Virus record (IMG/VR): IMGVR_UViG_3300009168_000013
Span: 1 to 56,124 of that record
Reading direction: 5' to 3' (one strand)
Source: a virus
Lineage: Duplodnaviria; Caudoviricetes
Length of the DNA stretch: 56,124 nt
In this document: positions 1-56,124 of the stretch, one piece after another
Numbering within the stretch: position 1 is the stretch's first letter
Layout of the letters: every line of letters begins with the position of its first letter
Notes under the pieces: model-generated
What the model was told of the DNA's origin: nothing
The model's input: only the letters and a program-made list of their open reading frames with translations
Databases searched by the model: none
Translations under genes and position numbers: made by a program

Positions 1-123
1 GCGTCGTGCTCTACGTGGACGACCCGGGTGAGACGCCCCGGGACAACCAGGGCTACCCGCTCGCGCAGGCTGCTCCGGCGCCGACCGCCACGCCGCCTCC
101 CCCGGCCCAGCCTCGCCACGCCC
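1..123. repeat. Terminal overlap identical to 56002-56124 (circular assembly; unit length 56,001 bp)
   Basis: The first 123 nt match the last 123 nt exactly, and the MuF reading frame continues across the join. Confidence 0.97.
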
Positions 124-1004
124 CCAAGGCCGACCGTCCGTTGGGGCCTCCGGCGCCCCGCTCCACGTTCACGCCCACCACCTCCGCTCCGGCTCCCCCG
201 CCGAAGCCGCCCCCGCCCAAGGCGCCTCCTCCCGGCGCCTCGTTCAACACCGCTGGCTTCCACGTCGGGCGCATCTCCCACAAGAACCCCTGGGAGTTGA
301 CCGACGCCGCCAAGGTCGAGATGGACGGGCTCATGCGGGCCGTGCAGGACGACCTCGTCCGCATGTACGACACCCACCTGCGCCCGGTCGGCCTGCGGAC
401 CGACGGCCTCCAGTTCACCCACCACGGCGCCAACAACGTCGAGTGGCATGCGCGCATCGTCGACGCCGACGGCGAGTTCGTCGGCCACTTCGACCGGGGC
501 CTGTACCTCAACAACGACAACCGCTGGGAGGTCCACCACAACCTCTGGAGCCTCGAAGCCGAGGTGCAGGGTCAGGGCCTCGCCACCAAGATCAACGACG
601 CCGCCTTCGACCTCTACCGGGCCTGGGGAGTCGACGAGGTCACCCTCCTCGCCAACATCGACGTCGGCGGCTACGCCTGGGCGAAGCAGGGCTTCGCCTG
701 GGACCGCAGCGCCCACTCGGAGGTCATCACCATGTTCGGCCGGGTGGAGCGCCGCCTCGACGAGTACTTCGACACGTACCTGCCCGAGACGCTGGAGGCC
801 GCCCGGGCCGACCTCGCCGTGCTGCGGCAGCGGGCTCGGGACTTCGACCCCTCCCACCCCTCGTTCCCCTCGCCGTTCGACATCTCGCGCATCGGCTACC
901 GGGACGAGATCGCCGCCCTCCACCCCGCCAAGAAGGGGTACCGCTGGGTCGGCAAAGACGCCATGCTCGGCTCGACGTGGTACGGCGTGCTCCCCCTCGC
1001 CTGA
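1..1004 (+). CDS. C-terminal extension of the MuF protein: Pro-rich linker plus GNAT-like domain
   Basis: In frame with the 55263 ORF across the overlap; acetyl-CoA-binding-like motif VQGQGLAT followed by ANIDVGGYAWAKQGF. Confidence 0.75.
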   Translation, partial: VVLYVDDPGETPRDNQGYPLAQAAPAPTATPPPPAQPRHAPKADRPLGPPAPRSTFTPTTSAPAPPPKPPPPKAPPPGASFNTAGFHVGRISHKNPWELTDAAKVEMDGLMRAVQDDLVRMYDTHLRPVGLRTDGLQFTHHGANNVEWHARIVDADGEFVGHFDRGLYLNNDNRWEVHHNLWSLEAEVQGQGLATKINDAAFDLYRAWGVDEVTLLANIDVGGYAWAKQGFAWDRSAHSEVITMFGRVERRLDEYFDTYLPETLEAARADLAVLRQRARDFDPSHPSFPSPFDISRIGYRDEIAALHPAKKGYRWVGKDAMLGSTWYGVLPLA

Positions 1005-1018
1005 CCTATCCTGGCCCG

Positions 1019-1261
1019 GTGCCCAAGTCGAAGCCCGCCAAGCCCACCGCCGTCGAGGTGGCCGAGGGCCGTCGTCGTCAGGCCGCCCTCTACCGGCTGC
1101 ACTCCGCCTGGACCGCCAAGCACGCCGATGCGACGGCCGTGCCCTCCCGCCCCGGCTCCGAGGACGTCTCCGTCCACCACCTCGACCTGGAGCCCTCCGT
1201 CGAGGCGGAGCGTGAGTTCCAGGCGGCGGCAGCCGCCCTGTACCCCTGGCCGCCCTCGTGA
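1019..1261 (+). CDS. Small protein (80 aa) directly after MuF; candidate partner/immunity protein
   Basis: GTG 1019 lies 6 nt after a TATCCT -10-like box (1007-1012), i.e. leaderless. Confidence 0.65.
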   Translation: MPKSKPAKPTAVEVAEGRRRQAALYRLHSAWTAKHADATAVPSRPGSEDVSVHHLDLEPSVEAEREFQAAAAALYPWPPS

Positions 1262-1293
1262 CGTAGGCTCGCCCCCGAACCCAGGGAGGTCAC

Positions 1294-1569
1294 ATGGGCG
1301 TAGCAGGCTGCATCGCGAACGTGCTCCAGTCGTGCGGAGGGGCTGTCGTCCCCTCCACCGGGGCGACGGCGGGGACGCCGGGCACCTGGGCGCCGGGCGG
1401 CTCGACGCCCCCGGCCAACGCCTCCGCTGCGAACACCGCCGGAGTGCTCGCCACCCCGGCGACGGCCTGGACCATCGGCCAGTACGTGCAGGGCTCGACG
1501 GCCGGTGCTGGCGGGGAGATGTTCTGGAACGGCACGGCCTGGAACATGGGCCGGAGCGTGACGCCGTAA
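1294..1569 (+). CDS. Small virion decoration-like protein, similar to the C-terminal domain of the major tail protein
   Basis: SD GGGAGG; TPATAWTIGQYV..WNGTAW resembles SPTTPWGLDSYV..WDGTAW in the 6083 gene. Confidence 0.7.
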   Translation: MGVAGCIANVLQSCGGAVVPSTGATAGTPGTWAPGGSTPPANASAANTAGVLATPATAWTIGQYVQGSTAGAGGEMFWNGTAWNMGRSVTP

Positions 1570-3260
1570 TGCCCTGGCACGTGAGCGCCGAGGGTGCGGT
1601 GGAGGGCTGCGCCGGGTACGCCGTCGTCAAGGACGACGACGACTCGGTCGCCGGGTGCCACGCCACCCAGGACGAGGCCGAAGCGCAGATGGCCGCCCTG
1701 TATGCCGAGGAGGAGGCCTCGCTGGAGTCGCTGGCCGCCGCCCCCACCACCACCCCGCCCGCCGAGTTCCACGGCCCCCTGGCCTTCGAGGATCAGCCGA
1801 CGGGCGACGGTCGCCTGTTCATGCCGGGCTCGCTCCGCTGGCGGGAGCCGCCCCTCCCGCTCATGTGGCAGATCGAAGCCTGGGAGGGCCACTCCGGGGC
1901 CGTGCAGGTCGGCGTGCTCGACCGCCTCGTCAAGCGAGGCCCGGTCGTCTGGGGCTACGGCACGTTCGACCTCGGCTCCGAGGAGGGCCGGGAGGCTGCG
2001 CGCAGGCTCGACGAGGGCTACCTGCGGGGCAACTCAGTCGACATCGACTCCGACGCCGACGTGGAGGTCGTCATGCCGGAGCCGGAGGACGAGGAGGACG
2101 TCGCCGCCCTGTTCGCCATGCCCGAGGAGGTCCGCTTCCACGACGCCGCCATCATGGGCACGACGCTGGTCGCCTTCCCGGCCTTCGCCGGTGCCCATCT
2201 CCGCTCTGGCCCCGGCAACCCGGACGCCGAGGAGGAGGTCGACTCGCCGACCGTCGTGATGACCGCCTCCGGCGAGGTGGGCCTGCTGCTGGGCGGCTCC
2301 ATCGTCCCCGCCACCCTCGTCCGCATGTCGGGCGACCGCTTCACCGTCGACCTCGTGCCGCCGCTCGCCCCTCCGGGCCAGTCCTACGAGGAGTTCGTCG
2401 GCGCCCCGCCCTTCCCGCCCAAGGCGAAGGAGGACGAGGAGGCCCCTGAGGAGCCGGAGGAGGAGGAGAAGCCGTCCGGCGATGCGCTGGTGGCCCTGCT
2501 GGAGGAAGCCCTGGAGGCGGCAAAGAAGGCCGCCAAGGCGGGGGAAGCCGCCGTGCTGCCCGCCGCCCTGGAGGACACGCTGGTCGCCTCCGGCCTCCCG
2601 CACCTGCTGGCCCCGCCCCCGGAGTGGTTCAGTCCCCCGGTGCTCTCCGCCCCCACGCACCTCACCGTCGATGACGACGGCCGGGTCTACGGCCACCTGG
2701 CCCTCTGGGACTCGTGCCACACCTCGTTCGGCGATCGCTGCATCCGGGCTCCCCGGTCGTCCACGTCCTACGCCTACTTCCGCTCCGGGGAGGTCCTCTG
2801 CGCCGACGGCTCCCGCATCGCCACCGGGGCGATCACCCTCGACACCGACCACGCCCACATCTCCCTGGCCGCCTCGCCCGCCAAGGCGCACTACGACCAC
2901 ACCGGGGCAGCCGTAGCCGACGTGGCCGCCGGTGAGGACGCCTTCGGCATCTGGCTCGCCGGGTCGATGCGCCCGACGGCCTCGCCGGAGTCGGTGCGCG
3001 CACTCCGGGCGGCGGACGTCTCGGGCGACTGGCGGGGCATCCCCGGCATCGGCTCCGAGTTGGTCGCCGTGCTCGCCGTCAACGTGCCCGGCTTCCCCAT
3101 CCCCCGGGTCCACTCCCGCCACAAGGGCGACCGGCTCACGGCGCTGGTCGCCGGGGCCGCCCTGTTCACGCCCGAGTCGGAACGGGAGGCCATCGCCGCC
3201 TCCATCGGCCGGGACCCCTCCACCCGGCGGGCCGAGTTGGCCGCCCTCGTCCACGCCTAG
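1569..3260 (+). CDS. Capsid maturation protease/scaffold-like protein
   Basis: TAATG coupling; TGDGR..PLPLMWQ..GH.GAV and GRVYGHLALWDSCH..SGDWR motifs seen in actinophage head-maturation proteins; lies before the capsid gene. Confidence 0.75.
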   Translation: MPWHVSAEGAVEGCAGYAVVKDDDDSVAGCHATQDEAEAQMAALYAEEEASLESLAAAPTTTPPAEFHGPLAFEDQPTGDGRLFMPGSLRWREPPLPLMWQIEAWEGHSGAVQVGVLDRLVKRGPVVWGYGTFDLGSEEGREAARRLDEGYLRGNSVDIDSDADVEVVMPEPEDEEDVAALFAMPEEVRFHDAAIMGTTLVAFPAFAGAHLRSGPGNPDAEEEVDSPTVVMTASGEVGLLLGGSIVPATLVRMSGDRFTVDLVPPLAPPGQSYEEFVGAPPFPPKAKEDEEAPEEPEEEEKPSGDALVALLEEALEAAKKAAKAGEAAVLPAALEDTLVASGLPHLLAPPPEWFSPPVLSAPTHLTVDDDGRVYGHLALWDSCHTSFGDRCIRAPRSSTSYAYFRSGEVLCADGSRIATGAITLDTDHAHISLAASPAKAHYDHTGAAVADVAAGEDAFGIWLAGSMRPTASPESVRALRAADVSGDWRGIPGIGSELVAVLAVNVPGFPIPRVHSRHKGDRLTALVAGAALFTPESEREAIAASIGRDPSTRRAELAALVHA

Positions 3261-3269
3261 GAGCGCCTC

Positions 3270-3458
3270 GTGGCCTGCGGCTGCATGAAGAAGAACACGC
3301 CCGGGGCCTCGCAGCGCCTCGTGGCTTCCGCTCCTCCCCCGGCCCGGGTCGGGCCGTGGAAGGTCACCTACACCAACGGCTCCACCGAGACGTTCCCCAC
3401 GCTGCTCCCGGCCCAGCGGGCCGTGCGCCGTCGTGGCGGGCGCATCGACGCCGCCTGA
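3270..3458 (+). CDS. Small head-module protein (MACGC-type)
   Basis: ORF between protease and capsid with an N-terminal CGC. Confidence 0.7.
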   Translation: MACGCMKKNTPGASQRLVASAPPPARVGPWKVTYTNGSTETFPTLLPAQRAVRRRGGRIDAA

Positions 3459-3557
3459 CGTCTCGCGTTACGCTCCACCCCGCCTGGCCCGTAGTGGCTC
3501 GGCCCCCAGCCCGTAGCGGCCTCTCGTTCCCCACCGCTCGCCCACTGGAGGGCCGCC

Positions 3558-5225
3558 ATGCTCCGCTCCCGCCTCGATGCCTGGCTCACGCTCGGCAACC
3601 TGACCGCCGAGGGCGACCTCGTCGTGCCGGAGGACCTCACGCCGCTCTCCGATGCGGACCTGGCCTCCCTCCTGGCCGATGCTGTCGACTCGTTCGACTC
3701 CCTGTACGACGACGCTGATACCCCGGTCGCCGACCTCACGAACCTGGCCGAGGCCGTCAAGGCCATCAAGGCCGAGCAGGAGCAGCGGGCTGTCGCCGCC
3801 GAAGCCGACGCCGAAGCGCGCACCGCCCTCCTGGCCCAGGTGCATCCCGAGGGGATCGAGGACGCAGAGACGCCCGTCGAGCCCGATCCTGAGCCCGGCG
3901 AGCCCGACCCCGACGACCCTGAGGCCGAGGCCGAGGCCGTCACCGAGCCGGAGCCCGAGCCGGTCCTGGCCGCTGCCACGGTCGTCCGGCGCCCTTCGGC
4001 GGCGGCTGTCCGGCGCTCGGCGCCCGCCGTGCCCGCAGGCCCTTCCGGCCCCGGTGTCACCATCGTCGCTGCGGCTGACCTCCCCGGCATCGTCACCGGC
4101 TCCCGCCTCGGCTCCCTCGCCGAGGTGGCGGCGGCGGCCACGGCCCGGGCGCAGATGCTCAACGACCCCTCGCCCAACATGCCGGTCGCCCGGTTCAACC
4201 TGCCGATCCCCGAGACGCTCACCGCCTCCGGCTCGCAGGAGGACGATTGGGACGTGATCCAGCGCCTCGTCGGCCTCCCGGCCCAGGCGAACCTGCTGGC
4301 CTCGGGCGGCTGGTGCGCTCCGTCGACGCCGCTCTACGACCTGTACGCCATCGACGCCGCCTCCGGGCTGCTGGACCTCCCGACGGTGCGCGCACCCCGG
4401 GGCGGCCTGCTCATCCCCGAGTCGCCCGACATCTCCGACGTCATGGCCCACCCCTGGCTCTGGACCGAGGCCAACGACGAGAACCCGGCCACTCCGGCCA
4501 CCAAGCCCTGCATCAAGGTCCCCTGCCCGACGTGGAGCGACTGTCGGCTCGACGCCCACGGCATCTGCGTCACCGCCGGGAACCTGCAAGACCGGGCCTT
4601 CCCCGAGATGACCCGGCGCTTCATCGCCCTCGTGCTCAACGCCCACGCCCACGTCGTCTCGAAGCGCATGATCGACGCCATCGTGGCGGCCTCCGGTACG
4701 GCCGTGAACGTCACCGAGGGCACCTCCGGCATCACCGGGGAGTTGCTCGGCGCCGTCGACCTGGCCATCGCCGACTACAAGAGCAAGTACCGCATGGCGG
4801 AGGGCGCCGTGCTGGAGGTGCTGCTCCCCGCCTGGACGGAGGAGATCGTCCGCAGCGACCTGGCTCGCCGGGCCGGTGTCGACAACATGCTCAACATCTC
4901 CGACGCCCAGGTGCGAGCGTTCTTCACCGCCCGCAACGCTGCCCCGCAGTTCTTGCAGGACTACCAGCCGCTCTCGGTCGCCGGGACCCCGGTCACGGCC
5001 TGGCCCGCCGCCGTCAACTTCATCGTCATGTCGGCCGGGACCTACATCAAGGCCGACAACGGCACGCTCGACCTCGGCGTCGTGCGGGACTCGATCCTCA
5101 ACGAGACGAACGACCACACGGCCGCCTGGTCGGAGCAGTTCTTCTCCGTCTGCAAGGTCGGCTACGAGAGCCGCATCTACGCCGTCACCGGCGCCGCCTC
5201 CGGCATCACCGGCTGCTGCGCGTGA
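3558..5225 (+). CDS. Major capsid (hexamer) protein
   Basis: SD GGAGG; acidic N-terminal scaffold-like region; ASGGWCAPS..YD and LDLGVVRDS.LN.TND motifs of cluster-B-like capsids. Confidence 0.9.
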   Translation: MLRSRLDAWLTLGNLTAEGDLVVPEDLTPLSDADLASLLADAVDSFDSLYDDADTPVADLTNLAEAVKAIKAEQEQRAVAAEADAEARTALLAQVHPEGIEDAETPVEPDPEPGEPDPDDPEAEAEAVTEPEPEPVLAAATVVRRPSAAAVRRSAPAVPAGPSGPGVTIVAAADLPGIVTGSRLGSLAEVAAAATARAQMLNDPSPNMPVARFNLPIPETLTASGSQEDDWDVIQRLVGLPAQANLLASGGWCAPSTPLYDLYAIDAASGLLDLPTVRAPRGGLLIPESPDISDVMAHPWLWTEANDENPATPATKPCIKVPCPTWSDCRLDAHGICVTAGNLQDRAFPEMTRRFIALVLNAHAHVVSKRMIDAIVAASGTAVNVTEGTSGITGELLGAVDLAIADYKSKYRMAEGAVLEVLLPAWTEEIVRSDLARRAGVDNMLNISDAQVRAFFTARNAAPQFLQDYQPLSVAGTPVTAWPAAVNFIVMSAGTYIKADNGTLDLGVVRDSILNETNDHTAAWSEQFFSVCKVGYESRIYAVTGAASGITGCCA

Positions 5226-5253
5226 GCCTGACGGGACCTGAGGGGAGGCAGCC

Positions 5254-6072
5254 ATGACCACGGTGGACCCGCAGGTGCTCCTGCTGCCCGCCTCCGGGCC
5301 TGAGGTGCCCCCGCCGTCCTACGTCGGGCGGCCGGGCACCCTGCTCGACGTTGTCTCCGTCACCGACTCGGCGGAGCCGTCGTGGACCTCCGGCTTCATC
5401 ACCCGGGACCTCTGCCCCGGCTCCATCGACGTCGACCTGGGCTCCTGCCTCGCCGCCCCGGTGCCGAAGTCAGTCGGGACCGGCTCCATCTTCGACGGCT
5501 GGGCGCCGTTCACGGTGTACGCCTTCTACTCCTGCTCCCCGGCTGGCATCACCGAGGAGGAGGCCCGGGCGGCGGCCTCCGGCACCCTCACGGCGAAGCA
5601 GAGCATGGGAGTGGAGTTGGAGGTGCTCCTCGGCCCGGTGCGCGGAGCCGCCTTCGGTGCTCAGGCGCAAGCCACCGACCTCGGCCTGTTCCCCTCGGTC
5701 GATGCTCTCGCTGTCGTCTCCGGGGCCTACCACCAGGAGAACGGCGACGGGCAGGGAGTGATCCTGGTCGCCGTCTCGGCGGGCACGCAGTTGGCCGCCG
5801 CCCGGGCCATCGACCGTGTCTCGGGCCGGTGGACGGCGCCGTGCGGCTGCCCGGTCGTGCTCTCCTCCGCCCTCGACAACCGGACCCTGTTCCCCAAGCC
5901 GGAGATGTACCACTTCGGCGCCATGAAGGTGATGGCTGGCCCGGCCTTCGACCTCGGCGTCCACGTCAACAACGTGAACGACCGCACCGTCATCGTGGAG
6001 CGCACCTTCGGCGTGGCCTGGGCCTGCGACCCGATCATGGCGACCACGCCCGCCATCACCCAACTCTCCTGA
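5254..6072 (+). CDS. Capsid pentamer protein (putative)
   Basis: Follows the hexamer gene; PFTVYA...C and N.R.VIVERT motifs. Confidence 0.7.
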   Translation: MTTVDPQVLLLPASGPEVPPPSYVGRPGTLLDVVSVTDSAEPSWTSGFITRDLCPGSIDVDLGSCLAAPVPKSVGTGSIFDGWAPFTVYAFYSCSPAGITEEEARAAASGTLTAKQSMGVELEVLLGPVRGAAFGAQAQATDLGLFPSVDALAVVSGAYHQENGDGQGVILVAVSAGTQLAAARAIDRVSGRWTAPCGCPVVLSSALDNRTLFPKPEMYHFGAMKVMAGPAFDLGVHVNNVNDRTVIVERTFGVAWACDPIMATTPAITQLS

Positions 6073-6082
6073 GGAGCACCCC

Positions 6083-6961
6083 ATGACTGGCTTCCCCTCC
6101 GTCAAGGCCAAGGTCATCCGCCTCACGAAGGTCGATGAGTGCGGCGAGGTCGTCTACGGCGAGTGCTCCTCCATCGTCTCCGACGGCTTCATCCGCATCG
6201 CCACCGCTCCCGAGTTGGAGACGGGCGAGGAGTTCATCCAGAAGAACGCCTGGGGCGACCTCTGCGTCAACGACAAGGACGCCGACCGGCTCAAGCGCCT
6301 CAACCTGACGGTCGAGTTGTGCCGGGTCGACCCGGCCCTGCTGGACTTCTTCCTCGGCTCCGACGTCATCGAGGACGCCGGGATGGTGGTCGGCGCCCAG
6401 ATCAGCGAGCAGGTGGCGGAGGGCGGCTTCGTGCTGGAGACGTGGACGAAGGTCGCCGGAGGGGCCTGCGGAGTGGCGGGGGCCTGGATCTACTGGCTCT
6501 GGCCCTGGGTCGTCAACGGCGCCCTCGGCGAGTTCACCATCGAGAACGGGCCGCTCACCATGAGCATCACCGCCAACACCCAGGGTGCCCCGGCGACGTT
6601 CGACACTGGGCCGTATGACCCGGCGGGCCTCCTCGTGCCGGTGCTGGAGGGTCGCCACCTGGCCTTCAACCAGACCTCGGTCGGGCCGCCCGACGTCACC
6701 GACGGCTGCGTGGAGTTGACCGCTCCGGGCGCGCAACTGGCGACGACCGCCACGGAGGTCGACGGCGACTCGGGCACGTTCGGCCCGGTCGGCTCCCGCC
6801 GCCCCGCCTCCAAGGCCGAGTTGGACACCATCATCGGCGCCAACGTCTCCCCGACGACGCCCTGGGGCCTCGACTCCTACGTCTACGTCGGCGCCACCGA
6901 CCAGGCCGCCAGCCAGTTCTTCTGGGACGGCACGGCCTGGGTCGCCGGGAAGGGCACCTGA
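6083..6961 (+). CDS. Major tail protein with C-terminal accessory domain
   Basis: SD GAGGAG; R.TKVDECG, GEEFIQKNAWGDLCV and ELCRVDP motifs. Confidence 0.85.
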   Translation: MTGFPSVKAKVIRLTKVDECGEVVYGECSSIVSDGFIRIATAPELETGEEFIQKNAWGDLCVNDKDADRLKRLNLTVELCRVDPALLDFFLGSDVIEDAGMVVGAQISEQVAEGGFVLETWTKVAGGACGVAGAWIYWLWPWVVNGALGEFTIENGPLTMSITANTQGAPATFDTGPYDPAGLLVPVLEGRHLAFNQTSVGPPDVTDGCVELTAPGAQLATTATEVDGDSGTFGPVGSRRPASKAELDTIIGANVSPTTPWGLDSYVYVGATDQAASQFFWDGTAWVAGKGT

Positions 6962-6981
6962 GCCTCTGGGAGGATGAGCCC

Positions 6982-7734
6982 ATGAGCGACACGCTGACCG
7001 GCCCCGGGTGCGAACCCTGGCCGATGGCGCCCTGCCCTCTCCCCGACAACACCCTCCCCGAGTTCCAGGCCTGGGCGCGCACCGCCGCCGAGGAGATGCT
7101 CTGGGCGGCCTCCGGGCGGCAGTTCGGCGTCTGCCGGGCCGTCGAGGCCTTCGGCGTGTACCGGGCTGTCGACTGTTCGGTGCCCTGGGGGCCGCAGGCC
7201 GCCGCTCTCGGCCCCTCGGTGCTGCCCGGGCTGGTCACCGGCGCCCCGCTGCGGGACCGCTGCTGCGCCCTGCTGCTCCGCTCGCCCGCCGTCGCCGTCC
7301 ACTCCGTCTCGGTCGACGGGCTCGGGCTCGACCCGGGCGAGTACGTCCTCGCCGGGGATCGGCTCCTCACCGCTGAGGGCGGCTGCTGGCCCTCGGTCGA
7401 CGGCTGCTCCCCGCCGGGCATCGTCGTCGACTACACCCGGGGAGTGGCCCCTCCGGCCGTGGCGGCGGGGGCGATGAGCGAGTTGTACGTGGAACTTCTC
7501 CGGGCCTGCTCCGGCGATGCCGGGTGCCGCCTGCCGACGCGCATCGTCAACCTGGCCCGCCAAGGTGTGCAGATGGTGCTCCTCGACCCGCAGGACTACC
7601 TCGACAACGGCCGCCTCGGCCTGCCCCTCTCCGACCTGTTCCTCGTCACCGTCAACCCCTCCCACCTCACCATGCCCTCCCGGGTCGTCTCCCCCGACTA
7701 CTTCGACGGCGGGCTCCGGGTCGTGGCACCGTGA
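6982..7734 (+). CDS. Head-to-tail adaptor
   Basis: LWAASGRQFGVC, CRLP.R..NLARQGV, D.FL..VNP motifs; synteny. Confidence 0.75.
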   Translation: MSDTLTGPGCEPWPMAPCPLPDNTLPEFQAWARTAAEEMLWAASGRQFGVCRAVEAFGVYRAVDCSVPWGPQAAALGPSVLPGLVTGAPLRDRCCALLLRSPAVAVHSVSVDGLGLDPGEYVLAGDRLLTAEGGCWPSVDGCSPPGIVVDYTRGVAPPAVAAGAMSELYVELLRACSGDAGCRLPTRIVNLARQGVQMVLLDPQDYLDNGRLGLPLSDLFLVTVNPSHLTMPSRVVSPDYFDGGLRVVAP

Positions 7735-8252
7735 GCGTCCAGGTCCTCCCGGCCGTCTGGCCCTCGATGGCCTACGCCGCCGCTGACGAGTTGCTCTCCC
7801 GCTTCGTCGACACGGTCACGAGTGCTGGCCGCCCGGTCACGAGGGCCGAGGTCGTCCTGGGCGACCCGGCGCCCCTCGACTGTTGCGCGTACGCCTACTC
7901 GACGGTGCGCCGCCTGTTCCTCTCCTCGGCCTTCCCCCTCGACGACACCTTCGCCGCCGGGCTGGCCTTCGACCCGGTGCGCTGCATGACCGGCACCCCG
8001 GCCTGCACGCTCGACGTCGGCATCTTCCGCTGCATGCCCTCCCTCACCGACGGCGGCGACATGCCCTCGCTGGGCGAGCACGCCCTGGCCACCTCGGCCC
8101 TGTACGCCGACGCCGAGGCCCTCGTGGAGGCCCTCTCGTGCCAGGTGGACTTCGGCGTCTCCCCGGTCGCCGTCACCTTCGTCTCGCCGCTGGGCGGCTG
8201 CGGCAGCGTGTTCGGCTCCGTCACCGTCGACCTCGACCCGGTCGTCGGGTAG
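7731..8252 (+). CDS. Tail terminator/completion-like protein
   Basis: GTGA overlap; Cys-rich, P.GGC motif; synteny. Confidence 0.6.
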   Translation: MSVQVLPAVWPSMAYAAADELLSRFVDTVTSAGRPVTRAEVVLGDPAPLDCCAYAYSTVRRLFLSSAFPLDDTFAAGLAFDPVRCMTGTPACTLDVGIFRCMPSLTDGGDMPSLGEHALATSALYADAEALVEALSCQVDFGVSPVAVTFVSPLGGCGSVFGSVTVDLDPVVG

Positions 8253-8708
8253 GTGGCCGAGGCCTCGTTCACGGTCGAGTTGGAACCTCGGCAGGTGCAG
8301 GCCCTCCTGGCGGGCTCCTCCGGGCAGGTCATGGCCGACCTGCTGCGCCGGGGCCGCAACGTCGTCAACCGTGCCCGGGTGCTCTGCCCGGTCGACGAGG
8401 GGACGCTGCGCGCATCCATCGAGGCCGTGCCCTCTCGTGGCCCCGACGGCCTGCCGATGGTCCGGGTCGGCTCCCGGCTCCCCTACGCCATCTACGTCCA
8501 CGAGGGCACCGGCATCTACGGGCCTCGTGGCACGCCGATCCGCCCGGTGCGGGCCTCCATCCTCCGCTGGCCCGCCAAGAACAACTCTGGCGTCGGCCGC
8601 CGCCGGTACAAGGGCGGCTCGACGGCCAAGTGGATCTACGCCCGCCAGTCGTCGGGCTCGCCGCCCCGGCCCTTCCTGCGGGACGCCCTGCCCGAGGCCC
8701 AGCGGTAG
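8253..8708 (+). CDS. HK97 gp10-like neck/tail-completion protein
   Basis: CPVDEGTLRASI, YAIYVHEGTG and PRPFLRDAL motifs. Confidence 0.8.
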   Translation: MAEASFTVELEPRQVQALLAGSSGQVMADLLRRGRNVVNRARVLCPVDEGTLRASIEAVPSRGPDGLPMVRVGSRLPYAIYVHEGTGIYGPRGTPIRPVRASILRWPAKNNSGVGRRRYKGGSTAKWIYARQSSGSPPRPFLRDALPEAQR

Positions 8709-8751
8709 ATCGCAGGTGTGGGCACGCCTCCGGGCGGGTAGCCTGCCCCGC

Positions 8752-9192
8752 ATGGACGCTGTCGTGCTCCACCCCACCGACTACTTCGACGCCCTGCGGG
8801 AGACGGTGTTGACCCGGCTCAACACCGGGCTCGACTTCTCCCCCATGCTCCACGTCGTCACCGCCGCCCCCGAGGCCGAGGTGGCCGCCGTGCTCCGCTT
8901 CGATCCGCCCGGGGCCTCGTACCACGACCTGTTCGTCTCCACCCTCACCTACCTCGACGTCGACCGCTCTGCGCGCATCCTCCTGGCCTCGTTCGCCGCC
9001 CTCGTCGGCCGGGGCGACCTGCTCCTGCTCACCCAGCAGTTCGTCCGGCGTGGCGCTCCGCCCGTCTGCCTGGCCTGCGCCGTCTCCCGGGGCGACGACG
9101 GCGTCGTGACGCTGGGGCCGACCGGGCTGCTCCTGGCCGAGGACTTCTCCTCGCCCGCCCTCCCGGCGCTGGAGGCCCTGCTCAGGGACTAG
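8752..9192 (+). CDS. Hypothetical protein (leaderless)
   Basis: TAGCCT box 7 nt upstream of the ATG. Confidence 0.65.
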   Translation: MDAVVLHPTDYFDALRETVLTRLNTGLDFSPMLHVVTAAPEAEVAAVLRFDPPGASYHDLFVSTLTYLDVDRSARILLASFAALVGRGDLLLLTQQFVRRGAPPVCLACAVSRGDDGVVTLGPTGLLLAEDFSSPALPALEALLRD

Positions 9193-9269
9193 GTCGTTCG
9201 GCTCATCTGGGGAAACTTCGCCGAACAGGTTGCGTAGCCGCTGGGCGGCGGCTAGTCTATCCCCCTATG
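9191..9269 (+). promoter_or_regulatory. Conserved promoter repeat, copy 1
   Basis: GTCGTTCGGC 9193-9202; TTGCGT 9230-35; 17 bp; TAGTCT 9253-58; ATG 9267. Confidence 0.85.
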
Positions 9270-10052
9270 ACCACGACTCAGTTCACCTCCCCCGCCCGCC
9301 CCGAGTGCCCCGTCTGCGAGGGCTCCGGCATCGACGCCGCCTTCCGCTCCGTCTGCCATTGCGACGAGTTCATCGGCACCCTCGGCCGCTCGGCCTGGCG
9401 GGCCAACGCCCAGCGCAACATCGCTGTCGGCGGCCGCCAGGACCGCATCCACACCCCGGGCGAGCGCCTCGACGGGCGCACCTTCGGCACCGGCTCGGCC
9501 GCTCCCCGCCCCTCGACCCCTTCCGAGGCGCAGGTCAACTTCTGCCGCACCCTCCTCGCCGAGGTCTACCCGGGCCAGGAAGAACGTCAGGCCACGATGA
9601 TCGCCCGCTTCGCCGGGCTCACCCGCAAGGCCGCCTCGGAGGGCCTCGACCGCCTCATCGCCATGCGCGACGCTGGCCGCCAGGCCCGCCCGACCGTCGC
9701 CCCCGAGGCTGCCCCGGCTCGCCCGGCCGCCCCGGTCGCCGACGTGCCCGCCGGTCACTACGCCGTCGACAACGCCGAGGGCATCCTCCGCTTCTACGAG
9801 GTCGACCGCCCGACCGAGGGCCGCTGGGCCGGTCGCACCTTCGTCTCGGTGCTGGCCTCCGACGAGCGCCACCCGGTCAAGGGCGCAGCCGGTGCCGCCG
9901 TCCTGGCCAAGATCGCCGAGGACGTCACCGGGGCGATGCTCCGCTACGGCCAGGAGATCGGCCGGTGCGGCCATTGCAATCGCACCCTCACCGACGAGGC
10001 CTCCCGGGCTCGGGGGATCGGCCCCATCTGCGCCGGGCGGATGGGCCTCTGA
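9267..10052 (+). CDS. DUF6011-like Zn-finger protein
   Basis: C-terminal G.CGHCNRTLTDEASRARGIGPIC motif. Confidence 0.75.
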   Translation: MTTTQFTSPARPECPVCEGSGIDAAFRSVCHCDEFIGTLGRSAWRANAQRNIAVGGRQDRIHTPGERLDGRTFGTGSAAPRPSTPSEAQVNFCRTLLAEVYPGQEERQATMIARFAGLTRKAASEGLDRLIAMRDAGRQARPTVAPEAAPARPAAPVADVPAGHYAVDNAEGILRFYEVDRPTEGRWAGRTFVSVLASDERHPVKGAAGAAVLAKIAEDVTGAMLRYGQEIGRCGHCNRTLTDEASRARGIGPICAGRMGL

Positions 10053-10130
10053 CGGCTCCCTGCTCGGCTCCGCCTCCGGGTGGAGCCGGGCGAGGTGCAA
10101 TCAGGCACCCGTCCCCCGAAAGGAACCCCC

Positions 10131-10268
10131 ATGACCACCATCAAGACCGAGGTCAAAGGTCGCTACTCGCTCACGCGCATCTTCCTGGCGTGCTGCACGT
10201 TCGGCCTCTCGCTGCCCTTCGCCGGTGTCCGCAAGCGGACCACCACCACCGTCCGCACGGTCGGCTGA
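10131..10268 (+). CDS. Small hydrophobic protein
   Basis: SD AAAGGA; one hydrophobic segment. Confidence 0.6.
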   Translation: MTTIKTEVKGRYSLTRIFLACCTFGLSLPFAGVRKRTTTTVRTVG

Positions 10269-10531
10269 TGGCCGACTGGCTCGACCGCCTCGACCGGGGG
10301 GAGCCAGTCCTGGCTCCTACCCGGCGGCGGATCGCCGGGGAGTGGGACGTCTGGACGCCCGACGTAGTCGTCACCGTCGCCCTCCCCGGCCCCGAAGAAC
10401 GTTGCGGAGCCCGCCTCTGCCTGACGTGCGGGGCCGATCTACCCTCGCCCCCGCCCTCGGGCCGTCCCCGCCGGTACTGCTCCCCGGAGTGCCGCCCCTC
10501 CTCGTACCGGCAGCAGCACGGCGCCCGCTGA
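10268..10531 (+). CDS. Zn-finger protein (CLTC...RRYCSPEC)
   Basis: TGATG coupling; Cys pairs. Confidence 0.6.
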   Translation: MADWLDRLDRGEPVLAPTRRRIAGEWDVWTPDVVVTVALPGPEERCGARLCLTCGADLPSPPPSGRPRRYCSPECRPSSYRQQHGAR

Positions 10532-10743
10532 TGCCGACCAACAACCCTCGCAAGGACCTCCGCCGCATCGCCCGCCTACTTGAGGCTCAAGGCTGGACCG
10601 TCGACATGGGCCACCCGCACCCCCGCTTCACCTCGCCCACCGGCAAGCGCATCTCCACGACGGACACCCGCTCTGGCGGCCGGGCCTGGCTCAACTTCCT
10701 CGCCGCCCTGCGACGGGCCGGGGCTGACCTCCCTCGTCGCTGA
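10531..10743 (+). CDS. HicA-like protein
   Basis: 70 aa, basic; LEAQGW.V..GH.HPRFTSPTG..N..AALRRAG pattern. Confidence 0.6.
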   Translation: MPTNNPRKDLRRIARLLEAQGWTVDMGHPHPRFTSPTGKRISTTDTRSGGRAWLNFLAALRRAGADLPRR

Positions 10744-10764
10744 GACGGCACCTGAGGGGCCTCT
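10742..10764 (+). repeat. 23-bp dispersed motif, copy 1
   Basis: gagacggcacctgaggggcctct. Confidence 0.7.
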
Positions 10765-10808
10765 CCGTAGCCGCTGGCCCTGCCCGGGTCGGCGGCTACG
10801 GTCGTTCT

Positions 10809-10853
10809 GAGGGCGACGGCTCCGTTCTGGGGAGTGCCGGAGCCGCCGCCCTC
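10809..10853 (+). terminator. Stem-loop closing the inserted cassette
   Basis: GAGGGCGACGGCTCCG / CGGAGCCGCCGCCCTC, 16-bp stem with one mismatch. Confidence 0.6.
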
Positions 10854-10871
10854 CGGCTAGGGTCGCCGCCG

Positions 10872-11225
10872 ATGACGCTCCCCAACGGCACCTCCGCCCT
10901 CATCCCCGACTTCACCCCGGCGGCGGAAGCCGGGGCGCAGTTCGACCTCAACGGCCGCCGCTACACGTTGCTGGCCCGCCTCCCGCTCCCGCTGCTGGAA
11001 CGAGTGATGGTCGTGCAGAACATGGAGGGCCTGGAACGCCTGCAAGCCCTCCTCGACCTGCTGCCCGCCTTCCTCATCCCCGCCGACCGGGAGGAGTTCG
11101 CCGCCGCCCTCCGCTCCGACGACGACCCCATCGGCGTCAACGGCCTCACCGCCATGTTCACCTGGATCGTGGAGATGGTGACGGGCCGCCCTACGGAGTC
11201 GCCCTCGCCCTCGTCGGCTGGCTAG
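10872..11225 (+). CDS. Tail assembly chaperone (G)
   Basis: Precedes the tape measure; ends in GRPT; leaderless after TAGGGT. Confidence 0.8.
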   Translation: MTLPNGTSALIPDFTPAAEAGAQFDLNGRRYTLLARLPLPLLERVMVVQNMEGLERLQALLDLLPAFLIPADREEFAAALRSDDDPIGVNGLTAMFTWIVEMVTGRPTESPSPSSAG

Positions 11226-11503
11226 TCGACGGCTGGCGCCTCCTCGACGGCTGGGCGCTAGGGCGAGGGCTCGACCTGGAGGGGCTCCCGCTGGTGAGGG
11301 TGCTGAACGTGCTGTCGTACCTCCGGGTCCGCTCGGCCGACGCCGCTGAGCGGGACGAGTTGGAGTCGCTCCTCGTGGCCCGCCCTGCCCCCGCTGCCGT
11401 GCGCGCAGCGGAGCCTGCTGCGCCCTGGTGGTGGACCGGCGAGGAGGACGCCGCCACCGAGGCCGCCCTGGCGATGGCCGCCTACCGCCAGGTGACCCGC
11501 TAG
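11189..11503 (+). CDS. Tail assembly chaperone GT extension via probable -1 frameshift
   Basis: -1 frame open from CCC TAC (11189) to TAG 11503. Confidence 0.65.
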   Translation, partial: PYGVALALVGWLVDGWRLLDGWALGRGLDLEGLPLVRVLNVLSYLRVRSADAAERDELESLLVARPAPAAVRAAEPAAPWWWTGEEDAATEAALAMAAYRQVTR

Positions 11504-11527
11504 CGCCTAGCGCCTAGGCTCTCGGTC

Positions 11528-14002
11528 GTGGCCGACCTGGGGAGCGCATCGGTACGGATCGTGCCGGACTTCTCCGGGTGGGAGCGGGAGATGCGCTCCG
11601 GCCTGGCTGGCGCCATGAAGGGCACCGTGGCCGACGCCGAGAAGGCGGGCGAGCGCATCGAGGACGCCTTCGTGGAGTCGGCCCGCCAGAGCGATGCGGC
11701 CTTCGAGAAGGTCGGCGGGGCCGACGCCTTCAACCAGGCCGTCACCTCCGCCGACAAGGCGGGCGAGCAGATCACCAGCCACTTCAAGGAGGCTGCCCGC
11801 CAGAGCGACTCCGCCCTCGGCGGCATCTCCAAGGGCGCAGGCGGCCTGGGCGGCCTCGTCGCCGGGCTCGGGCTCGGTGCGGCCGCCGGGCTGGTCACGA
11901 AGTTCGGCCTCGACACGGCGAAGTCTCTGGAGATGACGGAGGTCGGCTTCACCGGGCTCCTCGGCTCCGCCGACGAGGCCAAGAAGATGATGGGCGAACT
12001 GACCTCGTTCGCCGCCAAGACCCCGCTGGAGTTGCCCGGGCTGGCCGACATGACGCGCAACCTCGTCGCCCAGGGCGGCACCTTCGGCGTCACCAAGGAC
12101 AACGTCCTCGACTACGTCCAGACCATCGGCGACATGACGTCGGTGCTGGGCGGCGGGCAGGGCGAGATGGACGCCGTGACCCGGGCTCTGGGTCAGATGG
12201 GCGGCACCGGCCGGGTCACGGCCCAGGACATGAACCAGATCAGCAACGCCCTCCCGGGCTTCCCGGTGTGGCAGGCCCTCGCCGACGGCATGGGCATCAG
12301 CCAGGCGAAGGCTCGGGAGTTGTCGGAGGACGGGCTCATCCCCGCCTCCGAGGCCGTGCCGATCTTGCTGGCGAAGATGAAGGAGTTTCCCGGGGCGGCC
12401 GGGGCGATGGAACGCTCCTCCACGACCCTGACCGGCGTGCTGTCCACCTTCAAGGACACGATGGGCATTGCCCTCGCCGCCGGGCTGGGGCCGCTGGTCG
12501 GCTCGCTCAAGACCGTCCTCTCCGACCCGGCTCTCCTCGACACGCTCACGCAGTTCGGCAACTCATTCGGCGCCGCCCTGGGCGGCATCTTCGAGGCCCT
12601 CGGCCCCTCCATTCAGATCCTCGTCCGGCAGGTCACCTCGATCCTCGACGTCATGGGGCCTGCCCTCCTCTCGCTCGCCCCGCTCATCAGCCCCATCGTG
12701 CAGATCGTCGGCGTGCTGGCCAACGTCCTCGCCGAGGGGCTGGGCGCCGCCCTCACGGCCCTGGCGCCCATCTTCGGCATGATCGGCGCCTTCCTCGACA
12801 TCTTCGCGGAGCGCCTGGGGGAGTTCCTGTTCGGCGCCCTGGAGTCGATCATCCCCCTGTTCGACGAGTTGGTCCGGGTCCTCACGCCCATCTTCGCCCG
12901 GGTGCTGCCGATGCTCCTCGACGTGTTCGACGAGTTCGCCGGGATCATCATGCGGATCGTCGAGGCCGTGCTCCCGATCCTGGTGCGCCTGTTCACGGCC
13001 CTGGCGCCCATCGTCTCTCGCCTGGTCGACGCCTTCCTCGAACTGGTCGATCAGGCCCTCGCCGCCCTCATCCCGATCATCGACCTGCTGCTCCCCCTGT
13101 TCGAGCACCTCATCACGGTCCTCCTCGACGCCCTGCTGCCGATCCTCCCGCAACTGGTCGAGGCCCTCATCGCCGTCGCCACCTCGATGCTGACCATCAC
13201 GCTCGCCACGGCGCCGCTCATCCCGCCCATCGTCCAGTTGATCGACCTCCTCCTCGTCGGCCTGGTGCCGATCCTCGACATCCTGGCGAAGGCTCTCGTG
13301 ATCGTGGCGGAGGCCCTCGCCGTCGTCACCACCTTCATCTCCGAGCAGGTCGTCACCGTGTTCGAGTTCCTCGGCGAGAAGTTGCAGTGGGTCGTCGACC
13401 ACCTCGACGAGGTCGTCGTGTTCCTGCAAGAGACGTTCGGCCCCGCCTTCGAGGCCATCGTCGAGGTCATCACCGGCGTCGTCGACGAGATCATCGAGGT
13501 GGCGCAGAAGGTCATTGACTGGTTCACCAACACCTGGAGCACGATCAGCGACCTGCTGGAGGCTCCCTTCAACACCGCCAAGGACGTGATCGGCGACGTC
13601 ATCGACGGCATCAAGTCCGGCTTCAAGGGCGCCATCGACGTCATCAAGCGCATCTGGAACGCCTTTGCCGACTTCTGGAACGGCATTGACCTGGAGGTGC
13701 CCGGCATCGACCTGCCCTTCGGCAAGACGATCGGCGGCTTCACCATCGGCCTGCCCGAGGTGCCCCGGATGATGGCCACCGGCGGCCTGGTGCGCGCAAC
13801 GCCCGGCGGCACGCTGGCCCTCCTCGGCGAAGGCGGCCGGGACGAGTTGGTCACGCCCCTTCCGGCTCCGGCGCATCGCCCCTTCGGTGCCGCCGGGGCC
13901 GGGCTCGGCGTCCACTTCAACGGGCCGGTCACCTTCGGCGACCGCCGGGCTGTCGACGACCTCGACTGGTGGGTCCGCTTCCGCATGGGAACGGCCGCCT
14001 GA
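11528..14002 (+). CDS. Tape measure protein
   Basis: 824 aa; FAAKTP..L tape-measure N-terminal domain; periodic amphipathic repeats; ATGG..LGEGGRDE C-terminus. Confidence 0.93.
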   Translation: MADLGSASVRIVPDFSGWEREMRSGLAGAMKGTVADAEKAGERIEDAFVESARQSDAAFEKVGGADAFNQAVTSADKAGEQITSHFKEAARQSDSALGGISKGAGGLGGLVAGLGLGAAAGLVTKFGLDTAKSLEMTEVGFTGLLGSADEAKKMMGELTSFAAKTPLELPGLADMTRNLVAQGGTFGVTKDNVLDYVQTIGDMTSVLGGGQGEMDAVTRALGQMGGTGRVTAQDMNQISNALPGFPVWQALADGMGISQAKARELSEDGLIPASEAVPILLAKMKEFPGAAGAMERSSTTLTGVLSTFKDTMGIALAAGLGPLVGSLKTVLSDPALLDTLTQFGNSFGAALGGIFEALGPSIQILVRQVTSILDVMGPALLSLAPLISPIVQIVGVLANVLAEGLGAALTALAPIFGMIGAFLDIFAERLGEFLFGALESIIPLFDELVRVLTPIFARVLPMLLDVFDEFAGIIMRIVEAVLPILVRLFTALAPIVSRLVDAFLELVDQALAALIPIIDLLLPLFEHLITVLLDALLPILPQLVEALIAVATSMLTITLATAPLIPPIVQLIDLLLVGLVPILDILAKALVIVAEALAVVTTFISEQVVTVFEFLGEKLQWVVDHLDEVVVFLQETFGPAFEAIVEVITGVVDEIIEVAQKVIDWFTNTWSTISDLLEAPFNTAKDVIGDVIDGIKSGFKGAIDVIKRIWNAFADFWNGIDLEVPGIDLPFGKTIGGFTIGLPEVPRMMATGGLVRATPGGTLALLGEGGRDELVTPLPAPAHRPFGAAGAGLGVHFNGPVTFGDRRAVDDLDWWVRFRMGTAA

Positions 14003-15048
14003 TGGCCCTGTTCCCGCCGGGGCGGCTGACCCCCATCGACCTCATCGACCGGACGTACCGGGGAGCCCTGGCGGCCTCTGCGGCGGAGGCCGAGGCGATG
14101 GTGCCCCTGGTGGCCGCCTCGCCCCGGGCCGAGGTGCCCCAGGTGGCCTACGTGGACCTGCTCCGTTGGGACGCCAACCTGGCCCCGCTGGCCGACTGGC
14201 AGGTCGCCCTGGGCGCCATCACCTTCGGCCGGGGCACGCCCTACGGGATGCCCTCGTGGGAGGGCCTGGGCCTGCCCGACCAGCGCACCAACGACGTCGG
14301 CTTCCCCTCCCAGCACGGCGTCGTCGCCCTCGGCGACTTCCACGAGGGCCGCTCCCTCGTGTTCACCGTCTGCGTCTCCGAGGCCACCCCGGCGGCGGCC
14401 TGGGACCGGCTGCGCGCACTGGCGGGCTCCTGGCAGGCGGCCATCGTCTCCCAGCCGCTCCGCCTCGGCATCCCCGGCGTGGCGACCTTTGCCGTCATGG
14501 GCCGCCCCCGGCGCATGGAGGTCGACAACTCCCGGCTCTACCGGGGCCAGGCCGACGTCGCCCTGGAGTTCCTCGCCACCGACCCCCGCCTCTACTCCAT
14601 CGACGTCCGGGGCACCACGCTCACCCTGGCCGCCGTGGCGGCCGACACCGGGCTCTGCCTGGCCGACCCGGGCACCTGCTTCGACCTCTCCGGGTGCTCG
14701 CTCGACCTGCGGGGCTCCTCGTTCTCCGGGGCCGGAGTGGCCGACAACGGCGGCAACACCGCCACGCCCTTCGTCGCCGTGTTCCACGGCCCCGCTGTCG
14801 ACCCGGCGCTCCTCAACCTCTCCACCGGCGCCATCGTCGACTTCGAGGGCACCACCCTCCTCCCGACGGACGTGCTGGAGGTCGACGCCCATGCGCGCAG
14901 GATCGTGCTCAACGGCGATCCCCGCTACGACCTCCTCGCTCCGGGCTCGACGTTCTGGAAGTTGCTCCCGGGCCGCAACGACCTCCGCTACATCGCCGTC
15001 GCCGCCGAGGGCTCCGTCTCCGTCCGCTGGCGGGACGCCTGGCTATGA
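14002..15048 (+). CDS. Distal tail (Dit)-like protein
   Basis: GRPRR, F.ATDPRLY, L.PGRN..RY and WRDAW motifs; follows the tape measure. Confidence 0.8.
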   Translation: MALFPPGRLTPIDLIDRTYRGALAASAAEAEAMVPLVAASPRAEVPQVAYVDLLRWDANLAPLADWQVALGAITFGRGTPYGMPSWEGLGLPDQRTNDVGFPSQHGVVALGDFHEGRSLVFTVCVSEATPAAAWDRLRALAGSWQAAIVSQPLRLGIPGVATFAVMGRPRRMEVDNSRLYRGQADVALEFLATDPRLYSIDVRGTTLTLAAVAADTGLCLADPGTCFDLSGCSLDLRGSSFSGAGVADNGGNTATPFVAVFHGPAVDPALLNLSTGAIVDFEGTTLLPTDVLEVDAHARRIVLNGDPRYDLLAPGSTFWKLLPGRNDLRYIAVAAEGSVSVRWRDAWL

Positions 15049-15058
15049 AGGGACCCCC

Positions 15059-15547
15059 ATGACCGAAGTGCAGCCGCCCATGTTCGAGGCCGAGTGCTAC
15101 GACGCCGACGACATGCGGCTCCTCGTCAATGCGATGGCCCAGGGCACCGAGGGAGTCGTCGGCAACAACGACATGATCGTGACGGCGGCGGCCTCCGGGC
15201 TCGCCGTGGACGTCTCGGGCGGCTCAGTGTTCGTCGCCGGGGACACCGCCGGGCAGGGCATGTACCTCTGCGTCAACCAGGGCTCGACCCGGGTGCAGTT
15301 GGCCGCCGCCGGTGCCCAGGCCCGCACCGACCTCATCGTCGCCACCGTGTTCGACACGGCCTTCGGCGGGGCCTCCAACACCTGGCTCCTGGCCGACGTC
15401 ACCGGCACGCCGGGGGCCGGTGTCCCCGCCACCCCGCCCAACTCCACCGCCCTCGCCACGGTCGCTGTCGCCGCCGGTGCGCTGACCGTCACGGCGGGCA
15501 ACATCACCGACCAGCGAGAGAAGTCCAACGCACCCGTCTGGCAGTAG
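15059..15547 (+). CDS. Minor tail protein
   Basis: RTDLIVA..D, TGTP...P.TP and ITDQR motifs. Confidence 0.75.
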   Translation: MTEVQPPMFEAECYDADDMRLLVNAMAQGTEGVVGNNDMIVTAAASGLAVDVSGGSVFVAGDTAGQGMYLCVNQGSTRVQLAAAGAQARTDLIVATVFDTAFGGASNTWLLADVTGTPGAGVPATPPNSTALATVAVAAGALTVTAGNITDQREKSNAPVWQ

Positions 15548-15556
15548 GGTCCGGCC

Positions 15557-16612
15557 GTGCTGCTGCTGGCTGGCAACCTGCTCTCCGGCGTCATCGAGCA
15601 GGAGTTGGCCTGGGTCGAGGCCTCCTGGTCGTCAGCCCTCAACGGGCCTGGCTCCGCCTCGGTCAAGGTCCCCCTCACCCGGTACGGGGCCAACGCTGGC
15701 TCGGCGGCTGCGCCCTTCGTGGCGGCCTCCACGCTCTACATCGTCGAGGACGACGGCTCGGTCGCCTGGTGGGGAGTGGCCTGGTCGGCCGACGTCGACC
15801 CGGAGGGCCGCACCATCACCTTCGACTGTGCGGAGATTCACTCGGTCCTGGCCCGCCGGGTGCTCCGCCGGGACCTGCCCTTCGCGCAGGTGGACCAGGC
15901 CGACATCGCTGTCGCCCTCGTCACCGAGGCTCAGACCGGGACGGACCGGGACCTCCGCATCGACACCTCCCTGGTCGGCCCGACCGGCGTGCTGCGGGAC
16001 CGCAACTACCTCGGCGTGGAGCGCCCCAACCTGGGCGAGTTGCTCGGCTCGCTGGCCTCGGTCATCAACGGCTTCGACTACGACTTCCCGGCCGACTGGC
16101 CCGGCGGCGGCACCGCTCCGACGCCCCGCCTGCGCCTCGACTACCCCCGCCAGGGCCGGGTCCTCTCCCAGCCTCTCGTGGCGACCGGCCCGGTCATCCT
16201 CCGCTCGCTGTCGTACAACGGGACGGAGATGGCCTCCGACGTGGACGCTGTCGGCGACCAGGCCCTCACCGTGCCCCAGACGTCCTCCGGGCTCCTCGCC
16301 GGTCGTCCGGCGCTCGACTCGGTCGTCTCCCGCTCCACCGTCAAGGTCAACGCCACCCTGGCCGAGCACGCCGCCTCGTGGCGAGCCGACCACGATGAGC
16401 CCGCCCGCTCCGCTCAGGTGGAGGTCGCCCTCGAACCAGCCGACGCTCTCGGTGTGCGCGTAGGCGACGTCGTGCGCCTGATCGAGATGGACTCGGTCGG
16501 CCTCGACGCCCCCTTCCTCGTCACCGGCGTCTCGACCAACGTCGCCGGTGCGGGCCGCCTCGTCTCGCTGGCCCTCTCGTGGCCTGTTGCTCTCGGCGGG
16601 GAGGAGACGTGA
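15557..16612 (+). CDS. Minor tail / baseplate hub-like protein
   Basis: LNGPGS, W.G..W and INGFDY motifs; leaderless after TAGGGT. Confidence 0.7.
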   Translation: MLLLAGNLLSGVIEQELAWVEASWSSALNGPGSASVKVPLTRYGANAGSAAAPFVAASTLYIVEDDGSVAWWGVAWSADVDPEGRTITFDCAEIHSVLARRVLRRDLPFAQVDQADIAVALVTEAQTGTDRDLRIDTSLVGPTGVLRDRNYLGVERPNLGELLGSLASVINGFDYDFPADWPGGGTAPTPRLRLDYPRQGRVLSQPLVATGPVILRSLSYNGTEMASDVDAVGDQALTVPQTSSGLLAGRPALDSVVSRSTVKVNATLAEHAASWRADHDEPARSAQVEVALEPADALGVRVGDVVRLIEMDSVGLDAPFLVTGVSTNVAGAGRLVSLALSWPVALGGEET

Positions 16613-17382
16613 CGCTCGACCCGCTCGCCGCCGAACTGCTCCGCCTGGGCACGCACGTCTCCCGGCTGGAGCGCCGCCAACGCTCAGCGGGCTCGGGCGG
16701 CGGCGGCGGAGTCACTGACCACGGCCTGCTCACCGGCCTGGGCGACGACGACCACCCGCAGTACCTCCGCCCGGCCGAGGTGCTGGCGGGCACCGCCCTC
16801 ACGGCGCTCTACAACCCCGACGGGACGGTGCTGCTCTCCGTCGACACGGCCTCGCTCCCGCCGCCGACGGTGCCGAACGAGGTCGTCGTCTCCGCCACCG
16901 ACCCGATCGGCTCAGTGCCGGAGGCAGAACTGTGGTGGGACCCGGACGCTTCGCCTGCGCCCTTCTCCGGCGGCGGCGGCCTGGTCACCTCGCAGCGCAT
17001 CACCTTCACCTCGGTCGCCTTCGCCGGGACGGAGGTGGCCCTCTCGGGCATCACCGCCGTCTGGACGGCCGACCCGGGTCGGCGCTACAAGATCGGCGTC
17101 ACCGGGCTGCTCCAGTCGACGGTCGCCGCCGACGTCGTGTTCCTCCGGCTGCGCCTCGGCTCCGTCACCGGCACCCAGGTCGGCGGAGTCAACCACCTCT
17201 GCGCCGTGTCGACGCACGCCCTCACCTTCACCGGCACCACGTTCGTCTCCGGGCTCTCCGGGTCGCAGACCGCCGTGCTCACCGGGCAGCGCGCAGCGGG
17301 CACCGGCAACATCACCCAGGTCGCCACGGCGACCGCCCCGACCTGGCTCTGGGTCGAGGACATGGGACCGGGGGCCGTCTGA
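16609..17382 (+). CDS. Minor tail protein
   Basis: GTGA overlap; HGLLTGLGDDDHPQYL motif common in tail-fibre shafts. Confidence 0.7.
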   Translation: MTLDPLAAELLRLGTHVSRLERRQRSAGSGGGGGVTDHGLLTGLGDDDHPQYLRPAEVLAGTALTALYNPDGTVLLSVDTASLPPPTVPNEVVVSATDPIGSVPEAELWWDPDASPAPFSGGGGLVTSQRITFTSVAFAGTEVALSGITAVWTADPGRRYKIGVTGLLQSTVAADVVFLRLRLGSVTGTQVGGVNHLCAVSTHALTFTGTTFVSGLSGSQTAVLTGQRAAGTGNITQVATATAPTWLWVEDMGPGAV

Positions 17383-19484
17383 TGGGAGTGCTCTACGCCC
17401 GGGAGGGTGGCACCTGGGTCCCCATCAACGTCGGCGGGCCGAAGGGCGACCCGGGCACGCCTGGGGCGACGGGGCCTCCGGGCATGTCCTCCGCCCTCAC
17501 CTACACCTCGACCTGGCGCTGGCGGGCCGCCGTCATCTCCTCCGCCTCGCCCGGCCTGGTCGGCCTCAACAACGACGCTCCGGGCACGGCGACCCTCATG
17601 CACATCGCCGCCCGGGACACGCTCAACTTCGACTGGAGCATCACGGAGTTGGCCCTCCAGCCGGGCGACTACATCTACGTCCGCTCCGCCTCCGACCCGA
17701 CGCTGCGCTGGCGGACCTTCGTCGTCAACGGCGCCGCCATCAACAACGTCTCGTACATCTCCGTCCCCATCGCCACCGAGTCGCTCAGCGCGCAGGGCAC
17801 CGAGCCGATCGACGACGAGGTCGTCTACGTCGGCATGGCGATGGCGGCCTGGTCGCCTGCCGGGCTCCCGCCCAACGGCGGCCGGGAGTCGGTGTGGAAG
17901 TGGCAGACGGCCACCACGACGGCCCCGGTCGGCAACGGCGAGGTCGCCATGAACACCTCGTCCCCGGCGGCCGCCACCAACCTCTGGCTCCACCGCTCCG
18001 ACGTCTACAACACCTCGTTCGCCACCTTCCTCGCCACGCTGACCGCCGGGTGGAAGGTCCACGTCCGCCCGGTCGCCGACCCCTTCAAGGTCGGCTACGG
18101 CATGCAGTTCGACGTCACCGGGGCCGCCGTCGCGCAAGCCTCGAACAACTACACCATCCCGGTCGTGGCGACCGGCTCCCCCGGCGGGCTGGAGCCACTG
18201 GAGGACGCCGAGGTGTACGTCGGCTTCGTGCCGCCCGGCGTGCCCGGGCCTGCCGGGCCGGTCGTGCCGCTCGACTCCCTCACCGACGTCAACGCCCCCT
18301 CCCCGGCGGACTCCTCGGTGCTGACGTGGAACAACGCCTCGCAGACCTGGGTCGCCGCCTCGCCGCAGGTCGTCAACCTCAACCCGCTGGTGCTCCCCGA
18401 CGCTGTCGGCGTGGCCTACCCGGCGCTCCGGTTCGGCGCAGGCGACGGCTCCAACGGCACCAGCCCCAACCCGTACCACTACGAGTGGAACCTGCTCAAC
18501 GACACGCTGCGCCTGTTCTCCAACCGCCAGCCCGCCAAGGCGCTCGCCTCGTTCTACCGAGGGGCCGCCGACGTCGCCGAGTTCACCGTGCAGGACTGGA
18601 CGCTCCAGGCCTCCGCCACCGACGGCTACCTCCGATTCTTCTGGGGCGCCGACCGCACCGCCGCCGAGGGCTACATCAGCCAGGTGGGCGACTTCGGCGT
18701 CGGCCGCAACCTCATCGTGCCCGGCACCGCCACCGTCACCGGCCGGGTCCAGGCCAACGACCTCTACGCCACCGGCGGCTACCTCTACGGCAACGGCAAC
18801 CTCGTGGTGACGTCCAACGGCGGCGGCTATGTCGACGTGAACGCCTACAGCGGCCAGGCCTGCGTTCAGCCGGGCAACGCCTACGGCGTCGGCGCCCGGC
18901 CCAAGACCAGCATCACCTCGTACCCGCTCAGCGGCACGTATTGGGAACGGCCGCTGTCGATCCACCGGATCGGCGGGGCTGGCAACGTCGGCATGGGTTT
19001 CGCCGACCATACGACGGGCTGGACGAGCGGGCTCCAGATTCACAGTGACGGCACGCTCTACATGGGAGTCCTCAACGGCGACAACAGCGGCTACATCAAG
19101 TGCTACGCCTCGGCCTTCACGGTGCAGAGCAGCCGCCGGTTCAAGGCCGAGGTCGCACGGCTCGGCGCCCGGGCTCGCCAGGTGCTCGATCGGGTCGAGC
19201 CGGTGCTCTACCGGGACCTCCAGCACGAGTTGGCCTTCGGTGCTGACTCCACCGCTCCGCACCCCGACGGGACGCCTCGTGAGGCTCCGCTGGTCGAGCC
19301 TCGTTACCGCTTCGGGCTGGTCGCCGAGGAGGTCGAGGCAGCCGCCCCCGAACTGGTCGACCCGTCGCACCTCGGCCCCGGCATCGACCTCTCCGGCCTC
19401 GTCGCCGTGCTCTGGCAGGCCGTGCGCGACCTCTCGTCCGGGCTGGCGGCGGCGGAGGAGCGCCTCGCCGCCCTGGAGGCGTAG
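17382..19484 (+). CDS. Tail fibre with short collagen repeats and C-terminal intramolecular chaperone (peptidase S74)
   Basis: GPKGDPGTPGATGPPG; SSRRFK..GLVAEEV..IDLSGLVAVLWQAV coiled coil. Confidence 0.82.
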   Translation: MGVLYAREGGTWVPINVGGPKGDPGTPGATGPPGMSSALTYTSTWRWRAAVISSASPGLVGLNNDAPGTATLMHIAARDTLNFDWSITELALQPGDYIYVRSASDPTLRWRTFVVNGAAINNVSYISVPIATESLSAQGTEPIDDEVVYVGMAMAAWSPAGLPPNGGRESVWKWQTATTTAPVGNGEVAMNTSSPAAATNLWLHRSDVYNTSFATFLATLTAGWKVHVRPVADPFKVGYGMQFDVTGAAVAQASNNYTIPVVATGSPGGLEPLEDAEVYVGFVPPGVPGPAGPVVPLDSLTDVNAPSPADSSVLTWNNASQTWVAASPQVVNLNPLVLPDAVGVAYPALRFGAGDGSNGTSPNPYHYEWNLLNDTLRLFSNRQPAKALASFYRGAADVAEFTVQDWTLQASATDGYLRFFWGADRTAAEGYISQVGDFGVGRNLIVPGTATVTGRVQANDLYATGGYLYGNGNLVVTSNGGGYVDVNAYSGQACVQPGNAYGVGARPKTSITSYPLSGTYWERPLSIHRIGGAGNVGMGFADHTTGWTSGLQIHSDGTLYMGVLNGDNSGYIKCYASAFTVQSSRRFKAEVARLGARARQVLDRVEPVLYRDLQHELAFGADSTAPHPDGTPREAPLVEPRYRFGLVAEEVEAAAPELVDPSHLGPGIDLSGLVAVLWQAVRDLSSGLAAAEERLAALEA

Positions 19485-19493
19485 TCTCCGGCC

Positions 19494-19823
19494 ATGACCG
19501 CCTCCTCCATCTCCCGGGCCGCGCAGGACCCGGCGCTCCAGGCCCGGGTGCTGGCGATGGCCCACCGGGAGTTGATGTTCGACGAGGACAAGGCCACCTC
19601 CTCGTTCGGCAAGATGCTCGCCGCCGGGCAGGCCAACGCCTCCACGCTCATGTACCCGGTCGCCGTCGACACCGAGGCCGCCTACGAGACGGCCGTCAAC
19701 AGCGGCCGTGGCGCTCCGGGCCACGACCTCGACATCATCACCGACGCCGCCCTCACCTCCGCCATCAACGCCCACTGGCCCTGGGGGCCGGACGAGGGAC
19801 CCAACGCCCCCGGCGCTGGCTGA
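19494..19823 (+). CDS. Tail-associated hypothetical protein
   Basis: Leaderless after TAGTCT; ITDA.L..A...W C-terminus. Confidence 0.65.
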   Translation: MTASSISRAAQDPALQARVLAMAHRELMFDEDKATSSFGKMLAAGQANASTLMYPVAVDTEAAYETAVNSGRGAPGHDLDIITDAALTSAINAHWPWGPDEGPNAPGAG

Positions 19824-19837
19824 TCTAGGCTCGCCGC

Positions 19838-20671
19838 ATGGCCTACCCTGCGCCGCTCGCCGACCTCGTCCCCCGGGTGACCCAGGTGCAGGCGGCCTGG
19901 GGCAATGCTGTCCGCAACCGCCTCGTCCACATCTTCGGCACCGCCCAGGACCGTGACGTCGCCCTCGGTGCGGGGCTCCCCGGCAACATCGCGTACACCT
20001 CCGGCAACCAGGTGTTCTGGTTCCGCTCGGCCGACCGCTGGGTCGGCCTCCAGTTCCAGGCGGAGTGGCTCCACCTCCTCAACCAGAGCCTCACCGTGAA
20101 CGCCCTCGGCGGCAACCAGCGGCTCTCGCTCAACGTCGTCGGCTCCGTCCAGGCCCAACGCTCCCGGGGCGCCGGGGCGGCGGGCGACTGGACCTCGGCG
20201 CAGTACATCGCCTACGACGGGACCGGCGTGGCGAGCATCGCCCTGCACTGTGGCTCGGCCGCCCCGCAGATGCAGACGTTCGTCAACTTCGGCAACCGGG
20301 TGTCCTTCGTCGACTCCACCAACACGATCTACGTGCCCTGCGTAGCGGCCTCGTTCAGCGTCGGCTCCGCTGACCGCTTCAAGGAGCAGGTCGCCCCCTA
20401 CGAGGGGGAGGCCTCCGTCGTGGACGCCCTGGAGGTCATCGAGTGGGACCCGGTGCCCGCTCGCCGTGACGCCACCCTCGACACTCAGCCGCCTCGGGAG
20501 GCCCGCCGTCTCGGCTTCCGGGCGGCCAACGTCGCCGCCGTGCTCCCGGTCGCCGTCTCCAGCGACGAGAACGATGAGCCGGTCGCCGTCGACCTGGCCG
20601 CCCTCCTCGCCGTCGCCGTCGCCGAACTCAAGGCGCTGCGCGCACGAGTGGCTGCCCTGGAAGGCGCCTGA
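19838..20671 (+). CDS. Second short tail fibre with S74 chaperone domain
   Basis: SADRFKE..LGFRA..VDLAALLAVAVAELKAL. Confidence 0.72.
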   Translation: MAYPAPLADLVPRVTQVQAAWGNAVRNRLVHIFGTAQDRDVALGAGLPGNIAYTSGNQVFWFRSADRWVGLQFQAEWLHLLNQSLTVNALGGNQRLSLNVVGSVQAQRSRGAGAAGDWTSAQYIAYDGTGVASIALHCGSAAPQMQTFVNFGNRVSFVDSTNTIYVPCVAASFSVGSADRFKEQVAPYEGEASVVDALEVIEWDPVPARRDATLDTQPPREARRLGFRAANVAAVLPVAVSSDENDEPVAVDLAALLAVAVAELKALRARVAALEGA

Positions 20672-20693
20672 CCTCTCGGCTAGGCTGCTCCCC

Positions 20694-20756
20694 GGGCATA
20701 GGGGCCGGGTGAGACGCAGGCGTCGTGGTCATCGTCTCCCCGGCCCTGGCTCGCCC
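20694..20756 (+). terminator. Long stem-loop after the tail module (terminator or small RNA)
   Basis: GGGCCGGG-T-GAGACG pairs with CGTCTC-CCCGGCCC; a TAGGCT box lies at 20681-86. Confidence 0.5.
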
Positions 20757-20788
20757 TGGCGCTCCCGCCCTCCGGCGGCTAGGCTCTC

Positions 20789-21289
20789 GTGATGGATCAC
20801 GACGCCTTGCTCGCCACGCTCTCGGCCACGGTCGCCGCCCTCGACGACCCGGCCGCCCTTGACCTCTCCGCCACCGACCTCGCCTTCATCGTGGCGGGCA
20901 TCGACGACGCTCTCCGCTCCCTCGCCAACGTCCGCTCGCTGCTGGTCAACGAGTTGACGGTCATCGCCGACGCCTGGCCGATCCTCCTGCCCGACGGCCG
21001 CCGCCTGGCCTACGACCCGGGCTCCCCGGGCTGGAAGATGGAGAAGGCCCAGGCGGAGCGCCTCGTCTCCGATGCCCGCTCCGCCATCGTCCAGCGCCTC
21101 GCCCTCGACCGCTCCACCGGCGAGGTGAACCCGGTCGTGCGCTCCATCGCCAACGAGGCCCTCGGCGAGATGCTGGCCCACTTCGCCGTCTCGCCCCGGT
21201 GGACCGGCATGGACGCCCTCGTCGGCGACCTCGACCAGTACCGCTCCCGCAAGCCGGGCACCTCCAAGATCGTCGTGGAGGCCTTCTGA
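20789..21289 (+). CDS. Hypothetical protein (recombination module)
   Basis: Leaderless after GGCGGC-TAGGCT; coupled to ERF. Confidence 0.7.
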   Translation: MMDHDALLATLSATVAALDDPAALDLSATDLAFIVAGIDDALRSLANVRSLLVNELTVIADAWPILLPDGRRLAYDPGSPGWKMEKAQAERLVSDARSAIVQRLALDRSTGEVNPVVRSIANEALGEMLAHFAVSPRWTGMDALVGDLDQYRSRKPGTSKIVVEAF

Positions 21290-22044
21290 TGGCCGCTGCG
21301 CCCTCGTCGTCGCCCGAGCCCGCTCCCGCCCCGGAGACGGCACCTGAGGCCCCTCTGAGCCATCCGAACGTGGAGGCCGCCTTCGTGGCCTTCGCCGCCG
21401 ACGTCGTGACCATCCCGCAGGACAAGGTCGCCGTGGTCGAGACTCGCTCGGGAGGGTCGTACACCTACCGCTACGCCGACCTGGCCGACGTGCTGGCCTC
21501 GGTGCGCCCGCTCCTCGCCCGCCACGGCCTCGCCCTCACCCAGGACGTCCGCACCGTCGACCGCTCGGTGGAGGTGACGACCTTCGTGCTCCACGTCTCG
21601 GGCGGCTCCCTGGCCTTCGGGCCGCTGGCCCTCCCGCTGGGCGACACGCCGCAGGGCACCGGCTCCGCCATCACCTACGCCCGGCGCTACGCCGTGCTCG
21701 CCGCCCTGGGCCTCGCCACCGAGGAGGACGACGACGGCCGGGCCGCTGCGCCCCGCTCCAACGGCACCGCCGCCCCGGCCCCGGCCCGGCGGGGCACCGC
21801 CAAGCGCGCAACGGGCTCGGGCTCCCGAGGGGAGGACGGCTCCAACCTGGCTCCCGGCGTCGGCAACCTCATCAACGCCCTCAACGGCATCAACCCTCCG
21901 GCGGCTCGGGCCTCGGCGATGCGGGACTTCCTCGCCACGTTCGGCACGCCCTCGTCGCTGGCGCCCGAGAGGGTGGCCGAGGCCGCCGAGTGGGTCGCCG
22001 AGCGGATCGACGCCCCGACCGAGGGCGACGGCGGCGGCTACTGA
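21289..22044 (+). CDS. ERF-family single-strand annealing protein
   Basis: Y.YADLADV, GSAITYARRY and EDDDG motifs. Confidence 0.9.
   Translation: MAAAPSSSPEPAPAPETAPEAPLSHPNVEAAFVAFAADVVTIPQDKVAVVETRSGGSYTYRYADLADVLASVRPLLARHGLALTQDVRTVDRSVEVTTFVLHVSGGSLAFGPLALPLGDTPQGTGSAITYARRYAVLAALGLATEEDDDGRAAAPRSNGTAAPAPARRGTAKRATGSGSRGEDGSNLAPGVGNLINALNGINPPAARASAMRDFLATFGTPSSLAPERVAEAAEWVAERIDAPTEGDGGGY
21334..21356 (+). repeat. 23-bp dispersed motif, copy 2
   Basis: gagacggcacctgaggcccctct. Confidence 0.7.
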
Positions 22045-22096
22045 GCCGTTCGGCCTGGTGGCGCACACGCCGCCGGGCGGCTAGGGTGGGCCTCCT

Positions 22097-23257
22097 ATGA
22101 CCACGACCCCGCTCGACTACGAGCATCCGATCCTGCGGAACGCTGCCCTCCCCGACCTCCGGGCGGCCCTCTCCGACCTCCACACCCTGCGGGACGACTC
22201 CATCGTCCCCGCCCGGGACCTCGCCCTCGACGGCTCCACCGATCGCCCGCTGGCGACGGTGCCCTACCCGACGCTCGACGACGACGGCGTCGGCCTGGGC
22301 CGCTTCATCGCCGGGATCGGCCCGGCCGCTCACGAGCACCTGGCCGACCGCACCCGCATCCCGCTCGCCTACTGGCGGCGCATGGCGGCGGAGGCCCCGG
22401 CGCTCCTGGCGGAGAACGCCAACCACTGGCTCGCCCTCGACGACCGCCTCGTCATGGTGCGCGCACTCCGGCGGCCCGACGAGAACGGCGGCTACCTGCG
22501 GGCCGTGCTCTCCAACCGCTACGCCGTCATCGACTCGCTCGACGTGATGATGGCCGCCCTCTCCGGCGTCCGCTCCACCGGGCTCGACCCGGGCGGCCTG
22601 ATCGTGGACGGCGACCTCTCGGAGCGCAACTTCCGCCTCCGCATCACCGCCCCGCAGATCGGCATGGAGGTCCCCGCCCTGCTCTCCCGCTACCGGGACC
22701 CGGCCACCGGCAACGACGACGACCGGGGCCTCGTCTGGGCCGGGCTGGTCATCGGCAACTCTGAGGTCGGCGGCGGGGCCTTCACGGTCACCCCGCGCAT
22801 CGTCGTGCGAGTCTGCTCCAACGGCATGACCCGCCCGTTCGACGCCCTGCGGGCCGTCCACGTCGGCGGCCGCATGGACGAGGGGCCGGTCGTCTGGTCG
22901 GCCGACACCCAGCGCATCGCCCTCGACCTCGTGGAGGCCAAGACCCGGGACGCCGTCGCCGCCTACCTCTCCCCCGGCTACCTGGCCCGGGTGCTGGTCG
23001 ATTGGGAGCAGGCGGCCGGTGTGCGGCTCTCCTCCCCGGCCGACACGCTGGCCTCGGTCGGCAAGGCGCTCACCTACTCCGACGCCCAGCAGGACGCCAT
23101 CATGGCGGCCTTCGTCTCCGGCGGCGACGTCTCCGCCTTCGGTGTGGCGCAGGCCGTGACGTTCGTGGCGGGCCAGTTGCTCGACCCGGACGCCGCCTCG
23201 GCCCTGGAGGACTCCGCCCACGAGGCGATGCGGCTGGCGGCCATCCATGCCGCATGA
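22097..23257 (+). CDS. DUF932-like protein
   Basis: RAVLSNRY..ID, NSEVGGGA and RVCSNGM..HVG motifs. Confidence 0.75.
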   Translation: MTTTPLDYEHPILRNAALPDLRAALSDLHTLRDDSIVPARDLALDGSTDRPLATVPYPTLDDDGVGLGRFIAGIGPAAHEHLADRTRIPLAYWRRMAAEAPALLAENANHWLALDDRLVMVRALRRPDENGGYLRAVLSNRYAVIDSLDVMMAALSGVRSTGLDPGGLIVDGDLSERNFRLRITAPQIGMEVPALLSRYRDPATGNDDDRGLVWAGLVIGNSEVGGGAFTVTPRIVVRVCSNGMTRPFDALRAVHVGGRMDEGPVVWSADTQRIALDLVEAKTRDAVAAYLSPGYLARVLVDWEQAAGVRLSSPADTLASVGKALTYSDAQQDAIMAAFVSGGDVSAFGVAQAVTFVAGQLLDPDAASALEDSAHEAMRLAAIHAA

Positions 23258-23459
23258 CTTCACCGACCTCTCCCCGGTCGAGGCTCAGCAGTTGGCCTCC
23301 GCCCTGACGGCCCGGGTCACCCTGCTGGAGGAACGGCTTGCCCTCCGCCCGACGCCCCTCGACCAGGACGCCCTGCTGTCGTGCAAGGCGCTCCGGGTGG
23401 CGGCTCTCGATGCGATGGCCCAGCACGCCGTCGCCCTCGCCGCTCGCCATGCCCGCTGA
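23247..23459 (+). CDS. Hypothetical protein
   Basis: Overlapping ORF in the operon. Confidence 0.5.
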   Translation: MPHDFTDLSPVEAQQLASALTARVTLLEERLALRPTPLDQDALLSCKALRVAALDAMAQHAVALAARHAR

Positions 23460-23601
23460 CCCCGACCTCAACATCACCCTGGAGGAGGCTGTCGAGGTGG
23501 CTCTGGCCACCGAGGCCCTTCCCCAACGGATCGCCGCCGGGAGGACCGTGCGCCTCGTGCCACGCTCCCGGCGCCCCTACGACTGGCAGCGTGACGAGTA
23601 G
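23449..23601 (+). CDS. Hypothetical protein
   Basis: Overlapping ORF in the operon. Confidence 0.45.
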   Translation: MPADPDLNITLEEAVEVALATEALPQRIAAGRTVRLVPRSRRPYDWQRDE

Positions 23602-23672
23602 GGAGCGTGGCGCTCCCTCGGCAGGGTTCGGTAGACCGCCCTTCCCCGCCTCACTCCACCGCAGCCAGTCCG

Positions 23673-23717
23673 GCGGCCCCGCCCACGGTGCTCTCACAAT
23701 CACCCGGGCGGGGCCGC
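23673..23717 (+). terminator. Intrinsic terminator-like hairpin
   Basis: GCGGCCCCGCCC / GGGCGGGGCCGC perfect 12-bp stem, tail TCTGCGCG. Confidence 0.65.
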
Positions 23718-23742
23718 TCTGCGCGTACCCTCGGAGGCTGTT

Positions 23743-24003
23743 GTGGACCTGATCGTGCTCTGCTCCTGGTGCTCCGCCCCGGCGACCCGGGTGGAGGGCT
23801 CTGCGGCTCTCTGCGGGCCGTCGTGCCCCGCCCGGCCACTCCCGCCGCCCCCGGTCGACCTGGCTGCCGTGGCGGGCCTCCTGGGCCGCTCTCCGGCGCC
23901 CTGCACCTCCTGCGGGGCCGTCCACTTCCTCCCGCCCCGGCAGACGACGGGCCGCCGCTGCCTGCTCACCCCCGGCTGCGACGGCTGGCACCGTGTCCGC
24001 TGA
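23743..24003 (+). CDS. Cys-rich Zn-binding protein
   Basis: SD GGAGG; several CxxC pairs. Confidence 0.55.
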   Translation: MDLIVLCSWCSAPATRVEGSAALCGPSCPARPLPPPPVDLAAVAGLLGRSPAPCTSCGAVHFLPPRQTTGRRCLLTPGCDGWHRVR

Positions 24004-25012
24004 GCGCCTCGCCGGGACGCTGACCGGCTGGGAGGCCCTCGCCCGGGCCGTCACCCCGGTCCACGTCCTCGGCGGCCACCCCGTCAAGCGTGACGACCTG
24101 TTCGCCCCGCTCGGCGTCGGCTCGATCAACGGCTCGAAGTTGCGCCAGTTGCTCTACCTCGTCGGCCATGCTGCGCGCAACGGGGCGGACGGGATCGTGA
24201 CGGCGGCCTCGGTCCTCTCGCCGCAGGTCCCGATGACCGCTGCTGTCGCCGCCCACTTCGGCCTCCCCTGCCACATCATCCTCGGCGGGACGGTGCTGGA
24301 GCGGGCTCGCCGCAACCCGGGAGTCGCCCTGGCGGAGTCGTTCGGCGCCACCTTCGGCTTCACCTCGGTCGGCTACAACCCGGCGCTCCAGGCGGCCTGC
24401 CGACGGGCTCTCGACGAGCGCCCGGGCTGGTCGAGGGTCCCTTACGCGATCAGCCTGCCCGAGCGGGGCGACATCGGCGACATCGAGGCACTCGGCGACA
24501 TCGGCGACTTCCACCGGCTAGGCGCGCAACAGGTGGCGAACCTGGGCGACGTCCGCACGCTCTACGTCCCCTTCGGCTCCGGCAACTCTGCGGCCTCGAT
24601 CCTCTACGGCCTCGCCCTCGCCCCCGAGACGGCCGTGGAGAAGGTCGTCCTGGTCGGTGTGGGTCCGTCTCGCCTCGACTGGCTGGCACGGCGCCTGGGG
24701 ACGCTGAGCGCCCTCTCCGGGGCCGACGTGGAGGGCTGGCTCGCCCGGGTCGAGCATCACGACCTGCACGGCCTCGGCCTCGTCGCCTACCACGACCGCC
24801 GGGTCGCCTCCCTGGGCGGCCTGCGCCTGCACCCGACCTACGAGGGCAAGGTGCTCTGGTGGCTCCGCAAGCACGCCGACCCGGCCTCGCCGTGGCACCG
24901 TGACCCCCGGGGCTCCGGCCTCTGGGTCGTCGGCTCGGAGCCTGTTGCGCCCCGCCAGCCCGCCGTGCGAAAGTCGACGGGCCGCCCCCGCAGGGACGGC
25001 CCAACCGACTGA
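23993..25012 (+). CDS. PLP-dependent enzyme (fold type II), of the class seen in phage thymidine hypermodification
   Basis: VKRDDLFAPLG.GSINGSKLRQL (PLP lysine), PFGSGNS and LHPTYEGK motifs. Confidence 0.82.
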   Translation: MSAERLAGTLTGWEALARAVTPVHVLGGHPVKRDDLFAPLGVGSINGSKLRQLLYLVGHAARNGADGIVTAASVLSPQVPMTAAVAAHFGLPCHIILGGTVLERARRNPGVALAESFGATFGFTSVGYNPALQAACRRALDERPGWSRVPYAISLPERGDIGDIEALGDIGDFHRLGAQQVANLGDVRTLYVPFGSGNSAASILYGLALAPETAVEKVVLVGVGPSRLDWLARRLGTLSALSGADVEGWLARVEHHDLHGLGLVAYHDRRVASLGGLRLHPTYEGKVLWWLRKHADPASPWHRDPRGSGLWVVGSEPVAPRQPAVRKSTGRPRRDGPTD

Positions 25013-25344
25013 CCATCATTCTGGGACCTACAACCCGATGGTCAGGGTAACAGGCGGGCCTCGCCGCCGCCACCCGGATATGGCCTCCGGCCCGGCTCTC
25101 GCCGGTGTCACACCCGTCGTAGGGGAAACGACGGCTGTCCGCAGTTGCGCCGTGGATGCCGGAGCGTGGCAGCCGTCATGGGGGAGGGGGATCAGGGGGA
25201 GGGGGACTCGGTGCCCTGCACGTCTCGCTGGCCCTCCCCCTGGTCTGGACCGAACCGACGGGGCATCTCTCCGTAGGCCGTCTGACCCAGCCGGGGCTCC
25301 GGCCGGGCGGCTAGGCTCCGGCCGCTGACTCCCGAAGGAAACCG

Positions 25345-26595
25345 ATGCAACTACGCCGAGGTGCCGCCCTGCTCTCCCTCTCCGGCGTGCTGCTCTGGGG
25401 GGCCTCGTCGGCGGCTCTCGCTGGTGGCTCCGAGCCCGACGTCGTCGTGGAGACGGTCGGCGAGGACCACTACCCGACGACGACGCATGAGCCGTCCACC
25501 GCCCCGACGGAGCCCTCCACCGCCCCGACCGAGCCGACCACGAGCCCGACGACGGAGCCTCCCGGCACCAACCCGCTCACTGTCCCCACCACGGCGGGCT
25601 CCACCACCACGGTCGAGGGCTCCCCGACCTCGGTGGAGCGCAAGGTCACCATCTGCCACCTGCCCCCGGGCAACCCGCCGAACTTCCAGATCATCGAGAT
25701 CGGCGTCTCGGCGCTCCCGGCCCACCTCGCGCACGGCGATATCTTCCCGGTGCCCGCCTCCGGCATCTGCTTCGTGCCGCCCACCACGACGCTCCCGGTC
25801 GGCACCAACCCGCTCACCGTCCCCACCGGCCCCACCACCTCCACGCTCCCCGGGGCGACCACCACCCTGCCCGGCGGCTCCACCACGGCTCCTCCCGGCA
25901 CCAACCCGCTGACGGTGCCCACCGGCCCGACGACGCTGCCCGGGGCGACGACGCTCCCCGGCGCCACCACGACGGCGCCCTTCGCCGACACGCTCTCCCT
26001 CGGCTCCGTCGCCTCGACGTGCTCGCGCAACGTGCCCTTCATCGACATCACCTTCGGCAACCAGCCGCAACTCAACGGCCTGGTCGGCACCATCACCTTC
26101 ACGACGCTGGACGGCGACTTCGTGGAGACGGTGGAGGTCGTCTACCAGGCCAACACGACGCTGCGCCTCCTCTACCCCGGGGCGGAGATTGACCCGCTCA
26201 CCGGGGAGGCCACGGACTGGCCCGGCTGGCGCCTCAACGACGACGGCTTCTGGGTCCTCGACTCCTCCGACGCCGAGTTCAGGGACGGCCTCGTCGTCTC
26301 CGCCTCGCTGCCCATCCCGCTCGGCGGCCTCGGTCAGAGCCTCCCTCGGCAGGTCCCCGGGGAGACGCTGACGGCCACGGCGATCGTCTCGTACCCGCCG
26401 GAGACGTCGGCCTGCGCCTCGCCGGACGGCCCCTTCCCGCCGGGCGGAGCGACGGCGGCCGAGGGGACCCTGTTCTCGACGCTGCCGGAGACGGGGCGCA
26501 ACTTCGGCCTGCTGCTGCTGGCGGCCGGGCTCCTGGGCCTGCTGGGGCTGGGGCTCCGCAACCTCGACCGTGAGGACGAGCAGCACCCCCTCTAG
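25345..26595 (+). CDS. Secreted Thr/Pro-rich surface protein with LPETG sorting signal
   Basis: N-terminal signal peptide; three GTNPLTVPT repeats; LPETG followed by a hydrophobic helix and charged tail. Confidence 0.8.
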   Translation: MQLRRGAALLSLSGVLLWGASSAALAGGSEPDVVVETVGEDHYPTTTHEPSTAPTEPSTAPTEPTTSPTTEPPGTNPLTVPTTAGSTTTVEGSPTSVERKVTICHLPPGNPPNFQIIEIGVSALPAHLAHGDIFPVPASGICFVPPTTTLPVGTNPLTVPTGPTTSTLPGATTTLPGGSTTAPPGTNPLTVPTGPTTLPGATTLPGATTTAPFADTLSLGSVASTCSRNVPFIDITFGNQPQLNGLVGTITFTTLDGDFVETVEVVYQANTTLRLLYPGAEIDPLTGEATDWPGWRLNDDGFWVLDSSDAEFRDGLVVSASLPIPLGGLGQSLPRQVPGETLTATAIVSYPPETSACASPDGPFPPGGATAAEGTLFSTLPETGRNFGLLLLAAGLLGLLGLGLRNLDREDEQHPL

Positions 26596-26673
26596 GTCGT
26601 TCGGCCCCTTCGCGCAGAATCTTCGTCGATCAGGTTGTCTGCCCGCCGGGTGGCGGCTAGTCTGATCTACATG
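26594..26673 (+). promoter_or_regulatory. Conserved promoter repeat, copy 2
   Basis: GTCGTTCGGC 26596-605; TTGTCT 26635-40; 17 bp; TAGTCT 26658-63; ATG 26671. Confidence 0.85.
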
Positions 26674-26985
26674 ACCACGACCACCTTCATCCTCCGCCCC
26701 GGCACCTCGGCCATCGGCCCGGTGTTCCGCATCTTCGCCGGTACCAACTCCGTCGAGTTCTTCGACTTCCCCTCGGCCCGCTCCGCCCTGGTCGCCCTGA
26801 CCACCGGCGCCATCTCCTGGGACGACCTCCTGTTCGACCTCTACGGCTCCGGCCCCGACGACGTCGGCTGCGAGTGCGAACTGGATTGGCGCTGCGGCCT
26901 CCACGCCGGGATGCACACCCCGCTGGAACTCATCAACGACGCCTTCGCCACGGCCGAGGCCGACCTCGATCGGTACGGCTTCTGA
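26671..26985 (+). CDS. Hypothetical protein (leaderless)
   Basis: ATG 7 nt after the -10 box. Confidence 0.7.
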   Translation: MTTTTFILRPGTSAIGPVFRIFAGTNSVEFFDFPSARSALVALTTGAISWDDLLFDLYGSGPDDVGCECELDWRCGLHAGMHTPLELINDAFATAEADLDRYGF

Positions 26986-27296
26986 TGGCCCGCCGTCCCC
27001 GCTCCATCCCCGCCCGGGTCGCTGCGGCGACCCCGGCGCAGGCCTTCAACGCCTACTTCGGCGTGGCCGACGAGGTGTACGAGGCGATCCTCTCGGGCCG
27101 CCCGCTCAACGAGCCCACGCTCGACTTCATGGCCCCCGGCCTCACGCTCGCCGACCTCGACAACTTCTGGGTCGCCCTCGCGCAGCGGGCCGCCACCGAC
27201 CTCGACCTGCCCTGGCCGCCGTACCTCCCGGCCGCCGAGGAGTGGGCACTCGACCACCGGGACCTCCTCCTGGCCCTCGACAAGGACCCGGCATGA
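26985..27296 (+). CDS. Hypothetical protein
   Basis: TGATG coupling. Confidence 0.65.
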   Translation: MARRPRSIPARVAAATPAQAFNAYFGVADEVYEAILSGRPLNEPTLDFMAPGLTLADLDNFWVALAQRAATDLDLPWPPYLPAAEEWALDHRDLLLALDKDPA

Positions 27297-27460
27297 CCGC
27301 CGACCCGCTCCTCCTCGTCTACCTGCCCCGCTCGGTCGTGCTGCGCCTGGCGGAGTGGCACGGCGAGGCCGCCCTCGACGCCGACGGCGGGGCTGACGAC
27401 CTCGACCACGCCGTCATCGCCGCCGCCTGCACCGCCGCCCTGGACCCTCTCCGCCCCTGA
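27293..27460 (+). CDS. Hypothetical protein
   Basis: ATGA overlap. Confidence 0.6.
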   Translation: MTADPLLLVYLPRSVVLRLAEWHGEAALDADGGADDLDHAVIAAACTAALDPLRP

Positions 27461-27615
27461 CCAGCGGGGATTCCCGCCGGTTGGAAGAATGAGCCGTTCG
27501 GCCTAGCCAAGGCGCAAAGGACGGGCTAGCCTCCCTGCCCTGCCCGCCGTCTGGCGGAGCCCCGAGGGACCTAGGCACGGCCCCCCGGGGCAGACAACCT
27601 GAAAGGGAGGTTGCC

Positions 27616-28422
27616 GTGCCCAACGTTACGATCCCGGCGTCCATCGAGGACGCCAAGGAGCGCCTGGAGGGCCTGGGCGCCCTCCTCACGGCGAGGGGCT
27701 GGGAGAGGGCTGCCATCGTGTTCGCCTTCACCGCCCCGCAACAGGGTCGCCGCAACATCGGCGGGAACCCGCCGAAGTTGACGATCCGAGAGTTCTGCGC
27801 CCTCGGCATCACCGGCCTGCGGGACCACGAGGCTGTTGCCTTCCACCGCCGCACCGTCGAGCAGGCGATCAGGGACGGCCTCATGGTCGAGCCGGTCCCC
27901 GGCGCTCGCCTGGTGCTCCCCACCGTCACCTACCCGCCGGAGACGAACGGGCAGGGCGCCCAGCCCAACGCTGGAGGTCGTGGCGACCCGGTCGCCGTGG
28001 AGCGTCGGGCGGCGGCCGACCCGGACTACGCCCGGGACGTGGCTGAGCGTCTGGCCCGGGTCGCCCCCGATCCTGTGGCGGAGGCCGTGGCCGAGCACCG
28101 ACCGGCCCGAGAGGCCACCTTCCGGGCCTCGGCTCGGCGCCTGCCGGAGCAGCCCTTCACGTCTCCGCCGGTCGTCGGCGACAGCGAGGCTGTCGGGCTC
28201 ATCATGGAGGCCGACGCCATCGTGCGCCGCATCGACACCCAGGTCTACGCCGCCACCCTCCACCTGGAGGCTCATCGGGAGGCCTGGGGCGACGGCGCCT
28301 TCGGGACGCCCTTGCAGCGGCTCCGAGAGAAGGCCGAGCGCCTGACGACGCTGGTGGACCTGGCCTCCGGGCTCACCGAGGGCGACCTGGCGGCTCTCCT
28401 GGCGGATGGTGGTGACGCATGA
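27616..28422 (+). CDS. Hypothetical protein (possible DNA binding)
   Basis: SD GGGAGG before GTG; structured leader. Confidence 0.7.
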   Translation: MPNVTIPASIEDAKERLEGLGALLTARGWERAAIVFAFTAPQQGRRNIGGNPPKLTIREFCALGITGLRDHEAVAFHRRTVEQAIRDGLMVEPVPGARLVLPTVTYPPETNGQGAQPNAGGRGDPVAVERRAAADPDYARDVAERLARVAPDPVAEAVAEHRPAREATFRASARRLPEQPFTSPPVVGDSEAVGLIMEADAIVRRIDTQVYAATLHLEAHREAWGDGAFGTPLQRLREKAERLTTLVDLASGLTEGDLAALLADGGDA

Positions 28423-28895
28423 CCACGCGCATGAACATCACCTGCGACTGGCAGAACCCTCGGACGTTCCTCGACCGCACGGCGGCCGGGATGATGGACG
28501 CCGTGACGGCGACCACCGGCCGGGTGCTGGTGCGGGACGTGGACGCCGCCATCCTCCGGCACGGCGGCCGGGTCAACTTGAAGGCTGACGCCATCAAGGC
28601 GCTGCACAACGGCGGGCACACGATCACCTGCCGCAAGGCTCGCCACCTTTCGTCCTACCTCTACATCGGGACGGCCAGCGAGTACGAGGAGTACCGGCTC
28701 CGCCTCGTGGACGATGGCTACTCGCAGACGATCAGCACCGTGCGGCTCCTCGCCGGGGCCGTCGCGCAGGCGCCCTCGGACCCGCTGATCGCCAGCGTCC
28801 ACGCCACGCTGGAACTGGCGGCCATCAACCTCGGCCGCATGAAGGTTCCGGCCCTCTCCACGGCTGAGGTGCTGGCCGACTGTCAGGTCATCTAG
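28419..28895 (+). CDS. Hypothetical protein
   Basis: ATGA overlap. Confidence 0.7.
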   Translation: MTTRMNITCDWQNPRTFLDRTAAGMMDAVTATTGRVLVRDVDAAILRHGGRVNLKADAIKALHNGGHTITCRKARHLSSYLYIGTASEYEEYRLRLVDDGYSQTISTVRLLAGAVAQAPSDPLIASVHATLELAAINLGRMKVPALSTAEVLADCQVI

Positions 28896-28930
28896 CGCCC
28901 CCGCCTCCGGGCGGCTAGGGTCCCGAGTCC

Positions 28931-29320
28931 ATGACCACGGCCCCTGCCCGCCCGGAGGAGAGCGCCGACTTCGTCGCCTTCTACCAGGCCTTCCCCCGCC
29001 ACGTCGGACGCCCAGCCGCTCTGCGGGCCTGGCGCACCGCCACCAAGACCACCGAGCCCGCCGTCATCATCGGCGGGCTCCTCTGCGCGATGGCGGAGTT
29101 GCTCGGCCGCCCGCCGCAGTACCGGCCCCACCCGGCCACCTGGCTCAACCAGCGGAGGTGGGAGGACCCGGTGCTCGCCCCGGTCGGCGTCCCCAACCGG
29201 CACCTCGCCTCGTCTCGCCCGGGGCTGGAGCCCGACCTGGCCGCCGTGCTCGACGGCACCGCTCCGCCCTCGGCCGCCTCCCTGTTCCGCCCTCGCCCGG
29301 CTCCGGCGCTCGATGCCTGA
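28931..29320 (+). CDS. Replication initiator C-terminal-like domain protein
   Basis: F..FY..FPR.VG...A.RAW and HPATWLNQRRWED motifs. Confidence 0.7.
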   Translation: MTTAPARPEESADFVAFYQAFPRHVGRPAALRAWRTATKTTEPAVIIGGLLCAMAELLGRPPQYRPHPATWLNQRRWEDPVLAPVGVPNRHLASSRPGLEPDLAAVLDGTAPPSAASLFRPRPAPALDA

Positions 29321-30035
29321 CCACGCCGAGGCCGTCGCCAACCTGATCGCCATGCTGCGCCGGGGCTACGCCCCCGGGTGGACGCCCTGGACCGACCTGG
29401 AGGCCACCCAGGCCGCCGCCATGTCGTCGGAGTGGATGGACGCCCTCGCCCCGTTCGGCGCCGACGTGCTCGCTGTCGCCTTCGCCCGCCACATGGAAGG
29501 GGAGGACGGTGCGCGACACCCGTCCCTCATCGCCGTCCTGCGCCTCGCGCAAGAGGTCGCCCGGGAGCGGGCCTCGGCTGGCGGGCCTGCGGCCTCGGCC
29601 ACCTGCGACGGCTCCGGCTGGCTCCCGCCTCCTGACGGGCCGTGCCCCTCGTGCGCCCCGGCCCTCTACGACCTCTGGCGGGACCCTGACCGCTGGGCGG
29701 CCTACACCCGGGGCACCCACCTCTCGGTGCTCCACCCCGGCGTGGAGTTGCTCCGGGGCGGCGGGACCCGGCTGCGCGATCGGGTGACGCCCCGGCCGTG
29801 CTCGCCGAGCCCTGCCGAGACGGTGTACCCGGTCGGGCGAGTGCTGGCCGCCGCCCGGGCAGAGGTCGTCGCCTGGGTCGCTGAGCACCCGCCTCGGCCC
29901 CGCACCGGCAACCGGGGCTACGACCTGGCTGTCGCCCGGGCTCATGCCGCCGACCGGGCGGAGGTCGGCTCTGTTGCTGTCCACAACGCTCTCCACAACC
30001 TGACCACAGGCCCGGCTCCGCCAGTGGACGACTAG
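29313..30035 (+). CDS. Helicase loader/inhibitor-like protein with Zn finger (putative)
   Basis: Follows the initiator; W.DAL helical N-terminus; CDGSGW...CPSC. Confidence 0.45.
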   Translation: MPDHAEAVANLIAMLRRGYAPGWTPWTDLEATQAAAMSSEWMDALAPFGADVLAVAFARHMEGEDGARHPSLIAVLRLAQEVARERASAGGPAASATCDGSGWLPPPDGPCPSCAPALYDLWRDPDRWAAYTRGTHLSVLHPGVELLRGGGTRLRDRVTPRPCSPSPAETVYPVGRVLAAARAEVVAWVAEHPPRPRTGNRGYDLAVARAHAADRAEVGSVAVHNALHNLTTGPAPPVDD

Positions 30036-30043
30036 CGCGCAAG

Positions 30044-30286
30044 GTGCGCTGGGCCGAGGTGCGCGAGGTCGTCCTCGAACGGGACGGCGGCTGTCGGGCT
30101 CGCCTCCTCGCCCCCGGCCGGTGCTCCGGCCACGCCGAGGTGCATCACCTCCGCCGCCGCTCCCAGGGCCGTGACGACTCGCCCGACAACCTCATCGCCC
30201 TCTGCTCCGCCCACCACCGCTGGGTCACCGAGCACCCGCAGGCTGCTCACGACCTCGGCCTCGCCCGCTGGTCGTGGGAGAGGTAG
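30044..30286 (+). CDS. HNH endonuclease
   Basis: VLERDGGC..EVHH..RS.G..NLIALCSAHH. Confidence 0.85.
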   Translation: MRWAEVREVVLERDGGCRARLLAPGRCSGHAEVHHLRRRSQGRDDSPDNLIALCSAHHRWVTEHPQAAHDLGLARWSWER

Positions 30287-30295
30287 CGTCCGGCC

Positions 30296-30481
30296 ATGCT
30301 CCTCGCAGACATCGCCTCCGGCGAAGTGGACGCCGCCGACATCTTCTTCCTCCTGGCGACCATCCTCGCTGTCGTGGCAGGCGTGCTGGCCCTGGCCCTC
30401 CCGACGCTGGCGCCCCGGGTCATCACCGCCTTCATCGCCTTCGCCATCGCCTGCACGGCCTTCGCCCTCCTCCTGCTCTGA
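30296..30481 (+). CDS. Small two-TM membrane protein (holin candidate)
   Basis: Two hydrophobic helices; leaderless after TAGCGT. Confidence 0.6.
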   Translation: MLLADIASGEVDAADIFFLLATILAVVAGVLALALPTLAPRVITAFIAFAIACTAFALLLL

Positions 30482-30675
30482 TGGGCCGGAGGCGACGGCG
30501 GCCTCGTCGCCCGGCGCCTCGCACCGCCGACCTCCTCGTCCATTGGGCCTGGCAGGTGATCGCCAACGCCTCCTGGGACGACGCCACCCCGGAGTGGCGG
30601 GACGCCGCCGTCACCTGGCGGGACGCTTACCACCGCTACCTCGACGCCTTGCCCCCGCCGCCACCGGGCGGCTAG
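30481..30675 (+). CDS. Hypothetical protein
   Basis: TGATG coupling; AW.VIANA..W..AA..WRD.YH. Confidence 0.55.
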   Translation: MGRRRRRPRRPAPRTADLLVHWAWQVIANASWDDATPEWRDAAVTWRDAYHRYLDALPPPPPGG

Positions 30676-30684
30676 GGTCGCCTG

Positions 30685-30930
30685 GTGACCACGCATCCCA
30701 CCGGCGATGCCCTCCTCGATGCCCTGGAGGCCGCCGCCTCCGTCGCCATCGAGGAGTGCGAGGACTACGAGCACCTCGGCGCCGCCCTCTCCACCGTCGA
30801 GGACCTGGCCGACCGGATCATCGCGCAACGCCACGCCCTGTTCGCCGTCCCTGACGACGTCGCCGCCCGCCGCCTCCGGCTCCTCCACCCCGGCGACCCG
30901 TCCGGCGCTCCCGGCGAACTCGGCTCCTGA
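30685..30930 (+). CDS. Hypothetical protein (leaderless)
   Basis: TAGGGT 6 nt before GTG. Confidence 0.6.
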   Translation: MTTHPTGDALLDALEAAASVAIEECEDYEHLGAALSTVEDLADRIIAQRHALFAVPDDVAARRLRLLHPGDPSGAPGELGS

Positions 30931-31021
30931 TGACCCGGGCTCAGATCGTGCTGCTCCTCCGGGCCGTCGCCTCCCTGGCGACGCTCCTGGCTGACCACCT
31001 CGAAGCCGCCCCGGTGTACGC

Positions 31022-31156
31022 ATGACCGGCATCGTCCCCGACGAAGGGACCTGCGACGGCTGCGGCAAGTGGCTCTCCAGCGACGACGGCTACGTCGTTA
31101 TCGAGGACGGTGTGCGCTACCGCTTCTGCGACGAATGCCCGGAGGACGACGCATGA
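31022..31156 (+). CDS. Small Zn-ribbon protein (44 aa)
   Basis: CDGC...CDEC; ATGA overlap with the methyltransferase. Confidence 0.55.
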   Translation: MTGIVPDEGTCDGCGKWLSSDDGYVVIEDGVRYRFCDECPEDDA

Positions 31157-32124
31157 GGCCCCTGTTCCCCTACTTCGGCTCCAAGGGACGTGCCGCTGCC
31201 CTCGTCTGGGAAGCCCTGGGCGACCCCGACCTGTACCTGGAGCCCTTCGCCGGGTCGCTCGCCGTGCTCCTCGCCCGGCCCTCCGTCCCCCGGGTGGAGG
31301 TCGCCGTCGACACCGACGGGCTCATCGTCAACTTCTACCGCACGCTCCGCTCCGACCCGGGTGCCCTCCTCGACGCCGTGCCGCTCCCGGTCGCCGAGGT
31401 CGACGTCTGGGCCGCGCAAGTGAGGCTGATCGAGCGGGCCGAGGGCCTCACCGAGCACCTGCGGACGTCGCCCTACTACTTCAACGCACCGCTGGCGGGC
31501 CTCTGGTGGTACGGCGTCTCCTCGTGGCTGGGCTCGGGCTTCCCTGGTCGGCGCCCGGCCCGGCAGCGTCCCCACATCGACCGCTCTCTCAAAGGACTCC
31601 ACGCCCGGGGCATGCACGACGACCGGGTGCTCTCCGTCGCCGCCCGCCTCGCCAACGTCGTGCTCCTCGCCGACGACTGGCAGGAGGGCTGGCTGCGCGT
31701 GTTCGGCGGGGCTCGCAACCCTGACTCGGTCATCGACCGCTGGGCCAAGCACGATCCTCCGGGCTCGGTCGGCGTGTTCCTCGACCCGCCCTACGCCCGG
31801 GTCACGGCGGGCTCGGCCCGCTCCGGCGGCCTGTACCGCCGGGAGTGGGACGCCGACATGACGGCCCGGCTGCGCGCATGGTGCGTCGACCACACCGAGA
31901 TGCCGCACGTCTCGGTCGTGCTCGCCGGGTACGACGACGAGTACGAACTGCCCGGGTGGAACGGCGTGGAGTGGCACGCCCCCAACGGCTACGCCCAGGA
32001 GGGCAACGCCCGTCGCCACCGTGAGGTGCTCCTGATGAACCCGGCGGCCTGGCGCCGCTTCGAGGGCACCCACCTCGCCCCCGGCGTCCACCCCAACCAG
32101 ATGCACCTGGAGCCGCTGTCGTGA
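31153..32124 (+). CDS. DNA amino-methyltransferase (Dam/D12-like)
   Basis: PYFGSK, YLEPFAGS (SAM binding) and FLDPPY (catalytic) motifs. Confidence 0.88.
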   Translation: MRPLFPYFGSKGRAAALVWEALGDPDLYLEPFAGSLAVLLARPSVPRVEVAVDTDGLIVNFYRTLRSDPGALLDAVPLPVAEVDVWAAQVRLIERAEGLTEHLRTSPYYFNAPLAGLWWYGVSSWLGSGFPGRRPARQRPHIDRSLKGLHARGMHDDRVLSVAARLANVVLLADDWQEGWLRVFGGARNPDSVIDRWAKHDPPGSVGVFLDPPYARVTAGSARSGGLYRREWDADMTARLRAWCVDHTEMPHVSVVLAGYDDEYELPGWNGVEWHAPNGYAQEGNARRHREVLLMNPAAWRRFEGTHLAPGVHPNQMHLEPLS

Positions 32125-32498
32125 CCGACACCATGCACGTCCTCTCCCAGGCGGAGGTGGAGCACCAGATCGTCCAGGTGGACTCGGCCCTCGCCGCCGA
32201 GACGGCCCGGTACGCCGGGCTGGCCGAGGCCGCCGCCGACGCCGAAGCCGACTACAAGTTGGCCCAGGCTCAGGGCGCCATGACGATCGCCGCCCGGGGC
32301 GACCCACCGGCCAACCGGGGCGGCCCTTCCGTCGCCGAGAAGGACGCTGAGGTGCTCCTCGGCTGCCACCGGGAGTACCGCTCGCACCTGCTCCTCGCCG
32401 CCCGCCTGGACGCCACCCGGGAGGCTCTCCGCTCGCTCCGCACCCGCCTCGACGCCCTGCGGACCATCGCAGCGAACATTCGGGCGGCTGGCGGCTAA
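32121..32498 (+). CDS. Coiled-coil hypothetical protein
   Basis: GTGA overlap; LDALRTIAANIR end. Confidence 0.7.
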   Translation: MTDTMHVLSQAEVEHQIVQVDSALAAETARYAGLAEAAADAEADYKLAQAQGAMTIAARGDPPANRGGPSVAEKDAEVLLGCHREYRSHLLLAARLDATREALRSLRTRLDALRTIAANIRAAGG

Positions 32499-32507
32499 GG
32501 TCGGGCC

Positions 32508-32750
32508 GTGACCGACACGCCCCCGGTCGACGACGACTTCGGCGACTTCACCGACGACGACGCTGTCGACTCCGCCCCGCCCGACGCTGAGGCCCTCGCC
32601 CGCCGCTTCTACGCAGAGCGCCACCGCCTCGCCCCCGACCCGACCCGGGCCGCCTCCCTCGACGACCTCCACCCGTTCGAGCGCGCACTGGTCGTCTACG
32701 TGTTCGCCGTGCTGATCGTGCGGCTCGCCCGGGAGTGGCGGCCCACCTGA
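32508..32750 (+). CDS. Hypothetical protein (leaderless)
   Basis: TAAGGT 6 nt before GTG. Confidence 0.6.
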   Translation: MTDTPPVDDDFGDFTDDDAVDSAPPDAEALARRFYAERHRLAPDPTRAASLDDLHPFERALVVYVFAVLIVRLAREWRPT

Positions 32751-33127
32751 TGGGCGCCATCTGTCGGGAATACATGGGCTACCGGGACCCCAAGGGCTAC
32801 GGGCAGCGAGCCCGGGGCCGCTGGGGCACCGGCCAGGTCCACCGGCAGGTGTGGATCATGGCCTTCGGCCCGATCCCGCCCGGCCTCGTCGTCATGCACA
32901 CCTGCGACAACCCGCCCTGCTTCCTCCTGGCCCACCTTCGTCTCGGGACGACGACCGAGAACCAGGCCGACATGGCCGCCAAGGGACGGGGCAGGCCCCG
33001 GCTCCTGCCCGACGACGACCCCTGCTCCGAGTGCGGCCTGCCCCGCTCCCGCCGTCCCGACGGGCGGCTCCGCTGTCTCCCCTGCCACGCTCGAAGGAGG
33101 GCCGAATCATTGGCGCCATCTGGCTAG
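32750..33127 (+). CDS. Free-standing HNH homing endonuclease
   Basis: GYG..HR..W..GPIP.GL.VMHTCDNPPC...HLRLGT..EN..DM. Confidence 0.88.
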   Translation: MGAICREYMGYRDPKGYGQRARGRWGTGQVHRQVWIMAFGPIPPGLVVMHTCDNPPCFLLAHLRLGTTTENQADMAAKGRGRPRLLPDDDPCSECGLPRSRRPDGRLRCLPCHARRRAESLAPSG

Positions 33128-34029
33128 ACGGCTCGACCCCCGGCTACCCCAACCTGCTCTCCGTCCTGACGTCGGGCGGCATGTCGGCCTCCGGCTACCC
33201 GGGCTGGGAGCGCAACTCGCGCAGCAGCGGCGGCTTCGAGCAGTTGCTCGGCATCGTCGCCCACCACACCGCCTCCGACACCTCTCCCGCCAACGACCTC
33301 AACTACATGGTCAACGGCCCGGACAACCCGATCAGCAACGGCCTCCTCGACCGCTCCGGCCACTTCACGATCATCGCCGGGGGAGCCTCCAACCACGCAG
33401 GGAAGGGCGGCGGCTCGGCGGAGGGCGGCGGCACCACCTGGCACTGCTCCAAGGGGACCGTCCCCGCCGACTCCGGCAACTCCCGCTGCTTCGGCATCGA
33501 GGCCGCCAACAACGGCGTCGGCCAGCCCTGGCCGCAGGACCAGCAGGACGCCTACACGCTGATGTGCGCCCTCCTCTCCAACGCCTACGGCCTGGTGATG
33601 CCCTCCGACCTCCGAAGCCACGCAGAGTGGTCGCCACCCCGCAAGATCGACCCTCGTGGCCCCGCCAAGTGGCAGCCCGCCAACGCCAACTCCCCCTGGG
33701 CGATGGACGGCTTCCGCTCCGACGTCGCTGCGCGCATGGTCGGCGTGCCGCCCGGCCCCTCCCCGACTGGAGACTTGATGCTCACCCTGTTCCACTCCAA
33801 GCAGTTCAACGCGAAGTTCATGGGGCTGGTCGACTCCCGGGGCTTCGGCCACACCGTCTCCTGGGTCGACAACGAGTCGATCTACAACTGGTACAAGAAC
33901 GACCTCAAGACCCGGATGCAGGAGGTGGCCCTCTCCGACATGGGCAACCTGTTCCTCGTCGGCATGCTGCCCGAGGGCGACGCCCTGCACACCTGGGTCC
34001 CCTCCGACTTCGCCCCCTGGTCACACTGA
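33109..34029 (+). CDS. Endolysin, N-acetylmuramoyl-L-alanine amidase (probable ATT start)
   Basis: HHTAS, NHAGKG, GIEAAN and HAEWSPPRKIDP Zn-amidase motifs; SD AAGGAGG 8 nt before ATT 33109. Confidence 0.85.
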   Translation: MGAIWLDGSTPGYPNLLSVLTSGGMSASGYPGWERNSRSSGGFEQLLGIVAHHTASDTSPANDLNYMVNGPDNPISNGLLDRSGHFTIIAGGASNHAGKGGGSAEGGGTTWHCSKGTVPADSGNSRCFGIEAANNGVGQPWPQDQQDAYTLMCALLSNAYGLVMPSDLRSHAEWSPPRKIDPRGPAKWQPANANSPWAMDGFRSDVAARMVGVPPGPSPTGDLMLTLFHSKQFNAKFMGLVDSRGFGHTVSWVDNESIYNWYKNDLKTRMQEVALSDMGNLFLVGMLPEGDALHTWVPSDFAPWSH

Positions 34030-34078
34030 GGCAGCCATGCCAGGTGGCGATCCGCCGCTCAGCGGCTATGCTGAGCCC

Positions 34079-34375
34079 ATGCCTACCGCAACCCTCTCCA
34101 CGCCCACCCGGCGGCGCAACCCTCGTGGTCAGCCGCTCACGCCCGAGGCCCGCTCCCTCCTCGTCGACCTGACCCAGACGCAGCACCGCATCAACGAAGG
34201 TGCGCGCATGGTCGCCGAAGGTACGGAGGCCCGGCGCCGCCTGCTCTGGGACCTCTACCACGAGCGGGGCATCAGCCAGACCGACCTCGCCGAGTGGCTC
34301 TCCGCCGCCGGGGAGCCCATCGGCCCCGACCTCGTGCAGAAGGCGCTCCGGGCCGTGCGGGAGACGGGCCTGTAG
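34079..34375 (+). CDS. HTH-like DNA-binding protein
   Basis: GISQTDLAEWL..VQKAL; leaderless after TATGCT; heads the modification operon. Confidence 0.6.
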   Translation: MPTATLSTPTRRRNPRGQPLTPEARSLLVDLTQTQHRINEGARMVAEGTEARRRLLWDLYHERGISQTDLAEWLSAAGEPIGPDLVQKALRAVRETGL

Positions 34376-34379
34376 CCCG

Positions 34380-35000
34380 ATGGCTGTCCTGGCTCAGACC
34401 TACGAGCCTGCCTGCCCCATCGACTCCCTCTCCGAGCACCCCGCCAACCCCCGGGTCGGCGACATGGAGGCCCTCGGCGAGTCGATCCGGGTCAACGGCT
34501 TCTACGGGGCCGTCGTGGCGCAGGTGTCCACCCGCCACGTCCTGGCGGGCAACCACCGCCTCCGCAAGGACGCCGAGCAGGGCGCCACCACGATCCCGGT
34601 GCTCTGGGTCGACGTGGACGACGACCTGGCCCTCCGCATCCTCGTCGGCGACAACCGCTTCCCGGCCCTCGCCGGGTACGACGACTCCGGGCTGGCCCGG
34701 CTCCTCGGCTCGCTCCTCGGCGTGCCCGCCGGGCTCCTCGGCACCGGCTACTCGGCCGACGCTGCGGACCTCCTGCTGCGCCTCCTGGCCGAGGGGGACT
34801 CGCATGGTGCTGTCGCCCCGGGGCTGACGCCGGGGGAGCGAGAGGAAGCCTGGGCGGCCTCTGCGATGCAATCCCTGGTGCTGCCCTACCCGCCCGCCGA
34901 CCACGACGCCGTCGCCTCCGCCATCGACGCCGCCGGGCACCCTGCGGAATCACGCTCGGACACGGTGCTGCGCCTCCTCCGGGCGGCCACCAGTGCGTGA
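34380..35000 (+). CDS. ParB/Srx N-terminal domain protein 1
   Basis: HPANPR.GD, SI..NGF, VLAGNHRL and DNR motifs. Confidence 0.82.
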   Translation: MAVLAQTYEPACPIDSLSEHPANPRVGDMEALGESIRVNGFYGAVVAQVSTRHVLAGNHRLRKDAEQGATTIPVLWVDVDDDLALRILVGDNRFPALAGYDDSGLARLLGSLLGVPAGLLGTGYSADAADLLLRLLAEGDSHGAVAPGLTPGEREEAWAASAMQSLVLPYPPADHDAVASAIDAAGHPAESRSDTVLRLLRAATSA

Positions 35001-35844
35001 GGTCGCCCTGTACCGCTGCCCGGTCAACGTCGCCCCTCGCTCGCAGGCCGACCCCCCGGGGCCAGGTGCTGTCGTGCTCGACGGCGACGTGCTCCTGCGG
35101 GACGCCGACTCCGGGGCCGCCGTCGCCCTCCAGGCTGTCGCCGCCCGAGGCCCCGCCACCATCATCGCCTCGCTGCTGCGCCACCTGGCCTGGGCGGAGC
35201 GCGCACCCCGGTACGGGGCCGTGGCGACGGGGGAGTCTCGCCTCTCGGGCATCGCCGTCTCCAACAGCGTGTTCGGCGCTCTCCCGCCGGTGCCGCTGCG
35301 CCGCCGGTACGGCTGCTGCCGGGCCGCCCTCGACACCGACCGGCCCGACCTCGTCTCCCACCTCTCCCATGTCGCCGTGCTCTCCGCCGCCCTCGCCGCC
35401 GACGTCCTCCCCGACGAGTTCGCCGCCTGGGCCGCCGCCGTGGAGGCCCGGGTCCCTGCGGCCTGGCGCATGGCCGACACCCTCTGGACCTCCGGCGTCA
35501 TCAACAACAACTCTGCCCACCCCTACCACCGGGACGCCTCCAACGTCCGGGGCTCCTGGTCGGCGATGCTCTCGATGAAGGCGCACCTGGAGGGCGGCTG
35601 GCTCCACCTGCCCGACTACGGCTGCTACCTCGCCGTGCCCGACGGCGCCCTCACCCTGTTCGACGGCGGGCTCCTCCTCCACGGCGTCACGCCCTTCCGG
35701 CTCACCAAGCCCTCCGGGTACCGCTTCACCGTCGTCTACTACGCCCGGGCCGGGCTCTCCGCCTGCGCGCAAGACCCGGCGGAGGAGCCTGCGAGAGCCG
35801 CGAGAGTCGCCTACGAGGCCGCACGAGCCCGGGTCCAGCCATGA
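34993..35844 (+). CDS. TET/JBP-family 2OG-Fe(II) dioxygenase
   Basis: WTSGVIN, YHRD (HxD), GG.L.LP, LHGVTP (distal H) and RFTVVYY (2OG Arg). Confidence 0.85.
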   Translation: MREVALYRCPVNVAPRSQADPPGPGAVVLDGDVLLRDADSGAAVALQAVAARGPATIIASLLRHLAWAERAPRYGAVATGESRLSGIAVSNSVFGALPPVPLRRRYGCCRAALDTDRPDLVSHLSHVAVLSAALAADVLPDEFAAWAAAVEARVPAAWRMADTLWTSGVINNNSAHPYHRDASNVRGSWSAMLSMKAHLEGGWLHLPDYGCYLAVPDGALTLFDGGLLLHGVTPFRLTKPSGYRFTVVYYARAGLSACAQDPAEEPARAARVAYEAARARVQP

Positions 35845-36419
35845 TCGAGCGCCAGACGTTCCACGCCGACTACCCGCTCGCAGACCTCGTGCCCCACCCG
35901 GACAACCCTCGCCGGGGCGACGTGCTCTCCCTGGCGGAGGCCATCGAGGCCCTCGGCTTCTACGGGGCGATCTACCTCCACGGCGACTCCTCCGTCGTGC
36001 TGGCGGGCTGGCACCGGGTCCTGGCCCTCCACGCCACCGGCGTCACCGCCGCCCCGGTCATCCGCCTCTACTGCTCCGACGCCACCGCCCTCCGGGTGAT
36101 GCTGGCCGACAACCGCATCGGCGACCTCGGCCATGAGGACCCGCTGCTCCTCGGCGACGCCCTGGCCGCCCTGGCCGCCTCGCCGCTGGGCCTGGCGGGC
36201 ACCGGGTACACGGAGGACGACCTGGCCGACCTGATGGCCGCCGCCGAGGCCGCCTCGCCCTGGGGCTCCTCGGTCGCTCAGGGCGGCGAGTCACGCTCCC
36301 TGGTGCTCCTGTACGACGCCGCCGGGCTGCGCGAGGTCGTCGGCCACATCGACGCTCTCTGCTCCCGCTGGGGCCTCGACTCGGCTGCTGCTGTCGTGCG
36401 CCGCCTCGTGCTCTCGTGA
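35841..36419 (+). CDS. ParB/Srx N-terminal domain protein 2
   Basis: HPDNPRRGD, VLAGWHR and LADNR; paralog of 34380. Confidence 0.82.
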   Translation: MIERQTFHADYPLADLVPHPDNPRRGDVLSLAEAIEALGFYGAIYLHGDSSVVLAGWHRVLALHATGVTAAPVIRLYCSDATALRVMLADNRIGDLGHEDPLLLGDALAALAASPLGLAGTGYTEDDLADLMAAAEAASPWGSSVAQGGESRSLVLLYDAAGLREVVGHIDALCSRWGLDSAAAVVRRLVLS

Positions 36420-36967
36420 GGGGAGCCCTGTACGTCATCGGCCCTCCCGGCTCCGGCAAGTCTCTCGGCCTCGTGACGGCTCTCGGCCTCGCCGGGCTCC
36501 TGCCCCAGACCTCCGCCGATCAGCCCTTCGCCATGACGCTGCACAACTCCCTCGACGGCACCCGGCCCACCTGGGTCCTGGGCCGCCCTGGTGGCCCCTT
36601 CTCCGGCACCGACGCTCTCGCCATGAACGTCGCCCCTCGTGTCAGAGAGTGGCTCCTGGGGGCCTCTCCGGCGGCCGTGGCGGCTGAGGGCGACCGCCTC
36701 GCCAACCCGGTCACCCTCGACGCCCTCTGGCACGCCTTCCCGACGGGCCGCCTCGCCGTGCTCGACCTCCCGCCCGCCCTCTCCTGGGACCGCATGGTGC
36801 GCCGGGCCGAAGCCCTGGGCCGCCCGCCGCAGAGCGAATCCTGGTGGAAGGGGAGGGTCACCAAGACCCTGAACCTGGCTGCGCGCTACGCCGACATCGC
36901 CGTCCGGGTCGACGCCACCGGCTCGCCCGACGACGTCGCCGAGGCCCTCGTGCCGCTCCTCCCGTAG
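36416..36967 (+). CDS. P-loop kinase of base-modification clusters (candidate 5-hmU DNA kinase)
   Basis: Walker A GPPGSGKS; FSGTDAL, EGDRL and W.KGR.TK motifs; gene context. Confidence 0.75.
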   Translation: MRGALYVIGPPGSGKSLGLVTALGLAGLLPQTSADQPFAMTLHNSLDGTRPTWVLGRPGGPFSGTDALAMNVAPRVREWLLGASPAAVAAEGDRLANPVTLDALWHAFPTGRLAVLDLPPALSWDRMVRRAEALGRPPQSESWWKGRVTKTLNLAARYADIAVRVDATGSPDDVAEALVPLLP

Positions 36968-38070
36968 TGGACCTCTCCGGCGTCGACCTGCGCGCAACGG
37001 CCTACCGCCGGGAGACGTTCCTCCGCTCCTGGGAGTTCACCCTCACCTACGGCACCCACCCGGGCTGCGTCTACCTGGCCTGGCCCACCCTCACCCGGCT
37101 CCTCTCCTGGTCGCCGGAGGAGGCCCTCTGGTACGCCTTCATCAACGGCAACACCCAGCACCCCGCCACCTCCCTCGTGCTCTGGCACGCTGCCCCGCTG
37201 CCCCGCCACGCCGACCGCCTGGTCGACGCCTGGCGCTCCCTGTACGGCTCCCTGGCCTTCGACACCGACCGCCGGTACCACCGCAAGGCGCTCCCCGCCG
37301 CCGTGCTGTCGTACCTCGGCCTCATCGGCGGCGGAAGCCAGGAGGCCTTCTGGCGGGCTCGGGCTGGGGAGGGCTGGGCCTCGTGCTGGGCCTCGGCCCG
37401 CTCCGTCGCCACCTTCGGCCGCCTCTCGGCCTGGTCGTACCTGGAGTACGTCCGGCTCTGCGGCATCGCCCTCGACGCCGACTCGCTCATGCTCACCGAC
37501 CGTGACGGCTCCCGCTCGCACCGCAACGGCCTGGCCATCGTCGAGGGCTCCGACGACCTGGACTGGCACGCCTCCAACCTCGGCTACCGTGGCTACCAGG
37601 CGGCGGACCTGGAGCGTCTGGCGGACCTGGGGGAGGGCCTGCTGGCCGACATGCACCTGCGCGCAGCGGGGCAGCCCTGGGCCGCCGACGTCTCCCGGCT
37701 CACGCTGGAGTCGGCCCTCTGCACGTACAAGGGATGGCACCGCCCCGACCGGCGCTACCCCAACGTCTACGCCGACATGATGCACGACCGCCTGGTCGCC
37801 GCCGAGGCCGCCCATCCGACGGTCGACTTCTCCCCTCTCTGGGCCGCCCGGGCCGCCGTGCTGCCCGCCACGCTGCGGCTGGAAGATTCCCCCGGGGACC
37901 CGGGGCTGGGGCCTCTCAAGCAGAACTTCTACCGGCTCTCCGGGCGGCAGCACACCCTCGGCCTCCGCTGGCCCGATATGCTGTCTGACCTGGACGGACG
38001 CCTCGCCGACGGCTCGCTCGGGACCTTCCGCTCTCCCCGGGACATAGGCCGTTCGGCTCATCTCGCGTAG
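36967..38070 (+). CDS. aGPT-Pplase2 / amino acid:DNA transferase family protein
   Basis: DTDRRY, FGRLSAWSYLEY, SRSHRNGL and ESALCTYK..RRYPNVY motifs. Confidence 0.78.
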   Translation: MDLSGVDLRATAYRRETFLRSWEFTLTYGTHPGCVYLAWPTLTRLLSWSPEEALWYAFINGNTQHPATSLVLWHAAPLPRHADRLVDAWRSLYGSLAFDTDRRYHRKALPAAVLSYLGLIGGGSQEAFWRARAGEGWASCWASARSVATFGRLSAWSYLEYVRLCGIALDADSLMLTDRDGSRSHRNGLAIVEGSDDLDWHASNLGYRGYQAADLERLADLGEGLLADMHLRAAGQPWAADVSRLTLESALCTYKGWHRPDRRYPNVYADMMHDRLVAAEAAHPTVDFSPLWAARAAVLPATLRLEDSPGDPGLGPLKQNFYRLSGRQHTLGLRWPDMLSDLDGRLADGSLGTFRSPRDIGRSAHLA

Positions 38071-38124
38071 AATCTTCGCGCAGAGGTTGTGTTCCCGCCG
38101 GGCGGCGGCTAATCTACCTACATG
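38046..38124 (+). promoter_or_regulatory. Conserved promoter repeat, copy 3
   Basis: GCCGTTCGGC 38048-57; TTGTGT 38087-92; 17 bp; TAATCT 38110-15; ATG 38122. Confidence 0.85.
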
Positions 38125-39162
38125 ACCGTTCAACTCACCTCCGCTCGGGCCTTCGGCGTCGAGATCGAGTGCCACTCCCGGCTGTCGTTCGACACCCTCG
38201 CCCGTACCCTCTCGGCTGCCACCGGCCTCCAGTTTGAAGTTCAGGGCTGGTCGCAGCACACCACCGCTGCCCGGGGCCACAACCGGGGCACCTGGAAGAT
38301 CGTCCCCGACGGCTCGCTGAGCCACACCACCGGCAAGGAGGTCGTCTCCCCGGTGCTGTCGGGCGACGAGGGTGCCCGCCAGGTCACCGCCGTCCTGACC
38401 GCCCTTCGGGACGCCGGGGCGACCGTCGACCGGGCCTGCGGCATGCACGTCCACCACGACGCCAACGACATCACGGTCGACGGCATGGTGCGGCTGGTCG
38501 AGGGCTTCGCCGCCCGCCAGGTCAGCCTCATGGACCGCTTCGTCTCCCCGAGCCGCCGCAACGGCCGCTGGGCCTCACGGCTCTCCGGGGCCGAGGTCCG
38601 CACGGCGACCAACGCCCTCTCCAACGGCTACGCCGCTGCCCAGCGTGGCACCTGCGGAGTGGACCGCTACCGGGCACTCAACCTCCTCGCCTACGCCTCC
38701 TACGGCACGGTGGAGTTCCGCCAGCACCAGGGGACGCTGAACGCCTCCAAGGTGCTCGCCTGGGTCGCCCTCGGCCAGGCCATCGTCGAGGCCGCCATCG
38801 ACGGGACGCTCCCGGGGATGCAGACCTCGATCGAGTTCCTCAACGAGGCTGTCGGCTCCGGGCTCATGCACGGCTCGGCCGCCCGCTCGCTCACCCGCCG
38901 GGCCGCCGCCTTCGGCTTCGACGCTCCGGCCATCACGGCTCGCTCCTCGATGAGCCGCGCAGCGCAGGGTCGCCGCACCCGGGTCGCCAACGTCTCGGAG
39001 GAGACGGATGCCGAGGCCTTCCACCTCCGCTCGGCGGGGCGCACCTGGCGTCAGGTCGCCGAGGCACTCGGGCTCGCCCGGGAGTCGTCGGCCCGCACGG
39101 CCGCCGGTCGCCACTCGGCCCGCATCGGCGCCTCGGTCGGGTACGTCCCGACCGGGGCCTGA
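38122..39162 (+). CDS. Putative amidoligase (COOH-NH2 ligase) with C-terminal HTH
   Basis: FGVEIE, W.IV.DGS, E.VSPVL, CGMHVH, RY..LN and TVEFRQH.GT; tail RTWRQVAEALG. Confidence 0.85.
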   Translation: MTVQLTSARAFGVEIECHSRLSFDTLARTLSAATGLQFEVQGWSQHTTAARGHNRGTWKIVPDGSLSHTTGKEVVSPVLSGDEGARQVTAVLTALRDAGATVDRACGMHVHHDANDITVDGMVRLVEGFAARQVSLMDRFVSPSRRNGRWASRLSGAEVRTATNALSNGYAAAQRGTCGVDRYRALNLLAYASYGTVEFRQHQGTLNASKVLAWVALGQAIVEAAIDGTLPGMQTSIEFLNEAVGSGLMHGSAARSLTRRAAAFGFDAPAITARSSMSRAAQGRRTRVANVSEETDAEAFHLRSAGRTWRQVAEALGLARESSARTAAGRHSARIGASVGYVPTGA

Positions 39163-39168
39163 CCCCCC

Positions 39169-39256
39169 AGGAATCTCCGCCGCCAGGTTGTGTTCCCGCC
39201 TGGCGGCGGCTAGTCTACCCCTACCACCACGACGTCTCGAAAGGACTCCGCCAGTG
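39169..39256 (+). promoter_or_regulatory. Conserved promoter repeat, copy 4 (no upstream box; leadered)
   Basis: GGAATCT; TTGTGT 39188-93; 17 bp; TAGTCT 39211-16; SD AAAGGA. Confidence 0.8.
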
Positions 39257-40195
39257 TGCGGCATCGCAGGTTTCTCACGCAGGGGCTCCGGCTCCACCTT
39301 CCCCGCCGGGGATCTATCCCTGGCCCTCGCCCTCGCCATCGAGGCCCGAGGCCCCCACGCCACCGGCTACGGCTGGATCGACGAGGCCTCCGCCTGGCCC
39401 TACTTCTGGAAGGAGCAGGGGCGGGCCTCCCTGGTCGCCGACCTCTGCGCCGTCACCCGGGACCCCGAGGTGCGGACGCTCATCGCTCACACCCGGTACG
39501 CCACCCAGGGCTCGCCCTCGGTCGCCGCCAACAACCACCCGGTCGTCGCTCCCGGCATCGTCCTGGTGCACAACGGCGTCGTCACCAACGACGACGCCCT
39601 GTTCCGCACCCTCGGCGTGGAGCGCATGGCGGAGGTCGACTCCGAGGTCATCGCCGCCCTGCTGTCGTACTCGGGCATGGACCCCTGGCTCGCCCTCGCC
39701 GAGTTGCGCGGACGGGCCGCTGTCGCCTGGCTCGACGCCGACTCGCCCGACACGCTGCACCTCGCCCGGGTCACCGACTCGCCCCTCCACTACGCCCACA
39801 CCAAGGGCGGAGCGTTCATCTTCGCCTCCACGGCCAAGGCCATCAACGACGCCGCCGGGCTGGCCCAGGTTCGCCTGGTGGGCCGGGTGCGCTCGGTGGA
39901 CGAGGGCACCTACCTCCGGGTCGTGCGGGGCGACATCACCGTCGTCCGCCGCATCGCCATCACCCGCACCGCCACGACCGGGCCTCGGCTCGACCAGGGC
40001 GCCGCCCCCGCCAAGAAGAAGGGCAAGAAGGGACGCCACGCCAACCAGGGCCGCCTGCTCTCCGTCGCCCCCGACCCGGCGACCTGGGACTGGACGGACG
40101 GCCGGGGCATCACCGACCGCTTCGCCCGCCCGGCGACCGCCACCCAGCCGCCGGAGCCCTACTGGGCCTGGCGCAACCGGGACGAGGGCAAGTGA
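39254..40195 (+). CDS. Class II (Ntn) glutamine amidotransferase
   Basis: N-terminal MCGIAG; RG.HATG, HTRYATQG, NNHP, HNG and VDSE motifs. Confidence 0.9.
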   Translation: MCGIAGFSRRGSGSTFPAGDLSLALALAIEARGPHATGYGWIDEASAWPYFWKEQGRASLVADLCAVTRDPEVRTLIAHTRYATQGSPSVAANNHPVVAPGIVLVHNGVVTNDDALFRTLGVERMAEVDSEVIAALLSYSGMDPWLALAELRGRAAVAWLDADSPDTLHLARVTDSPLHYAHTKGGAFIFASTAKAINDAAGLAQVRLVGRVRSVDEGTYLRVVRGDITVVRRIAITRTATTGPRLDQGAAPAKKKGKKGRHANQGRLLSVAPDPATWDWTDGRGITDRFARPATATQPPEPYWAWRNRDEGK

Positions 40196-40374
40196 CCTCC
40201 CGCCTCTCGCCCGCCGCCCAGGTGCAGGCCGCCCTGGGCCGCCTGGCCGCCACCACCCGCTCCCTCCGGGCCGAACCCTGGGGGGAGCGCAGCGACGTGG
40301 AGGCGCAGGCCGCCCTCGACGTCGTCCACGCCGCCCACCGCCTGCTCCGCTCGCTCACGAAAGACACGCCATGA
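40192..40374 (+). CDS. Hypothetical protein
   Basis: GTGA overlap. Confidence 0.55.
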   Translation: MTSRLSPAAQVQAALGRLAATTRSLRAEPWGERSDVEAQAALDVVHAAHRLLRSLTKDTP

Positions 40375-40652
40375 AGCCCCAGAAGTACCCGGTACCGCTC
40401 CGCTCCCGCTGGAGCGTGCTCATCGAGTTCGACAACGCCATCCAGGTCAGCGGCACCTCCGCCACCGACCTCCTCGCCCGGCTGGGCACCGTCCAGTGGC
40501 TCGCCGACTGGAAGCCGGTGCCCGAGATGAAGCGCCTCCTGGCCCACCGGGTCGAGGTGCTCACCAGCACCGTCGTCGACCCGGCGATGGACGACGACGA
40601 CTTCCTCGACGCCTGCGGGGCGGCCGGGGCCTTCCGGGTCGTGCGCCGATGA
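40371..40652 (+). CDS. Hypothetical protein
   Basis: ATGA overlap. Confidence 0.65.
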   Translation: MKPQKYPVPLRSRWSVLIEFDNAIQVSGTSATDLLARLGTVQWLADWKPVPEMKRLLAHRVEVLTSTVVDPAMDDDDFLDACGAAGAFRVVRR

Positions 40653-40852
40653 GCGAGCCCGAGCGCCGTCCTCGGACGGTGTACGACGAGCAACTGCCCC
40701 GCATCATCGCCGCCGCCGAGGCCCGGGCCGCCGCCGTGCGCGCAGCCGGGCTCCGGCGCCGGTGCGTCGTCTGCGGCCGGGCGATGCTGGTGCAGCCCGC
40801 CGACTGGGACCGCCACAAGACCTGCCGCACTCCCCAACACGAAGGAACCTGA
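40649..40852 (+). CDS. Small Zn-finger protein
   Basis: CVVC..HKTC; coupled overlaps. Confidence 0.55.
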   Translation: MSEPERRPRTVYDEQLPRIIAAAEARAAAVRAAGLRRRCVVCGRAMLVQPADWDRHKTCRTPQHEGT

Positions 40853-41250
40853 TGGACACCGACCACGACACCGCTCCCGCCTCCCGGGGCCTCACCGCCG
40901 AGGAGCACGCCGCCCTGGCCTCCCGGGTCGCCGCCCGGCTCTCCGCCGACGGCCGGGTGACGGCCAACGCTGCCCAGACGCTCGCCGCCGTCGCCCAGGC
41001 CCACGCTGCTGCGGCCGCCGCCCTCCGGGCCAACCCTGCCCTCGCCTACGCGCACGCCGGGCTCCCGCCGTGCGGGGCGACGGTGCAGGACGGCCGGGGC
41101 TCCGCCTGGTGCTCCCGGCGCTCCGGGCCGTGCCCCTACCCCGGGGCCGCCCACGGCTACGTGACCGTCGTGGCCACCGGGGAGCACCGCTACACGCCCT
41201 GCGCCGCAACGGGGGACCTCCTCGCCCACGAGAACGACGATCATGGCTGA
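40852..41250 (+). CDS. Hypothetical protein
   Basis: SD AAGGA; TGATG coupling. Confidence 0.6.
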   Translation: MDTDHDTAPASRGLTAEEHAALASRVAARLSADGRVTANAAQTLAAVAQAHAAAAAALRANPALAYAHAGLPPCGATVQDGRGSAWCSRRSGPCPYPGAAHGYVTVVATGEHRYTPCAATGDLLAHENDDHG

Positions 41251-41271
41251 GACGGCATCTGAGGGGCCTCT
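41249..41271 (+). repeat. 23-bp dispersed motif, copy 3
   Basis: gagacggcatctgaggggcctct. Confidence 0.7.
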
Positions 41272-41418
41272 GCGGCATCCCTCGTGCGACGTCTCCCGGT
41301 GCGGCCGGGCCGCCGTGCTCCGGGTCCGCTTCCACCGGGCCTGGCGGCCGTACTGCGCCTTCCACGGCCTCGACCGTCGTGGCGCCGTCCGCTGGCCCGG
41401 GTACGACGTGGAGCCGCT

Positions 41419-41497
41419 GGGTCGTTCGGCCCATTCCTCAGGAATCTCGCCGGAGAGGTTGTCTGGCCGCCGCCCGGCGGCTAGTCTACCTCACATG
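41419..41497 (+). promoter_or_regulatory. Conserved promoter repeat, copy 5
   Basis: GTCGTTCGGC 41421-30; TTGTCT 41459-64; 17 bp; TAGTCT 41482-87; ATG 41495. Confidence 0.85.
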
Positions 41498-41650
41498 ACC
41501 ACAACCCCGACGTACCGGGTCCTCACCGAGGACATGGAAGGCGCCGTGGACGTGCTGGCCCGCAACCTCTCCGAGGCCCAGGCCGATGCGCTCCTCGCCA
41601 ACGCCCGCCGTGAATCCCACGTCGCCTTCGCCTGGAAAGAGGCCCGCTAA
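41495..41650 (+). CDS. Small hypothetical protein (leaderless; in frame with an upstream ORF from 41243)
   Basis: ATG 7 nt after the -10 box. Confidence 0.6.
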   Translation: MTTTPTYRVLTEDMEGAVDVLARNLSEAQADALLANARRESHVAFAWKEAR

Positions 41651-41652
41651 TC

Positions 41653-41769
41653 ATGGACATCTACGACCGCATCTGCCCCGAGTGCCTGGGCGACGTATTC
41701 GACACCTTCGGCCTCACCGGCCACGGCTGCGATTGCACGCCCGAGGTGGACGAGGAGGAGGACGCATGA
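41653..41769 (+). CDS. Small acidic Cys-containing protein (38 aa)
   Basis: CPEC..CDC; ATGA overlap with GGCT. Confidence 0.5.
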   Translation: MDIYDRICPECLGDVFDTFGLTGHGCDCTPEVDEEEDA

Positions 41770-42296
41770 GCGACCTCGACCCCTTCGGCCCCGCCCTCAC
41801 CTCGCTGGAGGAGGAGGGCTGGGGCGAGTGCGCCACCTGCGGCTCGCTCACCCAGGCGGAGGGCTCCGTCTGCGCCGTCTGCCTGGCGCTGGCCTTCGCC
41901 CCCGCTCCCCCGGCCGACGACGCCGTGTTCGTCTACGGCACGCTCCGCCCGGGCTGCGGCAACGACCGCCTCTGGCAGGGCACCGGGACGACCGCGCACC
42001 TCGCCGTCGCCACCGGCATCCGCCTCCACGGCCTCGGCCGGGCCTTCCCCTACGCCGTCGAGGCCACCGAGGACGTCACCTTCGGCACGCTCCTCATCTT
42101 CCCCGAGGCCGAGCGCGCAGCCCTGCTGCAACGCTTCGACTGGCTGGAGGGCACGCCCCACCACTACGTCCGGCAGACTGTCCGGGTCGCCACCTTCGAC
42201 GGCCACCGCTCGGCCTGGGTCTACCTGGCCGCCGACGAGGCCCGGGCCACGGCCCTCCCGCCGGTGCCCGGCAACGACTGGACGAACGTCCGGTAG
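41766..42296 (+). CDS. Gamma-glutamylcyclotransferase (AIG2-like) with N-terminal Zn ribbon
   Basis: FVYGTLRPG, FD.LEG...Y.R and AWVY motifs. Confidence 0.85.
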   Translation: MSDLDPFGPALTSLEEEGWGECATCGSLTQAEGSVCAVCLALAFAPAPPADDAVFVYGTLRPGCGNDRLWQGTGTTAHLAVATGIRLHGLGRAFPYAVEATEDVTFGTLLIFPEAERAALLQRFDWLEGTPHHYVRQTVRVATFDGHRSAWVYLAADEARATALPPVPGNDWTNVR

Positions 42297-42323
42297 GCTC
42301 GCCTCGCTTCACCAGAGGCGCCT

Positions 42324-42367
42324 GAGGCCCCGCTCTCCCACTGAACGGTCAGGGAGGGCGGGGCCTC
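42324..42367 (+). terminator. Intrinsic terminator-like hairpin
   Basis: GAGGCCCCGCTCTCCC / GGGAGGGCGGGGCCTC; tail GCTGCGCGCA. Confidence 0.7.
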
Positions 42368-42427
42368 GCTGCGCGCACCGGGACGGGCTCGGGCTGAGGA
42401 CCTGCGAACCACGCCAGCAAGGGAGGT

Positions 42428-42506
42428 GGGCCGTTCGGCCTGTTCCTCAGGAATCTTCCCGATCAGGTTGCTTCCCCGCCGCCCGGCGGCTAGTCTGATC
42501 CTCATG
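42428..42506 (+). promoter_or_regulatory. Conserved promoter repeat, copy 6
   Basis: GGCCGTTCGGCC; TTGCTT 42468-73; 17 bp; TAGTCT 42491-96; ATG 42504. Confidence 0.85.
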
Positions 42507-42704
42507 ACCACCCCCGCAACCTTCCTCCTCGTCGCCGCCAACGGCGCCGTCCTCCACGGCAACACCAACCCCCACTACCTCCGCATGTTCGTGGCGGGCG
42601 ACCTCAACGACGCCAAGGTCATCGAGGTCGCCACCGGCGCCGACGTGACCGCCTACGGCACGCTGCCCGGCGACACCCGCCCCGGCTACGAGGTGGCGGC
42701 ATGA
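42504..42704 (+). CDS. Hypothetical protein (leaderless)
   Basis: ATG 7 nt after the -10 box. Confidence 0.65.
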   Translation: MTTPATFLLVAANGAVLHGNTNPHYLRMFVAGDLNDAKVIEVATGADVTAYGTLPGDTRPGYEVAA

Positions 42705-42955
42705 GCACCGTCACCCTCCCCACCCGGGCGGCCTCGCCCTTCGCCGTCGTCTACGTCGGCGAGTTCGGGACGACCATCGTCTCGTTCCACCGCTCCGCCG
42801 AGGGCGCCTACCGCCGGGCTCGCCGCAGCCCCAACTACTTCGCCCGCCCCGTCGTGGACGGCGCCGTCACCATCACCCTCACGCAGGCCCAGATCGACCG
42901 GCAGGCCGCCGCCTCCCGGCGCCTGGCCGCCCGCTGCCCCGGGCTGGAGGGCTGA
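42701..42955 (+). CDS. Hypothetical protein
   Basis: ATGA overlap, SD GAGG. Confidence 0.6.
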   Translation: MSTVTLPTRAASPFAVVYVGEFGTTIVSFHRSAEGAYRRARRSPNYFARPVVDGAVTITLTQAQIDRQAAASRRLAARCPGLEG

Positions 42956-42958
42956 GCG

Positions 42959-43210
42959 ATGGACGCCTTCGCCACCCCCACCGTCACCTGGCACGGCCCC
43001 GACCGTGCCCGCCCCGGCGCCGACGCCTTCAAGGTGATCGTCCGCCACGGCTCCCGGGTCGCCCACCACGACCGGCTCTCGGTCGAGCAGTACGACGCCC
43101 TCCTGGCCTCGCCCTCGCTCACCAAGCCTGCCCGCACGCAGGAGGCCCCGACCGTCCTGGTCGACCGGCTCTACGCCGGGATGGGGCTGCCCGCCCCGGT
43201 GCGCGCATGA
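42959..43210 (+). CDS. Hypothetical protein
   Basis: SD GGAGG. Confidence 0.6.
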   Translation: MDAFATPTVTWHGPDRARPGADAFKVIVRHGSRVAHHDRLSVEQYDALLASPSLTKPARTQEAPTVLVDRLYAGMGLPAPVRA

Positions 43211-43287
43211 AGCCGCACCCGGACCCCAAGGCCGAGGAGGCCTGGGCGCACGAGGGCTGGGCGGAGACGCTCGCCTCGCCGCTGCCT

Positions 43288-43365
43288 GGGCCGTCCGGCC
43301 CATCTTCGGATTCTTCGTCGAACAGGTTGCTTCCCCGCCGCCCGGCGGCTAGTCTACTCCCTATG
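43288..43365 (+). promoter_or_regulatory. Conserved promoter repeat, copy 7
   Basis: GGCCGTCCGGCC; TTGCTT 43327-32; 17 bp; TAGTCT 43350-55; ATG 43363. Confidence 0.85.
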
Positions 43366-43662
43366 ACCACGACCCCCGAAGCCAAGACCATCGTCATCGC
43401 CCGCACCCACGGCGGCGACCTCCACGCGCACCTCGCCGGGTGCTCCGACCTCCGCAAGCGCAACCGCTACCAGTCAGACGACGGCTACCCCTGGACCGTC
43501 TCGGCCACCTCGGTCGACGACGTCACCTTCGAGGCCTGGGGCGCCTCCGGTGTCGCCTCCGACGACTGTGACGCCGCCTGGGACTCGCCCGAGTACCGGG
43601 CCTACACCCTCGCCAACTACGACGGCCAGGTCCGCTGCTTCCCTTGTGCGGGGCTCCGATGA
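43363..43662 (+). CDS. Hypothetical protein (leaderless; H.H..GC.D...PC motif)
   Basis: ATG 7 nt after the -10 box. Confidence 0.65.
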   Translation: MTTTPEAKTIVIARTHGGDLHAHLAGCSDLRKRNRYQSDDGYPWTVSATSVDDVTFEAWGASGVASDDCDAAWDSPEYRAYTLANYDGQVRCFPCAGLR

Positions 43663-43850
43663 GCGCCTGCGTCGAGATGGTGCAGACCCGTCGCCCGTCC
43701 ATCATGGCCAAGGGCACGGAGTCCAACCGCATCGTCGGCTGGCACCGCTGCACCCGCCCCGCCCTCCCCGGCGACGAGGTGTGCGCGCAGCACGCCGCCG
43801 CCCGGGTGACCGTCCGGGCCGAACTGGCCCGCAGGCGGGCCGCCCGATGA
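43659..43850 (+). CDS. Small Cys/His protein
   Basis: ATGA overlap. Confidence 0.55.
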   Translation: MSACVEMVQTRRPSIMAKGTESNRIVGWHRCTRPALPGDEVCAQHAAARVTVRAELARRRAAR

Positions 43851-44140
43851 ACGGCGACGACGCCCTGTTCGGCCGCATGGAGCGGGCCGAGATGGCGCCG
43901 GTCGAGGTGACCGCCGCCGACTTCACCTCCTGGGTCGAGGACGAGGGCTACGCCCACCAGGTCATCGACCTGCCCGAGGGCCTCCCCTTCGACGAGGCCA
44001 CCTGCGCCTGCGGCAACCCCATCGGCGCCTCGCTCGGCGAGGACGACGACGGCCGCTGCCACGGCGGCTGGGCCACCACCTTCGCCCTCCCCGACGGGAC
44101 CTTCCTCTGCGAGGACTGCGCTCTGGGGGAGGCGGAGTGA
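43847..44140 (+). CDS. Acidic Zn-ribbon protein
   Basis: CACG..CEDC; ATGA overlap. Confidence 0.55.
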   Translation: MNGDDALFGRMERAEMAPVEVTAADFTSWVEDEGYAHQVIDLPEGLPFDEATCACGNPIGASLGEDDDGRCHGGWATTFALPDGTFLCEDCALGEAE

Positions 44141-45246
44141 CGTCGGGCCGCTACCCCTACGGCTCCCCGGGTGCTGCCCTGGAGGCGCACCTGAGGAGGC
44201 TCTCCGCCGTCGAGACGGCCTCGCCCCTCGCCGTCCGGGCCACCGAGACGCTCCTCAAGTCCATCAGCCGCCGCCTCCACGGCGGGGCCGAGTCGATGCT
44301 CCGCCAGGAGTCCATCATCCTCAACCGGGCCGTCACCCACTACGTCTCGCCCGACCTCGTGGACCTGGCCCTCAACGACGACCGCCCGCCCCGGCCGCTC
44401 GACGTCGTGGAGTACGGGCTGCCCTCGTGCGGCATCGCATTCTTCGGCAAGCCGGTCGTCATCTCCGGCTACCCGGAGGGCGGGCTCCGCATGGCGGCCT
44501 GCGCCTGGCAGGTCACCCGGGTCAGCATCACCCGGCTCGACCTCTCCGGCAACGAGGTCGTCCCCGGCGGCGACATCGAGCCTGACCCCAACGACCCGGA
44601 TGCGATCCTGGTGCCCGGCGTCGTGCTCCTCTGCTACCTCTCCATCGCCGACGCCGAGCCCTTCCTCCTCGACTCTCCCCCGGCCGACCCGGCCGACCGG
44701 CACGCCCGGGAGGAGATGAAGGGCGGCCTCGACCTGCTCCGGGGCCTCGGCGACCTGGCGATGTACGACGTGCAGGGCTGGGCCGACGGCACCCACTGGC
44801 ACGAGGGGGCGGAGGACCTGTTCGTCAACGGCGAGCGGGCCGAGCCCTCCGGCGCCGTCCGGCCGGTCGTCGCGCAACTGCGCCTGTTCCTCCAGGCCTT
44901 CTGGAGCCTCCTCAACGAGCACATCGTCGTCGGCGAGCGCCCGGAGTTTGACCGGCCCACCCGCCGCCGCCTCGCCCGGTTCGGCCGGTCGCTGGAGGAG
45001 GACGGCGGCATCAAGGTGCTGCGCCTCCGCCGGGTCGACTACCCGCACGGCTCCGAGCCTCGCCCCTCCGACGCCGGGTGGACGCTCGACCACCGCATCA
45101 TCGTGCGGGAGTACTACAAGAGGGTCCGCTACAAGGACGCCAACGGCGACTGGTGCTGGCGCCGCATGAAGATCGCCCCGCACGTCCGGGGACCGGCCGA
45201 CGCCCCGCTCATCCTCAAGCACAACCTCACCACGGTCACCCGGTAG
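44137..45246 (+). CDS. Phage hypothetical protein (H..IVR....R..IAPHVRGP C-terminus)
   Basis: 369-aa ORF with typical codon usage. Confidence 0.75.
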   Translation: MTSGRYPYGSPGAALEAHLRRLSAVETASPLAVRATETLLKSISRRLHGGAESMLRQESIILNRAVTHYVSPDLVDLALNDDRPPRPLDVVEYGLPSCGIAFFGKPVVISGYPEGGLRMAACAWQVTRVSITRLDLSGNEVVPGGDIEPDPNDPDAILVPGVVLLCYLSIADAEPFLLDSPPADPADRHAREEMKGGLDLLRGLGDLAMYDVQGWADGTHWHEGAEDLFVNGERAEPSGAVRPVVAQLRLFLQAFWSLLNEHIVVGERPEFDRPTRRRLARFGRSLEEDGGIKVLRLRRVDYPHGSEPRPSDAGWTLDHRIIVREYYKRVRYKDANGDWCWRRMKIAPHVRGPADAPLILKHNLTTVTR

Positions 45247-45287
45247 TGCCTGGCGCCGCCGCCGCCGGGCGGCTAGTCTCCCGGGTG

Positions 45288-45698
45288 ATGACCACGACCT
45301 ACGACGTGGAGTCGCCCCTCGACTCCCTGCTGGCCGCCGCCGGGGACGGCTGGATCACCTACGACGCCCGGTGCTGGAGCCTCAACGAGCGCCTCCACCC
45401 GCTCCGCCTCCACGCTCTCCGCTCGGAGTGGCGGGCCGACTTCGGCACCCTCGGCCTGGCCGCCCTGCGCGAGGGCCGGGCTCGGCGGCTGGAGCGGGCC
45501 GTCGTGCTGGCCTGGCCCCGGTACGCCTCCCGCCCGCTCGACCCGGGCAACGAGGCCTCGGCCGTCAAGGCCGCCCTCGACGGCCTGGTCGACGCCGGGC
45601 TCCTCCCGGGGGACACGCCCGCCTTCGTCGCCGCCCTCGTCCACGTCTCCCCGGAGCGTGGCCCCGACCGCCTCCGCATGGCCCTGGTGCGCGCATGA
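45288..45698 (+). CDS. RusA-like Holliday junction resolvase
   Basis: DPGN....KAALDGLVDAGLL.GD catalytic pattern; leaderless after TAGTCT. Confidence 0.75.
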   Translation: MTTTYDVESPLDSLLAAAGDGWITYDARCWSLNERLHPLRLHALRSEWRADFGTLGLAALREGRARRLERAVVLAWPRYASRPLDPGNEASAVKAALDGLVDAGLLPGDTPAFVAALVHVSPERGPDRLRMALVRA

Positions 45699-45895
45699 GC
45701 CGGGGCCTGCCCAACCCGGGCTCCAAGCCGCTGCAACTGGCGTGCTCCGCCTGCCCGCAGACCGTCGTCACCCGGGCCTGCCCCGACCCGGCTCAGGGCC
45801 TCGGCTGGCCACTGCACCGCTGCACCGGCGGCGAGGTGCGCCCGTTCGACTCGGCCGTGGAGGTCGACGCCTTCCGGCTCGGTGCGGGCCGATGA
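45695..45895 (+). CDS. Small Zn-binding protein
   Basis: CSAC..HRC; ATGA overlap. Confidence 0.5.
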   Translation: MSRGLPNPGSKPLQLACSACPQTVVTRACPDPAQGLGWPLHRCTGGEVRPFDSAVEVDAFRLGAGR

Positions 45896-46179
45896 CCGAC
45901 GACCTGTTCCACTGGAGCGTCGTCATCGACGGCGAGGACGAGCGCCCCCACCTGGAGGCCGCCGCCCAGCAGGCCGAGGCCCACGCCGACGACTGGCTGC
46001 GGGAGGCCCTCATCGGCTTCCTCGTCAACGTCGTCTCCGACCCGGACCTGCCCTCCGAGGGCACCCTGGCCACCGATGCGCGCACCGTGCTCTGCGGAGT
46101 GGAGCCCTGGGGCGACTACGGCTGGGAGTTCACCTACCGGCTGGAGATGACCACGCTGGAACTCTGGGGGCCGTCGTGA
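45892..46179 (+). CDS. Hypothetical protein
   Basis: ATGA overlap. Confidence 0.55.
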   Translation: MTDDLFHWSVVIDGEDERPHLEAAAQQAEAHADDWLREALIGFLVNVVSDPDLPSEGTLATDARTVLCGVEPWGDYGWEFTYRLEMTTLELWGPS

Positions 46180-46268
46180 GGTGGGACGTGCTGGTCGGCG
46201 GAGTGCTCTGGATCGTCGCCATCTGGCTCCTCGCCTACCTCATCACCTCCCGGCTGGTCGACCGATGA
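46176..46268 (+). CDS. Single-TM micro-protein
   Basis: 30 aa, hydrophobic; coupled at both ends. Confidence 0.5.
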   Translation: MRWDVLVGGVLWIVAIWLLAYLITSRLVDR

Positions 46269-46570
46269 TCGTCCACCTCCTCGTGGCCTCCACCGCCTCG
46301 CAGGGCGGCCGGACGGGCTGCGGCCTCGCCCTGGACCGCAAGGCGCTCGACGCTCACCGCCGGGCCGGGACGGTCACCTCCTGGGCCGTCGAGGTCACCT
46401 GCCCGGCCTGTCAGGCCCGCACCCCCAAGACCGACGTAGGGCAACGGGCTCGGGCGAACATGGACCGCCTGGGCATCCCGGTCGGCACCGACGACCCGCT
46501 CCTCCTCGCCCTCGGCGCCACGCCGCTGCCCGAGACGACCTGCGAGGGCATGGTCGGCCCCGATGCCTGA
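46265..46570 (+). CDS. Zn-finger protein
   Basis: VH..CG..VTCPAC. Confidence 0.55.
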   Translation: MIVHLLVASTASQGGRTGCGLALDRKALDAHRRAGTVTSWAVEVTCPACQARTPKTDVGQRARANMDRLGIPVGTDDPLLLALGATPLPETTCEGMVGPDA

Positions 46571-47015
46571 CCCCGACCTCCTCGCCCGGGTGCGCGCACT
46601 CCAAGCCTCCCGCTCCGCCCCGGTCCAAGCGCACCAGCACGCCCTCTGGCTCTCCACCTCCCTCGACCGCACCTGGACGCTCCTCGCCCCCGGCGCCGAC
46701 GGTCAGGCCTGGGGCGGCCGCATCCGGGGCCAACCCCTCATCGTCATCTGGAGCGCCGCCACCGAGGACGACGGCCTCGTCTGGCTCCACGCCTCCGCTG
46801 TCGCCGGTCCCCGCCGGGCTCCCCGGCTCCCCACCTACGACGAGATGGCGATGGTCAAGCGACTGTTCTGCGGGACCCACCGCCCCGCCCTCTCCGTCTG
46901 GCCCCGAGAGTCGGAGCACGTCAACCTCCATCCCCACGCCCTCCACGTCTGGGCGCCCTTCGACGCCACCACCTGGCCCCTTCCCCGCTTCGACGCCCAC
47001 ACCGGGAGCATCTGA
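46563..47015 (+). CDS. Phage hypothetical protein (H.S...R.PTY.EM..VK..HVN.HP..LH.W)
   Basis: His-rich motif pattern common in phages. Confidence 0.7.
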   Translation: MPDPDLLARVRALQASRSAPVQAHQHALWLSTSLDRTWTLLAPGADGQAWGGRIRGQPLIVIWSAATEDDGLVWLHASAVAGPRRAPRLPTYDEMAMVKRLFCGTHRPALSVWPRESEHVNLHPHALHVWAPFDATTWPLPRFDAHTGSI

Positions 47016-47348
47016 GTGCCGCCCCTCCACATCGTCGCCACCAATGTCAGCCCTCCGCCGTACCCTCTGGCCTGCGAACTGTGCCCCTGGGCGAAGCCAG
47101 CCCACCACGCCACCACCTGCCGGGTCACCTTCGACGGGCAACGCCACCCGCCCTCCGCCACCGCTGCCCAACGGCGTGCTCACGGCCCCGGCTGGTGGCT
47201 CCCGCTGATGTGCGCGCAGATCGTGGACGGCCGCTCCGTCGTCGTCGAGGGCAACCAGGCCGCCGTCCCCACCTGCTCCGGCGACCTCGTGTTCGTCGAC
47301 ATGGAGCCGCCCCGAGCCCGGGCCGAGCCCCCGCCGAGCCTGTTCTGA
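47016..47348 (+). CDS. Cys-rich hypothetical protein
   Basis: SD GGGAG; CELC. Confidence 0.55.
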   Translation: MPPLHIVATNVSPPPYPLACELCPWAKPAHHATTCRVTFDGQRHPPSATAAQRRAHGPGWWLPLMCAQIVDGRSVVVEGNQAAVPTCSGDLVFVDMEPPRARAEPPPSLF

Positions 47349-47407
47349 CACAACAACCTGCACCGGGGCGAGTAGACGTGCCACATCAACCCGCTACGCT
47401 CCCGGCC

Positions 47408-47611
47408 GTGCCCGAGGCCCCGCTCCCGCAGGTCGCCCTCACCCTCAACGTCGTCCTCTCGGAGGAGTGCTTCGCCTGGCTGGAGGTGGAGTGCCAAGGG
47501 CGGGACCTCTCGCTGGACGCCCTCACCGGCGCCGTGCTCGACTACTGGACGTACCAGCAGGGCCGCCGCCCGCTGTCGGCCTCGGCCAGGAGTGTTCGCC
47601 ATGCCGGATGA
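47408..47611 (+). CDS. Small ribbon-helix-helix-like protein
   Basis: Leaderless after TACGCT; beta-alpha-alpha pattern. Confidence 0.45.
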   Translation: MPEAPLPQVALTLNVVLSEECFAWLEVECQGRDLSLDALTGAVLDYWTYQQGRRPLSASARSVRHAG

Positions 47612-48185
47612 CAACGTGCTCTCGTTCCCCGGGGCCGGGGCTCCGGCTCCTCCCCGAGGCGAGGAGCCCATCGACGTCGACCTGGACCCGGTCGCCCCTC
47701 CGCCCGGTGCCGAGCGTCCGGGGCAGCGGGCCGTGCGCGGAGTCACCCTCGTCCGCAACCCGGTCGTCACCGACTCGATCCTGACCGCCATCCGGGCCGG
47801 TGTGCCCCACTCGGTCGCCGCCGCCCTCGCCGGTGTGCCCCCGGCCACGTTCCACAAGTGGCGTCAGCGGGCTCTCGCCCACCTGGAGGCCCGGGACGCT
47901 GGCCGCCCGCTCAAGCCTGCCGACTCGCCCTACGCCGTGTTCTGGATGGAGGTCGAGAAGGCCAGCGCCCACTCGGAGAGCCGCCTCGTCTCCCTCATCG
48001 CCGTCGCCGCCCAGCGGGACTGGCGGGCTGCGGCCTGGATGCTGGAGCGCCGCTTCCCCGAGCGCTACGCCCTGGCCGCCGCCCCCGCTCCGGCCTCGCT
48101 CGACGTGCCCGCCGGGGAGGATGCGCGCACCGCTCTCGCCGCCCGCATCGACGCCATCCAGAAGCGCACCGGCACCTCCGGGTGA
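47601..48185 (+). CDS. Terminase small subunit (HTH)
   Basis: AI.AG....AA.LAGV...TF.KW and DWRAAAWMLERRFPE; upstream of the large subunit. Confidence 0.75.
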   Translation: MPDDNVLSFPGAGAPAPPRGEEPIDVDLDPVAPPPGAERPGQRAVRGVTLVRNPVVTDSILTAIRAGVPHSVAAALAGVPPATFHKWRQRALAHLEARDAGRPLKPADSPYAVFWMEVEKASAHSESRLVSLIAVAAQRDWRAAAWMLERRFPERYALAAAPAPASLDVPAGEDARTALAARIDAIQKRTGTSG

Positions 48186-48367
48186 GCGACCACTTCGCCC
48201 GTCATTGCCCGGCCGCCTGGTGCGCTACGGGCCACGGCGTCTCGACCGTCGTGTTCCCCAACGGCTCCACGGCCTCCTGCTGGGGCGAGCACCCGCTCAC
48301 GCCCGTCCTGGCCCAAGTGGCCCTCGAAGCCTGGTACGCCCGGGAGACGGCATCTGAGGGGCTCTGA
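48182..48367 (+). CDS. Hypothetical protein
   Basis: GTGA overlap. Confidence 0.5.
   Translation: MSDHFARHCPAAWCATGHGVSTVVFPNGSTASCWGEHPLTPVLAQVALEAWYARETASEGL
48344..48365 (+). repeat. 23-bp dispersed motif, copy 4
   Basis: gagacggcatctgaggggctct. Confidence 0.65.
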
Positions 48368-48472
48368 GTGCTACGAGAGGCCCTGCTCCGCCCCGACCTC
48401 TGGGTCGCCCTGGCCGCCGGGCTGGTCGTCGGCGCCTTCCTCGGCTGGATGCTCACCGACCGTGGCCCGTAA
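48368..48472 (+). CDS. Single-TM micro-protein
   Basis: 34 aa, hydrophobic. Confidence 0.4.
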   Translation: MLREALLRPDLWVALAAGLVVGAFLGWMLTDRGP

Positions 48473-48734
48473 GCCCTCCGGCCGCCCGCCGGGCCGCCCC
48501 ACCCCCGACGAGCCGCTCGACCAGACGCTCCACGTCCGCCTCTCCACCGCGCAGCGCACCTGGATCGAGGCCTATGCCGCCGAGCGGGGCCTGGCCTCCG
48601 CCTCCGACGGCCTGCGCCACGTCCTGGCCCGGGTCATCGCCGGGACGCCGCCCCCGGGGCCGCCCGCTCCTCGCCCGGTCGCCCCTCGCCGGGTCTACGG
48701 CTCGCTCAACCCGCCGACTAGCGTGGACCCATGA
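48462..48734 (+). CDS. Ribbon-helix-helix-like DNA-binding protein
   Basis: GRP, LHVRLS..Q...IE.YA..RG..S.S..LR. Confidence 0.6.
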   Translation: MARKPSGRPPGRPTPDEPLDQTLHVRLSTAQRTWIEAYAAERGLASASDGLRHVLARVIAGTPPPGPPAPRPVAPRRVYGSLNPPTSVDP

Positions 48735-49006
48735 CCGTCACCGTCACGCTCCCCGACGACCTCGCCCGTCGCCTCGACGCCATCCGCCTCGACGAGGAGT
48801 CACGCTCCGCCCTGGCCACCCGCCTCCTCGAAGGCACCCTCGACGAGCCTCCTCCGCCCGCCCCGCTCATGGAGGTGCTCGCCGTCAAGCCGCCCACCTC
48901 GGGCCATCGCCGCCACGAGGCTGTCGCCACCGCCTTCGACGGCCGGGCCGCCCTCTGCGCCTGCGGGGCCGTGCGCGCAGGCGCCGGACCCTGGTACATG
49001 GCGTGA
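48731..49006 (+). CDS. CopG/RHH-like protein
   Basis: VTVTLPDDL..RLD...ESRSAL. Confidence 0.6.
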   Translation: MTVTVTLPDDLARRLDAIRLDEESRSALATRLLEGTLDEPPPPAPLMEVLAVKPPTSGHRRHEAVATAFDGRAALCACGAVRAGAGPWYMA

Positions 49007-49215
49007 GGACGTTCGTGCTCCAGCGGGACGCCGACGCCACCGGCGTCTCCGGCACCGGCATCGTCGCCGAGGGAGTCGAGTTCAGCGACGGCGTCGTCTG
49101 CCTGCACTGGATCGGCGCCTGGCCCTCCTCGGTCGTCCACTACGAGCGGGGCATGGACTCGGTGCTCCACGTCCACGGCCACGACGGGCAGACCCGGGTC
49201 ATCTGGACGTCGTGA
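49003..49215 (+). CDS. Phage hypothetical protein (D.TGVSGTG.VAEGV.FSDG..HGH.G.T)
   Basis: Motif pattern common in actinophages. Confidence 0.7.
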   Translation: MRTFVLQRDADATGVSGTGIVAEGVEFSDGVVCLHWIGAWPSSVVHYERGMDSVLHVHGHDGQTRVIWTS

Positions 49216-50624
49216 CCGCCACCCTGGCCGACTTCCACCGGGACCCGGCCGACTTCTCCGACGCCGAGGCCTTCGCCGGGCTGCCCGCCGCCGTGCGGGC
49301 CGAGGCCATCGACTCCCTCACCGACGATCAGGTCGCCGACCTCCTGGTCGACTGGCACTGGTGGCGCCGCCCCCGCCAGGTCGTGCCGGACGGGCCGTGG
49401 CGAGTCGCCTGGTACCGGGCCGGTCGTGGCGCCGGTAAGACCCGCACCGGGGCCGAGGAGGTCCTCGACCGGGTCCGCTCGGGCCGCCTGCGCCGTGGCG
49501 CCCTCGTCGCCCCCACCGTCGCCGACTACCGGGACACCATGATCGAGGGAGTCACCGGCATCCTGGCCTGCCTGCGCGCACACCGGGGCGAGACGGCCGA
49601 CTACCAGGCCACCCGCCGCCGGGTCGTGTTCTGGAACGGGGCCGTCGCCTACTGCTACTCCGGCCAGCACCCCGACCGCCTTCGTGGCCCCCAGCACGAC
49701 TTCCTCTGGTGGGACGAGCCCGCCGCCACCCGCTACGGCCAACTCTGCTGGGAGAACGCCGACTTCGGGCTGCGCCTCGGCCCCCAGCCGCAGGCCCTCC
49801 TCACCGGCACCCCCAAGCCGATCACCTGGCTGCGGGAACTGTCGGACGACCCGGGCACCGTCACCCTGCGGGGCTCCCTGTTCGACAACCTCCTCAACCT
49901 GCCCGAGCCGTTCGTCGCTGCGATCCTCCGCCGGTACGAGGGCACCCGCCTGGGCGCGCAGGAGATTCACGGCGACTTCCTCGAAGGTGCTGAGGGCGCC
50001 CTCTGGGTCATCCACACCATCGACGAGCACCGCTGGACGGCGGCTCCTCCCGGGTGGAGGGTCGTGGTCGGTGTCGATCCGCCGGGGGAGACGGCCGAGT
50101 GCGGCATCGTCGTCGTGGCGGGGCCTCGCCAGGCGACCACCACGACCCACGCCGCTGTCGTGGACGACCGCTCCCGCCGGGGCTCGCCCGAAGTCTGGGG
50201 AGCCGCTGTCGTGCAGGCCTGGCGGGACCACGCTGCGGAGAAGGTCGTCGTGGAGAAGAACCAGGGTGGGGACATGGTCCGGGCCGTCATCCACGCCATC
50301 GACTCCTCCTGCCCGGTCGAGAAGATCACCGCAGTTGGCTCCAAGGCGGAGCGGGCCTTCCCGGTCGCCGCTCAGTACACCCAGGGCCGGGTCCACCACG
50401 TCGGCGTGCTGGGCGACCTGGAGGCTCAGCAGATCACCTGGGTCCCCACGGAGGGCAAGAGCCCGGACCGCATCGACGCCCTCGTCCACGCTCTCGCCGA
50501 GGTGCTCCCGGTCGAGCCCATCCCGCCGTCGGCCGTGGACTCGCCCGCTGCGCGCACCCTGACGGGCCTGCCCGCCCCGGGCTCCGTCTCGGCGCTCTCC
50601 CTGCCCGGGGCTCGCCGCCGCTGA
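49212..50624 (+). CDS. terL: Terminase large subunit
   Basis: Walker A AGRGAGKT, LRGPQ, WWDE (Walker B), GVDP, VEKNQGG and SPDRIDALVHA. Confidence 0.95.
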   Translation: MTATLADFHRDPADFSDAEAFAGLPAAVRAEAIDSLTDDQVADLLVDWHWWRRPRQVVPDGPWRVAWYRAGRGAGKTRTGAEEVLDRVRSGRLRRGALVAPTVADYRDTMIEGVTGILACLRAHRGETADYQATRRRVVFWNGAVAYCYSGQHPDRLRGPQHDFLWWDEPAATRYGQLCWENADFGLRLGPQPQALLTGTPKPITWLRELSDDPGTVTLRGSLFDNLLNLPEPFVAAILRRYEGTRLGAQEIHGDFLEGAEGALWVIHTIDEHRWTAAPPGWRVVVGVDPPGETAECGIVVVAGPRQATTTTHAAVVDDRSRRGSPEVWGAAVVQAWRDHAAEKVVVEKNQGGDMVRAVIHAIDSSCPVEKITAVGSKAERAFPVAAQYTQGRVHHVGVLGDLEAQQITWVPTEGKSPDRIDALVHALAEVLPVEPIPPSAVDSPAARTLTGLPAPGSVSALSLPGARRR

Positions 50625-50670
50625 CCGCCATGCCTGGCTCTCGCCGCTGACCATCGGCTAGCCTGGGTCG

Positions 50671-51315
50671 ATGCCCACGAACAAGACCAAGAAGGTGCTG
50701 GCCGCTCTGGCCCTCGCCACCACTCTGACCGGGACGGCGGCGACCTTCGCCCCCTCGGCTGGCGCCCAGGCGGCCTGCTCCGTCGACCACCGGCTGCGCC
50801 TCGGCCAGCGAGGCTCCAGTGACGTCCGCTGCCTCCAGATCGCCCTGGAGGCCGCAGGCGTCAACCCGGGGCCGGTCGACGGCTACTTCGGCCCGGTCAC
50901 CCGGGCCGCTGTCGTCGCCTACCAGACGGCCAAGGGACTCACGGTCGACGGCTGGGTCGGCCCGCAGACCGCCGGGTCGCTCGGCATCTGGTGGGCGCCC
51001 ACCTCCCGCTCGGCCTCGGCCCCCGCCCCCCGGGCTCCCCGGACCTCGGCGCCTCGCCCTGCTCCGGCGACCAACAGCGGAGTCGACTGGGACCGCCTCG
51101 CGCAATGCGAGTCGGGCGGCAACTGGAGCATCAACACCGGCAACGGCTACTACGGCGGCCTCCAGTTCCTCGCCTCGACCTGGCGGGCCTACGGCGGCAC
51201 CGGCCTCCCCCACCAGCACTCCCGGGAGACGCAGATCGCCATTGCCGAGCGTGTTCGGGCCGACGTCGGGATGCGGGCCTGGCCCGGGTGCTCCCGCAAG
51301 TTCGGCTGGATCTAG
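50671..51315 (+). CDS. rpf: Secreted resuscitation-promoting factor (Rpf) transglycosylase with peptidoglycan-binding domain
   Basis: Signal peptide; DGYFGP.T..AV..YQ...GL.VDG.VGP; [30 protein letters not shown]. Confidence 0.9.
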
Positions 51316-51391
51316 GCCGTTCGGCTCATCCTCAGGAAAGTTCGTGGAACAGGTTGTCTGGCCGCCGGGTGGCGGCTAGTCTATCCCCATG
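51314..51391 (+). promoter_or_regulatory. Conserved promoter repeat, copy 8
   Basis: GCCGTTCGGC 51316-25; TTGTCT 51354-59; 17 bp; TAGTCT 51377-82; ATG 51389. Confidence 0.85.
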
Positions 51392-51586
51392 AGCAACAAC
51401 CTCCCCGCCGAGCGCAAGCAGGTCGGCCTCGTCGTCGCCCTCTGCGAGGTCTACGAGGACTTCGCCCGGGGCCTTCCCGAGGCCCGCATCGCCGCCCTCA
51501 TCACCACCAGGGCTCGCCGCAAGGGCATCACCCTCGCCGACTCGGCCATCGCTGCTCTCGTCCACGACCACTTCATCAACGCCTGA
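51389..51586 (+). CDS. Hypothetical protein (leaderless)
   Basis: ATG 6 nt after the -10 box. Confidence 0.65.
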   Translation: MSNNLPAERKQVGLVVALCEVYEDFARGLPEARIAALITTRARRKGITLADSAIAALVHDHFINA

Positions 51587-51598
51587 GGAGGCACTCCC

Positions 51599-51859
51599 AT
51601 GACCACCAACCTCTCCACCCTCACCACCCTGGCGCACGCCGCCGACGTTCACCCGATGATCCGGTACAAGGCCGCCAAGGCCGCCCGGCGCCTCGTGGAC
51701 GTCACCACGGCGGGCTGGCTCGCCGAGGAGGACGCCTGCATGGCGGAGCCCTCCCGCCCGCAGAACGGCCTCGACCGCTGCGCCTGCGGCTGCAAATACT
51801 GGACCCCGCAGGACCGCTGCTTCGATTGCGGCGACGCCTTCGGCCCCGAGGGGCGGTAG
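51599..51859 (+). CDS. Zn-ribbon protein
   Basis: SD GAGGAGG; CACGCKYW...CFDCG. Confidence 0.65.
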   Translation: MTTNLSTLTTLAHAADVHPMIRYKAAKAARRLVDVTTAGWLAEEDACMAEPSRPQNGLDRCACGCKYWTPQDRCFDCGDAFGPEGR

Positions 51860-51861
51860 TC

Positions 51862-52020
51862 GTGCTCGCCTACTGCGACCTGCCCCACCCCGGCGACGAC
51901 CGGGAGGCGGCCGACTGGTGCCGCCGCTACCACCGGGTCACCCTGCCCCGCATCCCCGACGACCTCGTCCTCGGCTGCTGGGAGCCCGGCGACTACGCCG
52001 CTCGCCAGCCGCAGTTGTAG
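51862..52020 (+). CDS. Hypothetical protein
   Basis: Short ORF before the terminator. Confidence 0.45.
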   Translation: MLAYCDLPHPGDDREAADWCRRYHRVTLPRIPDDLVLGCWEPGDYAARQPQL

Positions 52021-52033
52021 GTTCGCCCCCATC

Positions 52034-52077
52034 CAGAGAGGCCCCGCCCCGTCGCCCGCCGGAGCGGGGCCTCTCTG
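52034..52077 (+). terminator. Intrinsic terminator-like hairpin
   Basis: CAGAGAGGCCCCGC / GCGGGGCCTCTCTG, 14-bp stem. Confidence 0.7.
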
Positions 52078-52120
52078 CGCGCAGCGTGTAGTCGCCCGGC
52101 GTGGCGGGTACGGTCGGCGC

Positions 52121-52270
52121 ATGACCAAGGACAAGGACGAACGCCGGACCCCTCTCGCCGAGGAGACGGACAAGCAGCGTGCCGCTCGGGAGAAGGAAGA
52201 AGCCGAGCAGCGCCACACCTACCCGCGCAACATGCCGGAGATGCCGCAGGACGAGCCCAAGGCCAAGTAG
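52121..52270 (+). CDS. Small highly charged protein (49 aa, leaderless)
   Basis: TACGGT 6 nt before ATG. Confidence 0.55.
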   Translation: MTKDKDERRTPLAEETDKQRAAREKEEAEQRHTYPRNMPEMPQDEPKAK

Positions 52271-52276
52271 CCGCCC

Positions 52277-52379
52277 GCCCCGGGGCACGGTCGCTCCTCC
52301 CTCGGTGCCCCGGGGCTAACCTCCGCTGCCGGGGGGAGGCCCTGACCCCGCCGAGCCCGGCACCCCTCCGGGCCTCCCC

Positions 52380-52380
<1 letters not shown>
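52277..52380. terminator. Two hairpins between convergent genes
   Basis: GCCCCGGGGCAC / GTGCCCCGGGGC (52277-316) and GGGGAGGCCC / GGGCCTCCCC. Confidence 0.6.
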
Positions 52381-53130
<750 letters not shown>

Positions 53131-53177
53131 GGCTGCTCCCTGGGCACGGCCTCCCCTCGGAGACTACCCTCGGCCTC

Positions 53178-53498
53178 GTGGACGGCTTCCTGCTCCTGGT
53201 CGCCTTCGTGCTGGCGGCCTACCGCCTCAGCCGCCTGGTGACGACCGATCGCATCACGATGGGGCCTCGGCACGCCATCATCCACAAGGCCAAGGAGGAC
53301 GACCCCGACCCCCTCCTCGCCACCTTCGTCACCTGCGACTGGTGCGTCTCCGTCTACACCTCGGCTCTCGTGGTCGGCCTCTCGTGGCTGTTCATCGACC
53401 CCGGGCTCGACCTGCCCTTCCTCTGGTGGGCGGCCACGGCTGGCGGGGCGGGCATCACCGCCTCCGTCGTCGACCGGATCGAGGGGATGGACGACTGA
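53178..53498 (+). CDS. DUF1360-like membrane protein
   Basis: R..RLVT.D.I and C.WC.SVY motifs; precedes the portal. Confidence 0.75.
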   Translation: MDGFLLLVAFVLAAYRLSRLVTTDRITMGPRHAIIHKAKEDDPDPLLATFVTCDWCVSVYTSALVVGLSWLFIDPGLDLPFLWWAATAGGAGITASVVDRIEGMDD

Positions 53499-55279
53499 TG
53501 GCCGCCGGGGATCGCCGCCGCCCTCGTGGCGTCAACTCAGCCCTGACGGCCTCGGCCCAGATCGTCAGCGGGATGCGCCTGCCCTCCTCGTTCCTGGCGG
53601 AGGACTGGCAGGCGGAGGCCTGGGCCTTCTACGACTCGATGGGCGAACTGCGCTTCGCCTCGAACTGGATGGGCAACGCCTGCTCTCGCGCACTCCTCGT
53701 CCCCTCGCTGATCCCCGCCACCCCGGGCGACGACCCCGAGCCCGACGAATCCGCCATCGGCCAGCAAGCCCTCGCCATGCTGGGCGGCGGGGCCGCCGGG
53801 CAGGCCCAGGTGCTCCTCGACATCGCCATCCACCTGTTCGTGGCTGGCGCCTCGTACCTCGTCGGCGAGCCCGCCGAGGACGACCCGGAGGGGGAGGGGC
53901 CTCTCGTCTCGTGGAACGTCTACAGCACCGACGACATCGCCTCGGCCGGGGCTGACGCCTTCCGGGTGCGGGACGAGTCGACGCCGGGCGGCTACCGGGG
54001 CCTCTCCCCGGCCGCTCTCGTCGTCCGCATCTGGCGGCCCCATCCCCGCTGGCGCTGGCAGGCCGACGCCCCGACCCGGGCTGCTCTGCCCGCCCTGCGC
54101 GAGGTGGCGCTCCTTTCGGGCCGGGTGCGGGCCGAGGCTCTCTCCCGGCTCGCCGGGGCTGGCGTGTTCGTCGTCCCCTCCGAGGCTTCCCTGCCCCCGG
54201 CCCGGGACCCGGTCACCGGGGCCGAGGTGCACCGGGACCTCCTCGACGTGCTGGTCGAGTCGATGACCGTGCCCATCGGCGACCCGGAGTCGGCCTCCGC
54301 CGTCGTGCCGCTGCTGCTGCGCGTACCCGGGGCTCTGGCCGAGGCCGTCCGCCACGTCTCGTTCGCCACGCCCTTCGACGAGCGCATCATCGAACTGCGG
54401 GACTCGGCGATCCGTCGCGTAGCCACGGCGCTCGACATGCCCGCCGAGGTGCTCCTCGGCCTGGGCGAGTCGAACCACTGGTCGGCGTGGCAGATCGAGG
54501 AGGCCGCCGTCACGATCCATGTGGAGCCCACCCTCGACCTCATGTGCTACGGGCTCACGGTCGGCTTCTACCGCCCGGTGCTCGAAGCCCTCGGCCTGGC
54601 CGACGTCGAGGGCCGGATGCTCTGGTACGACTCCTCGGCGCTGCGCCTCCGGCCCGACCGCTCCGAGGACGCCGTCTCCGCCTACGACCGGCTCCTCATC
54701 GGCACCGAAGCGACCCGGCGGGAGGTCGGCTTCGACGAGACGGACGCCCCCGAGCAGGCCGAGTTCCTGCGGATGCTCGGCGTCAAGTTGGCCCTCCTCG
54801 ACCCGGCCAACGCTCCCTCGTACCTCCGCATGGGCGGCATCGACGTCGGCCCCATCGCTGTCGCCCCCGCCCCGGCTGCGCCTCCGGCGCTCCCGGCCGC
54901 CCCGGAGGCTCCGGCCCCTCCCGGTCCTCCGGCTGGCGGCCCTGCCCAACCGGCGCCTGCGCCGCTGCCCGCCGGGGAGGCCGCTGTCGAGGCCGGGCTG
55001 GTCGCCGCCTGCGACGCCCTCGTGCTCCGGGCTCTGGAGCGGGCTGAGGCTCGGTCGCGCACGCTGGAGAAGGCGGGACGGGCCTGCTCCCTCGACGACC
55101 TCCTGCACTCGGCGTGGGACCGGGTGCCGGAGGTCGCTCTCCGGTACGGCTGCGACCCGGCGCCGCTGCTCACCGCCCTCGACGCCTACACCCGGGGCCT
55201 GCTCATCTACGACAAGCCCTACGCCTACGCCGACCTGGCCCTGGCCCTGGGGGCCTACGTCGATGCCCTCCCGGGCTGA
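53498..55279 (+). CDS. Portal protein
   Basis: WQ.EAW..YD..GEL, RIWRPHP, SRLAGAG, LD.P.E.LLG...NHWSAW and WYD.S.L..RP motifs. Confidence 0.9.
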   Translation: MAAGDRRRPRGVNSALTASAQIVSGMRLPSSFLAEDWQAEAWAFYDSMGELRFASNWMGNACSRALLVPSLIPATPGDDPEPDESAIGQQALAMLGGGAAGQAQVLLDIAIHLFVAGASYLVGEPAEDDPEGEGPLVSWNVYSTDDIASAGADAFRVRDESTPGGYRGLSPAALVVRIWRPHPRWRWQADAPTRAALPALREVALLSGRVRAEALSRLAGAGVFVVPSEASLPPARDPVTGAEVHRDLLDVLVESMTVPIGDPESASAVVPLLLRVPGALAEAVRHVSFATPFDERIIELRDSAIRRVATALDMPAEVLLGLGESNHWSAWQIEEAAVTIHVEPTLDLMCYGLTVGFYRPVLEALGLADVEGRMLWYDSSALRLRPDRSEDAVSAYDRLLIGTEATRREVGFDETDAPEQAEFLRMLGVKLALLDPANAPSYLRMGGIDVGPIAVAPAPAAPPALPAAPEAPAPPGPPAGGPAQPAPAPLPAGEAAVEAGLVAACDALVLRALERAEARSRTLEKAGRACSLDDLLHSAWDRVPEVALRYGCDPAPLLTALDAYTRGLLIYDKPYAYADLALALGAYVDALPG

Positions 55280-56124
55280 GTTCGTCGACGAGTACGAGGC
55301 CGCCCTCGACGCCTTCACCTCCGAGTTCCTCGCCGTGTTCATGCGGGGCATGCGGAAGGTGCTGGCGCCCGCTGTCGTCTCCGCCGCCACCCAGACGTTC
55401 GTGGCCTCCGCCGTGGAGGAGCCCTGGGAGGAGTTCGTCTCCGCCAACCTCAACCCGCTCCTCGTCGCCGACTACGGGGCGGCGGGGCTCTCGGCCTGGG
55501 TCGGCCGGGGCCAGGACCTCGCCTACGCGCAGGCCGACCATGCCGCCGGTGCCCTCGTCCGCACGCACGCCTCCTCCGCTGTCCGCCACGCCGCCGCCGC
55601 CCAGAACCGGATGGTGCGCTTCTCCGACTCCCTCTGGCTCCACGCCCGGGGCCAGATCGCCGAGGGCATCGCCTCCGGCAAGACCATCGAGGAGATGAAG
55701 AACGTCCTGTGGAGGGACTTCGGCCCGGCTGGCGTCTACGAGCAGCGGGCCGAGGTCGTCGCCCGCACCGAGGTTCACGCCGCCGTCAACGCTGGCCACG
55801 AGGAGGGGATGGCGCTCCTCGGCGCCCACGGCCCCAAGTTCAAGGAGTGGCTCTCCACCTCCGACGGCCGCACCCGCCCGACGCACGCCGCCGCTGACGG
55901 TCAGGCCGTCCCCCGGGACTCGCACTTCGTCGTCGGCGGGGCTCGCCTCCGCTTCCCCGGCGACCCGTCCGGCCCGGCGGAGGAGGTCATCCAGTGCCGC
56001 TGCGTCGTGCTCTACGTGGACGACCCGGGTGAGACGCCCCGGGACAACCAGGGCTACCCGCTCGCGCAGGCTGCTCCGGCGCCGACCGCCACGCCGCCTC
56101 CCCCGGCCCAGCCTCGCCACGCCC
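55263..56124 (+). CDS. MuF-like (SPP1 gp7-type) minor head protein, N-terminal part; continues through the join to 1004 (580 aa total)
   Basis: ATG 55263 overlaps the portal end; MuF motifs ARTEVH, KEWLSTSDGRTRPTH, FPGDP, IQCRC. Confidence 0.88.
   Translation, partial: MPSRAEFVDEYEAALDAFTSEFLAVFMRGMRKVLAPAVVSAATQTFVASAVEEPWEEFVSANLNPLLVADYGAAGLSAWVGRGQDLAYAQADHAAGALVRTHASSAVRHAAAAQNRMVRFSDSLWLHARGQIAEGIASGKTIEEMKNVLWRDFGPAGVYEQRAEVVARTEVHAAVNAGHEEGMALLGAHGPKFKEWLSTSDGRTRPTHAAADGQAVPRDSHFVVGGARLRFPGDPSGPAEEVIQCRCVVLYVDDPGETPRDNQGYPLAQAAPAPTATPPPPAQPRHA
56002..56124. repeat. Terminal overlap identical to 1-123
   Basis: Exact duplicate of the window start. Confidence 0.97.

Follow-up and report, generated by a model that had tools for sequence, protein, structure and literature searches.

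Depletion of CGCG and an evenly spaced array of thymine-flanked survivors in an uncultured phage with a predicted thymine-modification cluster

The tetranucleotide CGCG is purged from the genome of an uncultured phage (IMG/VR virus record IMGVR_UViG_3300009168_000013; the window analysed here is this whole stretch of 56,124 bp), and the copies that survive are all flanked by thymine, enriched in a palindromic context and evenly spaced. This pattern persists in close relatives, and the genome carries a cluster of DNA-modification genes. Being purged, yet kept when flanked by T, the word appears to be both harmful and needed. As a leading but tentative explanation, to which we give a little less than an even chance, we propose that two opposing forces act on this one tetranucleotide: a purge of CGCG, and selection for a spaced array whose members are masked through thymines in T-purine steps.

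CGCG and other short palindromes are purged

The final 123 bp of the window repeat the first 123, so its unique length is 56,001 bp, in which CGCG occurs 104 times (105 in the full window). At a GC content of 72.9%, base composition predicts 986 copies and a maximal-order Markov model 575, while synonymous-codon shuffles (n = 200) gave 516.1±14.8 (range 477–569). A reading made earlier from the letters alone (the sequence-only reading) had estimated some 90–100 copies against about 1,000 from composition, which the counts bear out, and the under-representation holds against the Markov and codon-shuffled controls that it had proposed (104 vs 516±15 for the codon-aware null). The purge is stronger than that reading stated; the absence of CGCGCG (34 expected) goes beyond its observations, as does the even spacing described below. 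CCGCGG is also absent (65 expected). A G-initial codon follows CGC in 38 of 649 cases and CGG in 306 of 478.

Avoidance extends to other words. AGCT is missing (73 expected), and among 32 testable six-base palindromes 15 are absent altogether and 20 stand at or below 0.17 of expectation, with zero counts for GCCGGC, GGGCCC and CTCGAG against 128, 48 and 39 expected. GAG-TTG codon pairs (26) sidestep GAG-CTN, and rare codons are recruited. In having nearly lost short palindromes by its choice of synonymous codons, the genome resembles those of phages that avoid restriction sites, and CGCG is itself a Type II recognition site (BstUI, FnuDII, BepI). With AGCT and no fewer than 15 six-base palindromes missing, the strong selection against CGCG would most likely act through a host nuclease that cuts it. 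The loss of CGCG nevertheless differs from ordinary avoidance, in which survivors are few and randomly placed: here it is conditional on the flanks, and about 100 copies are kept, all T-flanked (104/104), enriched in context and evenly spaced, with a coefficient of variation (CV) of the gaps of 0.55.

Two HNH endonuclease genes bear on the alternative that the CGCG-selecting nuclease is the phage's own:

30044..30286, + strand: small HNH endonuclease
32750..33123: second HNH open reading frame, HNH_3

Under this alternative, which we regard as very unlikely, the targets of a host-DNA-degrading enzyme or HNH protein would have been cleared from the phage genome and the rest masked. A host of 73% GC would present CGCG about every 60 bp, by a base-composition estimate, and would thus be an efficient takeover target. 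The alternative leaves unexplained why any site is kept and why the spacing is even, and such site specificity is unusual for small phage HNH proteins encoded beside lysis and packaging genes, which counts against it.

Surviving sites follow an oriented thymine rule

Ninety-five of the 104 CGCG sites lie within CGCGCA (76) or TGCGCG (51), 32 of them within both. The remaining nine, at 1314, 3464, 12805, 19990, 24445, 33810, 35799, 38064 and 54416, are all TCGCG or CGCGA, and at every site (104/104) a T stands at −1 or −2 relative to CGCG on one strand. The sequence-only reading had placed about 90% of sites in TGCGCG/CGCGCA, listed eight exceptions as TCGCG/CGCGA and stated the thymine rule for every survivor; all of this was accurate, the ninth exception, at 54416, having been missed.

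In shuffled genomes, about 305 of 516 copies lack such a T (classes S/S, S/W, W/W, S/T2, T2/W and T2/T2), and none of the observed sites falls in these classes. The rule is oriented: a 5' T counts and a 5' A never does, the S/W and W/W classes being empty against about 143 expected. Only three sites have T at −1 alone, of 124 expected. With TG on one side, nine sites were seen against 19 expected when the other side is G/C, 27 against 14 when it has T at −1, and nine against 3.5 when it has T at −2; TG on both sides gave 32 against 3.0. TG is tolerated far above TA; a TC step, which places T at −1, fares poorly. Under our preferred explanation, a site would be kept only when a T-purine step immediately 5' of the core supplies a thymine, ideally on both strands, with TGCGCGCA as the optimum. 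One of the exceptions is of note for its form in relatives:

3464..3467, intergenic: exception site tCGCGtt, kept in relatives L008 and L009 as cCGCGtt, there violating the thymine rule

The flank rule can equally be stated as an A at +1 or +2 on the 3' side of the core, and the phage carries an adenine methyltransferase gene:

31153..32124, + strand: distant D12-class (Dam-family) N6-adenine methyltransferase, DPPY motif at residue 211

It is quite unlikely, in our estimate, that masking comes from m6A set by this enzyme at CGCG(C)A instead of from a modified T. A site-specific methyltransferase would act in one register, whereas the tolerated A stands at +1 or +2 and after C, T or G. The family matches of the enzyme are weak (Pfam 24 bits, cut-off 22; NCBIfam 26.6 bits, cut-off 114.85), and no solved relative was found from which to infer its specificity. 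The TG>TA>TC ranking, moreover, agrees with the dioxygenase preference given in the available portions of PMC13229309.

Thymine-flanked sites are enriched and evenly spaced

The palindrome TGCGCGCA occurs 32 times against 2.9±0.9 in synonymous-codon shuffles, an 11-fold excess; the runner-up among enriched 8-bp palindromes stands 3.8-fold above expectation, and the reversed control ACGCGCGT has no occurrence. The earlier estimate of about 30 octamers against a handful expected was close, and the copies cited as examples are all present:

449..456: first of the 32 copies of TGCGCGCA
1997, 2995, 4387, 8407, 8970, 11400, 13791, 14411, 14892, 20637: starts of further copies
22458, 24172, 31871, 33729, 34201, 35764, 36989, 37658, 40737, 42370: starts of further copies
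43200, 43782, 45688, 46077, 46591, 47211, 48122, 48972, 49573, 50549, 52076: starts of further copies

CGCGCA is enriched 2.9-fold (76 vs 26.4±4.3 in shuffles). All Arg-Ala pairs that use CGC are written CGC-GCA (24/24), and CGC precedes 24 of the 68 rare GCA codons. With CGCGCA enriched and rare GCA codons used, CGCG sites are being built by selection. They occupy all three reading frames (38/24/34), the octamer having been noted earlier in various frames, and eight are intergenic.

The sites form an array at about one copy per 540 bases:

1..56001: array of 104 CGCG sites, mean gap 538 bp, largest gap 1,294 bp

The gap CV is 0.554, against 0.985±0.093 in simulation (as low in 0 of 20,000), and is the lowest among 564 k-mers, the next being 0.72. 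The 87 sites realised among 559 synonymously possible positions have a CV of 0.562; positions drawn at random gave 1.069±0.117, with none of 20,000 draws as low. Gaps between the 76 sites that read CGCGCA on the + strand are filled by the 28 others, TCGCG/CGCGA exceptions among them (P = 0.0003). By strand, 76 sites are on + and 51 on −, or 44 vs 19 for the non-palindromic ones, with no switch along the genome.

An array kept this evenly points to a cis-acting site, to be reached by some protein within about 1 kb of any position in the genome; positive selection would then maintain about one CGCG per 540 bp. DNA uptake sequences, Chi and the GATC sites used by MutH are evenly spaced cis-motifs kept by density selection. 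Like them, the CGCG array is written through genes in all frames, is over-regular in its spacing and shows turnover of sites with density kept. Unlike them, it has a much shorter spacing (0.54 kb), uses both orientations as well as a palindrome, and is built on a core that is otherwise forbidden. For a strand-specific priming or Chi-type motif, strict strand polarity and a cognate enzyme would be expected; the sites lie 76 on + and 51 on −, and the scanned proteins yielded no primase or helicase.

Such a site could also work without base modification. The thymines would then be mere part of a recognition sequence, with TGCGCGCA (half-site TGCG) bound by a dimeric phage or host protein; candidates are Chi-like, bridging, replication or packaging factors. 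The array would be the minimum that the phage needs, and other CGCG would have been removed since the core is restricted or weak sites titrate or misdirect the reader. We consider this alternative possible, though doubtful. The gradient across second half-sites resembles a binding-energy landscape (observed/expected 32/3.0 for TG/TG, then 9/3.5, 27/14, 18/12 and 9/19), and the CGCG core is indispensable: TG-N4-CA is in excess (84 vs 62 expected) wholly through the 32 copies with that core. Binding would account for the lack of TG-flanked survivors at other GC-only sites and for the thymine-dioxygenase phages without the pattern (both below), and even spacing and turnover with nearby replacement suit a density-selected cis site. 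On the other hand, the palindromes alone are uneven (CV 0.93), evenness being a property of all CGCG jointly that needs the TCGCG/CGCGA gap-fillers. No reader protein was found, with no primase, helicase or polymerase among 53 proteins scanned, and if CGCG is restricted, the roughly 100 unmasked sites would remain lethal.

A predicted thymine-modification pathway could mask the kept sites

Turning to the masking component of the preferred explanation, the following genes are of interest:

23993..25012, + strand: PLP-dependent enzyme (PALP E = 1.1e-9)
34380..35000, + strand: ParB-like protein, paralog 1 (weak ParB_N match, E = 0.0014, below the Pfam cut-off)
34993..35844, + strand: TET/JBP-type dioxygenase (Tet_JBP E = 1e-13), predicted ParB-dependent thymine dioxygenase of the 5mYOX clade C1 type
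35841..36419, + strand: ParB-like protein, paralog 2 (38% identical to paralog 1, E = 1e-20; no Pfam match of its own)
36416..36967, + strand: P-loop nucleotide kinase 3, 5-hmU DNA kinase family (Ploopntkinase3 E = 5.8e-17)
36967..38070, + strand: amino acid:DNA transferase, ADDT / aGPT-Pplase2 (ADDT E = 4.9e-14)
38122..40195, + strand: Amidoligase_2 (38122..39162) and glutamine amidotransferase (39254..40195)

Together, the two ParB-like proteins, dioxygenase, kinase and amino acid:DNA transferase would provide a whole pathway; the Amidoligase_2 and glutamine amidotransferase likely perform tailoring steps of the base modification, and the PLP-dependent enzyme possibly a late step. The available portions of O'Toole et al. 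(PNAS 2026; PMC13229309) describe ParB-dependent thymine dioxygenase clusters of 5mYOX clade C1, a subclass linked with kinases, glutamine amidotransferases (GATases) and amino acid:DNA transferases. The phage shares with these clusters the ParB-like, TET/JBP, P-loop kinase, amino acid:DNA transferase and GATase genes, and is set apart from them by its two ParB paralogs. Homologs of the dioxygenase adjoin ParB-like genes in the cultured actinophages Bolt007, Terij and Tonitrus, but the cultured-phage homologs found are only 31–38% identical to it.

In the same portions of PMC13229309, the ParB-dependent phage enzyme 5mYOX176 prefers T in TG, then TA, and this NTG>NTA preference agrees with the flanks tolerated here. 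The thymine context of the kept sites would thus be that preferred by what appears to be the only biochemically tested enzyme of this kind, and we assume that the phage's dioxygenase shares it. With the pathway encoded and the preferred context matched, the kept sites would bear bulky modified thymines and be masked. Protection of GC-only sites by flanking modified TG was suggested as possible by Flodman et al. 2019 (PMC6449724, available portions). A genomic footprint of modification is not described in the available portions of either paper; the pattern reported here is a candidate for one.

Masking by a hypermodified T had been put forward in the sequence-only reading, and it is sustained in part. 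The restriction-like purge, the oriented thymine rule, the gene cluster and the TG>TA match all argue for it. Masking alone predicts neutral counts, and therefore leaves unexplained the enrichment of CGCGCA and TGCGCGCA and the even spacing. Also against it, GCCGGC, GGGCCC and CCGCGG have no TG-flanked survivors in the phage genome, and palindromes that contain TG or CA (CTGCAG, CAGCTG, CACGTG, GTGCAC and TGATCA) are avoided nonetheless. Three cultured phages with ParB and T-dioxygenase genes, unlike the phage studied here, show no footprint, having neither TG-flank enrichment at depleted GC-only sites nor an evenly spaced k-mer.

A further reading, which we think unlikely, would assign the array to the modification machinery itself, with T-flanked CGCG as parS-like entry sites for the ParB-thymine-dioxygenase machinery and TGCGCGCA as their optimum. 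A dimeric ParB/5mYOX assembly would engage both thymines of the palindrome, close on the DNA and slide or bridge over a few hundred bp, installing hypermodified thymines; with that reach, the phage would need one entry site per 0.5 kb or so. As restriction also targets the core, an entry site could exist in no form but the one masked first by the machinery itself. If so, the genome would be a readable map of the loading of a post-replicative DNA modification system.

The pattern in other genomes and in relatives

The CGCG pattern was found in none of 142 other loci. None of 406 Actinomycetota genomes, a set that may not include the host, carries TGCGCGCA at the phage's density; in one set of 401 of these genomes 15 are unpublished, and the negative rests partly on those 15. 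Density peaked at 199 copies per 1.7 Mb (1 per 8.5 kb) among the 406; sampled sequence from the six genomes with the strongest enrichment had 47–61% GC and an excess of CGCG.

These searches bear on a HIP1-like origin, in which biased repair linked to a host methyltransferase would drive the palindrome and the phage would mirror host composition. HIP1 (GCGATCGC) of cyanobacteria is likewise an octameric palindrome with a methylase- or restriction-type core, present about once per 1–2 kb in all frames; its density in cyanobacteria is similar to the approximately 1 per 1.75 kb of TGCGCGCA here. No obvious replication genes are encoded by the phage, and copying and repair of its DNA would fall to host enzymes. 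HIP1, however, is a property of cellular genomes, whereas the present pattern was met in just one phage lineage (0/142 other loci; 0/406 actinobacterial genomes near its density, with a maximum of 1 per 8.5 kb). Unlike with HIP1, the core is purged elsewhere in the genome and the evenly spaced set is all CGCG, not the palindromes. A repair drive would yield neither even spacing nor removal of unrelated CGCG. The phage proteins scanned include no Vsr-like one, and where relatives differ at CGCG sites the changes are G<->C transversions and not C->T. This alternative, raised in the sequence-only reading, gained no support, and we judge it very unlikely.

Relatives from other samples (82–90% nucleotide identity) have CGCG observed/expected ratios of 0.10–0.12, and gap CVs are 0.55 in L005 (P = 0.006), 0.42 in L008 (P = 0.0004) and 0.46 in L009 (P = 0.0002). 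Density, flank rule and even spacing thus persist, with about one third of the sites turned over. Against the preferred explanation, two distinct sites in relatives break the thymine rule, ggCGCGgt (L008) and ccCGCGtt (L008 and L009). Conservation of single sites (29/45) is also barely above background (64% vs 63%), while TGCGCGCA is conserved in 11 of 15 cases against a background of 47% (P = 0.035). Nearby replacement of lost sites is common, as at 5641->5658, 886->804 and 33218->33258.

Genome organization and restriction-site avoidance

The window corresponds to a complete IMG/VR virus record. Because the last 123 bp of the 56,124-bp window are a copy of its first 123 bp, the unique genome comprises 56,001 bp; the GC content of the window is 72.9%. 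An in-house codon-bias caller gave approximately 92 genes, these approximate calls lying on the + strand in all cases except one doubtful call. Nucleotide matches were weak and to Gordonia phages only, and the protein relatives of the encoded dioxygenase belong to phages of Mycobacterium, Microbacterium, Arthrobacter, Gordonia, and Rhodococcus; we therefore assign the genome to an uncultured actinophage-like virus. Among public runs, the best match for the phage DNA was a freshwater sediment metagenome, and related contigs in four runs (Logan contigs) were ~90% alike, with differences that were mostly C<->G. Between the terminase and portal genes lies a gene (50671–51315) for an Rpf-like transglycosylase with a peptidoglycan-binding domain, the catalytic domain of which shares 70–76% identity with Rpf domains across many Actinomycetota. 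A scan of genome contigs for this lysin gene gave comparable scores for Nocardioides, Propionibacteriaceae, Pseudonocardia, Arthrobacter, and other taxa, and no single host emerged. The + (coding) strand, which carries nearly all genes, is rich in C along its full length (C 40.8%, G 32.1%), and its GC skew lies between -0.15 and -0.08 in every 4-kb bin.

Avoidance of restriction-type sites in this phage is extreme and unusually broad. AGCT is absent (73 expected), as are 15 six-base palindromes with an expectation of at least 4: ACCGGT, ACGCGT, CAGCTG, CCATGG, CCGCGG, CGCGCG, CTCGAG, CTGCAG, GAGCTC, GCCGGC, GGATCC, GGGCCC, TCCGGA, TGATCA, and TGCGCA. Expected counts for these reach 128 for GCCGGC, 65 for CCGCGG, 48 for GGGCCC, 39 for CTCGAG, and 23 for GAGCTC, and a further five six-base palindromes stand at no more than 0.17 of expectation. 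The hexamer GAGTTG is enriched 11-fold (26 versus 2.3; for example at 294, 3057, 6212, 12029, and 29096) and encodes Glu-Leu as GAG-TTG with the rare TTG codon; since GAG-CTN would create AGCT, it was rejected as an independent signal and assigned as a by-product of AGCT avoidance. AGCT is likewise absent from the distant high-GC relatives L010, L013, L017, L026, L027, L032, L040, and L089 and from Microbacterium phage Terij, and its avoidance therefore recurs among these actinophage-like genomes. On the + strand, GTCC occurs at half its expectation (207 versus 418), with GGAC mildly reduced (352 versus 429).

CGCG is purged except beside a 5' thymine

Against such site avoidance, the retention of about 100 CGCG sites is conspicuous. 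The unique genome holds 104, compared with 986 expected from base composition, 575 from a maximal-order Markov model, and 516.1±14.8 (minimum 477) in 200 codon shuffles that left all protein sequences and per-gene codon usage intact; the purge reported by the sequence-only reading thus holds against all three expectations. As that reading had estimated, some nine-tenths of the sites (95/104) lie within CGCGCA (76) or TGCGCG (51), with both present in 32. The nine others (1314, 3464, 12805, 19990, 24445, 33810, 35799, 38064, and 54416, the last added here to the eight already recognized) are all TCGCG or CGCGA. The sites fall in all three reading frames (38/24/34), with eight intergenic.

Flanks of CGCG sites by class (two bases 5' on each strand): observed count, and mean of 300 shuffles
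No thymine 5' (S/S, S/W, W/W, S/T2, T2/W, T2/T2): observed 0, expected about 305
T at -1 only: observed 3, expected 124
T at -1, both sides: observed 1, expected 11
T at -1 and T at -2: observed 5, expected 22
TG on one side, G/C on the other: observed 9, expected 19
TG and wrong-orientation A/T: observed 18, expected 12
TG and T at -1: observed 27, expected 14
TG and T at -2: observed 9, expected 3.5
TG on both sides: observed 32, expected 3.0

The flank rule is a thymine 5' of the core, and it is both graded and oriented: TG is by far the best flank, a second thymine-bearing flank improves on a single one, and neither an A on the 5' side of CGCG nor a T on its 3' side is ever enough alone. 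The claim that every surviving CGCG carries a T one or two bases 5' on one strand is borne out by the empty no-thymine classes. TG-N4-CA "dimer spacing" as a general signal was ruled out, the N4 excess being wholly due to the CGCG core.

The octameric palindrome with TG on both sides of the core, TGCGCGCA, occurs in 32 copies where 2.9±0.9 are expected, in keeping with the earlier count of about 30; the runner-up among enriched 8-bp palindromes is merely 3.8-fold above expectation. CGCGCG is absent (34 expected), as is the reversed control octamer ACGCGCGT. A HIP1-like origin, in which a host process creates TGCGCGCA and the phage mirrors it, had been offered as an alternative. This is very improbable: across a sample of 406 Actinomycetota genomes (5 + 401, of which 15 of the 401 are unpublished and support only the aggregate), the density of TGCGCGCA never exceeds 1 per 8.5 kb, compared with a phage density of 1 per 1.75 kb. 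When genomes were ranked by the ratio of TGCGCGCA to control, the top six were rejected as host-like, being of mid-GC content with CGCG in excess.

Retained sites are selected for and evenly spaced

The retained CGCG sites were built by selection. CGCGCA occurs 76 times against 26.4±4.3 in shuffles, a 2.9-fold excess over an expectation that already includes motif-inflated codon usage. GCA is the rarest alanine codon (68/2,487), and 24 of its 68 occurrences come after CGC; CGC encodes the arginine in 24 of the 146 Arg-Ala pairs, each time as CGC-GCA, with CGG, CGT, CGA, or AGR in the remainder. Alanine is encoded by GCG before Gln or His in 43/132 cases, compared with 332/2,354 elsewhere. The selection that keeps these sites is strong enough to enlist rare codons.

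The sites are also evenly distributed. Gaps between CGCG sites average 538 bp with a coefficient of variation (CV) of 0.554, whereas random placement gives 0.985±0.093, with none of 20,000 simulations as low; the gap histogram peaks at 500–600 bp, and no gap exceeds 1,294 bp, versus an expected maximum of 2,806 bp. Among 564 strand-merged 4–7-mers with 60–200 sites, CGCG has the lowest CV (next 0.72, median 1.00). Synonymous recoding could produce CGCGCA/TGCGCG at 559 positions, and the 87 that are realised have a CV of 0.562 versus 1.069±0.117 when positions are picked at random among the 559 (0/20,000). The evenness is a property of the whole CGCG set: the 32 palindromes by themselves are uneven (CV 0.93), the 76 + strand CGCGCA sites are even, with a CV of 0.556 versus 0.685±0.066 under random thinning (P = 0.012), and the other 28 sites occupy gaps among the 76 (0.554 versus 0.695±0.041 with 28 random points, P = 0.0003). 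Four of the nine sites outside CGCGCA/TGCGCG sit 350–750 bp from the nearest core site.

Density, context, and spacing are conserved among close relatives

Scans of viral contigs and metagenomes recovered seven same-lineage contigs from other samples (L005–L009, L090, and L120), all fragments; the five that were aligned share 82–90% nucleotide identity with the window, whereas identity to the next portal relatives reaches 41–45% at most. The dioxygenase is present in all three fragments that cover its region (L005–L007). L005–L009 show observed/expected CGCG ratios of 0.10–0.12 and no AGCT. In the seven contigs, which partially overlap one another, thymine-flanked sites account for 20/20, 8/8, 8/8, 15/17, 24/25, 5/5, and 5/5 of CGCG, the thymine rule being broken at two distinct sites. 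Gap CVs in the three longest relatives are 0.55 (P = 0.006), 0.42 (P = 0.0004), and 0.46 (P = 0.0002).

Turnover of single sites is close to background. CGCG is conserved at 29/45 positions versus 63% for all 4-mers, CGCGCA at 22/32 versus 54% (P = 0.065), and TGCGCGCA at 11/15 versus 47% (P = 0.035). Sites new in the relatives are nearly all CGCGCA, several lost sites have a new site nearby (5641->5658, 886->804, 33218->33258, and 55526->55746), and the changes between relatives are G<->C transversions, not C->T. From these counts, CVs, and turnover it follows that density, context, and evenness are conserved and positions are not. Whatever the mechanism, the array combines even spacing and a conserved density with labile positions, a clear case of an evenly spaced phage cis-motif. 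The pattern is absent from 75 more distant portal relatives (L010–L087 minus five close ones) and from 142 further loci, where the lowest CGCG ratio is 0.30 and flank bias occurs in none. Literature on the octamer, on highly iterated palindromes in phages, and on restriction avoidance and even spacing in actinophages did not yield this pattern.

The intergenic CGCG at 3464 is kept in L008 (6598) and L009 (11538) as ccCGCGtt, against the thymine rule there; it may be part of another element, in the interval that separates a gene with its end at 3458 from one with its start at 3558.

Modification genes and the possible masking of CGCG

Turning to genes that could act on the flanking thymines, the following features were identified.

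34380–40195: Pfam matches to ParB_N (weak), Tet_JBP, P-loop nucleotide kinase 3, amino acid:DNA transferase, amidoligase, and glutamine amidotransferase
35841–36419: ParB-like paralog 2, without a Pfam match; 38% identity to the first ParB-like protein (34380–35000)
23993–25012: PLP enzyme
41766–42296: gamma-glutamyl cyclotransferase
34037–34375: small HTH protein

The two paralogous ParB-like genes lie on either side of the dioxygenase gene. ParB and dioxygenase genes also occur in Arthrobacter phage Bolt007, Microbacterium phage Terij, and Rhodococcus phage Tonitrus, with one ParB-like gene in each, and Tonitrus has the kinase and transferase too. The amidoligase and class-II glutamine amidotransferase genes (38122–40195) and the cyclotransferase gene downstream of the transferase suggest base tailoring of a glutamyl or peptide type. 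For the specificity of the D12-class DPPY methyltransferase (31153–32124), no PDB relative was found as a guide, and Dam-family matches were all sub-threshold.

ParB-dependent post-replicative thymine hypermodification was first described in 2025–26, and that work (O'Toole et al., PMC13229309) ties ParB-dependent phage thymine dioxygenases to kinase/transferase/GATase neighbourhoods, exactly the kind found here. It reports a preference for NTG, followed by NTA ("NTR"), when 5mYOX176 acts with its ParB, and for NTC in a ParB-independent dioxygenase. Flodman et al. (PMC6449724) had earlier raised the possibility that a modified TG in the flank shields GC-only sites. Tolerated CGCG flanks rank like the 5mYOX176 preference, with TG far above TA, and T at -1, necessarily in a TC step, poor. 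This match in ranking, extrapolated to the present dioxygenase from one characterised enzyme, is the main support for the idea that a modified T beside CGCG masks the site from host defence.

The masking idea is partly supported. The flank ranking and the presence of the modification cluster agree with it; however, if masking were all, masked sites would be expected to be neutral, yet they are enriched, codon-engineered, and evenly spaced. There are no TG-flanked survivors of GCCGGC, GGGCCC, or CCGCGG, where ~9% would be TG-flanked if neutral; palindromes containing TG or CA are avoided all the same; and Bolt007, Terij, and Tonitrus show no TG enrichment at depleted GC-only sites. An evenly spaced k-mer was not found in Bolt007 or Terij, where the lowest CVs are 0.70–0.76. 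The data require negative selection on CGCG together with positive selection for a regular thymine-flanked subset. We propose, from the site avoidance seen elsewhere in this genome, that the negative force would be restriction, and that the thymine rule may reflect masking by a T-purine-specific hypermodification of the phage. If the thymines are modified, the array would be the imprint left in a genome by a base-modification system, readable from sequence alone, and a simple test bed, in which native DNA is predicted to resist BstUI-type enzymes at ~104 sites that are cleaved once the DNA has been amplified.

The ~0.5-kb spacing would suit a protein that loads and then moves a limited distance, or one that links adjacent sites. 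The probability of DNA looping is highest near this length. The main rival to masking, in which the thymines are merely part of a palindromic protein recognition site, is possible but rather unlikely; that thymine-flanked CGCG serves as parS-like entry sites for the ParB/dioxygenase machinery is improbable. PMC13229309 leaves open why modification is sequence-selective, what ParB does, and whether the function is defence or "epigenetic-like". A genome in which CGCG is forbidden unless beside the thymine context preferred by a ParB-dependent dioxygenase, and is kept at regular 0.5-kb intervals, provides a sequence-level handle on ParB–dioxygenase selectivity, the role of ParB, and function.
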